From: Convolutriloba macropyga
Taxonomy: Eukaryota
Length of the DNA: 64,000 bases
Assembly: GCF_964194025.1 (NCBI RefSeq)
Contig: NC_134468.1
Span: forward strand, 73,904,001-73,968,000
Direction: 5' to 3'
Part shown: one piece after another, positions 1-64,000 of the stretch
How positions within the stretch are numbered: position 1 is the stretch's first letter
Layout of the letters: the number at the start of each line of letters is the position of its first letter
The notes under the pieces: model-generated
Told to the model about the DNA's origin: nothing
The model's input: the letters and a program-made list of their open reading frames with translations, nothing else
Database searches by the model: none
Translations under genes and position numbers: made by a program

Positions 1-59
1 TGTTTTTTGCAGAATGTTGGAATTGCTTCTTTTTCTACTGAACACCGAGCGCCGAATCG

Positions 60-850
60 TACATTGAGGTCTCTCCAAAAGGAAGGTAATTACTGTTTAA
101 TGACTTGCAAACCACACTCATTACTTTAAAATACGCAATTACTTACTTCTTCAGCAAGTTGTCTGCTTGTCAATGTGGCAACCAATTTTTTCTGAACAGG
201 TTATTGTTTGTGTTGTCAAACGTTTGGTTTTGTTGGTTCTGTGTTGTTAGGTTGATTTCTGTTTTGGAAACACCTGGTGAAGCATACAATGTTTTGACTT
301 ACTTAATTATAATGATATATTCAATAGACCAGTGTATCTGTGTTCCGCATTTGACACTTGTTTTTGTAAAAAACAATTGAGTATGGGTTTTTGTGTCTCA
401 GCTGAACATCACTGTTTGGTCTCTTTTCTTTGTCATGGCGTTTTAAACCTGCAGATCAGTACAATTTGATAAAAATTCAAAATGTCCTTTTTTGTAATTT
501 TATTAGCTCGTTGTTGATTTTGTCTTGCCAATTGACGTGAATTTGTCTCCCGTTTGAAAATTCGTTTTTAGTTTTTTCCAGATGCTGTGAGCTTGTTTCA
601 TGTGTTTTTCTCTGTAGACTACTTTAAAGACAAGACTAGAAAAAGTTTTTTCTACGCCAGTTTTTATGGACGCTGGGATTTCGTCATTATACCTTAAGAT
701 GAGTGTAATGGTTGTGCAACAGCGGAGCCCCTTTTATCGGTAAAGTTTTCTCCAATGAGTGGTTTGAGTTCATCTGACACAGCTGTAAATTCGGAATCAG
801 GAATGTGCCAACCGTTACTTGAGACGTCTTATTTGATCAGCTTATTGGTT
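60..850 (-). mobile_element. Highly decayed LINE endonuclease-region remnant (tentative)
   Basis: Minus-strand fragments loosely resemble APE-endonuclease motifs (KRGSAVA ~ RGGGVA). No intact frame. Confidence 0.3.
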
Positions 851-1259
851 CATTAGAAAAAATCCATAATGTGGTTTTATTTGCATCGTCAAATTATAAT
901 GTTTGGTGATTTTTTCTGTTTTTTGCCTTGCACGGGGCTTGTCAATTTTGCTGCTCTTTTTGCAGCCGACGAGAATTATGATTTTTGTTCTACCAATTCT
1001 AATCGGAGAGTCCAGAGATTCAATTTTATTCACCATTCATCATGGCTACCATAATACTAAACTATTGTTTATGGTTACTGCTCAAATGATTTGGCTGTTT
1101 GCTATTGTTGTTGCTATTAGTGTTATGGTCTTTTTGCACGTGTTTTCCTGCAGAATGGTGCAAAGTGATTTCGATGACTGCAATTTGTTTTTTTATTTCA
1201 TCCGCGCAGTGCTTTTTGCTTCGCGTATCGTTGACAATAGAAGACCACAATATTGACAA

Positions 1260-4200
1260 TTAGAACCTTGTGTGCAAGAAGTTGAGTTCGGAATGAAATT
1301 GGTAGAGAGCCAAATCCAAGAGCAAGTCTATGCTGGGGGTTTAAAGGTGTTAACGCTAAAAGAAATTGGGATTCTATTTGTGGCTGCGTTTTCTGCACAA
1401 TTATCATTCCCAGCTGCTTTTTGATTGCCATGTGAAACGCTAAAAGGGATTCCATCGTCTTTTTGAGAAGTTCGTCGAATCGAGTTTTTCCCATTATAGC
1501 CCCCCATGAAATTATAGCTCCCCACTTTGATGTAATTACCATGATTGTTGGCTTTAATTTATCTGAATATTAAGCTGGGAGGGCAATAATGAAAAAATCC
1601 GTTGAATCTCGGTATCCTTAAAATTGGGTACGAATCAGTAAGAACCATCTCAAAATCGGGTTGATTTTTTAATTCCGATTAAAGATGCATTTTTTGGCCG
1701 ATACCCATTTCAAATGTTTTGTAATCAAAGAAACGTATCTATCAAAGACAACATCAATAATGATTGTTGTGCAGAAATACATATAATGCATAACGGGTTG
1801 TTAGGTTTTCAACCAAATAGTGTTTTGAAAGTTGGAGTAATTTTTTTACGTCTGGACCTATTTGGAACATAACTTTGGCACTTTTGTATTTACAAAATTT
1901 TTGTACGGTGGCTAAAAAATTGATTACTTGTTCCTTTACCCTGTCAAGAAGCTATACCTAAATCAAAAATGAATTGGCTGGCTCACTTAAGATCTTACCA
2001 ATAGAGATGCTTGATCGGCTCTCTACTGACTTTACTCTAAGTTCGCGGTTCAATTATGATCACTCGCATTGCGTTTCAATACAAATTATTGCCACTTTCC
2101 CCGGGTGGTGGTTGTGATTCTTATGAATAAGTTTTCCGCAGGGACCACGCTAAGCAGGAGTGGAGAAATTTTTGGCTTAGACCTCTCACATGTGCAATAT
2201 CCTCAGCTCATTGACAAACTTCGACAAAAAAACAGCTGCCTTGCCTCATGAACACTGATCAATAATCACTGGCGTTAAAAAAGCTTAGCAAAAATTGGTG
2301 TGAAAGAAATTGGTTGATAGTTGCACACTTGTGTTGTTGATTCTTTTTTTCTGAATTGGAGTGACATATGCATGTTTTGAATAGTTGGAAAGACACTGTT
2401 TTGAATACATTCATTTAAAATATTGCAGATGAATACCAATTGCATATTTTGCCGCCTTTAAAGCCCACGCATGGACAAATCTTGGACCCAGTGATTTATT
2501 GTTTTCTAAACTGTCAATTGTTTTGTAAATTTCTGTTGAAGTTAATACTCTAAAATTGAATTTTTCAGAACAATGGTCCAACTTATGGATATTGAGGGGA
2601 ACGAAAAAACCAGAATATTTGCCCATTTCCGCAAAAGATTTATTAAATGCTTTGCAAATTAATTTTTCTTTAGGAATACATATAATGCATTACGGGGTGT
2701 TAGGTTTTCAATCAAATAGTGATTTGAAGATGTTGCAGCTTTTCTTACGTTTGGGATTTTGTCTCAACGAAAATTTCGGCGCTTGTTTGTTATCAAAACC
2801 TTTGTATGGTGGCTATAAAAATTGAATACTTGTTTAATTTGTCAGGAATCCGGATTCTGTATCCCTAAATCATAATTGAAATGACTGGCTGATTTAACTC
2901 GATTAAGATTCTTACCAATAGCGGTGCTGGATTTGCTTTCTACTGACTTTACTCTTAGTTCGCGTCTCAGGTATGATTGCTCGCAATGCATAAAAATAAT
3001 GCCCAAGTTCCGTGGGTTGTGTTTGGGAGTGTTACCAAGAAGTTTTCCACAGGGACCAAGCTAAGCAAGAGTGAATGAATTTTTAGTTTGGGCCTCTCAC
3101 ATGTGCAATTTTTTCAGCTAATTAATAAATTTCGAAGAGCAATACCTGCGCTGCCTCAAGAACACTAATCAATAATAACTTGCCCTCTATTCAAAAGGTG
3201 TTACTTGAAAACCAATTCTTGCATGTGGAGGATTCCGTGTTTATGTGGCAGCTGTATCTCCCGGGAAAACTATTGAATGTGTGAAATTGAATTCCGAATG
3301 AAATTTGTACTGAACCGAATCTGATGGCAAAATTTTGCTGGGGTTTTAAAGACGTTTTAAAATCGGGCGTCTGTTGTGTGGCTGCATTTTCCGCATACAT
3401 TTCATTCCCAATTGATTTTTGATTGCCTTGTGAAACGCTCAGTGGGGTTCTATCGTCTTTTTGTGAAATTCGTCGAATCGAGTTTTTCCCATTATAGCCC
3501 CCATGAAATTATAGCTCCCCACTTTGATGTAATTACCATGATTGTTGGCTTTAAACTATCTGAATATTAAGCTGGGGGGGCTATAATGAAAAAATCCGTT
3601 GAATCTTGGTATCCTTAAAATTGGGTACGAATCAGTAAGAACCATCTCAAAATCGGGTTGATTTTTTAATTCCGATTAAAGATGCATTTTTTGGCCGATA
3701 CCCATTTCAAATGTTTTGTAATCAAAGAAACGTTTCTATCAAAGACAACATCAATATTGATTGTTGTGCAGAAATACATATAATGCATAAGGGGTTGTTA
3801 GGTTTTCAACCAAATAGTGTTTTGAAGGTTGGAGTAACTTTTTTACGTTTGGACCTATTTGGAACATAACTTTGGCACTCTTGTATTCTCAAAATTTTTG
3901 TACGGTGGCTAAAAAATTGATTACTTGTTCCTTTACCCTGTCAAGAAGCTATACCTAAATCATAAATGAATTGGCTGGCTCACTTAAAATCTTACCAATA
4001 GAGGTGCTTGATCGGCTCTCTACTGATTTTACTCTCAGTTCGCGGATCAATTATGATCACTCGCATTGCATTTCAATACAAATCATTGCCACTTTCCCCG
4101 GATGGTGGTTGTGATTCCTATGAATAAGTTTTCCGCAGGGACCAGGCTAAGCAGGAGTGGAGAAATTTTTGGCTTAGACCTCTCACATGTGCAATATCCT

Positions 4201-7200
4201 CAGCTCATTGACAAACTTCGACAAAAAACAGCTGCCTTGCCTCATGAACACTGATCTATAATCACTGGCGTTAAAAAAGCTTAGCAAAAATTGGTGTAAA
4301 ACAAAATGGTTGATAGTTGCACACTTGTGTTGTTGATTCTTTTTTTCTGAATTGGAGTGACATATGCATGTTTTGAATAGTTGGAAAGACACTGTTTTGA
4401 ATACATTCATTTAAAATATTGCAGATGAATACCAATTGCGTATTTTGCCACTTTTAAAGCCCACGCAGGGACAAATCTTGGACCCAGTGATTTTTTGTTT
4501 TCTAAACTGTCAATTGTTTTGTAGATTTCTGTTGAAGTCAATGTTCTAAAATAGAATTTTTCAGAACAATGGTCCAACTTATGGATATTGAGGGGAACGA
4601 AATCACCAGAATTTTTGCCCATTTCCGCAAAAGATTTATTAAATGCATTGCAAATTGCTTTTTTGTCATCGGTCTTGGCTCCGTCTAGAACGTTTTAGTC
4701 CGACTTACGATGTATTTTTTTGACCGATACCGATTTTAAATGATTTCTTGTAATCAAAGTAACGTGTCTATCAAAAGCGACATCAAAATTAAATTTTGTT
4801 TAGGAATACATATAATGCATTACGGGGTGTTAGGTTTTCAATCAAATGGTGATTTGAAGATTACGTTTGGGATTTTGTCTCAACAAAAATCTTGGCGCTT
4901 GTTTGTTATCAAAATCTTTGTATGGTGGCTATAAAAATTGAATACTTGTTTACTATGTCAGGAATCCGGAATCTGTATCTCTAAAACATAATTGAAATGA
5001 CTGGCTGATTTAACTCGATTAAGAGTCTTACCAATAGCGGTGCTGGATTTGCTTTCTACTGACTTTACTCTTAGTTCGCGTCTCAGGTATGATTGCTCGC
5101 AATGCATAAAAATAATGCCCAAGTTCCTTGGGTTGTGGTTGGGAATGTTACCAAAAAGATTTCCGCAGGGACCAAGCTAAGCAAGAGTGAATGAATTTTT
5201 AGTTTGGGCCTCTCACATGTGCAATTTTTTCAGCTAATTAATAAATTTCGACGAACAATACCTGCGCTGCCTCAAGAACACTAATCAATAATAACTTGCC
5301 CTCTATTCAAAAGGTGTTACTTGAAAACCAATTCTTGCATGTGGAGGATTCCGTGTTTATGTGGCAGCTGTATCTCCCGGGAAAACTATTGAATGTGTGA
5401 AATTGAATTCCGAATGAAATTTGTACTGAACCGAATCTGATGGCAAAATTTTGCTGGGGTTTTGAAGACGTTAACGCCATAGAAATCGGGCGTCTAATGT
5501 GTGGCTGCATTTTCCGCATACTTTTCATTCCCAATTGATTTTTGATTGCATTGTGAAACGCTCAGTGGGGTTCTATCGTCTTTTTGAGAAGCTTTTTGAA
5601 TCGAGCCTTTCTCATAATAGCCCCCCATGAAATTGTAGCCACCCATTATGGTATAATTACCATGATTGGGGGCTTTAAGTTATCTGACTACTAAGCGGTC
5701 GGGGACTCTATTGAAAAAGATCCGTTGAATCTCGGCATCCATAAAACTAAGTACGAATCAAAGAGAACGAATTCAAAAACGGGTTGATTTTTTAATTCCA
5801 ACTTACGATGCATTTTTTGACCGGTACCCATTTTAAATGTTTTGTAATAAAAGAAACGTGTCTATCAAAGACAAGGTCATTATTGATTGATGTGGAGAAA
5901 CACATATAATGCATGACTAGGTTTTAGGTTTTCAATCACATTGTGCTTTGAAGGTTCTAGTATTTTTACGGTTGGACTTTTTGTCTCGACCAAAATTTTG
6001 GCACCTGTGTATTCCGAAAAATTTTTTGTACGGTGGCTAAAAAATTGATCACTTGTTCCTTCACCCTGTCATGAATCTATTCCTAAATCATAAAAGAATT
6101 GGCTGACTCGTTGAAGTTTCTTACCACTAGAGGTGCCTAATTTGCTCTCTATTGACTTTACTCTCAGTTCGCGGTTCATTTATGATCAATCGCAATGCAT
6201 CCCAATGCAAATCCTGCCCACGTTCACCGGGTGGTGGTTGTGATTGTAATCAATAAGTTCTTCACATGGACCAGGCTCAGCAAGAGTGGAGGAATTTTTG
6301 GCCTGGACCTCTCACCTGTGCAAAATCCTCAGCTCATTGATAAACTTTGACAAGCACTGCCTGTCCTGCCTCAAAAACACTAAACAATTATCACTTGCGT
6401 TTCTTCAAAAAGTGTTACTTCGAAGCCATTTGCTGTGCGTGGAGGATTCCTTGTTTATGTGGCAGTGGCATCTCCCGGGAAAACTGTTGTGAGTGTGAAT
6501 TTGAGTTCCGAATGAAATTCGTGGAGATCTAAATCGAAATACAGAATTTGGCTGGGGATTTGAAGGCGTTAAAGCTATAAAACAACAAGCTAATGTTGTG
6601 TTGCCGCATTTGCTGGAGACCTTTCATTCTTAATTGCTTTTTGATTGCCATGTGAAATGCTTAGTGGGGTTCTTTCGTCTTTTTGAGAAGATCTTTGAAT
6701 AGCGGTATCCATAAAATTGTCTACGAATCGGTACGAAAGATCTAAAAAATAAAATTTTTCTCTAATTTTTGCTTACGATATATTTTTTTGGCCAGTAACC
6801 TTTTTAAATGTTCTTTTTTTGTAATCAAAGAAACAGGTCTATCAAAGGAAACATCAATATTGATTTTTGTTGAGAAAAACATATAATGCATAACGGGGTG
6901 TTAGGTTTTCAATCAAATGGTGCTTTGAAGGGTGTAGTAACTTTTTTTACGTTTGAAATTTTTGTCTCAACAAAAACTTTGACAACATTTTTGTTTGGTT
7001 GCTGTAAAAACTGAATACTTGTTTACTATGTCAAGATTTTGTATCCCTTAATCATAATTGAAATGGCTGGCTGATCTAATTTGATTAAGATTCTCACTAA
7101 TAGCGGTGCTGGCTTTGTTTTCTACTGACTTTACTCTTAGTTCACGTCTCAGGTATGGTCGCTCGCTTGCAATGGTGGAATGATTGGAATGTTATCAATC

Positions 7201-10200
7201 ATTTTTCCGCGTGGACCAATCTGAGCAAGAGTGAATGAACGTTTAGCTCGGGCCTCCAACATGTACAAAATTTTCAGCTCATTGATAAATTTTGCCATGC
7301 AATACCTGCCCTGCCTCAAAAACACTAATCCATAATCAGTTGCGTTTCTTAAAAGAATGTTACTTCGAAAACAATTCCTGCATTTGGACGATCCCTTGTT
7401 TATGTGGCAGCTGCATCTCCAGGCAAAACTGTTGAATGTGTGAAATTGAAATCCGAATGAAAACGTAAAGAAACAAGTCCAATGGCAAAACATTTCTGGG
7501 GATTTGAAGGCGTTAACGCTAAAAGTAATCGGGCTTCTGTTGAGTGGCTGCATTTTCTACAGACTTTTTATTGCCAATTGATTTTTGGTTACCTTGTGAA
7601 ACGCTCAGTGGGTTTCTATCGTCTTTATGAGAAGCTCCTTGAAACGAGACTTTCTCATAATAGCCCCCCATGTAATTGTAGTCCCCCGTTATTGTTTAAT
7701 TACCGTTATTGGGGGCTTTAACTTATCTAACCACTAGGCTTGGGGGGCTATAATGAAACGATCCCTTGAATCTCGGTATTCATAAACTTTGGTACGAATC
7801 AGTAAGAACGATGTCAAAAACGGAGTGATTTTTTTCCAAACATGTTAATTCATAATGTAATCGAAACTTTGAAGTTGACATGCCTTCAGAATAATCAGGA
7901 ATATTTATTGAAATGATCAAAATTATACATTAATCTTCTAATTATTAATCGATGGTACCCGTTAAGCTGTTGGTTCCACTATTTAAAAAAATAGGAAACA
8001 AATGATCCTTTTTGTCTATCTATTGAAAAGTTTTCATGCTGACGTTGCAAAAGCTCTGTTAAATTTTTTTGAAAAGAGTTTTGTTCTTAGTCGCTCTTAC
8101 GTTAAAGGGAAACTTATTTCATTTTCAAATGCTCTTCCAAATCAATGATCTTTTACTTCTGCTTAGTATACTTTCGCGTTTTTGTTCTGCTTAGTATACT
8201 TTTTTTAATGATTCTTATACTGTCCTCTTATTCAAGTATGTGTGGAATTTCAATACACTAAACTTTGAAATAATTAATTCATCTGGTAGGACATGCATTT
8301 TGAGAAGAATACCACAACAATGATCAAATTTACGTTCATATAACACACTTTTTTGCTCCAATTAATCTGTCGATTTATATGCTGTATGTTTTTTGCTGAC
8401 AATGTTTGTAAATAAACTCCACTGAATGAAAAATGAGACTGGACTAAAGATTTGAATACTTGCCCCCTTACATCCAAAGATATATGATTTCTTACCAGAT
8501 ATAGTGAGCAAATGCTGGTCACTATTTCTTAAACTACATTTAGATGTGCTTCAAAAATCAATTTTGTGTCAAGGTGTATTCCCAGAAAATGACAACTCTC
8601 TTTAACTAAACTTCCTTAAAAAATAACTTCTCGTTCTAATTCATCCCCGGTAAAAAAAGTAACTATGTTTTATCAGCTCTTAAAGAGAGTTGATTTTCTT
8701 TCAAGTAACTGTTCTCCTTCAAAAAGATATTTTTGATTAATGCTGCAAATTGAACATGCTCAAAGTCATCTGTGATTTTTTTCTGAAATATCGTGAATTT
8801 AAAAAAGAAAAATTAGGGGTCCTAATACTGTGTCTTGTGGTACTCCATGATTTACGTATTTTGAGACCCCGGTCTCTATTTTGACGCATTGTGATCTTTC
8901 TTTGAGAGAAAATTTCAATAAATTAACTGCAGGCTCGGAGAATTGAAAGCACTCTGCTGTTTTAAGAAGAACCACACTGCTTTTTTTTGGAAGCACTCTG
9001 ATTTTGTAAGAAAAACAAATGGTGCGAAACTGAATTGAGTGTTTTTGCGAGGTCTAAGAAAATTGACGATTTTTGTGGTTTTTCCGATTTTCATGGTTTT
9101 ATATTACTGTCTCAGTGAAAAACAATACTGCATCTGTTGATGATTTTTTGTTTTGGAATCAAAATTGCGCTTCATTCAACAGATTGTTTTAACTAATATG
9201 ATCCATCTTTTGGAAAAAAAAAGTTCTCAAAAATCTTAGCAAAAGTTGGTGTGACCGAAATTGGTCGATAGCTGCACACTTGTGTTTTTGATCCCTTATT
9301 TTGAAATGGAATAACATATGCATGTTTTGAATAGTTGGAAAGACACTATTGAGTACATTCATTAAAAATATTGCAGATGAGTACCAATTGCGTATTTCGC
9401 CGCCTTTAAAGCGCACGCATGGACAAATCTGGGACCCAGTGATTTATTGTTTTCTAAACTGTCAATGGTTTTGTAGATTTCTGTTGAAGTCTATCCTCAA
9501 AAATTAAATTTTTCAGAACAGTGGTGCAACTTATGGATATTGAGGGAAACGAAATTAACAGAATATTTGCCCATTTCCCCAAAAAATTTTAAATGCATTG
9601 CAGATTGCTTTTTTGTCAACGGTCTGGGCTGCGTCTAGACCGTTTTAATTCCGACTTACGTTGTATTTTTGGCCGGTACCGATTTTAAAAGATTTTTTGT
9701 AGTCAAAGAAACGTGTCTATCAAAGACAACAGCAAAATTGATTGTTGTGCAGAAATACATATAATGAAGAACGGGGTGTTAGGTTTTCAATCAAATGGTG
9801 CTTTGAGGAGTGTAGTAATTGTTTTACGTTTGGACCTTTTTGTCTCATTCAAATTTTTTGCACTTGTGTATTCTCAAAATTTTTGTACAATAGCTAAAAA
9901 AAATTGATTACTTGTTCCTTTACCCTGTCAAGAATCTTTCCCTAAATCATAAATGAATTGGCTGGCTCGTTTAAGGTTCTTACCAATGGCGGAGCTTGAT
10001 TTGCTCTCTACTGACTTTACTCTTAGTTCGCGGTTCATGTATGATCGTTCGCAATGCATCGCCATACAAATCATACCCACGTTCCCCGGGTATTGGCTGT
10101 GAATGTTATCAATAAGTTTTCCGCAGGGAACAGGCTGGGACCAGACTAATCAATAATCACTGGCGTGTCCTCGAAATGTGTTACTTCGAAACCAATTCCA

Positions 10201-10215
10201 GCTTGTGGAGCATTC
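1260..10215. repeat. Decayed tandem array of a ~1.0-1.1 kb monomer with a ~2 kb higher-order duplication
   Basis: The block 'catataatgca…ttaggttttcaa' recurs at ~1779, 2679, 3777, 4809, 5903, 6880 and 9758. 'ctactgactttactct…gttcgc' recurs at ~2022, 2940, 4020, 5056, 6149, 7122 and 10008. 1480-3190 is near-identical to 3480-5290. Confidence 0.9.
7950..9650 (-). mobile_element. Decayed CR1/Jockey-group LINE reverse transcriptase region
   Basis: Minus-strand peptides VNHGVPQDTVLGPLIFLF, RSQCVKI and KTIDSLENNKSLGP. Many frameshifts. Its N-terminal ~400 bp is also copied at 2260-2660 and 4270-4690. Confidence 0.8.
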
Positions 10216-10216
10216 C

Positions 10217-11620
10217 TTATTATTTTTAATATTTTTATTATTATTAGGGATTTGTGAAACTTTCACGGGGAGTATAAGTCCCGGATTTATAACATAGAAT
10301 TTGCACGACAATTCTGGCATAGGCACAAAAAGATCCATCTACAGAAATTATTCTCAGCCCAGTTTTCATTGAAAATTTTTTCACATTAATTCTAGAAGTC
10401 TTCCTTTCAAACTATTGTTGTCGAAGAAGTTAATTTTCCTTTGGCTGATGTTCACCCGAAATCCTGTTTTTTCCCAAAAATTGAGTCTCTGCGCTTCGTA
10501 TCGAATCTCTGGCAGTATAACATTAGAACTTCTTTCGGCCCATTAAATAACATAATAATTGCGAAACTCAACATCGTACTTTCCTGACACTATGCTGCTA
10601 AAAAGTGGAAGATCTTTTAGGACTTTAAAGTAGAGTGGTGGCAGCTTTGAACAATAGCTTCTCTGTGACAATTTCTGTTTGTCATTCATTTCATGACCTT
10701 TTTTTAAACCGCTCTAAAAATTGATACTTGTTTCGCTTTAGCTCCCAGCATTCAGATGCAAACATTAATGTCGGGCTTATAATAGCTCTATATAAGTGAA
10801 CCTTAGTTTTCATGTAGATTCTGCAGCTGGTGTTCCTTCGAATGAGATAAAACGCCTTCATTTCTTTCGCTATTCGGTTCCGCACATTTTCTATCCAATT
10901 TAGTGTCGACTATAGTTAGCCCAAGATCTTTAACGGCCCTCTTCTCTTGGATCAAATTATTTTCTAGAGAGAGTACAACCTCCTCGACACGACTCCCGAA
11001 AGCAAATTGTGTAAAAGAGCACTTTTTGTAATTGAAAAGGAGGCAGTTTTGGATTTTCCAGTTGTAGAGATTGTTTAGATCAACTTGCAGCTTGTCTAGA
11101 CTGTCATTTTTGGAACAATGGATTAGTTTTCAATCATCTGCAAACAAGAGTGCCAAAGACGAAAATACTACATTTGGCAGGTCGTTAATGTAGATCAGAG
11201 GTCCCAGTACAGAGCCTTGAGTCCCAGTACAAAGATAGGTCCCAGTACAGAGCCTTGAGGAACTCCGCAAGAGACCAGACGTTTCTCAGATTGGTTGCCG
11301 TGAACATTTACGCTTTGTGTTCTGCCAGTCAGATAATCTTTAATAAGTAAAAAGAGACTTCGTGGTATATTCATCCTTGCTAACTTCATCAAAATTGAAT
11401 GCTTTATTTTGTCAAACAGCAGTAGGAAACAGAACTCTTCCGATGCACTAAGATTTTCAAAGATATTGGATAGACTCAAGATAAACTGCAGGATTACAGA
11501 CCTCCGCGGTACAAAACCAGGATGTAATGCTGTTCAACAAATGTTCTGAGAAAAAACTTAAAAACTTTGGATATGATGTTGAGCAGTGTGACAGGTCTAT
11601 AATTTTTCACTTCACTTTAA
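10217..11620 (-). mobile_element. 5'-truncated LINE (RT to 3' end) with (AAT)n-like tail
   Basis: YRPVTLLN, GVPQGSVLGP, LLFADD, KVHLYRAIISPTLMFASECW and C-terminal LCLCQNC. Tail at 10217-10246. Confidence 0.85.
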
Positions 11621-11679
11621 TTCCTTGTGTATGTGGCAGCTGCATCTCCGGGGAAAACTTTTGAATGTGTGAAATTAAG

Positions 11680-11852
11680 GGCTAGCCATCTCCGGTCGAG
11701 CCTAAGCTCATACTTATACCACCTCAATTGTTTATAGCCTAATCAGCTTTTTATTCGGATAATATGAATAATCTATGAATTGTGCCTTCAACTACGGAAC
11801 AATTTTTTCTGCCATCTTTATCCGAACGCGTGCTTAAAACGGTTTGACGATC
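11680..11852 (+). promoter_or_regulatory. Candidate promoter and non-coding first exon of CCDC83
   Basis: A short unique island between repeats ends in a consensus donor, atc|gtaagt (11853). It could pair with the acceptor at 12465, which lies 6 nt before the ATG. Confidence 0.35.
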
Positions 11853-11964
11853 GTAAGTAGTAAATAGTTTTATTTAATGCCTATTAACAGTTATACTCTT
11901 TGAAAGCTAAATAAAAGTGTAAGGAACATGGAGCTCATGGTGGAAATAATGGAGCACATAAATT

Positions 11965-12420
11965 GTAGTAGTAGTAGTAGTAGTAGTAGACAGGGGTTTT
12001 AGGGTTGACGCACGGGTTTTGGAACCCTCAGCTCAGTTTATAAGTATCAGTTTTAAGCCGTCAGAATAAGTAGTTGTTCAAGTTCATTACAGTTTTTACA
12101 GGTGCATGTTATTTGCCATGAGCACGGTTTCTGCATTGTTGTAGTGTTTAACAAACAGTTTCCAGTATATATCGCTCAACCTCTTTTTACTCCATAGTCG
12201 TAGTTCTACATCTAGAAATTTCTTGAAGATGTTTGCCAGGCGTTTCGCTCTTACGTAGGTGTTAAGTTACAACCAGTCTTTTGTAGTTTTGTTTTCGGCA
12301 TTAAATTCTCGTGTTCCTTGTGTAGTGTTTCCGTTCAAGTAGGAAAGGTTATCCGCGTTAGCATCATATTCCTTCATATTCCTATTTGGAGACCAAGCCT
12401 GGGAACCACACACAAGGGTT
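11965..12420 (-). mobile_element. LINE 3' end fragment with (CTA)n tail
   Basis: (gta)8 at 11965-11989 on + strand. Minus-strand peptides TLVCGSQAWSP and WQITCTCKNC. Confidence 0.7.
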
Positions 12421-12471
12421 ATGCAAGAAATATTTTAAAGGTTAGCGTATAATCTGCTATTTCAGATTAGA

Positions 12472-15400
12472 ATGGGAAAGAAGAAAAGTGGCAAGGCTAA
12501 AAGTGGAAAAGGCAAGAAAGGGAAAAAAGGAGACGATGAACAAATGTCAATAAGGGAGGCGATTTTGGCCTATCAGTATGTTTTCTAATTTTACTTTGAT
12601 TTCAATTTGAATTCAGGCGTTGTTATTGAAAATTTACTGTGTTCAGGATCAACATCAAAGAGCAGTTGTTGGAGGATTTAAATTATGAAGCTGAGAGTCT
12701 GCAAAAGAAAATTGAAAAGGGCCAAGAAAGAGTAAGCGATGTCTTTCCGTTTTAACCAATGTATGGCTGTTCCGCATGTCGTAATGTTGATCTCTCGGTT
12801 TGCAGAATTTGAAACTGAAAGACGAGCAGTTAGGACATCTAACGTCTGTAGTGAGAGAAGTTAGAACTGAAGAAGATGGTGACAAGCGGGATCCTATCTC
12901 AGGAAGAGCGGCTATCGAGGAAGCACTTCATGACTTGTGGCTGACTGATCAGAACGAAACCAAAGACGTTGTTGGTAAGTTTGCGAAAAATACTATTTTC
13001 ACAACTCCTTTTAACAGGCTGAAGAAGACCGATAAAAATTTTTGGACACGGACTGCGCGACTTATGAACAGCCTAAAAAAGCACATACCTGAAATTGAAT
13101 TAACGAAATCAAGACTGACAAAGATGTATCACGAATTCTTCGATAGGAGCTACAATGAGATGGAACCCTGCACCTGGCGAATTCTCCCTCTCTGTGGCTC
13201 CTGTAACCCTGCCAAGAAAATTGTGCCAGCTGAAAACTGAAGAGTGAATTTCACCCCTGGTCTCGTCCTAAAGCCTATCTACTACTACTACAATAATTTT
13301 TAACTGTTGTTTTAGTCGTGGCTGTCATTATATCATTTTTATCTGACCGATTGGACTTTACGATTAAATTTTTTCCCTTGCGAAAATTGAACCGTGAAAT
13401 AGTAATCGTACGCCAGGATTGCAATGCTTTTTGAGGCACAGACTAGCAAAAGTGAAAAATGACGGCAGTGAAAATTGCTAATCTTTTCCCGGATTTCTGC
13501 AATTCCCTGTCAAAAGTTTTTTTGGGTTAAATTTATTCATGGAGAGTTTTTTTTAGTTGTTTTAGTTTATTCAATAATTGTTGTGATAAACGTATTCAAT
13601 AATTGCTTTGATGAACTGTCTAGCATAATTGTTGTGACAAACTTATTAAATAGCATATTCTTTGCTATTTGATAAGTAGTGTTTCAGTTTAGCTTACTGT
13701 CGACGAACCGGAAATATGTTTGGACTGCCCTAGATAAGGGATTTTAGAGTTCTGGTTAATGTGAAGTGCGATCTTTAGGATATTCAATTATCAAATTTAT
13801 CAGTTCGCGTCAAGGGAGAAATCAACGCGATTATCAAAAACAAGAAAATCAAGTCCCGGTTAGGGCACAAAAATAACGAATCATCAGAAGTCCCGGTCAA
13901 GGCAGAAAAATCACGAGTCAACAGAAGTCCCGGTTAGGGCAGAAGTCTACAAATATGGACAACAGTATAACTCTTCGGTCGTGGGCCGAGCAGACAACAT
14001 GTTTTTTTTGCAACGCTAGAACACAAAGTTGATAAGATCAATTGTGCAACCTGTCATAAAGTTGCTCATTTAAAATGTGCGGGACTCGGAATGCCTGTGA
14101 AAGGTCGTATGCTCTGGAACTGTCTAGACTGTGGACCGCATTCTCTGGGTGCACTCACTGCTGTTGTGTTGGAACTGAAACAAACAATACCTTCTTTAGA
14201 AACTGTCCCGGAAGATGTCAGGTCTCTGAATCTAGAGGTCACTACACTTATACCTCAACCTAATTATAGCTCGGTCGTACAGAGATCAACCCAGAATGAA
14301 AATATTTCTTTAAACCCTAACTACAGAACTGAAAACGGAATTTTTTGGTTTTGAACTCGCAGGCTAAAGCAAGTTTCCTTATCCTTCTTTCAGGAGTCGT
14401 TTTAACAGCACGAACAGCTCAAAAAAGACATAAACCGGACTATGAGAATGACGATTATGCAATAAACGCTGAGAATTTTCAGGTGAGAAAGAGAACAACG
14501 CGACCACGAAGGCAAAACTTCGATACGAAGCAGAGCCATGATGATTTTAATGGTATCAAGAAAAAACTATGGGAAGGATTTTTCTTGGGAGATTTAATTC
14601 AAACTGCACGCAAACTATGATTAGAAACTGGTGTAGTGATGGTGGCGCCAATGTACACCACTTGCGAGAAGTTACAAAGCTTCCTCTAGTTTTCTCTGAA
14701 GATGCGCATGAAACAATTATGGAACACAGTTTTTGGCCAAGCAATGTGGTTCATGGCCGTTTCTTTTTGAATGATGATGCTCGGAACTGGTTGAGATGCT
14801 TACACCAGACTCTTCCCATGAAACTTGATTCAAATTTGTAACGTGTGCTCTTTTAAACGCACGTTCACTCAGAGTAAAATTGAGCAATTTGAGGAGGAAA
14901 TTCTAATCAACGAATACGATATTTTCTTAATGAATCTTGATATCCTCGAATGTTGATGAAAATTGGATTATAAAGCAACTCTACTCCAGTTCACACTGTT
15001 TTGATTATTTCAATGTTCCTAGAACGTATGGAAAAGGTGGTGGACTCATTGCAATTTTTAAGAGACACATATTTCACGCTTACTTCACACGGCTGCACTC
15101 CGTTTTTAGAGTACGCATGGTTTCAGTTGGAAACCAAATGAATTTTTTTTATTTGTTTGCTATATTGTCCGCGAATTGCTAACTCTACTGATTTTTAGAA
15201 ATTCCTTTATGACGATGTGTTGCCATCATAAGTGGAAGGAGATGTAATTACTATGAGCGATTTTGATCTTCCCCATAGCACCAGATTTACTAATTTTTTA
15301 GTAGAATCAAGTCCTATAGAACCGACTCATGAGAGTGGAAATATTTTTGACCTAATCATTACAAATAACTGCGAAATAGTCTCATTATTGGCAGTAAAGG

Positions 15401-18400
15401 AACTGAGTTTCCGGGATCCGAAATTAATCAAATCCCTGATGGCATCAAAGGTAACAGCACAACAATCCTCAGTGTGTTCAGAAAATATAGAATTGTGGAC
15501 TGGAAAGAATTTAGCAATGCTTTGGAGTTATCGTTAGCTCTCAATCAGCACATCACAAACACACATGACCTTGCAGAATTGCTCGTTGATACATATGTTG
15601 AAGAAAAATGTGAAAAATACGCGCTGAAAAGCGCAGCACAAAAACAAGAATGTGTCTTTTTTACACAGAGCTCGAATCCCTGAAACGGACGCGTCGCAGA
15701 ACTGAGCGTGTCTACCAGAAAAATCGAACCCTTGAGATGAAATTAGCGCACCAACAAGCTATTTTAATGTATAAAGAGGCTTTTACAGAAGCGCACCAAC
15801 AAGCTATTTTAATGTATAAAGAGGCTTTTACAGAAGAAATCGATGAACTTTGACAAAAATGTTAACAAAAACATCAACCTGCGCGTTAAAGTTGCAAACT
15901 TCAATCGGTTGTCTGGTGTTTCCATTGTGCACAAGGTTCCAAGAAACTGGGGATGAGTTCAAATGAAAGTTGACCGATTTCAGCTTTTTTTTGAGACAAG
16001 GTGCTTGACATCAGAGAGTGAATTCCTACTTCCAGTAATAATGGCCTAAACAGCTTGTTTTTGGTTGATGATTTTCATCAAATCTCAATGTCTCTCGATC
16101 AGTTCAATTTAGTGGATTTGGAAAATGTAATCGAAGCTCTAATTGATACTTTGACACAGAACTACCTAGTAGCTATAAGCCGATTCCAAATACATTTCTC
16201 AAAATTATTAGAACGATTAGCGGCTGTTCAACTTAGTTAAACATTCAATGATATCTTGCTCCAGCTTGACTCAAACAAAACACAACCGATCTTGGGCTTG
16301 GGTCTCTCGGCAGCTTCTGATACAATGAATCATGATATTTTTGGCTGGGCGTTAGAAAATTGTTTTAAAATCAGAGGTAAATTCAAAAGTTTGATCATGT
16401 CTTTTATCAGCAAAGTACAAATTAGAAACTGTCTCTCTGCCGATGAAATTTTTGATTTTGATGTACCAAAATGTTCGATCCTTGGACCTCTGCTTTTTAC
16501 TCTGTACATAACTCCCATTAGTGATCCAATGAAGCAAATTCGGTTGAGTTATCAGGAATATGCAGATGATACATTAATTCTTTCGAGTCTGAGGCAACAA
16601 ACTTTGGATGATGATATAAGGGATCTAAGCACGAAATTGAGTCTTTTGTTTCAGGCTTTTAGTCAGATAAAGTTTAGAATAAATCCTGATAAGACTGAAA
16701 TCATTTTAATCTCATCAAGAAATCAAAAATTGAACTTATCTAAGCTTGAATTAGAAGGGGGAAACTCTGAAGTTTAAGCTCAATATTAAATCACTCGGTA
16801 TAACGATTGAAAAACATCTTTCTTTCAGACGGCACAGAAACTCAGTGACTTCTTCGTGCTATAATGAGTTTCGCAAACTCTGCAAGATCAGACATCATCT
16901 TACGATTGAAACGAGAATTAATGTCCAGAACCTAATATCTCGCCTTGATTACTGCAACTCAGTCTTATCTGGAGTACCCAAAACAGAGATTTTGAAATTC
17001 TAATGGTTATAGAATGCAGGATGCCGGTGTATCTTTCACTGATAAAGTCCGAATCATGCAAAGATTTCATTCATCATCTACATTGGCTTCCTAATGATGA
17101 ACGGATTGATTTTAAAGTACTGACTTTTCTATAAAATTTTTCATGTGTCATTTGCCGGATTATTTGAGTCATCTTGTGGAAGTTCGACCTAACATGTGCA
17201 GGAAGTGATCAGTAAATGCTTTCAAGGCTGTCGTAGTTCAGTCAGAAATTTCATATGGAGATAGAGCTTTTTGCATTCGTGGTCCCAAATTATGGAAGAA
17301 ACTGACTCAAATGCTCAGAAAAATAAGCAACCATTAACTATTCAGTAAGTGACTCAAGACGCTATTCTTTTCAATGTGTTACGGCTAGCCTGTTTTCAGA
17401 AAATAACATGCATTGCAAAGTTAGAAGAATGTTGAGAATTGATACTATCAAAGGAAACCTCAGTTTGAGGGGTTGTCTAGTTTATCTCAAATCGAAGCCG
17501 TATCGAGAAGTTATTGTTGACAATGAGCAACAATTTCAGAAGCGTACCTGCATTTTGGGATCATCTGTTATGTTTGGTGTTTTTGTTCAAAATATTGTTA
17601 CAATTTCATATCCAGGTGGTAGTATATCTACTATGTGCTCAGAAAGCGTCTTTAAAGAGACTTTTGACAGAAATGTACGCCAAGTTATTGTGATGGCAGA
17701 AACGAATAAACTATTTGACAAGAAAATGATCCATTTATGGGCCCCGTAGAGACATCAGATGAAATGTTCTATCTTATTCAGAAGTTGAAGTTTTAACGTT
17801 TTCATATTTCTTTTCTTGAGCTAGTTAGTCGATGAGGGAACGCGCAAACATGCTAAAGCGAACTGCTGTTACAGAGATGTTGCTCGAGAACTGAATGGCC
17901 CCTTTGTATCATTGATGAAATGTGGGGCTGCGAAACACTTCAGCAAAGATGAAATCCATCCAGATCCGCGAGATATTCGAGAATTTGCCTCTGATTTTAG
18001 ACGTGCTGTAAAGCACACTGAACTCTATTGCACAGCCACAGGGTTTCAAGGCAAAAGATGAACAATCCTTGTTGCTCAGCAATCCCCGCCTTTGTGTACA
18101 GAAAGGGTGGATAAAGAAAGACCAGCACTGCTACTACTATTCTTTTTTTGGAAATTTGAAAAACTTATTTATTTCGATTACCCGACTGCCTTGAATTTTT
18201 GCTATCGTGCTCACGTATCGGCAATAATGGTTTCGCTCCACTTTGTTTCGCGGGCCTTGCAGGAAAGATGTTTTATTCTCGAATTAACTAATCGTAGAAT
18301 CGAAAAGCTGATATGAGCCAGGCTAAAAGATGATCTGGCGCTGAAAGCTTGAGGCAGGCCCTTTTGAGCAAATTAATTTTCCGTTATTTGGTAAAAACGC

Positions 18401-21400
18401 TCGTGAAACAGCACGTGCTATCTAAAACTTGCTGTTTGCGCCTCGAATCTGCTAAGTTTCCGTCCCTCTTAATTCTCCGGCACTAACTAGATTTGCGTTC
18501 ATTTTCGAAATCAAGAAGTTATTAGAAGAACTAAGATCGCCTCAGAAAATGTGATAGTTAAAAGTACATCACTACGTAGATTGCGTCCGCAGTGATTTGT
18601 GTAGACACCGCTTATATAACCCCCGAAAATCAGATAAAGGGGTATAAAGTTAAGCGTCTAATTTTCAAACCATGGGATGAAAAATGAAATGTTACTCTTT
18701 GCTTTTTTTTAAATAAGATGAAACACGAATCTTAGACTGCCTCGAGACTTTTTTGCACTCAGACGCAAGTGCCAGAGCACAAAGGTTCCCGGCGCGCTAA
18801 AATTTATGTTATAACATAAATAGAGGTTAGAAAGCCTTGAACTTTCTTCAAAATTATTGTGATATAACTTGTTTAAACCGTGTGAACAGGTTGCGGACTT
18901 AACAAACACCAAGAAATTGTAAGAGTAGTTGTTGAACAGGCCTGTTTGAGTTGGTTTGATAGATTTTTCTAAAGTTGTCTGAAGTGAATCGTCTTTCAAA
19001 GCCATTGAATGCCTTGGACCTATTGTCGCCTCTTTTGATCTGCTCTGTATATTTTTGATCCTTGTATATGAGGGTTACTTATTGGGCAGTATTTTTTGCG
19101 AAATTAAAAGTTATGAATTGTTGGTTTAATATCGTCTAAGTTGACTTTATTTTGTTTAGGAATAAAGAAGCATATAACAGACTTGGAAGGGGAGATTGGG
19201 GAAGAAATGGTTGTATTTGACAAATGGAATGACTACAAAGAGTATGGGCAGTATGAGGATGAGCACCGCGTTTCTATTTTGGAAGATGAGCTAAGAGACA
19301 ATCAAGCCACATTCGACGAGCAATCTAGTAATTATAAACTTTGTGAATGTTATCTTAGCCTTGCCTGCACTATTTTTTTCTCGTATGAATCACACAAAAA
19401 ATCGTGTATTGCCAAACGGTTGTTTATGGCTGTAAGCTGAACGGAGCTATATTGCGGTGCTCTTGGTTTTTACAATTCAAAGAATTTGAATTGTATTGGG
19501 GCGCTGTCTTTTTTTAAGATCTGTTCACATATTTTCATGATTTTTGAAGTCAAATTGGTGTAGTGACTTTGGTCACGCCGAAGCAGGAAGTGGATCGAAA
19601 AAGCGAGTGGTTTTGTGGCGTGAAATTTTCGCGCTTTAGTTTTAAGGTAGAGTGAGAAAACGGTGTTTGAACAAAAATTCGATTTCTCGCTATAGTGGCT
19701 TTTTTGGTCACATTCGGCAATTTCACTTAGATTTTTACTGTTTTTTCGATTTTTTGCATAGGATTTTTTTCTAAATGGTTTTCCCAATCCATTCATTGTT
19801 CATTCTAGGCCTAGTTTTTTTTTGTTTGAGCCAAATTTCCTTTTCTCGCTGGTGGTTTTTTGTTCACATGCGGCATTTCGAGATTGATTTTCTGTTTTTT
19901 TTTAAATTTTTTATCTAATTATTTTTAGAAATGGTTTTTGCAATTCACTCATAGTCCGATCTAGGTCTAGTTTTTTTAGTCAATGAAAGTTCTTTGATTG
20001 TACGTCAGGACTTGTCCTGCTATGTTTTTTTGTTTCGTCGTCTGACGCTCGTTTTCGTTTCACATTTGTTCACCCAGCAAAGCTGAAAAAGTGAAATTTT
20101 CTGAATGACTTCTTCCTCTCTTTAACAGCGTATGACCAGACATTAAGGCATTAGATTAGGCCTGATTAGATTTTGATCATACGTGACTTACCTCACTCAA
20201 TAAAATGACTGCGCTTTTAAACTTAAGTTTCATTTGAATTTGTTTAGGGTCAAAGGAACTCATATGTGCAGTAAAGGTTCCTAATAAGAGGCTTCTGTGG
20301 AATGAGTTTCAACAAGCATTGTTAATTTATCGCTGAATGTTTTTGACCACGGCACGCAAGTCTATTCTTTTGCAGCTATTCTGACAATCTGCCGGCTATG
20401 GTTATTTTTTATTTGGGGGGGGACACTCAAGAAAATGCCCATTTACACGATGTATCATGTACTCTTACACGATTCTCGGCCTTAATGTCATTTTTTTCTC
20501 CTGATTCACTCAAAAAATTGTGTGAAAAAACTCACTCAAAAATTGTGCAATAAATTCGATTTTGCGCGTAAAAAACAGATTGGGAGGAAGAGAAGACTTA
20601 CAGAGATGGGAATTTTGACGAAGCAGTTTTGGCCTATAACTCTTGAGAGCGCTACAAATACTTTGAAAACCTCCGTAAAAATTATAAACACTTCAACTGA
20701 CTCCATTTTTTGGGTGCTTATCGGCAATGGTATTAATTTGCAGATAGAGAAACTTGTGTGTATTCTTATATTACAAGAATTGTTTTTGAAATGACTAAAA
20801 CAACGAAAATTACGAACGAAAAACTTAAAAGAGTAACGAAGGTCATGTGTTCGATTTCCTTTTATTCTCCACAGAAAATTTCAGCAAAAAACTTTTATTT
20901 TGCTTAATAGTAACGGTAACTCTTAATAATAGTATCATCTGTTCCTTAATACTAACGGAAAACTTAACAAGTATGGTCTAGGGTGATGTTACCTGGGTTT
21001 CAAGACTTAAACCAGACTCAAAGCTCTGGAATTATCAATTTCGCATTCATTTTCTGACTTTCCAAGAGAACAACAAAAAGCAGCTTTTGGACAAATATTC
21101 CAATAAAAATTGCTATTTTTACTCATGCGCTCATTCACATCAACTGTGAAATCACACGAAACCAATTTTTCACACGAAAAATCGTGTGATTTTTCATCAC
21201 ACGATAAAAAATATTTTGTGTACGTATACGAGTAGATGCTACCTATCTAATTTATGTGTGAAATGTTTTAGCTGAACTTTGCGAATTCTTGTTTATCATT
21301 AACCCCTCTGCAGATAAAGTGTCACACGGCGTAATTTAATCGTCTAAGAAGTCATGCAATGCAATTCTCAAATGATCGAATTGTTGGCGCATTGTGGATG

Positions 21401-24400
21401 TCAGCAAAAACAGGGAAGTTAATACCAATTATTAGGGTAGATTTTTAAAATCCTTCATATGTTATATCTGTTCTCTTGATCAGAGATGGTCACGTTCCGA
21501 AAACAGCATCATGGAGCATTTGTTTTAGAATTCCACCAGGAAGATTTGGCCAAATGTAAGCGTGAAGTGGGTAGCTTAACTGACAAAACAGTGGAGACTG
21601 TGAAGGACGGAGCAGCTGAAAAGGCCATGGCTAAGATGGATAAGAAGGAGAGGAGAGAAATAACTGACCACACTTGGCTCAAACAGGAGGCTATTAGGTA
21701 CAAATCAGATTCCATCACATATTGTACAATGAGTTTAGTGTGAGAATTGATAGTATTTTATGAGTATTTCAAATTAGCGATGACTTTTATATCCAGCAAA
21801 AGTCAAATTTCAATCCAAAATTCAATCCAGAACCGAGTGTGATCCTTGCTCAGAAAATTTGAGAAAAATCAATTCGTTTCAAAGAAAGGGGATTCTTGAA
21901 GCAATAGTAACTCTTTTGGTCAGAATCCGACAGCAGTGACTGGGGAAGTAATAATAAATGGGCACAAGCAGTGTTCATAGATCTAAAGAAAGCTTTAGAC
22001 ACTTATGTACTGTGTACTACTAGATGAATAGGAACTTGCAGGATGTGAGGTCGCATGCCACAATTTTTATAATTTTTTTTACTGATCGGCAACACTTCGT
22101 AAAATCGGCCGATCTACACCAGTGTTATAAAAGTGGAATACGTTATACCACAAGGGTCAGCGCGGGCGCAGTTCTTTTTTATCGACATATCTGATATCAC
22201 GGCCTTTTGTGTAGACACCCCTGAACTTTGTGCGCCCATGACACCGTCCGAAACAAAAAGTAGAAAGTAGGTACAATTATTGACAGCTTGAATATTTTTC
22301 AATCAATCTGAAACTATTTTGTTGAACAAACTGACATAATTACGAGTGAAGACATTTCTTAGAATTGAAGTTTCATGGACAGATCTCGCAACAACAACAG
22401 CTATCATTAAAAACAAGACTATGACTCAAAATAAAGCTCTAACGTATCTTGGCGTTCAAATTGATAAATATTGTCAATTTTAACAACCATATAATGTTCC
22501 TATGCGAGATAATGTAATGTTTTGCTGTCCGTTCTGTTTCTGCAACTAATCATTAACTATAGCATCCTAGTATATGGTACCAGCAGCAGAAGTACATTCA
22601 AACTTCTATGAGTCAAAACTAAAGCAAAACGGATAGTTTTCAGTAGAAGGAAATGTCGTCGACCGCAGTACCAAGAGAAGAACAAAAGATGTTCTCTGTC
22701 AAAGCGCCAAGTTTTTAAATCAAAAATCTGTGATTTAACTAGGAATTCTTATGGAGTCAGTTTTTTTATTGTCTAATTTCAGAAAAAGGATAAAACTTGC
22801 AGAATCGCGACGCCTAAATGTAACCAAGGAAGTCAGCTGTTTTAGACCTTAGGGAATGGGCGTTATAATTTGGAAGCTGAACTTCATAGTGAAAATCTAC
22901 CATGATTTTATTTTTAAAAAATGGAAAGGATTAGTAGAAACGAGGTAAATGTTCCAGAATAATTCCAGAGATAGTTGTTTTTGCACTACTGAAGTCTTTA
23001 CTTTAATGTACTGATCCACACTGATTTTCTCACCTTTTCTCATGCCTCATTTTCCCGTAAGTCTTAGTAGTGCTACTTGGCATCACTCGACTAGGACTGT
23101 AAGAAACTTTGATGATCTAGCAAGTTAGACGTGTTTCTGTTGTAGCTTCGCTGACACAGTAATGCTTCTAAATTACTTGAAAATAGTTTGTTTTATGAAA
23201 TGAACTGAGCAGTATGAGCTCCAACATAGCATACTTTATTCATTGTTTCAGGTATCGCGCTGAGGTGGAAAGGCTGGAGGAAGAAGTAAGAAGTCTGGAA
23301 CAGCATAACCTCCATCTTATGTCCAAATTATTTGATTGTAGAATGGAAGATCTCAACATCTCCAGGTAATGAGATATAGATTTTCTAATATCTGCACTCA
23401 TAGGCTGTAATTCTCCCAAGTCAAGCAATATAGATTTTTTTCTGGGTAAAATCGACCATTGCTCTGCTCTTAATTGGCGGAAACGATATCGTGAAGGCAT
23501 GATTGGAGAAACTAGTCGGCTTAAAGATCCTATTTTTAATTTTTGTAGCAATTTGGAGAGGCGACGGATGCACAAATTCAGTTCTGTGGAAAAAATGTAT
23601 GAACGGTATATTCTAGATGTATAAACTCATTAAAATGAGATCTCAATTAACTTCAATTTCTCAGTTGCTTCAATTTCTGCTCACTCTTCTATCACTTATT
23701 TCTGTTTCAAAAGTTTTGTTCATGCAAACATTCCTATCCGCGACTCCCCAATTTTGGAAATTAACATGTTGAGATTCTCATTATTAAGACAGAACTAATA
23801 AATTGAGTCAGAATTGGTTATTTTGAAATGGTCATGTCAACAATTTAATAAAAAATAAAATGAGTAAAAAATTGCTCAATCATCCATTGAGATCCACTTT
23901 CACTGCGCATAGATTGTTACCGGTTCGAATGATGCTTGTTATCGGTAGTAATTAACTATTCTTTACTCGATAGGGTTAAATTGGGTGCACCGCGACGCTT
24001 GCAGGTGGTGGATAGAGACGAAAGAGGGAAGCTTTTGAAGCTACCCTACTCTATCTACGACCAATGGCGAAATCTTCCAAATTCTGCGGCTACTGCTTCT
24101 GACCAACCTAGCTGTAGCAGCAGCGATCCGTATGTCTGAATGTAGTGTCTGTTTTTGGGGAATAGGACAGTAAATCAGAATATAGAAACTAGATCAATTA
24201 TGTTTATAAACAGAAGAATTGGTTTAGCATGTTCGGTGGTGATAATAATAGTGATTATCATTTTCTCGAATTTTACCTCTTTGATTCATTGTCCTGTGAA
24301 CCTAATCTGGCGTCCCCTGATTGTACTGTGGATTGAAATATTCATGCACTCTGTTGTCACGAGCTTCTAAACAAGTGTACGAGTGCCATTTCTCTGTGCG

Positions 24401-27400
24401 GTTTTCTCTTTAGTATTTTTGTGTTTGTACTCTTTATTTGTTGCAATTCTTTTCTCTCCGTCATATCTTGAGTTTCTGTTTTGTCATTTTTCGTGCATGT
24501 TAACTGATGCCAGCTATATTTCAGGAAATTTTTCTTGACCCAATTTGATGAAGAAACGGTGTTCGCGCAAGGAATGGATGAAGCGGCTGGTATCATCGAG
24601 CGGGATCTGATAACGAACCACCCCCTTCTCAGACCAAGCCCATTTGCTCCTCAATTAGCGAACAACAAATACCCAACTGAATCCCAAATTTTGATTGAAT
24701 CGGAGACGTCTTACTCATCGCTGACAACAGTAGGCAAAGTACCGGGTACTCAAGGTCAACCGGCTTTAAACGTTGGAATGAAGGGAGACGCTTCGATATT
24801 TGAAGATGACAAGACATCCGGGTACTCTTCAATGGCACCTCAGTCCGTGTTGTCAGAGACCGTTGGGTCAATTGCTGGAGGAGGTCGTGTGGTTAATCCA
24901 CCAAAAGACAACATAGGGGGCTTACGACCGAAGAGTGCGACTTTGAAAGCGATAGAAGAGAAGGTGTTCGGAGTTGAGGAAGAAGATGAAGACTTGTATA
25001 TTCAAGATGATGATGAGGGAATTGACCTTGATGATACAAGTTAGTCTTACAAGATCTAAATGTATGGGTTATATTTCTGATTGAAGATATTCTAAATTGA
25101 TATCAATTGAGATGGAACTATTTTATCTCGGAATGTTTTGTTAAGTAGGAAGTTCTCACTGACTATTATCATTGTCCTAAACAATTTTCTGGAATTGATA
25201 TAAATAAGCAGTGTTTTTCGTCAACTCACTTCTCCGTTTCTTTGGCCGAACCGGCTGGATCTTATACAATAATTTTTTTCAGGGAATGGGATCGACGAAG
25301 AACTGGGCCTACAGGCGGGGGAGGGACTCGCCAATAATCTAGTCGATAACTATTTCAACCTCGAAGATGACGCCAATGATGTTAGTTTATACAGTTCATT
25401 CGGGAAAGCTTTTGATGCGAGTTTGCTGATGTTCTCATACTTAATTACATAACACAATCGTTAATAAAAAAACGCTAAAATAGCAAATTTATGTGGTTAA
25501 CTAACTGTTTATCAGGATTATTTTCAATAACACTCTGGTTTTAACGTTCGTTAACTTTTTATGCTTCGACTGAAAACGACCGAATTTTGGTTGCTTTAAA
25601 TTTTAGAAAAAAAATGAAAAGTGCTGCCGGAGGGTGGCCGGACAATAGATCGGAAACAATAAAACAAACAGTAGATCGAAAGGTAAAATTGATCCTCATT
25701 AATTACTCTCAAACGAAGTTTGTAGCAATTATATTAGTCTTGTTTGTCATTTTATAGCTGCGAGACTGTAAGCTGAGCGAAGCTATATTGCGGTGCTCTT
25801 GGTTTTTTTTTTACAATTCAAAGAATTTGAATTGTATTGGGGCGCTGTCTTTTTTTTAAGATCTGTTCACACATTTTAATAATTTTTGAAGTCAAATTGG
25901 AGTAGTGATTTCGGTCACGCCGAAACAGGAAATGGAGCGAAAAAGCGAGTGGTTTTGCGGCGTGAAATTTTTTCGCTCTAAATTTAAAGTATATTGAGAA
26001 AAAGGTGTTTGAACAAAAATTCGATTTCTCGCTTGTGGTTTTTTTGGTCACATGCGGCAATTTCACTTCGATTTTTACTGTTTTTTTCGATTTTTTGAAT
26101 AGGATTTGTTCTAAATGGTTTTCGCAATCCATTCATAGTTCATTCTAGGCCTAGCTTTTTTGTTTGAACCAAATTTCTATTTATCGCTGGTGGTTTTTTG
26201 CTCACATGCGGCATTTGGAGTTTGATTTTCTGTTTTTTAATATTTTTGATCTGATTTTTTAGGAAATGGTTTTCATAGTCCGTTCTAGGTCTATTTTTTT
26301 TGTTTAGTCAGTGAAAATTGTTTGAATTGTACGTCAGAACTTCTCCTGATATGTTTTTTGTTTCGTCGTCTGACGCTCGTTTTCGTTTTACATTTCTTGC
26401 ACAGCAAAGCTGAAGAAGTCAAATTTTTTTGAATGACTTCCCCTCACGAACGGCTTTTGCGCGTGTGACATCATTTCTCTCTCTCTCTCTCTCTGATTTT
26501 GGTCATACGTGACTTTCTTCACTCAATAAAATGACTTTTGCACTTTAAAACTTAAGTTTAATTTGAATTTGTTTAAGGTCACAGGAACCCTTTTTGTGCA
26601 GTAGAGGTCCATAATAAGAGGCTTCTGCGGAATGAATTTTAACAAACTTTTTTTTATCGCTGAATGTTTTTTACCTAGTTTTTGAGCGGCGTCGATTCTT
26701 TTGAGGTCTATTCTTTCCCAGCTATTCCGGCAATCTGCCGGCTATGTTTTTGCAATTTTTCGCTTGACCGATTTTTTGTCTGACGCATTTGACTTTTCGT
26801 CCTCAAAAACGGCATAAACAGGTAGCGCCCAGCGGGCATTAAGTGCTCTTAGAGCCTTTCAGTTCTGTTTCTACTGTTTTGGAGACTTATGCTTTTGGTG
26901 TGAAGGGAGGTTCTTAGAGGTTGAAGACACTCCACCCCTGTTGCCGACCCCACTCCCGCCCCATCCGCCCCCTGTGCACCCCCCCTGTGCACCCCCCCCC
27001 CCCCCCGTGGCTACTGACGAACAACCGATCGCTAAAAACACGCGATTTTATAGTAATTTTCACAATTTACAAGCTTTTTGAAAATTTTTGTCGTTTCATT
27101 TTTTTTCAGCCCAAGGTGTCAAGGAACCTACTCTCGGTTTTGATAATAGGTTGCTGTGTAGTTTCCAGTTAAAATGGGAAGTTTTTGAAGATTTTAAAAT
27201 CACGAGTTTTAGCATTTTTTTACAAAGATTTTTTTTATTTTTTGACATTTGCTGTCATTATTCATGTTTTTTTCAGCCTCAGGGGTCAGAAAACCTTCTT
27301 TAGGGTTTGATATGGAACTGAAAAATCTTTTTGGCCATGGAATGATTTCAGTTTTTTAATAACACAAATTTTAGCAGTTTTTTGATGAAGCTTGCTATTT

Positions 27401-28956
27401 TTTTCGAAAATGTTTTTCGAAAACAGCCGACACAATTATGCGAAGAGATCCTCAAAACAAAAAGAGTAAGTTCATTTTAAAAGAAACCCGCAAGTACAAA
27501 AGGATACAACATCAATTTTAAAATCTGAACAATGGCGCTGGACGATTCACTCTCGAACGAAAGCCAGAGGTGTGGAGGGTTTGAATGTAGCTTACTTGCG
27601 AGAGCAGGTGCAATGCCACTACCGGCTTCAAATAGGAGCTTCTAGGCCATTAAATGATTGTCATTTTTTTTAGGTTTTTCCGGCCGCATGAGTCAAGTAA
27701 CCTCGTTGGCACTATTTTGTTAAAGTTTGCTAAAATTTGAAATTGCTAAATCTATCCTCTCTAAACCGTGGATAGCTACTGACGAAACCAACGGTTCGCC
27801 GGTCGTTTGAGAGCAATTTACCCGGCGTTGGCTGGTTATGTTTAATTGCTCTCAAACAATGTTTGCAGCAATTATATTAGACATGTGGCCTTTTTAAATA
27901 CGATTTTTCGCTCGGCTGATTTTTCATCTGACCTTTATCACTTTTTGATCTCGAAAATGGGATAAACAGGTAGCGCCCAGAGGGCATTAAGTTCGCATAG
28001 GGCTTTCCAGCTGACTAATCTCCAAGTATGCGATTCACAGAAACCGCTTTGGAGACGTATACTCATGGTGTGAAGGGTGGTTCTTGACCCCCAATCCCAA
28101 TCCCAACCCCTTCACATCATTCAGACCGTCCTCTTAATCCCCTTTCCCACTCTAGCACCTCATTCCCGTAGCATTCACTCCCTGTAACCCCGAGCACTCA
28201 CTCCCCACCCGCGCTCACCACCCCTCCCCCACCTCAAATAAGCATAAGCTAAATTTAGCCTCCATAAGCCGCGCAGCTACCTACTGACAATCCAACTGCA
28301 GTTGACCGCTACATGCCTTAGTGGCTCGTGCGAATTGACTTGAATCTATTCGTTTCTGATCTACTGTCCTGTTGATGTATTGTCATAGCACCCTTCCGGT
28401 GAAAATCTGGGTATAAATTTGCCATTTTTCCTTGGAAAGGACTAAATTTAGTTTCCAAGTGAAATCTCTTCGACTTGATCACGCGTCCGTCTTTTCAAGC
28501 AACAGTTTTTTTGTCAATTCAAAAGCTTTACGATCAAAATAAACAGGTTTTACGTGAAATTCAATTTCTTTTAACGGAAAACTGTCAAATTTCTATATGG
28601 ATATTCTTGCTAAGTACTTTGGCAGGATTAAGAACAATTATAGTTCTGAACTTTTACTTATGTTAACACGATTTGATCTGGTACTGTTGAACGATTCTCG
28701 ATTTTTATTAAGTGTTTCCGTGATGTACATGCATCATTTGAGTTAATTTTTGTCTAAATTTAAGGACTACCTTAAGTTGGGCCCATTAGAATTGAAGATG
28801 TTGCAAATAGTGGGCAATCAAATTCCCATTCGCTCTCCTACCCCACCCACACAAGAAGAGTTGGAACTACAAGCTTACAACCCAGACGACTGGCCAGTGA
28901 CTCATAAAATGCTTCAAAATATCAAAATATCCAAGCGGAATCTTTGCAGTCAATAA
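12472..28956 (+). CDS. CCDC83: Coiled-coil domain-containing protein 83-like; exons 12472-12575, 12647-12731, 12806-12974, 19160-19327, 21529-21697, 23252-23365, 24525-25039, 25283-25380, 28765-28956 (537 aa as assembled; about 607 aa ending at 29174 if the 8-bp duplication is removed)
   Basis: All introns are GT-AG and phase-compatible. The spliced protein (…EAILAYQINIKEQ…ERNLKLKDEQLGHL…WLKQEAIRYRAEVERLEEEVRSLEQHNLHLMSKLFDCRMEDLNISRKFFLTQ…DYLKLGPLELKMLQI…) is collinear with vertebrate CCDC83 as I recall it (EALLDYQ, RNSRLKEEQ, WLKKE, CRLVDLKIPRRLYLTQ, DYVNLGPLGVKLM). Confidence 0.85.
13016..13290 (+). mobile_element. LINE 3' end fragment with (CTA)n tail, in CCDC83 intron 3
   Basis: Peptide NFWTRTARLMN…PCTWRILPLCGSC…*, then a short UTR and ctactactacta. 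Confidence 0.7.
13300..18140 (+). mobile_element. Near full-length decayed L2/CR1-group LINE: ORF1 (PHD finger), ORF2 (APE endonuclease + RT), downstream SGNH-like ORF, ctactacta end
   Basis: PHD CATCHKVAHLKCAG…WNCLDC (14043-14131). ORF1 end FWPSNVVHGRFF. EN motifs LLNARSL, GKGGG, GDVITMSDFDLP and PTHESGNIFDLIITN. RT motifs VPKCSILGPLLFTLY, YADDT and INPDKTEII. Three short tandem repeats (aagtcccggt) at 13850-13940 and a 45-bp in-frame duplication at 15746-15835. The 5' boundary is approximate. Confidence 0.85.
19426..20400 (+). mobile_element. Helentron-associated non-autonomous element (HINE/DINE-1-like), family A
   Basis: Shares its core (caaagaatttgaattgtattggggcgc…) with the 25754 copy. 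The 3' end is gcagctat + degraded hairpin + ctatg + T-rich run. Confidence 0.75.
21930..22950 (+). mobile_element. Decayed LINE RT fragment in CCDC83 intron 5
   Basis: AVFIDLKKALDT, VIPQGS and YLGVQIDK peptides in shifting frames. Confidence 0.65.
25701..28320 (+). mobile_element. HINE family B: copy 25701-27840 (interrupted by the family A copy) followed directly by a second copy from 27844
   Basis: 5' AATT(G/A)CTCTC-aaacgaagtttgt-AGCAATT inverted repeat. 3' subTIR GAGAGCAATT (27809-27818) + imperfect hairpin + tatg-ttt. Shared core ataaacaggtagcgcccag. Confidence 0.8.
25754..26746 (+). mobile_element. HINE/DINE-1-like element, family A, complete copy
   Basis: 5' TTTT-ATAGCTGCG…CGAAGCTAT inverted repeat and internal (CT)n at ~26476. 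3' subTIR CAGCTAT, hairpin CCGGCAatcTGCCGG (26727-26741), then a T-run. No target-site duplication. Confidence 0.85.
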
Positions 28957-29442
28957 GGAATCACGACAGTGATGCGACCAGTACAGTTGGAAAGAACACG
29001 TCAATGAACGAGAAAGATACAAGCATGACTAATGCGAATCCAGTCGCCACTGCTACTGCGAGCACTATGAGCAAGACCCAAGTCAGGGAGACTGATGGAT
29101 CAGTCGCCAGCTACCGTACCAGTCAGCAGTTGACAACCAACAGTCTTTCCGTGAACAAAATGCCAGCTTTGTAAACTTGAAATCAAACTTCATCCTTCAG
29201 AGATTCCATTGTTAATTTACTGCCTAATTTCATGTATCATACTTAGTGTACATTTGAGTCTGATTGTCTAAAATTGTAAATATGTATAAATTAGATGAAT
29301 CAAATTGCAATTTGTTGCTTTTCGAATTAATGTCAGTTCGAACAAGAGTCATTGTCTCAACTCTGCATATTTCGATTTGTTGAGAACGTAGCACAATTTT
29401 TCGGGCATCTTAATATTCAGGCATCTTTTCAGATTGTTGGAA

Positions 29443-32400
29443 ATGCCAAGCAAGCACCTTAATATTGCAATAGTTTGCTCGAGCAACCAGAATAGGAGCA
29501 TGGAGGCTCATTCTTTTCTTAGCAAAAAAGGATTCATGGTGAAATCTTTTGGCGTTGGAACAGCAGTAAAATTACCGGGTCCCAGCTCGGATAAGCCAAA
29601 TATTTACGATTTTTCAACTACGTACGACGAAATGTACAAAGATCTGTTCAGCCGAGATCCGCACTTGTACACTCAAAATGGAATCCTGCACATGTTAGAT
29701 CGCAATAGACGAATTAAACCGAAGCCAGAACAATTCCAAAAATGTTATGAGCATTTTGATTTAGTGATTACTTGTGAAGAGAGAATTTTTGATGAAGTTG
29801 TACTTGAGCTACTGCGAAGGGAGCAAACAGAATACAGAGCGTTACCTTGTCATGTGATCAACATTGATATCAGCGATAATCAGGTACCTGGAATTAAACA
29901 TCTATACTTAAGTTGACGACATATACGTTTTTGACTAGAGAAGATTTTTCAAAGCCGGACGGAAAGCGATAGCTGGGGGCTATTATTGGACTTACATTTT
30001 AACGTTTTTTTACGACTCGAAGAGTAGTATTGTTTTTCTTGAGGTTTCTACGACTCGAAGAGGATTATTGGTTTTACTGCGGTTTTTTAAACTGGAAGTA
30101 CTATTTATTCAGACGGCATTTTGACCTAAAAGCGAAAATGATAAAAATTTTGTGTGTGAAATATTTTTTTTCTGAGCGCGAGAACTTTTTTGTATGCAAA
30201 ATTTTGCTAGACCGTTTATGCGCTTTTTATGCGCCCCTGAACTGAATTAAATTGCCCGCTTGTCGTTCGGGAGCAATTCGTCCGACATGTGGGTTTATTT
30301 TTTCAATGGTGTAAAAACTTATTTTAAATTGCTCTTTTCAAATGGTATATTTTTAAAATGTGCTAATTAACGTGTTTAACTTCAAAGCAAAATTTTTGTC
30401 CATCTGTTGCAATTGTTTAAATTTTAATTGCCGCTCTCACCTCAGCCGGCTATTATATCGAGCATTTTTTACAATGCAATGTATTTAGATTGAATTGGTG
30501 CGCTGTCTTTTGTCCTGAGTGGTAGAGACAGCGAAAAAGAGCAGGATTGAAGAGTGATTTTTTCCAAAGTACCTTTGAAGTGGAGTGAGAAAGTAGAATT
30601 TCACCAAATTTTCGTTTTTGGTTTTTGAAAGTTTTTTTACGTGCGGCAATGACTTCTTTTTTTAATTACTAACAAACGAAGTTTGTAGCAATTATATTAG
30701 TCCTGTCGGTCTTCGATTATGTGATTTGTTGCTTGACCGATTTCTCGCCTGACGCTTTTGACTTTTCGTCCACAAAAACGAGATAAACAGGTAGCGCCCA
30801 GCGGGCATTAAGTGCTCTTAGAGCCTTTCAGCTCTGTTTCAGTTCAAACTGTTTTGGAGACATGGTGTGAAGGGCGGGGCATGGAGGTTGAAGACCCCTA
30901 CACTGTTGCCCCCACTATCCCCCCCCCCTCATCAGCCCTCGGTGACCCCCCCCCCCCCCCCCCGTTTCTAGCTACTGACGAACAACCGCTCGCTAAAGAC
31001 ACGCAAATTTTAAATATTGCAATTTCTCAAGCTTTTTGAATTTTTTTATTATTTTAAAAATCAGCCTTAGGTATCAAGGAACCTCCTCTTGGTTTTAATA
31101 ATAGATTACTGCATAGTTTCTTGTGGTAATGGAATGGTTTCAACATTTTAGCATCACGAATTTTTGCCTTTTTTAACAAAGCGTGTATTTTCCAATTTTA
31201 TTTTTCCTCTCATTTTATTTTATTTTTCCTTATTCAGGTCTTTCCAGACCCAGGGGCCAGGAAACATCCTAACGGGTTTGATAATAAGTTACTGACAAAT
31301 TTTTATTGGCCGTGGAATAGTTTTTCAACTTTTTAATGTCAGTTTTTTTGAGAAATTTTGGTTTTTTCAAGTTTTTTTTTCGAAATTTGTCTTATTTTGG
31401 TTTTTCAGCCTCAAGAGTCAAGGAACCTCATCTAGGGTTTGAAAATAGGTTACTGTATAATTTCTAGATGTAATGGAATGTCTTGCAAGATTTTGTTTAA
31501 CATCACGAATTTTAGCATTTTTCGACAATTTTTGCCATTTTTTTAAATTTTCATTGACATTTATAGAATTATTCACGTGAGCCTCACGGGTCAGAAAATC
31601 TCCGTTAGGGTTTTATTTTTTACTTGTCAAAATTTGTTGGTCAAGGATTATTTTTCAACATTTTTTATCAAAAGTTTTCGCATTTTATTATATATTGCAA
31701 TTTTTAAGGTTTTTTAGCCTTAAGAACAACGGAACTACCTCTAGGGTTTGATAATATCTTACTGTATAGTTTATAGATGTAATGGAATGTTTTTCAAGAC
31801 TTTAATATCACAATTTTAAGCAATTTTTTTAAAATATGTTCAGTTTTTTTCCTGTTTCTTCCGGCAGCAGGGGACCTGGGATCTCCTCCAAGGTTTGATA
31901 ATAAGGTGCTGCAAAGTTTCTAGAGTTAATGGGAAGGTGATCAAGATTATTTTGACTCCAGATTCAGTCATTTTTGGGTAAAATTTTAATTTTTTTTTCT
32001 AATTTTGAAAATTTTTGTCATGTTCCAAGTTTAATGATCTTTATGAGCCTGTGAAACTATTTCAGGCTTGAAACAGGGATACCGGATAGTCTCTTGAGAC
32101 AATGAAATGGTTCTTAAGATATTAATGTCCTGTATTATAGCAATATTTTGTTAAAATTTGCAATTTTTTCAAATTTCAAAATTTTGTGTCCTTTTCTGAG
32201 TTTAACGACCATTACTGGCCAACGAAACTTTTCAAGTCTCGGATGTGGGTTACTTGACAGAACTTTCGAGACAAAAATTGATTTTGAACATTTTTACTGT
32301 GCAGTTGGAACCTTTTTTAATTTTGGCTTTTTCAGTTTTTGCTTTATTTGCTAACAAGGCCAGAAAACTAGAAGATCCTGAGTCGAATCCCATCATGGAA

Positions 32401-32488
32401 AATATTCCTATTTCTTTCTCTCTCTGTCGGTTAGGGTTTCTTTCCCTCTTTTTCTCCTTCACGTTTTATCTCTCTCTCACACACACTA

Positions 32489-32530
<42 letters not shown>

Positions 32531-35500
32531 GATGCCGAACTTCAGCTACTGTTATGTGGCGTAATGTCATCATCTATGATCCTCATTAACAATGAGTAGA
32601 AATGTTCTTATCAAAAATGACTTAACAGGCAGTTTTTAGGAAATCATTGTTAGTTGCTCTCAAAAGCAATTTGTAACGAATATATTAATGCTGTTTGTAT
32701 CTTATGCAATTTTTCGCTCGACCGATTTTTCGTCTGACCCATTTGACTATCGTCTTCAGAAACGGGATAAAGAGATAGCGCCCAGTTTGCTTTAAGTGCT
32801 TTTAGAGCCGCTCATCGCACTAGTCTTCAAGTAGGCGATTAACAGAAACTGTTTTTTTTGTATGAAGGGCGGTTCTGGAATTTGATCCCACACCCCCATC
32901 CACTCACCGCCCCATTATCAGTCCCCACAATCCACTTTTGCACCCTCTCTGCGGTGCAACCTCGCTGCGCTCACCTTTCGCCCCTTCAATTAGTCTAAAG
33001 CTAGCCTCACTAAACCGTGGCTAGCTACTGCAGAAGCCAACCGGTCGTTAAAGAGCAATTCGCCCGACGTTAGTCGGTTATGTTCAGCGTTTCTCCTCCG
33101 GAGTGCTTTTAATATAATATTTATGCGTTCTAATTGCGCATAGTTGCAAATGCTTGAATTCATCAATGGGAAGCTAAGACTTTTTATGGCCTTGACCTCA
33201 ATTGTCTAAATTACTTAGCAAGTTTAATGACCGGTCAGAAAGTTCATTTTATATCAATGAATTAAGCTCAATTGAATATCCGGTTTTCGCGCCTTTTTTG
33301 TTTGTCTTATCATTTTCTTGTGCGGTGATGTTTTAACGAAAAGGCTGACTTCAGTTTTAGTCTATTATTTTTACTGAGTGAGATGACTTTCGTTTTCGAA
33401 ATGTCAATGTGAATTTTTGAATCTTGCCTTCATTTGGAGTTCTGTTTTCCTTCAACCATTAGAAATGCTTTGTAACCATGAGAAATGCTTTTTAACTTTT
33501 CTGGAAATGTATTTTGTGACTTCTTAAGTTTTAATGTTTCTTTTAGTGAGGGGCTTTGTCATTTAGTTCTGTGGTTTTGTTACTTTGACGCGACTGACTT
33601 CTCAAAAAATTTCTAATATTTTGCCTAGTCTTAAGTTTTGACTCCTTTTTGGTTTGTCAACCATTGATCCGCACACGGTTATTTTTCTGCGTACTCGTTT
33701 GTAGTGTCAATGATGTTTTAAAGTGTTGTTTTTTCCTGATTCTTCAAACTCTAGATCTTCTAACAACTGCTTTTGATTTTTTTCAAAATTTTGCTCATGT
33801 AGAGTCAGTGGCGTAATTGTCTATCTCAGTTTGACGTTGCTGTAAAGATGATAATTTTCAGGTCATTAGGCCATTCAAATGTTTAGATTCTACTTCAAAG
33901 CTTGTCGTGCTAATGTAACTTTGATGAATGAAAAAATGATAGCGTGTTTGATAGCTTGTTCAACCGTTTGATCTTAGTTGATTGTTAAGGTAAATGTTTT
34001 ACCTTAGTTGACAGCTTATTCAACATTTTGCGTGAAATCTTTGACTTCTCTAGGCTAATTTTTAGGTCATTAGGCCATTCACTTTTTTAGATTCTACTTC
34101 AAAGCTTGTGCTATGCTAGTGTAACTTGGTTGAATGAAAAAATGATAGCGTGGTTGATAGCTTGTTCGACCGTTTTACCTTAGTTGATAGTTAAGGTAAA
34201 TGTTTTACCTTAGTTGACAGCTTGTTCAACATTTTGCGTGAAATCTTTGACTTCTCTAGGCTAGTTTCACTCATCTGAAAGGGCTTTTCAACGGCAATTG
34301 CTGTGCAGAGCAGTCTAAAATACTCAGAATCAATGCCAAAAAACGAAATCAAAAACAAGAACGTGATAAACGCATTAAGCCAATTTTTAAATGCCCTCTA
34401 CTTGAACTTCGTTTTATTTACATTATCTGATGCGTTTTGGTATTGATACCAGCCACTGTATCATCTCATCAAAAGGCAAATATATGTCTGACAACGAAAT
34501 GAAATCAAAATAGCTTGCAATCGGGGTTCAGGTATTCAGTGGAGGTAATGATAATTTGGTTTTTGTAGAAATATTTTTTCGCGACTCTGATTCAATATTT
34601 AAGCATCTGGAAGTGCTTTTTAGTGTTTATGGGATCCTAATCATGCGTTTCTAGAGCAAAATCCGCTCATTTCACTATTTTTAGGTAATTTTTTGCGTTT
34701 CTTTCAATTTCTTTTATTTTTTAATCATTGGGCGACTTTTTTGTAATCAATGTACATGGTAACACAATTTTGATAATTCAGGCATTAAGTATCTTTTTAA
34801 TGTTAGGTGTTTTGTTACATAACAGTGTACACTTACTTATCCGAATAAAAAGGTCCAATTCTTCATCCAATTTTTTTTGTTTTGGTTTGATTTTGTAGAA
34901 TCAATTTTTCTTTGCTTGTTTGGGGGATTTTAATACCATGTACTTGATGAGCTAAATGGTTTTTGGCGTTAAGTATTCGGAATTCAATAAAATTTTTTTC
35001 ATAATTGCAATTTTAACAAGATTTTCACATTTAAAATATTCAATGATTCAAATCTTGAATTCTGTTTTTAATATTTTGTTTTGACAGGTCGATTAAGTAA
35101 TTTTATTCAATTGTCATTTCTTAGCAATGAAATGTACTTGTTTTTCTACTTACGTTGTATCAAGTTGTTTTTCAACTTCCAAATTAAGAGATATGAAGTT
35201 GCCTTTTTCTATTTTGTTCAATGTGACCGTACAATATACAGATTCTGTTTATTTGGCGCCTTATCGTCTCGAAATATCAATGCTGACTTTTTGCCATTAC
35301 CTTTTATTTTAATTCGCTGAGCCTTTATGAGTTCGTTTGAAGGTTCCGCTTTTTAAAATTTTCTTCAAGTTTTTGTTTGCAGTGATTTTCTTTTTCTTTG
35401 TAGTTGACGATGCAGCTGTCATTTTGTGATCATTTTTGAATCATATTTATGAATCTTTTGACTAATGGTTTTTTGTGATTTTTGTTGGGGCTGTATTTTT

Positions 35501-38500
35501 TATCGATTTTTGGCCTTTGAGTTTTAAACTTGATTTTTTTCTGATAAGTTTACTACAGCTTGATTTCAAGTTAAGAAAAACATCTCAAGCACGAGAAAAG
35601 CATATGTATGTTTTAAATTACTGTGGTGGCATAACAAAAATTTCTGTCTCTTGAAACCCAAATTTTTGTACTCATTTTTGCAAATCCTTTCATTTTCTAA
35701 AAATGCTATCTGCCTTATGTTTCTAAATGTGTCTTCTGAGTTGCAGAGTTAAAGGCTCCCGCACTTTTGATACCATATTTTTCGTTAAAGATATTTTGCT
35801 CTGTCAGTTTGTTGAGCCCATTAATATTTGTCCACCTTCGGTTTTTTGCTATTTTTCCAATTTCCCGGATGTTTCTAAGATTAACAGATTTCAGATTTTT
35901 TAGTGAGTTTCGGACAAAATCTTGTCTGCTCAAGATTTAAGTATATGATTTTTTTTGCGTTGTTGCTGGATACGATTTAATTGTTTGTTTGTTTGCTTGC
36001 TTCGATGATATGTCAATGCTATATGAAATTTTTTCTAGTTACGACAGGTCTTGCAATTTTTACCAATTTTGCAAGTTCCTTCTTGCTAAGCAAAGAATAA
36101 ACTGTTTTCCGACAAAAGATAATGATTTTGGGTAGAATTAGGATTTTTGGGGATGTTCCGACGCTTTGATTAGTTTCCGGAGCTTTTCTGGTTTTGTTTT
36201 CTGATTGGAATACTACTCGTTTGGGCGGCGTTTTGACCTGATAGCTAAAGTGAGTAAAATTGCCATGTTAACTAATTTTTCTGAGCGGGAGACGTTTTTT
36301 GTTCGTCCTGTACGTTGAATAGTTGACTGTTTGACTTTGAAATTTTTTTAAAGATATGCTGAGTAAAGATATGGATAATTGTTTCTGGTTGTTTTTCGAT
36401 CATTTGGCTGACCATTTTTTTAAATTTACTGTTGTTTTTTCTTTTTCCAGTTTTTATGATCGATTTTTTTCTAGTGGGTTTACTAATCATTTCATCTAGT
36501 CATGTCTAAGTCTAGTTTTTTGGTTTTTCAATAAAATTTTTTTAATTGTAGTTCTGGATTGGTCTTGCTATTTTTCATAATTTTTTTGTTCGGCCATAAG
36601 TCACGGTTAATTGAAATCTGCTTTTTTCTTTCGTGCAACTTGAATTTAATTGTCTGTTTGATGTCAATTTTCGCTCATACTGGAGCAAATTTTTTTGTTG
36701 TGCATTCAAGTGATTAAATTCTTGTTCATATGAGACAATGCGCTCTCAAAAATGAGTTCCTGACTTTTGAATTGGTTTTTGATTTCTTTAATTGAAGGTG
36801 ATGAGGTCAAGGAGGGATTTTTTACTCTAATTGAAGATTATTTAACGGAAGAAAGTAGACACAAAACGTAACTTATGCAGATTGCTCTAAATCAAAATAT
36901 CAGATCTGTGCAATTAGTTAGAAAAAATTGTATCTCAGTTCTACGACACTATGGGATATTTTTCCAGTTATCTTGCAGCTATGTTCATGACTAATACGCT
37001 CAGTAAAGTTATCTTTAGACATCTTTTATGAATTGTGGCTTACAGTTTTGCTATTTTCTATTAATTTCATTGAATTTTTTTCTGGTTCAATGTGTAATTG
37101 TAACAGGCAGGATTGGTAGTGTGCGCGCTCACTCAGCCATAATTTTGTTATTAATAGCCGCCCTCAATCTTCTCAGCCGGCTATTATTGCGTTCCTATTT
37201 TTTTAAAGTTCAAAGAATTTGAATTGTATTGGGGCGCTGTCTTTTTTTTAAGATCTGTTCACACATTTTCATGATTTTTGAAGTCAAATTGGAGTAGTGA
37301 TTTTGGACACGCCGAAGCAGGAAGTGGAGCGAAAAAGCGAGTGGTTTTGCGGCGTGAAATTTTTTCGCTCTAATTTTAAAGTAGAGTGAGAAAACGGCGT
37401 TTGAACAATAATTCGCTTTCTCGCTTGTGGTTTTTTGTTCACATGCGACAATTTCATTTTGAGGTTTTTTCTAAATTGTTTTTCGGAACCATTCATAAAC
37501 CGTTCTAGGTCTAGTTTTCTGTTTAGTCAATGAAAATTCTTTGAATTGTACGTCAGGACTTGTCCTGCTATGTTTTTTTTACTTCGTCGAACATTTTTTT
37601 CGCTTCCATTTTGCCTCTTGTTTGACATTTTGCGGCTTTTTCGAAATGTTTTTGACTTCTCTAGGCTAGTTTCATTCTTCTGTCATTCTTCTCGAAGTCC
37701 TTTTAAACAGCAGCTGCTCAGCAAAGCAATTCAAAATGAAGAGAGTCAGTATAAAAAATCAAAGTCAGAAATAGAAACGGGATAAACCCATAAAGCCCAT
37801 TTTAGATGCCCGGTACTTAAACTTTGTTCTCATAAGTTTTAGTTACTATCTATAATGCTTATTGGTATCGATACTAGACCCTGTAGCCTCTCACTGAGAG
37901 ATAAGAGTATGTTCAATTACGAAATGAAATCAAAATAAATAGCACTTAAAAATGCTTTTATACAAAAATCAATTTTTGTTGATATTTTCTTTTCTTTCAA
38001 TCCAAATAGAGTTATGGGAATCAACGGCGGCTTTTTTTCCGGCAATCTGCCGGGTATGTTATTTTGTTTTAGGCGTAAATGGTGCAATTCAGGCTGGTGA
38101 CGCCCATAGATAAATGTACTTTTTCTTTACCTATGAACAGATTACTGATAACGGTATCGAAAGTAATTAATATGGGATTTATTTTTCTGATCGGCTGATA
38201 ACGATTCATCAATTAAAGCAATTATTTTCTACGATTAGATTTAAAAATGACTGGATTTGCGTTAAAATTGTTCTGCCTTCATCAAAAATTGAAAGATAAA
38301 CTAGAAAAAGATTTTTTTGATCATTTTTTTACTTGTCGATCGACAAGATGAAGTTTTAATGGTTTATTCAGGTGGCGGAGCAATTATGCTTTGAATTACA
38401 TTTAGCCGAATTGCGCTCGTCGCTAACACGGAGTTAAATTAAGATCAGGAAATATAAATAATTGTTTTTGAAAGAAAAGTCCTCATTTTCTCAATGTTCC

Positions 38501-41500
38501 TGTTTTTGTTTAAATTTAATTTAATTTTATCAAGTAAGGTTCCTTTTAAAACTAACTGGAGACATTGTGTAGAAAAACAGGGTCAATCAGTAGTGCACAA
38601 AGAGAAAATCGCACTTCGAAGCACTCTATTGTGAAACAAAAAAACCAATAACAAAATTTCATTCTTTCATTAGCTAAATTTGAATTCCTTGAAAATATAT
38701 GCAGGTTGCTCTTGTTCGTGCTAGTGTTGTTAAGAATGGCTTGGTACTTTAGTTGTTTGTATTTCTTTCAACAGAAAAATCATTGAAAACTTTTTTCGCA
38801 TTTCGATTTTTTCAATGATAGATGTTAGCTGTTTATCATAGGTGTCTTTTAAAATCGGGAAATGTTACAAAACGAGCGGAAAAAATGCACTGCATGTCTC
38901 TTTTAAAATTGCATATTTGGATTTTATTGGTAATCCAGCTGTTGATATCACCCTTTTTCTCCCCGTTCCTATTTTCCATTATTAAAAAATAAGTCCAATC
39001 AAATCGTTGATGTTCTCTCCTTTTAAATAGAGCTAAAATGGATTCTATTTTTCTGGAGATGATTGCAAAAATAATCAGTTCCCATATTAAAATTCGAATT
39101 CCAAACTGGTAGTGCAGTACTTTAATTCACACTATAGTTTTCTTTTGAGAAGTTTTATGAAAATTTAACTTTTAGCGGGATTTTTTTAAAAGATATAATA
39201 AAATGGCTACAGTTAAATAGTTCGTTTTCTTCAGAAACAAGTACAGTATTCAAACATATTTATCTGAAAGAAATGCAAAAAGGACTTCGGGGATCATTTA
39301 ATTTTGGACATCTAAGCATCTGCTGTGAAAATGGAAAATTTCAAATGTAAACCTCATTTTTTCGTCGAGAACTGGAAAAAATTGGAAATGTCTCCTCGAT
39401 GACCAATTCAGTTTTTCAAGGTCTTTTCAATGATTCCTTTTGTTGATCTGCGGAACAGATTTCGATCGGTCAACAAAACCAAACAAGAAAGCCAGATAGA
39501 ATAATTTCCCCCAAATGAAATTGCGATTTTAACATTTATTGTTCCGACCCACTTTAGTAGGGGAGGAACTATATACTCAAACGTTTTTTTGTTGTTCAGA
39601 CAATTTTCGCCGATCGATATATTCATCGTAGAGGGTTGTGAGTGGTATCATTAGAAAGCTGTCCAGCGTAGACTGTAGAATTAAAAAGATTTTTTAATTT
39701 TCGTTTTTTAAAGAGAGTTACAGTGGTTTAAAAATTTGAGAATAGTAGGCGGAAATCCATTGTCTTATTTACATTTTCACTATTTTTGACAAAAATTTTT
39801 GTCAATTATGCTAAAATTTGTGAAAATTGTTATTAGCAATGTCACTGAATTCAGTAAAAATATGACTAAAGGTTTCCTGAATTTCGTTTTTTTCCACACA
39901 GTTATCGTGGTTTAAAGTTTTGCGAACGTTTGACTGATTTTCGTTGTTGCTTTTCACCTTTCCGTATTTTTATGCAATTGTTTTTGCCAATTTTGCTTAA
40001 AAAATTTAAGATTGGTAAAAATAGTGTTGTTCGTTTTACCTCTAAAAACATTGGCGTTTTTCAACCGTTTAGTTCAAGTTGTTGGCAAATAATCCATATC
40101 CATAATATTTGGAACAATAAAGTGTTTCCAATAGACGAACGGCAACAGCCAAGCTAGTTTTAGTGTGATCGTTGTTTCCTAAATTCGAAAGAATTGATTG
40201 TAATCAGTCGACGTTTTTTTAAATATATTCGCTTTTCCCCATTTTCGTTAATTACGAAAACTTATACCAAAACGAACGAAAGACAAACTAACTGGTTTCC
40301 TTCTTAGGGGGTCTCAGGGAAACCTATTTCGCCTTTTAGTAGAAAGCTTACGGTCGTTTTGACTTTTAAAAATCCACCTTTTGAAATGAACAATGATTTA
40401 TTGAGCTTTGCGACTTCCTTCTCTTTTTGTAGCCAACTTCTTGCTTTAAGGTCAGAAAACACAGATGATATGATTTCCTAATTGATTAATAATATAATAC
40501 TTACTGCGATTTTACGTTATAAGTGATCATTGCTTTGATACTACAAATTTTCGTAAAAATTTACATTTTTTGGCTATTTTCCCATCATTCGGGTTCTTTT
40601 TACGTTCTTGTCACATTATTGACATTTCAGGTGTCACGTTCTGGGCATTTTAAAGAAAAACTTTTCTTCTGATCGGTTGTTCCACGAACAGATTTTTGTT
40701 TTAACTGCTTCGACTCTGTCTTCTAGAAGAATATAACAGATTTTTTGGTTTTCGGTTGCTATTTGCCAATCTTTTTGTAGTCCTTTGACAAATTCTAGAT
40801 AATTGCAGATGTTAGCTTCTTCCTATGGTTGAAAAAAGGAGCCTGTTTGCTGATTATACTTAATTGCTAAAGTTTTTCATGACTTTGAAATCAAATGTTT
40901 GAAAAAAAGTTTACAGATGTTTTTTTTAATTCACATTTTGCTGTTTTATTGCCAAATTGTTACCGACTCTCAATTAATACAGGCTGCTAATAAAAATTAT
41001 TGATGATGAAGAAATGCAAAATTCAACATGTGGCATTTTTTGATGCATCGCTTATTGTTTCAACGGCCTCGATACAGGTTTTGCAAAAGAGTATGTTGTT
41101 TTTTGAGTTTCGTTTGTGTTTGGAGTTCTTCGTGAAGTCGAATGAGAAACACTGCATAGTTGCAGGTCATAGCGGCTTACTCTGAAAGAACTGTTTTTTG
41201 AATCATTTGATAGCTAAAGATTTTCATGAATTTGGAATCCAAATGTTTAAGAAGATATAAAAAGATGTATTTTTTTAAAATTTGGAATTGGTTGTATTTT
41301 GACTACATGTTGTCTAGTCTCCTTAACTACAACTTGCAATCGAATTATTGGTTGAAGAAAACACAATTGAGCAAATCTCAGGTTTTTTATGCAGTGCTCA
41401 TTGTTTTACGCCTTCAATACCAGTTTTTTGCAAAATATTTTTTGGTTTTTGTCTATTTTTTGTTATTTCTGTAGATGTATGACGTATTAAGATTAACGGC

Positions 41501-44500
41501 AGTTCCCAATGCTTTTTTAAGAAATAAACAACTCTCTTCAGTGATTTCGTTCCTATCTAATTCTTTGATGACTTTGAAATTAACAGTTTTCAAAAAATTA
41601 TTGAGATAAATGTAGTTTTAAACTTTTTTTTTAAAACTTACTACCCACTCTCATTACTCAGCGGTCACATATCTCTCATTTCATTTGGGTTATAAAGAAT
41701 ATGCAGTTGACTGTATTCTATATTTTACTGATTATATGGTTTTAAGGGCTTCCTCGTCGTTTTATTGCAAAATTTAACAGAATTTTTTTTATTTTTCATC
41801 TAACCTTTTTATTGATATTTGTAGACATGCGACATATTCTAGAAACTGACAGGTCTCAGTGACATTTTTTTTGTAAGAATTAAATTAAAGTTGAAGTTAG
41901 GAATTGGTATCCATTGGAATTCATTGAATTATTTGTTTTCGAGAAGTGAAACTTTTTTTGGTAACTTCGTCTTGTTCTTTTTTGTCTGCTTGTTACCGAG
42001 TGTCATGAAAGACTGGTCCCGTGTTTTTTTAGCAAAAACCGAGCTAGTTTTGTTTAAAATATAGGTGTTATTTGAAACGGAAGCTTTCTTTTTTACTTTG
42101 TTGTTAATTAGTTTTTTCTTCAAAAAAATTGAGTTTTGGATATAAATGCTTGCTGTTGTTATTTGATTTTTGTTTGTCTTGTCTTGTAGTCTCATTAATG
42201 GCAATTCGCATTGGCTCACTAACGCGGCATTTTTTACTTTATTAAGTATTTGAATTGGAGGCTTTTTTTATTCATACACCAATTATTGATGATCAATGTG
42301 TGCGAATTTTTGAAAGTTTTTTATCTCTTCTTCATTTGTTCGACAGTTCAGCCAAACTTGTGGATATGCGGGGTCGGAACCTTATGTGCGAACGCACATT
42401 ACGGAGCCTCCTTGTCTAATTTAGTAATTAGACCTCAGAAACTTGACATTAAAAGCTATCTAATTTGGCATTCAGGATTTTCTGTTTATTTTTCAAATGA
42501 TAGATTACTTCTTTGTTTTATGGTTCTTTTCTTTATGAGCTCTTTCTCTTTAAAAATCTGAGAAATAGTAGGTTCTGTTCCAATTTTTTTCTGATAGATT
42601 GTTGGTAATTTTTTGCTCAATGTTTTCTGCCAAGTTATGTCAGTTGCAACTTCATAGTTCTTGGAAAGTAAAACGCAAAGATTTGGACAAATTGAGCTGA
42701 CTGGGAATTTTTTTCATTTTTTGCTTTTCTAAGAATTTTACTCATCATTGTTAAAAAGGTAGACTTTCTGGTTTCAGTTTTTAAGGATATGAACTTATTT
42801 TCGCCCAATAATTAATCAGGAAACTTGTTGCCGAGTTTCATGAAAGACTGATCCCTTGCTTTTTTGCAAAAACCAAGCTAGTTTGTTTAAAATATAGGTT
42901 TTATTTGAAACTTTAGCTTTCTTTTTTTTTACTTTATTATTAATTAGTTTTTTTCTTCAAAAAAATTGAGTTTTGGATATAAATGCTTGCTGTTGTTATT
43001 TGATTTTTTTGTCTTGTCTCGTAGTCTTTTAATGGCATTTTTCATTTGCTCACTAACGCGGCATTTTTTACTTTATTAAGTATTGGAGGCATTTTTTATT
43101 CATACGCCAATTATTGTTGATCAATATATGCAAATTTTTGAAAGTTTTTTTACTCTTCCTCATTTATTCGACAGTTCAGCCAAACTTGTGGATATGCGGG
43201 GTCGGAACCTTATGTGCGGGCGCACATTACGGAGCCTCGTTGTCTAATTTAGTAATTAGACCTCAGAAACTTAACAATAAAAGTATCTAATTAGGCATTC
43301 AGGATTTTCGGTTTATTTTTCAAATGGTAATGATTACTTCTTTCTTTTATGTTTGTTATCTTTATGAGCTCTTTCTCTTTAAAATCTGAGAAATAGTAAA
43401 TTCTGTTCCATTTTTTTCTAATTGATTGTTGGAAATTTTCTGCTCAATTTTTGCTGACAAGTTATGTCAGTTGCAACTTCATAGTTCTTGGATAGTGAAA
43501 CACAAAGATTTCGACAAATTGAGCTGACTGTGTTTTTTTCTTTCTCATTTTTTGCTTTTCGCAAACAGGCTAGTTTTAATTGTGGATCCTGTGAGAGGGA
43601 ACTTGAATTAAACGTTTGCCGGTTATTTGCTAATTTAACTCTTAAATTAAGCAACATGCATCATTTATGTTTTATATTTTTGTCAAATAATCCATATCCA
43701 TCATTTTTCTGCTTTGATACTACAAATTTTTGTAAACTTTACAATTTTTGCACATTTTCCCATCATTCGGGTTATTTTTACGTTCTTGTCACATTATTGA
43801 CATTTCAGGTGCCACATTCTGGGCATTTTAAAGAAAAACAATTTTGAACTGATCGGTTGTTCCACGAACAGATTATTGTTTTTAACTGCTTCGACTCTGT
43901 CTTCTAAAAGATTTTAAAAGATTTTTTTTTGTTTTTCGGTCGCTATTTGCCAATCTTTTTGTAGTCCTTTGAAAAATTCTAGATAATTGCAGATGTTCGC
44001 GTCTTCCTATGGTTGAACAGAGGAACCTGTTTGCTGATTATACTTAATTGCTAAAGTTTTTCATGACTTTCAAATCAAACGTTCGAAAAAAAGTATATAG
44101 ATGTTTTTTTACTTTCACATTTTGCTCTTTTTTTGCCAACTTGTTACCGACTCTCAATTAATACAGGCTGCTAATTAAAATTATTGATGACGACGAAAGG
44201 CAAAATTCTACATGTGGCATTTTTTATTCATCGCTTTTTGTTTCTACGGCCGCAATACAGGTTTTCCAAAAGAGTAAGTTGTTTTTTGAGTTTCGTTTAT
44301 GTTTGGAGTTCATCGTGAAGTCGAATGAGAAACACTGCATGATTGTAGGTCATAGGGTCTTGCTCTGAAAGAACTGTTTGTTGAATCAATTGATAGCTAA
44401 TGTTTTTCATGAATATGGAATCAAATGTTTTAGAAGATATAAAAAGATGTATTTTTTAAATTTGGATTTGAATGTTTTTTAACTACATGTTATCTAGTCT

Positions 44501-46334
44501 CCTTAACTACAACTTGCAGATCCAATTATTGGTTTAAGAAAACACAAATGAGCAATTCTATGGTTTATGATGCAGTGCTGATTGTTTTACGCCTTGAATA
44601 CTAGTTTTTGCAAAATATTTAGTTTTTGATTTTTGTCTACTTATCGTTATTTTTGTAGATGTATGACGTATTAAGATTAATGGCGGTTCGCAATACGTTT
44701 TAAGGAAATAAGCAACTCTGTTCAGTGATTTTGTTCCTGTCTAATTATTAACAGCTTTCGAAAATTTATATAAATTTATTTTTAAACTTCGCCTTTTTTC
44801 TTATTTTAAAACTTGTTACCCACTCTCATTATTCAGCGGTCACAAATCTCACAATTGGGTTCTATAGAAGACGCAGTTGACTATATTCTAATTTTTACTG
44901 TTTATATGGTTTTAACGGCTTCCTTGCCGTTTTATTGCAAAATTTAACAGAATTTTTTTCATTTTTCATCTAACCTTTTTGTTGATATTTGTAGACATGC
45001 GACATATTCTAGAAACTGACAGGTCTCAACGACCTTTTTTTAGTAAGAACGAAAATAAAATTGAAGTTTAGAATTGGTATCCAATGGATTTCATTGAATT
45101 ATTTGTTTTCGAGAAGTTGAACTTTTTTTGCTAACTTCGTCTTGTTCTTTTTTGTCTGCTTGTTACCGAGTGTCATGAAAGACTGGTCCCGTGTTTTTTT
45201 AGCAAAAACCAAGCTAGTTTGTTTAAAATATAGGTATTATTTGAAACTGAAGCTTTCTTTTTTACTTTGTTGTTAATTAGTTTTTTCTTCAAAAAAAAAA
45301 TTGAGTTTTGGATGTAAATGCTTACTGTTTTTATTTGATTTTTTATTGTTTATCTTGTCGCGTAGTCTTATTAATGGCATTTTTATTGGCTCACTAACGC
45401 GGCATTTTTTACTTTATTAAGTGTTTGAATTGGAGGCATTTTTTTATTCATACACCAATTATTGTTGATCAATATATGCGAATTTTTGAAAGTTTTCTAT
45501 CTCTTCCTCATTTGTTCGACAGTTCAGCCAAACTTGTGGATATGCGGGGTCGGAACCGTATGTGCGAACGCACAATACGGAGCCTCCTTGTCTAATTTGG
45601 TATTTAGACCTCAGAAACTTAACATTAAAAGCTATCTAATTTGGCATTCAGGTTTTTTCTGTTTATTTTGCAAATGATAGATTACTTCTTTCTTTTATGT
45701 TTGCTTTCTTTATGAGCTCTTTCTCTTTAAAAATCTGAGAAATAGTAGGTTCTGTTCCAATTTTTTTTCTAATTGATTGTTGGAAATTTTCTGCTCAATG
45801 TTTTCTGCCAAGTTATGTCAGTTGCAACTTCATAGTTCTTGGAAAGTAAAACGCAAAGGTTTGGACAAATTGAGCTGACTGGGTATTTTTTTCTTTCTCA
45901 TTTTTTGCTTTTCTAAGAATTTTACTTATCATTGTTAAAAAGATTAATTTTTTCTGGTTTCATTTTTTAAGGATATGAACTTATTTTTGTCCAATAATTA
46001 ATCAAATTTTGCAGACAACTCAAAACCAGAGATTACTCAGGATTTGCACAAGCTCATACTATGCCTCTATTTTATTTGTTTAGCTGTTGTTTTGTTGAAG
46101 TAAATTGTTATGGCGATTGCGTCCTTATCACAATCAACTTTGATATGACGATAAGAAATAACGTTTTATATAATACTGTTTCAGGAAGATGCAACCATCG
46201 GTGCTTTCATGATTTGCGACCTTTGCTCAATGATGGAGGCGTCGGAGGACCTGGACTGCGACATAGAGAACATCTTACAAGCCTTTGAAACCAAGTCTAG
46301 AAGAAGTGTGCTACATGATATTTTATTCGCTTAG
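29443..46334 (+). CDS. SSU72: RNA polymerase II CTD phosphatase SSU72; exons 29443-29883 and 46185-46334 (196 aa)
   Basis: Catalytic CX5R motif VCSSNQNRSMEAH, plus KLPGP, QNGILHMLDRNRRIK and TCEER. A phase-0 intron (CAG|gtacc…tttcag|GAA) joins the conserved C-terminus EDATIGAFMICDLC…LHDILFA*. Confidence 0.95.
30664..33082 (+). mobile_element. HINE family B composite (two starts, ~30664 and ~32653) with internal ~160-bp tandem subrepeats and (CT)n
   Basis: Same 5' inverted repeat and core. 3' AGAGCAATT + CCGACgttaGTCGG hairpin at 33052-33077. (CT)n at ~32495-32527. Confidence 0.75.
33855..34265. repeat. Direct tandem duplication, ~205-bp unit x2
   Basis: aggtcattaggccattca…tgacttctctaggcta occurs at ~33860 and ~34064. 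Confidence 0.9.
37153..38058 (+). mobile_element. HINE family C, complete copy
   Basis: 5' AATAGCCGCC…CGGCTATT. 3' GGCGGCT + CCGGCAATCTGCCGG hairpin + T-rich run. The core is shared with family A. Confidence 0.75.
40530..46005. repeat. Tandem segmental duplication in the SSU72 intron (offset ~3.18 kb; an ~0.73 kb part is present three times)
   Basis: 40530-42818 matches 43710-46004. 'cgacagttcagccaaacttgtggatatgcggggtcggaacc' occurs at 42341, 43169 and 45517. Confidence 0.9.
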
Positions 46335-46841
46335 CTCAAACCGTGATCCAAGTTAAGCTTTCTCCCCATATGCTGTTTGTTTATAATGTAAATTATAATT
46401 TGTGTCAGAGACATGTGCTGGTTTATACTCTTAAAAGCGGCTTAAAGTTTTCATTGCTCTTTGAGGTTGCTGAACTGGAGATGGACATATATGGGCTTCG
46501 TTAATCAAGTAAACTTTTTAAGCTAATAGATTACCGAAGTTGTGAACTTAATTTGTAATTGTGGTAGCACTGAACTGAATTTATTTTTTCAAGATATACG
46601 ATTTTAAGTCGAGTGTATTTAAATGTTTTAACTTGCTCAAACTGGTCGACCATTGGCAAGTGTTTTTTGCATTCACTTCTTTAAAAACTGATTAGTTGCA
46701 TCGTTACAATCTTCAGATGAATTCAGTTTTTTCAACTTTACGATTGAACTCTTTTTAAATGCTTTCATTTATTTTAAAAGTTAATTGCTATGAATGCACT
46801 TAATTTTCAGTTGAGGTCAGTACTGACCTTTATGAAGCATA

Positions 46842-47156
46842 ATGTCAACACCGTACAGAAGAAATATGGCAAGACTGAGTGCGAAAATATTTAATAATGC
46901 AACGCCGCTGTCAGTGAACTCGGAGACTGTTCAGAGAATGACAGAGCAGTTGACAGTGAAGCCATACGAGTTGGACAAGAAGTTCATTAACTACTACCCT
47001 CCGTTCAAAGAGATGACACTTCTGACCAGATATCTGCGCATTTTGGGACTCTACAGAGATGAGCATTTAGATTTCAAGGAGGAAATTATCAGATCGCAAG
47101 CGGCAAGGGGAAAAGTGAAGCCTAAGAAAGGAGAGGGCAAAGGGAAGAAAGCTTGA
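46842..47156 (+). CDS. MRPS33: Mitochondrial small ribosomal subunit protein mS33 (104 aa, intronless CDS)
   Basis: Motifs MARLSAKIF, YYPP, LRILGLYRDEHLDFKEE and RGKVKPKKGEGK are typical of mS33. AATAAA at 47255-47260. Confidence 0.92.
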   Translation: MSTPYRRNMARLSAKIFNNATPLSVNSETVQRMTEQLTVKPYELDKKFINYYPPFKEMTLLTRYLRILGLYRDEHLDFKEEIIRSQAARGKVKPKKGEGKGKKA

Positions 47157-47501
47157 CATCTTTTAAAACTTTTTTCTGATTAAAACAAATGATTTGTATT
47201 ATTTTAACTTGAAGTTAACCTCTTGGCGATCAAATTTTATGAAAACTTTTCTCTAATAAATACATAATGGTATAAATGTTAGCCGTTATGACCTAGGTCA
47301 TTATCACTGCGTATGGCATTGTTTGATAGTTGAGACTGAAATCGGTTTGTCCTCTTTGTAAATCTGAACGCTGTGTGACCGTGCAATCTGGCTTGCTATT
47401 TGATTCCCCGTGTGAAACAAGTTGGTTTGTAATTCAGAAAGCATTGCTATCTATGTGAAATCAGTATTTCAAAATTTGTGTACAATTTTCAGTTTATTGT
47501 T

Positions 47502-50500
47502 ATGGAACCTACGCCTACTGCCAGGGAATTGAGGCAGACGTCAAACCTCATGTACGGCTGCTTTGCGGCCACTGAAGTGTTAGGCCTTGTAGCTGTAGTT
47601 CTGGTGGTCTACTGGGGTGCCAAAGAGCTAGGTGGATTCGCGTGGGATGGCACTGGTCTGCAGTTCAACTGGCACCCTGTGCTGATGGTGATAGCATTCG
47701 GATTCTTGATGGGCAATTCGATAGTCATCTATAGAGTGCTCTATTTCGTAAGTTCTTTTCACAGTATTTTTCGTAGTATGTTTCGATAGGATGCTGGAAG
47801 AAAAACATTAAATATCTCAGCGCAAATTCAACATTTTTCGACTCTGATCCCGCAGCAAGCAGTCATGTTGACATACGTCAATAATTAAAATTCTGCATTA
47901 AAATTAAATTTTGCACATGCGATTTCATCAATTTTTTGTGGCAAAATAGAGGTCAGTGTTTGCTGAAATGCTCTTGTATTGATCATTTCTCAGTTTCTGT
48001 GGACTCATTCGAAGTTCTTAGCAACGGCGTTGTTCTGTAATGCAAATATTAGGGTTAAGTTTATCTTGTATTCATATTTTAAGAAGTAACGATATTTTCC
48101 TGTTCTAGATGGATAAGTTGGTTGTTAAAGTGACTCACACCATTCTGCACGTGGCGAGTCTCATTCTGATCATCTTAGCTCTCTACGCTGTTATCAACAA
48201 CCACAATGAGTCGAACATTGCCAACATGTATTCTCTCCACAGTTGGATTGGCATCACAACCTGTGCTCTCTTCTTCTTTCAATTTTCCCTCGGTTTCGCC
48301 GCATACGCATTTCCTCAGGTTAGATTGAACAGCAATCCGTTTTTGCAAAAAAAAAATTTGAAAAAGAAGGAATTCATTTTTCTTCTATCATTTCATAAAA
48401 TATTCGCCATTGTTAGTTGACATCGCCATCCATACCTTTACAAAACCAATTATCAAGGGGAATGTGGACAAGGTCTTAAATATCACAAAATAGTTTTCGT
48501 GCAAAATATGCCAATCAATTTGAAAGAGCCATTTCGAATTTCTTTTGTTTATTTTTTTGAGTATGGGCCTAGAGGGGTGGTCTTGGATCACAGAAGAAGT
48601 TGACAATAAGTAGAAGGTATCAAAATTTTATAAACTCCATAGACACTTTCAGGATGGATTTCGAAAAATGCCTTATGTTAGCTCTTGCACCATAAAAAAT
48701 CCTGTGATTACAAAAGATTAAGGAGGCAACATGTTATTTAAAATGCATAAACGATAGGTTAAAATTCACATATTCACAACTAATCACCAGTAAGTATCCA
48801 TTCAATTTTAGAGAGGCACTTTTTGCTGGTTCTCTGTGCTTTTTGTAAACAGATTTAAATATTTGCGTTGTTCTTAGATTGTGCTCTATGTTAAGCAGTT
48901 TGAAACACTCCTAGAACATTTGAATGGTCCCCAAGATCTCATGTCAGCCTTCAATTTCATTAGGATACTTGATGAGATAAACGATTTAGATCGCTGGGCC
49001 GGGTCTTTCATTTGATCTGAAGTGTGCTGACTGGACGGGAATTCTTTATTTTTTAATTTATCGATTTATGTGTTATCTTTTTGGCTGTTAATGTTTGTAG
49101 CAATTTTTCAAATGAAGGAATAGTGACAACACGATTGATCTATAAACGCTATTTCAAACTGTACAAGCTCATTCTGTACAAGATTCGAATATCAAATAAC
49201 TGCGGCCTTTTTGAATAAGAATGTGTGTTCTCGTGAATATCAAATGTTTATATTTTAATCAATTTAGATTAACGAAAATGCCGGTGGCAGTGAGCAGTGT
49301 TGAGTTTTGTAGTTTTGAGTTTACGAACAATATTGGTTTTTGTTTAGATTTACTGGCTAAATATAGAACTGCTGGATTTGATTTCAGCTTCCGCTGAGTT
49401 TTGTTCAAACACTTTTGTTTCCATTAATTTTTCTTTTTGAAACTTTTTTCCGTGTACCAAATCGGCTAGATAAAAGCGTATTCGAACTGATAAATTTGAA
49501 CCTCTCATTTTAGTGACAACTTTTCAAAAGATTACCTTGGCATGTTTCTCAATGCATTGAGTTCAATTACGGAGAAATTAGTGGAAAATATAATTCCATG
49601 GTGGCGGCGAAATACTGAAATTGCTCGCTATCTCATTTTGAGCTGTTTTAGGTGAGTTGAAGCTAAGCGCCTCTTGATATTAGTAATGCTCCTTTTTTGA
49701 CATACAAAGCTCATATAGCTTAGTGATTATGGTGCCTGACTCTTACGACGTCAGAATTCTTATGTTTCATTGATTAATAGCCGCCGTTGGACTCTCAAAG
49801 GTTATTATTTCGGTGCTCTCCTTTTGCATCTTTTCAAAGAGTTTGAATTGTTCTGGGGTTCTTTCTCTTTTAAGATCTGTTCACACATTTTGTCAATTTT
49901 TGAGTTGTGATTTCGGTCACACCGAAACAGGAATTGGTCGAAACAGGAACAAAGATTTTTTGGTATTGTTTCTAAATGCTTTTCGGAGCCAATCCCTAGT
50001 TGTTTTTAGTTCTAGTTGTTTGTACTCAATGAAAGTTTTTTTTTAGTTCAGGACTTTTAAATTGATTTACCTTTTGATCACGTTTTTCGTTTTACAAAAT
50101 TGGCGACTTTCCTTTCATTTGTGTCTTACCTCATTTACTGTAGTTTCAAATGAATGAAATTTAGAATTCATTCAGTTGATTTATGCCAGTATGTTCAGGG
50201 TCCAAGAGAGAAATAGTATGAAACTAATAAAGACCGGACGCTACGACTTAATGTTTAAGGACTTGGTGCAATATGTTATCAAAACTCCTGAGATTATGCT
50301 GCTAATTGGTATTAGTGTAAGTCTTATTGACCTCCAATATAGAAGCTGAATTTACTGTTTTAATCCTAACTTCGGGTAGTGGGGTCAAAGGCGGCTATTT
50401 TCCATCAATCTGCCGGCTATGTTAATCTATTCTAGCATCGGCTGGATAGATTTTCAAAACTTGCCAAACGTTTGTGTCGCAGACATGGGACCAAAGTTTG

Positions 50501-52752
50501 TGAAAATTGTTGTGCTGTTGTTCTTTTTTGTGTTTCATTGTGGCTGAAGAACTGTTGAAGAAATTTGGTGTCCACTGCACTAATTAAAAATAAATTGTAG
50601 ATAAGAGACAAGCGAATAGGCAAGTTTTCAACCTGCAATGGTATTGCGTTAGCCTTTTTAGGACCTGTATATTTGGTGTTCTTGTTCTTTTTAGTTAAAA
50701 ATGCAATATCTTTTTAGTTAAACATCCTCGGCAGAAATGGCAAATGAATATCTTTTAACATAATTTTTTTCAATTGTTTGAAAGGTTTCAGTACCCCAGC
50801 ATTGAATGTTTCTTTTTCACTAGGAGCTTTGTTAAAATTAATTGAAAATTCACCTTTTTCAGATTTTCAAACTTGTTGCTGTTTGCAGAATCTGAACATA
50901 ACGGTTTTTTCAATGGGCTTTTTTTGTAAGTTCCATTTATTCAGGTTCTTTTGGTTTTATTAATGCAGTTTACTGGTGGTGAAAGGCCGGATTAAATGGT
51001 TGTTGGTGCATATGAATCAAGCAGTTTTATAATTTAAAGATATCACAGAATAACAATGGAGAGGTTGAATTGGAGTTTTGTAGCAGTTTTCTTTTTTCTT
51101 CCCCTTTCCTCGTTTTTATCTGTAGTGTTTATCTTGGTTTTTTTATATCAAAGGTTGGTCAGTCATTGAATGAAGATTATTTGTATTGCGAGATGTTTCG
51201 GCAAAGTGGCGTTGGTGGCGCAACTTGTGGTGAAATAATCAGATCATCATTATCATAATTATTATTTTGGCCTTTCTCATGTTATCTTTCCTCTGTTATT
51301 GTTTCAAAATGATTAGTAGTTTCAATTGGTAGACTATGTTTATTCATTAAGTGGTTAGTTGGTGCCGAAAGGTGGACCTCGATTCGGTTACTGATTGTAA
51401 CGGCTATGTTATCTTAAGTTTCTTTTCAATAGTTTTCGGTAGTGGTCTGTCTGGTATTTTATGCTGGCTTAAATAAGCTTTGCAATTAATCCGATCCTTT
51501 TTGCTACGTCTTTTGAAAAGTTTTTAAAATGCAGGATGATAACCTGTTTTCTCTAGTGATGAGATAAATTGTATATAAAGATTCTATAATATCAAAACCT
51601 ATACCGTTTTCAATAAAGTCCAAAATTGGCATGTTTTTGAAAGTGGCGAAAAATTTGATAATTGATCTAGCTGATAGATATTTCTCTATTCTACAGATTC
51701 CTTTTTATACAGATATGATGTCTTTGACGACAATTTTGCGATGATTATTCTAATTTTAATGAAATGTAGCAAGGTTTTTTGTGTTACTTCGACTTTGCCG
51801 GAGTCAATGAACTAGGGCCATAGACTTTTTTGCGAGTTTCACGAAGATTAAACTAGAGCCTTATAATAGGTCGTTATTGGACAACTGCAACGGTATTTAA
51901 TATTTATCTGTTAAAGATCTACGTGCTAAGCTTGCACAGCAATTGCGTTACTTCATTTGAAGCAAGTTTGAGCTTTACTTACAATTGTGTTATTTTTGTA
52001 GCTTGTTTCGCAGAAGACTCGTATGTACACGATTGCATTTGTCCCGACATTTGTCAGAAAGCGAGTTTGTTTCTGCTAAACTGTTTTCGTGTTTATTTTC
52101 TGTTGCGGCTATTCTTCATCTTTCTTAGTTATTGTCTGACGTTTAGTAGCTGCATTTCATGAATCAGTTACTGTGCAGATGGCTACCCAGCATGAAAAAT
52201 CAAGAAATCGAAACGAATTTGCAAGTCATCATTCGTTGCTTACGCAATTGAATTGCTGATACAATGATAACAGAAACAGGAAGATCAACATTAATAGCGG
52301 AGCATAAAAATGCGAACAAACGATGACCCGACTAATTTTTTGCATGAGCTGAATTCTGGGCTGCAGTCTGCAATAGTCAAATGTTTTCGAGCGAGTATAC
52401 TCAATGTGTTTCTTTGTAAGTTCTGTGAGGATTGTTTATTGACACTATTCCTGTTTTTCAGTTTCCCCAGAGCATCAAAGAGAACTTGATGCCTATTCAC
52501 CGATTCCTCGGAACGACCGTCTTCATCATGTCGATAGTATCCATGATCTCTGGTATCACTGAGAAGATGCTGTTTAAGAACAGCGATGCTGATCCCTACT
52601 CCGATCTTCCGTCCTGGGCCTACGTGGGAAACTTCTTGGGGTGTGCGATTGTGTTGTACGCTATTGGAATCGGTCTGTTAGTGTCGAATCCCGCGTTTAA
52701 AAGAGATGAACATATTGCCTACATGAGGCAGCAGAACCTCAATAGCGACTAA
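47502..52752 (+). CDS. Cytochrome b561 family ascorbate-dependent transmembrane reductase (CYB561/CYBRD1/CYB561A3-like); exons 47502-47747, 48109-48318, 52462-52752 (248 aa)
   Basis: FNWHPVLM, HTILH, MYSLHSW and PIHRFLG motifs supply the four haem-ligating His residues. About six hydrophobic segments; phase-0 GT-AG introns. Paralogue identity cannot be fixed by eye. Confidence 0.92.
49776..50421 (+). mobile_element. HINE family C, decayed copy in cytochrome b561 intron 2
   Basis: ATAGCCGCC at 49777 and GGCGGCTAT at 50390, followed by a degraded caatctgccggctatg. Confidence 0.65.
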
Positions 52753-55700
52753 AGAGGTTTACGATGAAGTGCTTAGAACAGCTTGGTTGCTGCATGTATG
52801 TTGCAAGACGGGGAAACTTAAACATGCTATTTGTCCAGAGTTATGAGCCAAAACAGCGCTAAAATTTATATTTGTATGCATGCGCAAGAAAACTGTAGTA
52901 GAATAGCAAATGCTTACCTCAGGTAATGGGCCGCAATTACAGTTTCGTATTTTAATTGTTCAATCTGAATAGGTCGCTCTTTGTATGCTAGATGTAAAAT
53001 TCAAAATTTGTCAATATTAAATGCTTTGTACACTTCATATGCTTTACTCCATTCAAACTGTTATTAAATTTGATGCTAAATTAGTTAGCTCTAAATGTAA
53101 ATTTATGTTTCACGTAATCAAAGAAAAACATTATCAATAGTTAAATCTGCGTTCTATTTTTGTTCTTAAACATTGTCAAGTATTATAATTTGACATGGCA
53201 ATTAAACTTTTTGTTCATTTTATGGGTTTTTTCGAAGTCTCTTATTAATAGCCGTAAAGCGATGGCTGGGATTCTTATTGGCCTTCTCTTGAGTTTTTAC
53301 AATTCAAGAAAGTTGAATTGTATTGCGCTGATGTTTTTATAGCTGCGAAGCTGTAAGCTGAGCGGAGCTATATTGCGGTGCTCTTGGTTTTTTACAATTC
53401 AAAGAATTTGAATTGTATTGGGGCGCTGTCTTTTTTTAAAGATCTGTTCACACATTTTCATGATTTTTGAAGTCAAATTGGAGTAGTGATTTTGGTCACG
53501 CCGAAACAGGAAATGGAGCGAAAAAGCGAGTGCTTTTGTGGCGTGAAATTTTTTCGCTCTAAATTTAAAGTAGAGTGAGAAAATGGTGTTTGAACAAAAA
53601 TTCGCTTTCTCGCTAGTGGTTTTTTGTTCACATGTGGCAATTTCACTATGATTTTTAGTGTTGTCGTTTTTTTGGATAGGATTTTTTCTAAATGGTTTTC
53701 CCAATCCATTCATAGTGCATTCTAGGCCTAGTTTTTTTTGTTTGATTCAAATTTCCATTTCTCGCTGGTGGTTTTTTGTTTACATGCGGCATTTCGAGAT
53801 TGCTTTTCTGTTTTTAATTTTTGATCTGATTTTTTTAAGAAATGCATTTTCCAATTCACTCATAGTCCGNNNNNNNNNNNNNNNNNNNNNNNNNNNNNNN
53901 NNNNNNNNNNNNNNNNNNNNNNNNNNNNNNNNNNNNNNNNNNNNNNNNNNNNNNNNNNNNNNNNNNNNNNNNNNNNNNNNNNNNNNNNNNNNNNNNNNNN
54001 NNNNNNNNNNNNNNNNNNNNNNNNNNNNNNNNNNNNNNNNNNNNNNNNNNNNNNNNNNNNNNNNNNNNNNNNNNNNNNNNNNNNNNNNNNNNNNNNNNNN
54101 NNNNNNNNNNNNNNNNGTGTTGTGTTTTGTGTGTGCTTGTTGTGTGTGTGTGTGTTGTATGTGTTTCTGTTGTGCATGTGTGTGTTGTGTATGTGTGTGC
54201 GTGTGTGTGTGTTGTGTGTGTATGTTGTGTAAGTTGTGTGTTTTGTGTGTTATGTTTGTGTTTGTTTGTGTTGTGCGCGTGTGTGCAGAACCTCAATAGC
54301 GACTAAAGAGGTTTACGATGAAGTGCTTAGAACAGCTTGGTTGCTGCATGTATGTTGCAAGACGGGGAAACTTAAACATGCTATTTGTCCAGAGTTATGA
54401 GCCAAAACAGCGCTAAAATTTATATTTGTATGCATGCGCAAGAAAACTGTAGTAGAATAGCAAATGCTTACCTCAGGTAATGGGCCGCAATTACAGTTTC
54501 GTATTTTAATTGTTCAATCTGAATAGGTCGCTCTTTGTATGCTAGATGTAAAATTCAAAATTTGTCAATATTAAATGCTTTGTACACTTCATATGCTTTA
54601 CTCCATTCAAATTGTTATTAAATTTGATGCTTAATTAGTTAGCTCTAAATGTAAATTTATGTTTCACGTAATCAAAGAAAAACATTATCAATAGTTAAAT
54701 CTGCGTTCTATTTTTATTCTTAAACATTGTCAAGTATTATAATTTGACATGGCAATTAAACTTTTTGTTCATTTTATGGTTTTTTTCGAAGTCTCTTATT
54801 AATAGCCGTAAAGCGATGGCTGGGATTCTTATTGGCCTTCTCTTGAGTTTTTACAATTCAAGAAAGTTGAATTGTATTGCGCTGATGTTTTTATAGCTGC
54901 GAAGCTGTAAGCTGAGCGGAGCTATATTGCGGTGTTCTTGGTTTTTTACAATTCAAAGAATTTGAATTGTATTGGGGCGCTGTCTTTTTTTTAAGATCTG
55001 TTCACACATTTTCATGATTTTTGAAGTCAAATTGGAGTAGTGATTTTGGTCACGCCGAAACAGGAAATGGAGCGAAAAAGCGAGTGGTTTTGTTGCGTGA
55101 AATTTTTTCGCTCTAAATTTAAAGTAGAGTGAGAAAATGGTGTTTGAACAAAAATTCGCTTTCTCGCTAGTGGTTTTTTGTTCACATGTGGCAATTTCAC
55201 TATGATTTTTAGTGTTTTCGTTTTTTTGGATAGGATTTTTTCTAAATGGTTTTCCCAATCCATTCATAGTGCATTCTAGGCCTAGTTTTTTTTTGTTTGA
55301 TTCAAATTTCCATTTCTCGCTGGTGGTTTTTTGTTCACATGCGGCATTTCGAGATTGCTTTTCTGTTTTTAATTTTTGATCTGATTTTTTTAAGAAATGC
55401 ATTTTCCAATTCACTCATAGTCCGTTCTAGGTTTTGTCTTTTTTCTTTTTACATTTGTTCNNNNNNNNNNNNNNNNNNNNNNNNNNNNNNNNNNNNNNNN
55501 NNNNNNNNNNNNNNNNNNNNNNNNNNNNNNNNNNNNNNNNNNNNNNNNNNNNNNNNNNNNNNNNNNNNNNNNNNNNNNNNNNNNNNNNNNNNNNNNNNNN
55601 NNNNNNNNNNNNNNNNNNNNNNNNNNNNNNNNNNNNNNNNNNNNNNNNNNNNNNNNNNNNNNNNNNNNNNNNNGTGTTGTGTTTTGTGTGTGCTTGTTGT

Positions 55701-55850
55701 TTGTGTGTGTGTTGTATGTGTTTCTGTTGTGCATGTGTGTGTTGTGTATGTGTGTGCGTGTGTGTGTGTGTTGTGTGTGTATGTTGTGTAAGTTGTGTGT
55801 TTTGTGTGTGTGTTATGTTTGTGTTTGTTTGTGTTGTGCGTGTGTGTGTG
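52728..55850. repeat. Near-identical ~1.55 kb duplication around two N gaps
   Basis: 52728-53869 is almost identical to 54285-55424. Each copy is followed by an N-run and the same GT-rich tract. Confidence 0.9.
53339..53869 (+). mobile_element. HINE family A, 5' half, cut by an assembly gap
   Basis: TTTTT-ATAGCTGCG…CGGAGCTAT start followed by the family core. Confidence 0.8.
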
Positions 55851-57818
55851 TGTGTGGTGTGTGTCTGTTGTGTGTGTGTGTGTGTGTTGTGTGTGTGTGT
55901 GTGTTTTGTGAGTGTTGTGTGTGTCTTGCATGTGTTTGTGTTGTGTATGTGTGTGTTGTGTGTGCGCGTGTGTTTCTGCGTATGTGAGTGTTTGTGCGTG
56001 TGCGTGCGTGTGTGTGTGCGTATGTTGTGTGTGTGCGTGTGTGTGTGAGAGTGTGCGCGCGCACGTGTGTGTATGCGTGTGTGTTTGTCGGTTCTGTCAT
56101 GGTGACTAATAAATAAGAAACAATTTTAAAGTGGCGCTGTTCCAAACAAATACCGTTGTGACATTTCGAGATAGCATTTGGTTGAAAATTTTCAAAAACT
56201 TGTTGATTTGAATATTTCTTAATTTTTTCTTGTTGGTTTTTTTGGGGGTCGATAATTGACTGTAGCTAATTGTATTGCGCAGCGTGATGCAAGTTTTTTT
56301 TTGTAGTTACTTTTTTGCAGGCATTTTTGCAGTTGAACGTCACTTTCAATGTTTTGCAACTATGTTGAGGGTTTTATGACTATGGCCTCAAAATTTTGCT
56401 CAATGAATTGTTTTCTTGGATTTTTTGATAACTGAATTGCAGCCTTATGCTACTACGCAGTTTCTCTTAAAAAAATTAGTTTTGTAGTGCCAGTAATTTT
56501 TAATCTAACTGCTTGAGAAATGTTTTGTTTAGTATGCGTATTTGTACCACAGCAAAAAACTTGAATATTTGATAATTTTACCTTTGGTTTCTTTGGTTAT
56601 TTGACTTCAGATGGTTATTTTCTATGCGAATTTTTTTTGCGTTCTGCTTGTAGATTCTAGATATTTGAAAGAAAGGTAAAGAAAGGTTTTGGTAAAGACA
56701 ACTTTGAGTCGTTGCCGGAATTCTTTCAGGTATGTTTGTTCATCATTTTTTGGAGTGAATATTGAAGATAAAACTCGCAAATTAAAATTAGGAAAGCGTA
56801 ATTCTTGAATAATATTCGAAAGTTGAGCAAAAAGAGTTTTCTTGTTCATACGGCTCTTTCCGAGATAGCAAGAAAGAGGTGTTCTCTTGTGATATTTGCA
56901 AGCAGATTTGTTTTTTTTTGAATTCAAACTAGTTTTTTGCTAAGAAATTTGTCAAAAGATTGAGTTGAAGAACATTTGTTCTCGTATGTTTTCCGTAAAT
57001 TGGGTTTTTCCGGAAATAGATCTTTCCATGCATAGCGCATTTTGATATGCATGAAACTTTTTTGAATGTGTTTTTGTATTATAAGAAAACTTAATTGAAA
57101 TTCCCTATTTTCTGAAATCGGTATCTTTGTGGCTAATTTTTGTTACTAATTGACTCTGTCGTTTTCGTTGATTTTTCCTTTTGGATGTAAGTTAATTCTA
57201 AGGCTAAGGGTTGAGTTTTTTGGCCAAGCAGTCTTTCGAGAATTGTAAAAGTTGAGGAGATTGTAACTTTCGCGCAGCTTTCATTTATTTTCTTAAGTTT
57301 TGTTTGTAAGCCTGTTATCGTTTGCTTCAAAATTATGATCAATTCAATGGTTTGAGTTTTACGACAGAAATATTTTGTGTAATGTGTGTTTGTATTGTGA
57401 AGTTGTAATTGATTGCTCTCCAACGAAGTTTAAGGCAATTATATTAGTCCTATCGTTCTTTATCTGCAGTTTTTATAAATAATACTTAGCCGTTGTTGTA
57501 TCCTTTACGTAAATTTTTCTCCTGGCCGATCTGAGTGTTCGATGGTCTTTTCGCCCTTGATTTTCACTTTCTAACTTAAGTTTAATTTGAATTTGTTTAA
57601 GGTCAAAGGAACTCCTATGTGCAGTAAAGGTCCCTAATAAGAGGCTTCTGTGGAATGAATTTTAACAAGCTTTATTAATTTATCGCTGAATGTTTTTAAG
57701 CCTAGTTTTGTGAGCGGCGTCGATTTTTTTTTTCAATTTAGATCTGTATCTTTCTATCTCTATTATATGGCACGCAGGTCTATTCTATCGCAGCTGTTCC
57801 GGCAATCTGCCGGCTATG
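54893..57818 (+). mobile_element. HINE family A copy spanning a gap, a (GT)n-rich tract and extra internal sequence
   Basis: 5' ATAGCTGCG…CGGAGCTAT. 3' CGCAGCTGT + CCGGCAATCTGCCGG + ctatg + T-run at 57789-57828. Confidence 0.7.
55674..56090. repeat. Degenerate (GT)n microsatellite (shorter copy at 54118-54285)
   Basis: Directly visible in the sequence. Confidence 0.95.
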
Positions 57819-58847
57819 TTTTTTTTTTGAATTAATCTCTAACAATATTTGAAGTAATTAGTGTACTCATGTGTAGGCAAATATTTTGCGTGAACGTTTT
57901 CTTCTAGAATATTGTATAGATATGTGATTTTGCTTTGAGTCACTGGGAGTTTTCGGCACTCATTGAGAACTTAAGACATAATTTCAAAGAGACTCCTGCA
58001 GAGTCACTTAAACTTACTTAAAACGCAACTTCTATGTTGATAGTCTAAATCTGGTTATCTATATGGCAAATTCTGGCATTTTGGTTGCTGGCACTGTCGA
58101 TTGTCATCGTTTTTCAACGTGCATGTGCGTGTTTTATTTTGATTTTACTTTTAGAGTGACTTTTTCACACCTGATTTTTATAAATTTTTTGAGTAAATTG
58201 TTCTCATTCAGAAATTGAAAATGTTCCTTAAAAGCTATTGTTTGGATATGGTAAATATGGTTTGTAATATTAAAAACAGTATATGGTTTGTTTCGCCGAG
58301 TGCTTTATATTCACGATTCTCATCCTAGAGATCGATGGTTTGAACCCCTAGTTGGAGTTTCTAGCACTCATTAGATTTGTCTAGCTTGTATGTAACACTT
58401 AACTGAATTACATTCATTACCTCCCCAGTCGTTCGAGAGCAATTGGTCTGACGTTAGTTAGTTTTTTGCCTTTGCAACTACACGTTTAATTGCTCACGAA
58501 CAAAGTTTGAATCAATTATTTTTAGCATGTGTCTGTTTTCATACAAATTTTTAGCTTGATTGTTTTGACTTTGATAGTGACTTTTACTTCCTTGATTTTT
58601 GCATTTTGTGTGATCTACATTTTTTCTTTTAATTTTTGAGCTCACTACTCAAATGAAAAGTTAAATTAGGCAGCCAAAATTTTTGTTTGGGTCTTTTTAA
58701 GCAGTTTTATCAATCACTTTTTTAAAAGAGTTGTTCTGATGTCGTTTTTAAGGTTGTTCTGATGTCGTTTTAACGTTTTTTGGTCATTAAAGAAGTTTAG
58801 AGCTAATTTTAATGTTTGGGTTAGGGTTATCGCCTTAGCCTAAATTA

Positions 58848-59528
58848 GTCCATAGCCAAACGTTACACATGTATAATTGATAAATGTCTTCAATTTTACT
58901 TAATTTTTAGCAATCAATTTAAAGAAAAACAGAGGAAAAATAAGAGAACAAAATCTGATAAATTTTATGCTCTTAGAGTTTTTGACCGTTGTTTGGTTTT
59001 GTTGTTTTCATTGAAAACTCAATAAACGTTTAATGCTTGCGGATTTTTTTTACTTACAAATATATTGCAAGTTTTGTTATAGATCATTTTGTTGTGAAAC
59101 ATGACACAAAAGTAGAGAAAAACGAACTTTTTTTGTTTAGTGGGTGGTGTTGGAAGTCACTAATTGAACACAAGCAGTATTACAAGGATTCTCAAAAAAT
59201 TGGGCTCTCAGAAATCGTACTGATTTTCTTTAAATTCATAACCTTACATTTTTAGTTCTTTCTGTCTCTCCATTCCTTTTCGCCAGTATTTTTCTCGGTA
59301 TTTATTGTTCATTTTTATCTATTATGCACTACTTACTTGATTTAATATGAACAATATTACACGATCTCTTGCGAATAAGGGGCTTTTGAGTCGTAATTTT
59401 TGGGAAAATTTTATCAGATTTTGTTGTTCTCTTATTTTTCCTCTGTTTTTCTTTAAATTGATTGCTAAAAGTCATGAGTAAAATGAAGACATTTATCAAT
59501 TATATATTTGAAACGTTTGGCTATGGCC
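58848..59528. mobile_element. MITE with ~120-bp terminal inverted repeats and TA flanks
   Basis: 58848-58965 (gtccatagccaaacg…aaagaaaaacagaggaaaaataagagaac) is the reverse complement of 59406-59528 (…cgtttggctatggcc). TA on both sides; non-coding interior. Confidence 0.8.
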
Positions 59529-59539
59529 TAAGTGAATAT

Positions 59540-60827
59540 TAACTTTGTTTTGTCTCCGGCTACGTTTTTTTACGATCTGTTCACTTCTTTTGATGATTTT
59601 TGAAGTCAAATTAGAGTCGCGATGATTTTGACACGCCGAATCAGGAAGTGGTGCAAAAAGGCACGTCGTTTTTTGGTGTAAAGTTTTTTCACTCTTATTT
59701 GAAAGTTGATTGAGAAAACGGTGTTGGAACACAATTCGCTTTCTTGTTAATACTTTTTATTTTCTCATGAGGCAGTTTTACTTTGATTGTTACTACTTTC
59801 ACTATTTTTGATAAGATTTTGTCTAAATAGTTTTCCGAGCCATTTCTTATTCAATTAAAAGTCTATGTACATTGTTTATTCAATGAGAATTCTAAGATTT
59901 TGTAATTAAAGATCTTCAGAATATTGTAAAGGTTTTGTAATTTGTTTAACCTTTCGATCAAGTTAAGTCACAGGTTTCACATTTGACTTTGACTTAACTC
60001 AATCACTTTCAGCTAACTGTTATATATAATTTGTTCATTCAAATTACGAAAATACTTTTTGACGTCTAAAAGCGAAATCAAAAGAAAGGGATAAACTAAT
60101 TAGACCGGATGCTAATACAGAGTTTTATAAAATCAAGTTACCTTTGAGAATCCTGCTTATTACTTTAGTGTCAACTTAATTGTCCTCCAATTTAGTGGCT
60201 GAATTCACATTATTTCTCAAATCTTTAGAAATTGCGAGCTGAGTTATGACATTTTTTGACGTAAAAAAATTAAGACTATCTTCAATTTTTCTCTAACTGT
60301 TTCAATCCGGCTAACTATAGAAAAGCCTGTAAAAAAGCCGACTAACAGAAGTTAGTATTGTTTCAACCCTAACTTCTGTTAGTCGGGGTTTTTTTTTTAC
60401 TTAGTAACATGCTATATAAAAGCGCATAAATCGTACCTGGGCCTGCAGAAACCGTGGAAGGTTGAAACACAATTGATCCAAAATTCTTTGAATTCTAATG
60501 CAGGACTTGTCCTTTTAGGGTATTTTGTCAATATTTTTGTAACGGTACTTGACGTCACGATAACTAACATCACTCTCTCAAAATTTTCTTACTTTCAAAA
60601 TGATTTTTTTAACTCAAGGAGATATGGTTAAATGATTGTGTGTCACTGCAATTGAAAGTTATTTGACAGCAGCTAGTAGAATCAGCAGTAAGTTGTACTG
60701 ATTCGCAATCAAAATTTATTATCTCAGCCAATAATAAAAAGTAGTTTTTTCCTGTCTTCTAAAGCTTTTTTGAAACTGCAGATCTACAAAGCTATGGCGG
60801 CTATGTTTTGGCAATCTGTCAGCTATG
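59540..60827 (+). mobile_element. HINE family C, decayed copy
   Basis: Core similarity at 59570-59850. 3' GGCGGCTAT…ggcaatctgtcagctatgtttt at 60796-60831. Confidence 0.55.
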
Positions 60828-61145
60828 TTTTCATAACTCAACAGCTCTAATTGTACGGTATAATTTTATATGATGGTCTATTTGCGTTCTATTCGTGCGC
60901 TGTATGTCTGCTGCTACTATAACTATAGTCTTAACGCTTTGTTGCAATGCTTATCCAGCTATTTGTATGCTATCTTTAATTTGTCATGCTCCTTTTTTCA
61001 GTTTATGTGTACGCAGCTGCTGTATCCCTATTTTATGGACTTTGTAAGTTTGTTTAAATGAATTCTGAAAGCTGAAATTATTTTCAGATGAACTCTGTCA
61101 TGGTAGAAACATGTGACTACTTTTGAATAAATAAATCTGCCGGAA

Positions 61146-63165
61146 ATGCTTAACGGGTTCGTCAAAAAGGACACTAAAAACTTCCGAAGTGATCTGCACC
61201 AATTATCTCTCATTCCAGCAAGGAGAAACGAGACAAATGCATGGGACAGTCACAATAAGATCCTGCGAAAAACATCCGCCAAGTTCTATCGAAAGAGTAG
61301 AAAACAAACCAATTCTCTCAGGTCGTCTGAACTAAGAGAAGTTGATCATAACGGTCAACCAGATGACCTTGAGCATCTGCCTCCTTTGCAGTATGAATTG
61401 TCCGGAATGCGAGAAACGGCTCTGATCCGGAAGCTGGAACAGTGCCATAAAATATGCAATTTCAATGACCCGATGATACATCCGAAGAGCAAAGAAGTGA
61501 AGCGAATGGCCTTAAACGACATTTGTGACTTTCTAGGTTGGCATTTGGAGTCACTTGAACACGAGCAGTTATATGAACACATCTTTAAGTTTTTATCTGT
61601 TAACTTGTTTCGAGATCTGCCACCTGTACGTGAAGTTCTACCCCTGGAAATAATCCTAGTCGATGAAGACGATCCCATTGAAGATGTGGCCTGGCCACAT
61701 TTGCAGCTGGTGTACAGTATTGCTCTAACCCTAATACGGAGTCCCAGTTTTGACAAAACATTAGCTCATGAGTTCATCACTGAAGAGTTCTTGATTAATT
61801 TGGTTCAGAACTTCGAATCACTTGACAGTCGGGAACGAGAATTACTACAAGCTTTGTTGTATAACATATACTTGAAGATGGTCAGCAAACGGTCGAGTAT
61901 TAGAAAAGAGATCAGACACACGCTTTTGATGTTCATCGAGGGTGATAGATCTTCACATGGCATTTTGGAGCTGCTGGATATGATGAGCAGTGTCGTTTCT
62001 GGTTTTGCAGTGCCAATTAAAGAGGAACATCTAGAGTTTCTTTTTAAGGTTAAAACGTTATCTATGATGATACTCAAAATATTCTATTTGTGACAAAATT
62101 CAAGAAAATCAGGCACTATTGGGTATCAAATAACGAGATTTTACAACAGCAATTAAACTTCTAAGTTAGCACAAAAGCACCGATTGCTTGGAATTTAATT
62201 ACACTGGAAGTTTTACATTTCAAATTTGCGGAGGGCTGTTTTAACATTTAGTCTTAGTCTGAGACTTCACTAGATTAGGTTATGGTGCCTTTTGTTGAAC
62301 TGACAATCCCAAGTGTTCGAGTTTTTTTATTCTTGAACAGAGAATTTTCAGAAACGAAGCTGGATGACCAATATAAATAAGTAAATTTGAACAAGAAATT
62401 TAGTAAATCTTTAAGGCATTGAGACCGGATCCAAAAATCGACATGTTGATAACCACTAGTATCAATTCCAAATTAATTCACAGGTGTTGATTCCCCTCCA
62501 CCGACCGGCTTCGATGCCTCTGTACCACGACAGTCTCTCGCTGTGCATGGTCCAGTTCATAGAAAGAGACGAGACTCTTGTTGATGAAGTGATGGGGAGA
62601 TTGTTGCCTGTGTGGCCCAGGGTACAACACAGTGTCAAACATCTCTGCTTCCTCAACCAAGTCGAAGAGATGCTGAACAAAGTGCACAATTATGACAAGG
62701 AGAACCAGGTTGTGTAGAATGCATGTTTACTCATTAGAATAGCGAATTAGATATCTTCGTTCATAGGTAGCCGTTAAGATTTTTGGGGCCGAATGAGCAA
62801 ATGTGTTTAAATAAATGGAGTTATAAATGAATGAGTTGTGTTGTTAGTTCTCGAACATTCGATTGACAGGTAGCTGAATATATAATTGTCCTCCAATATG
62901 TACAAAGTTGAGAGGTTTCTCTTATGAACCATGAGACCACTGGTTGCTTAATATAAGCAAGAACAATCCAAATTTTCGCAAGAGAAATGTTTCGTTTTAG
63001 CCGTGGCTCAAATTGCTGACACGGAAAGTAGCCCATTGTATAAGGAGTCAGAATTCCCTTGTTTCGGAACGAGCTCTGCTCTTTCTCAACGGAGAGACGT
63101 TTGCTGACTTCCTCAAGCCAAATGCAACCAACCTCATTCCTATTTTGTTTCCTGCACTCTATGAG
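61146..63165 (+). CDS. PP2A regulatory subunit B56 (PPP2R5 family), divergent; exons 61146-62048, 62484-62708, 63001-63165; 3' end not in window
   Basis: B56 motifs: KLEQCHKICNFNDP, KEVKR, VNLFRDLPP, DEDDPIEDVAWPHLQLVY, DSRERE, GFAVPIKEEH, KVLIPLH, VSERAL, PILFPALY. Phase-0 GT-AG introns. Confidence 0.9.
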
Positions 63166-63348
63166 GTAAAACCGAAAATTCATTTGTCAATTCGTTTTTT
63201 TGTTCAATAGTGCCGCGAAGTGATCTTATTGTTTTGGTATTTTTTTTCAATTAGAAGAGGAGTAATTTTTATTTGATTTTTCTAGTTTATTCGTGGTATG
63301 GTGTTTTACTTTTAAATTTAGCTGCCATAAGCCTTAGCCTGAATGTTT

Positions 63349-64000
63349 AATTGCTCTCAAACGAAGGTTGTAGCAATTATATTAGTCCTGTCGGTCTTTT
63401 TAATGCGATTTTTAGCTTGACCGATTTTTCGTCTGCCGCTTTTGACTTTTTGTCTTTAAAAACGGGATAAACAGGCAGCGCCCAGCGGGCAGTAAGTGCT
63501 CTTAGAGCCTTTCAGCTCTGTTTCATCTCAAACAGTTTTGGAGACTTATACTTATGGTGTGAAGGGCGGTTCCTAGAGGTTGAAGATACCCCCACTGTTG
63601 ATCCCCCCCCCCCCCCCCACCGCGCATTAATAGAAATTTAATCGAATAGTTTTCCAGATTTCAACACCACGAATTTTAGCATTTTTTTTCAAAAATTGCA
63701 ATTTTTTTCAATTTTTTCTGACATTTATTGTCATTATTCAGGTTTTTCAGCCTTATTGAAAATCTATAGGGCTTGATAATAAGTTACTGCAATATGTTTT
63801 TTGCCCATGGATTAGTTTTCAACTTTTATTATCACAAATTTTTGCAATTTTTTCAAGTTTTTTGGAATTATTTTTGTCAGTTTTTAGGTTTCGCCAGCGC
63901 CAAGAGTAAATAACCGACTCTAGGGTTTGTTCATATGTTACTGCATAGCTTTTAAATGGAATGGAATGTTTCTGAAGATTTTAATATCAGCAATTTTTAA
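63349..64000 (+). mobile_element. HINE family B, 5' part, in a PPP2R5 intron
   Basis: tttAATTGCTCTCaaacgaaggttgtAGCAATT start, family core, poly-C and subrepeats. Confidence 0.8.

Follow-up and report, generated by a model that had tools for sequence, protein, structure and literature searches.

Spliced-leader (SL) trans-splicing and operons are patchy in their origin or retention across animals, and the Xenacoelomorpha, which include the acoels, have a disputed and possibly very deep place among the bilaterians. In the polycistrons of tunicates (Ciona, Oikopleura) and flatworms (Schistosoma, Macrostomum), one SL class serves both monocistronic genes and downstream cistrons.

The closest described SL system is that of the acoel Symsagittifera roscoffensis. 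Its leader has been published, and 30.2% of its genes, or about 10,000, are trans-spliced; operons and polycistronic units are nowhere mentioned (PMC9911081, Martinez et al. 2022, G3). The DNA considered here belongs to another genus, Convolutriloba, and resembles the S. roscoffensis system in having an identical leader, multicopy SL RNA genes and four genes in matching order. The published assembly of the acoel Convolutriloba macropyga contains 1,175,981,408 bases in 4,694 scaffolds (PMC13650328); the whole stretch of it that was analysed, called the window below, is 64,000 nucleotides long. Our literature searches found no SL report for Convolutriloba and nothing that links operons or polycistrons with acoels.

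The SL2-type operons of Caenorhabditis elegans share several features with the C. macropyga locus, including co-oriented, unrelated genes (mitochondrial and RNA-processing ones among them), short spacers and an acceptor before each downstream start. The predicted cleavage-to-acceptor distances in two C. macropyga spacers, ~120 and 215 nt, are a further likeness. However, the C. macropyga gene bodies have 16-kb repeat-filled introns, so that the candidate unit would exceed 35 kb. The operons of the chaetognath Paraspadella gotoi were also called from spacing and SL evidence, and its leader genes lie in rDNA clusters, compared to the 5S-linked ones here; the criterion was less than 250 bp between gene models, whereas the C. 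macropyga distances, measured from CDS to CDS, are 268-507 nt (PMC12460157). In tunicates, the intercistronic regions are nearly absent, in contrast to the hundreds of nucleotides in C. macropyga.

Four co-oriented genes in the window

Direct reading of the coordinates places four genes head to tail on the + strand, a CCDC83-like gene, SSU72, MRPS33 and cytochrome b561 (Table 1). Such a row of four functionally unrelated, co-oriented genes is what a trans-spliced operon looks like, and an earlier note on this DNA had suggested one; the stops, acceptors and start codons that it listed were all borne out, with the exception of the CCDC83 stop.

Table 1. Features of the array and its surroundings, with positions counted from the first nucleotide of the window
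Feature	Position	Strand	Remarks
CCDC83 acceptor ctatttcag	12458..12466	+	~6-7 nt before ATG 12473
CCDC83-like gene	12473..29174	+	first coding exons ~12473-12576 and 12647-12732; last exon from ~28765
Spacer 1, CCDC83/SSU72	28957..29442	+	486 nt in this assembly; unique in genome; no strong donor
SSU72 acceptor cttttcag	29425..29432	+	10 nt before ATG 29443
SSU72	29443..46334	+	exon 1 29443-29883; 16.3-kb repeat-filled intron; exon 2 46185-46334; TAG stop 46332-46334
Spacer 2, SSU72/MRPS33	46335..46841	+	507 nt; unique
MRPS33 acceptor attttcag	46803..46810	+	31 nt before ATG 46842
MRPS33 (mS33)	46842..47156	+	single exon, 104 aa; stop 47154-47156
Spacer 3, MRPS33/cytochrome b561	47157..47501	+	345 nt; unique
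Cytochrome b561 acceptor attttcag	47485..47492	+	9 nt before ATG 47502
Cytochrome b561	47502..52752	+	exon 1 47502-47750; probable exons 2 48109-48318 and 3 52462-52752 (inner boundaries inferred); ~249 aa
PP2A B56 (PPP2R5) gene start	61002..62093	+	acceptor 61001; 44-nt leader exon; 42-nt intron 61046-61087; ATG 61146

The Pfam matches (Ssu72, 1.7e-66; MRP-S33, 1.6e-16; Cytochrom_B561, 5.5e-6 and 4e-23; B56, 4.7e-61) agree with the identities given earlier to SSU72, MRPS33, cytochrome b561 and the PP2A B56 gene. The two SSU72 exons, when joined, translate exactly to the C. macropyga protein XP_075249969.1 of NCBI (196 aa), and a GTAAGT donor at 47751 directly follows exon 1 of cytochrome b561. 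Conserved exons of the CCDC83-like gene lie near 19.1, 21.5, 23.2 and 24.5 kb, and the Lingula 'CCDC83-like' matches the conserved C-terminal exon of the gene upstream of SSU72 (E 6e-6); a protein atlas search with the CCDC83-like exon gave no usable match. The B56 gene had been suggested as a further member of the operon, and on spacing this is unlikely. Between the end of cytochrome b561 and its start are ~8.2 kb that include repeats and masked sequence, and so its membership of the CCDC83-SSU72-MRPS33-cytochrome b561 unit is doubtful.

A shared spliced leader and the acceptors before the start codons

The S. roscoffensis leader occurs 2,612 times in the C. macropyga genome when up to three mismatches are allowed, and there are 1,748 matches to the leader plus GT, which form tandem arrays (~1.2-1.6 kb) with 5S rRNA. 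Such arrays of SL RNA genes and 5S rRNA are present on C9 at 23.1-23.8 Mb. The SL RNA gene reads ...AAATAG/GTAATT, and in its predicted fold stem I contains the donor and a hairpin lies towards the 3' end (z = -3.6). The genome search for an SL RNA that the earlier note had proposed (leader, GT and Sm site) was therefore successful, finding a leader, the GT, an Sm-like single-stranded stretch and stem-loops. The 3' end of the leader is TTATTAAATAG. As predicted from these genes, the Convolutriloba leader is exactly the Symsagittifera leader, and it probably reaches 7 nt further 5' than published.

A Tara metatranscriptome protein, P0155, is in the same 90% cluster as C. macropyga SSU72. Its N-terminus, AFSLIVVINLLNR, matches the translated SL RNA gene exactly and is followed by LV-MPPAKHL; in the close relative that it comes from, a planktonic acoel, the SSU72 mRNA carries the leader 7 nt before the ATG. 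An exact look-up of MRPS33, the NCBI SSU72 and the Tara protein for RNA-derived contigs returned genomic contigs only, or nothing. SSU72 and MRPS33 are single-copy in the genome, and so there are no SL-headed retrocopies that would mark the splice sites.

A strong acceptor had been claimed before each downstream ATG, and each one is present at its coordinates. All four gene starts, including that of CCDC83, have TTTCAG 7-31 nt ahead of the ATG; the chance level is low, since just 2.9% of the window's ATGs have a TTTCAG that ends 5-35 nt upstream. The acceptors of the array are also conserved across five acoel assemblies. For example, SSU72 has an acceptor 18-51 nt before the ATG in four other acoel loci, MRPS33 has a polypyrimidine-AG site 7-40 nt upstream of its start in five of five related loci, and the distance from acceptor to ATG in C. 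macropyga cytochrome b561 recurs in S. roscoffensis, where the acceptor is ctttcag. We propose that the AG just 5' of each of the four ATGs is an SL trans-splice acceptor; the site before CCDC83, which comes first in the array, is a probable one.

These sites could instead take part in normal cis-splicing, as acceptors to which non-coding 5' exons further upstream are joined, with no leader involved. CCDC83 would then use an exon ending at 11855, where there is a GTAAGT donor ~610 nt 5' of its acceptor, and the other genes would use exons within the spacers that end in weak donors. Weak GT sites do occur in every spacer, but none of the donors in the three spacers scores 5/6 or better against MAG/GTRAGT, as expected from the earlier statement that the spacers have no consensus donor. 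The B56 gene shows that this genome does have short leader exons at the 5' end and an intron of 42 nt; however, its SL RNA genes number well above one thousand, ~10,000 genes are trans-spliced in the sister genus (PMC9911081), and the SSU72 mRNA of the relative bears the leader itself. We consider cis-splicing to be very improbable. SL trans-splicing of the four genes, in comparison, is highly probable, and the SL RNA genes, the Symsagittifera leader, the SL-headed SSU72 of the relative and the acceptors in five assemblies support it well, though indirectly; from these we infer SL addition at exactly the four C. macropyga sites.

Shared transcription or independent promoters

Trans-splicing would be only one part of an operon. 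The earlier note also proposed a single promoter, perhaps near 11.7-11.85 kb, that would drive a pre-mRNA of >40 kb. If the array is an operon, Pol II would start upstream of CCDC83, between ~10 and 12.4 kb, and would read through the short, unique spacers, which would be free of internal promoters. Each upstream cistron would be cleaved and polyadenylated in its spacer, and the downstream cistrons would be capped by trans-splicing of a ~31-38-nt leader from the 5S-linked SL RNA genes. We estimate the probability of an operon in the strict sense, with at least SSU72 and MRPS33 transcribed together on a polycistronic RNA, at about 0.48.

The spacers have several properties that bear on this estimate. 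All three are single-copy in the 1.18-Gb genome, whereas a segment of 800 nt from the intron of SSU72 gave more than 2,400 first-look candidates genome-wide; the earlier contrast between spacers without transposable elements and introns filled with them therefore stands. Spacer 3 has AATAAA at 47255, which would put the predicted cleavage ~215 nt ahead of the acceptor. The canonical AATAAA is absent from spacers 1 and 2, and a TATAAA at ~29286 in spacer 1 is a possible poly(A) signal because S. roscoffensis has AATAAA at the matching place. Between the two genera, conservation within the spacers is confined to the surroundings of the acceptors, and in spacer 2 it extends over ~50 nt around the acceptor in the comparison with S. 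roscoffensis. CpG observed/expected is ~0.87 window-wide, and neither the spacers nor the 11.7-11.85 kb region stands out from many intronic peaks, so that this measure is uninformative on promoters.

A length of 270-510 nt gives a spacer enough room for a compact promoter and a short outron besides the 3' UTR, and this leads to the second explanation. The genes would form a tight cluster in which each is transcribed independently, from a compact promoter that follows the upstream poly(A) site, and has its own short outron removed by SL trans-splicing; the gene order would be microsynteny of housekeeping genes. An acceptor before the ATG marks trans-splicing and not an operon, because ~30% of the genes in S. 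roscoffensis receive the leader, and operons are unreported in that species (PMC9911081). In addition, transcription of a single unit would have to run through two gene bodies that are filled with repeats and each ~17 kb long, and CCDC83 is, in our judgement, no obvious housekeeping partner for SSU72 and MRPS33. Against independent promoters, chance is very unlikely to give three consecutive co-oriented spacers of less than 510 nt in a genome of 1.18 Gb where these genes have introns of up to 16 kb, the spacers are short and repeat-free in two genera, and the spacer blocks conserved between these genera are the acceptors only.

The other acoel loci display a pattern that can be read in both ways. 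The order and orientation of CCDC83-SSU72-MRPS33 are kept in all four other acoel assemblies compared. S. roscoffensis has all four genes with order and strand unchanged and CDS-to-CDS spacers of 324, 310 and 487 nt, and it is the only one of these other acoels with cytochrome b561 after MRPS33. Two more divergent assemblies keep the first three genes and have an ATXN10-like gene next instead of cytochrome b561, 160-346 nt after MRPS33; there too an acceptor stands 5-6 nt ahead of the start codon. The C. macropyga ATXN10-like gene is 18.7 Mb away from the array, and the acceptor-before-ATG signature is present at this separate locus as well, which favours independent promoters.

The corresponding junctions of the array in two more distant species are 514/1324 and 2272/1122 nt, with a ~480-nt indel between haplotigs. 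Gene order can therefore persist without tight spacing, and these indel-polymorphic spacers of 0.5-2.3 kb also fit a cluster of independently transcribed genes. The same is true of the wider region, where an ABC gene is located ~4 kb past MRPS33 in one acoel (species D); in C. macropyga it is on the same strand, ~195 kb further downstream. This looser synteny around the cluster is conserved too, and tempers the weight of the conserved order. We give independent transcription somewhat less than an even chance. The conserved order and the tight, unique spacers favour the operon, while the spacers of the distant species and the looser synteny leave independent promoters equally possible.

A broader version of the operon reading is that acoels (Xenacoelomorpha) have true SL-resolved operons and that CCDC83-SSU72-MRPS33 has been kept since Convolutriloba and Symsagittifera split from at least one other acoel lineage, with the last cistron exchanged (cytochrome b561 versus ATXN10-like). 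We put the chances of this slightly below even. If it is true, acoels would be another phylum on the short list of operon-bearing animals, and operons could be retained by a genome of 1.2 Gb that is rich in transposons and has introns of 16 kb, so that compaction cannot be the driver. In acoel genomes, the correct division of such units by annotation pipelines requires SL and poly(A) site data. The leader shared with Symsagittifera and its probable 7-nt 5' extension stand even if the genes are transcribed independently.

Two alleles of the CCDC83 end

The CCDC83 reading frame that enters the last exon at 28768 stops at 28954-28956 in this assembly, owing to a frameshift from a tandem duplication of 8 bp (TCAAAATA, 28914-28929). 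A second C. macropyga assembly is without the duplication, and there the frame is open to the stop equivalent to 29174. The end of CCDC83 had been placed at 29174, and this is correct in part: the TAA is present at 29172-29174 and is used in the other assembly, but the haplotype in the window stops at 28956. The TAA at 29172-29174 is the ancestral CCDC83 stop. Because the duplication ends CCDC83 early, spacer 1 is 486 nt here versus ~270 (268) nt on the other haplotype. A mini-intron at 28897-28949 was also considered for the frame change, and it was rejected in favour of the duplication allele since the other C. macropyga assembly reads straight across this region. Allelic differences are present further along the array as well; DNA reads over 45750-48749 have an even depth on exons, introns and spacers, with heterozygous allelic bubbles at half depth.

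Gene row and spacers in the window

The forward strand of the window carries five consecutive genes, and the coordinates that the earlier note had assigned within this row all proved correct on direct reading of the sequence. The joined SSU72 exons translate exactly into XP_075249969.1, an NCBI protein named C. macropyga. The conserved C-terminal exon of the gene upstream of SSU72 matches the Lingula protein with an E value of 6e-6, and so the label CCDC83-like is reasonable. Upstream of this gene, a unit of ~2 kb is present in several tandem copies (about 1600-10000), and 73-100% of the 2-8 kb part of the window is covered by intra-window repeats.

Genes of the row and the basis of their naming (window positions, nt)
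Gene	Position	Strand	Basis
CCDC83-like	ATG 12473; last exon from ~28765	+	C-terminal exon matches Lingula 'CCDC83-like'
SSU72	exon 1 29443-29883; exon 2 46185-46334	+	Pfam; exact NCBI protein
MRPS33	46842-47156, single exon	+	Pfam
Cytochrome b561	exon 1 47502-47750; more exons near 48.1 and 52.5 kb; stop 52750-52752	+	Pfam
PP2A B56	ATG 61146	+	Pfam

The end of CCDC83 at 29174 holds for L028, an independent C. macropyga assembly, and for the orthologues, which read on to the equivalent of the 29172-29174 stop, but not for the window haplotype. Here, TCAAAATA occurs twice in tandem at 28914-28929 in the last exon, and this 8-bp duplication, which L028 lacks, shifts the frame to a stop at 28954-28956 and costs the protein its poorly conserved C-terminal tail of ~72 amino acids. 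Either an allele that segregates or a difference between assembly haplotypes is the probable source of the duplication. The window and L028 also differ near 29405, some 30 nt 5' of the SSU72 acceptor, by an 8-nt indel and a few substitutions; the acceptor itself is identical.

A TTTCAG ends 7 nt before the ATG of CCDC83, 10 nt before that of SSU72, 31 nt before that of MRPS33 and 9 nt before that of cytochrome b561; among all ATGs in the window, the share preceded by this motif at 5-35 nt is only 2.9%. The earlier note had seen no consensus donor in the spacers, and when every spacer GT was scored against the donor consensus, none reached 5 of 6. Cis-splicing of 5' exons to these acceptors is a very improbable explanation of them. 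In two of the spacers, the predicted cleavage site lies about 120 and 215 nt from the acceptor.

The spacers had also been described as free of the repeats that fill the introns, and the genome bears this out. Each was compared with the whole published C. macropyga assembly (1,175,981,408 bases in 4,694 scaffolds; PMC13650328) and all are single-copy, whereas one 800-nt fragment from the 16.3-kb intron of SSU72 has more than 2,400 candidate copies. Likewise, intra-window repeats cover 73-100% of the 40-46 kb region and 0% of the spacers.

Gene order in other acoels

Related loci, meaning contigs bearing MRPS33 or SSU72 relatives, were found for Symsagittifera roscoffensis (the GCA_963678635.1 chromosome record, L017, and an ENA assembly, L010, 96% identical to it), in two more divergent acoel-like assemblies (L011 and the haplotig pair L012/L013) and on a Tara metagenome scaffold (L014). 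In the two divergent assemblies, SSU72 is about 91-92% identical to the window protein (exon 1 residues 1-100 plus exon 2), MRPS33 is 66% identical and ATXN10 is 38% identical.

The order and orientation CCDC83-SSU72-MRPS33 is kept in all four full loci (4/4), and a polypyrimidine-AG lies 7-51 nt upstream of every SSU72 and MRPS33 start in the related loci. For example, the NCBI gene calls for S. roscoffensis place a 677-aa gene, SSU72, MRPS33 and cytochrome b561 on one strand, with CDS-to-CDS spacers of 324, 310 and 487 nt; this locus occupies OY783239.1:16.739-16.762 Mb. When Convolutriloba is compared with Symsagittifera, spacer similarity is at background level except for ~50 nt around each acceptor. 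The window and S. roscoffensis share an out-of-frame ATG exactly 10 nt upstream of the MRPS33 start (46832 in the window; 9991 in L010), which may represent a conserved overlapping uORF.

Cytochrome b561 is absent after MRPS33 in the loci of both distant species. There, the next gene, 160-346 nt further on (L012/L013 10316-10661; L011 10313-10472), is ATXN10-like, and its ATG too is preceded, at 5-6 nt, by an acceptor. In C. macropyga, the orthologue maps to the same chromosome at a distance of 18.7 Mb (C1:55216711-55217892) and has its own TTTCAG, 9 nt before the ATG.

The spliced leader and the SSU72 transcript

Spliced leader (SL) trans-splicing in acoels has been published for S. roscoffensis, with the leader GCCTAATTGTTGTGATAAACTTATTAAATAGA (PMC9911081). 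The leader expected at the window acceptors ends in ...TTATTAAATAG. The earlier note had proposed a genome search for an SL RNA, and this search was productive. The C. macropyga genome has 2,612 matches to the S. roscoffensis leader at three or fewer mismatches, many of them retrocopies, and the reversed leader gave zero matches in the same genome. There are 1,748 occurrences of the leader with GT directly after it, and many of these are in tandem arrays on scaffold C9 with a period of 1.2-1.6 kb (23.1-23.8 Mb and about 62.06-62.10 Mb). The unit examined reads ...AAATAG/GTAATT and has a 5S rRNA gene on the opposite strand; each array unit pairs an SL RNA gene with 5S rRNA, the classical SL-5S linkage. 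The predicted RNA has an SL RNA-like fold in which the first stem contains the donor (z = -3.6). Within the window, two stacked, slightly degenerate leader copies (13581-13602 and 13632-13653, with 3 and 1 mismatches) lie in a CCDC83 intron directly upstream of a LINE-like element, which fits SL-headed retrotransposons.

A protein predicted from a Tara Oceans metatranscriptome (P0155) falls in the same 90%-identity cluster as the window SSU72 and begins with MGAFSLIVVINLLNRLV-MPPAKHL. When the C. macropyga SL RNA gene is translated in frame, beginning 7 nt 5' of the published leader and running through the leader's last base, the product is exactly AFSLIVVINLLN. Therefore, the SSU72 mRNA of a close relative has the leader 7 nt before the ATG; in C. 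macropyga, splicing to the acceptor at 29432 would yield an identical in-frame junction. The SL RNA gene (C9:23192686-23192723; 87-124 of L024, the genomic stretch holding this gene) has precisely these extra 7 nt (GCTTTTA) 5' of the 32 nt published as the leader, and therefore the true leader is probably ~38 nt and the published one 5'-truncated. The exon of the gene, which ends ...AATAG/GT, lacks the final A of the published sequence.

Shared transcription or independent promoters

Trans-splicing is well known to resolve operons in nematodes, tunicates, chaetognaths and flatworms. If confirmed as an operon, the cluster would be of this known kind in a new phylum. In chaetognaths, operons were called from spacing of less than 250 bp together with SL evidence (PMC12460157). 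Operons or polycistrons are not mentioned in the S. roscoffensis SL paper (PMC9911081), its preprint or the other acoel papers found.

The co-orientation of functionally unrelated genes, the short, unique, repeat-free spacers, the acceptor before each cistron and the conserved order together fit an SL-resolved operon. The sequencing runs returned for the animal proved to be DNA, and look-ups of the cluster's proteins gave no RNA-derived contig. Acceptors alone are no proof of an operon, because in Symsagittifera, the sister genus, about 30% of genes undergo trans-splicing (PMC9911081). In addition, the homologous junctions in the two distant species are 514/1324 and 2272/1122 nt long and differ by ~480 nt between haplotigs, which weakens the operon inference. 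It is weakened further by an ABC gene that adjoins the cluster in a distant acoel, ~4 kb beyond MRPS33. In C. macropyga this gene is still downstream and on the same strand, at a distance of ~195 kb, so that regional synteny endures without tight spacing. Since trans-splicing is common, the junctions are long elsewhere and looser synteny is also kept, we would give shared polycistronic transcription of the cluster about even odds on this layout; independent compact promoters for each gene would be slightly less probable.

PP2A B56, which the earlier note had admitted as a possible member (PPP2R5), is probably a separate unit. It starts 8.2 kb past cytochrome b561, with repeats and masked blocks in between. 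At its 5' end, an acceptor at 61001 is followed by its own 44-nt leader exon from 61002, a 42-nt GTAAGT...TTTCAG intron (61046-61087) and a short upstream ORF whose ATG is at 61088. The genome therefore seems to have very short introns as well as 16-kb ones. The forward strand shows positive GC skew together with negative AT skew over nearly all of the 64 kb, and the 8-kb gap that separates cytochrome b561 from B56 is no exception; this could stem from transcription-linked bias or from transposon orientation.
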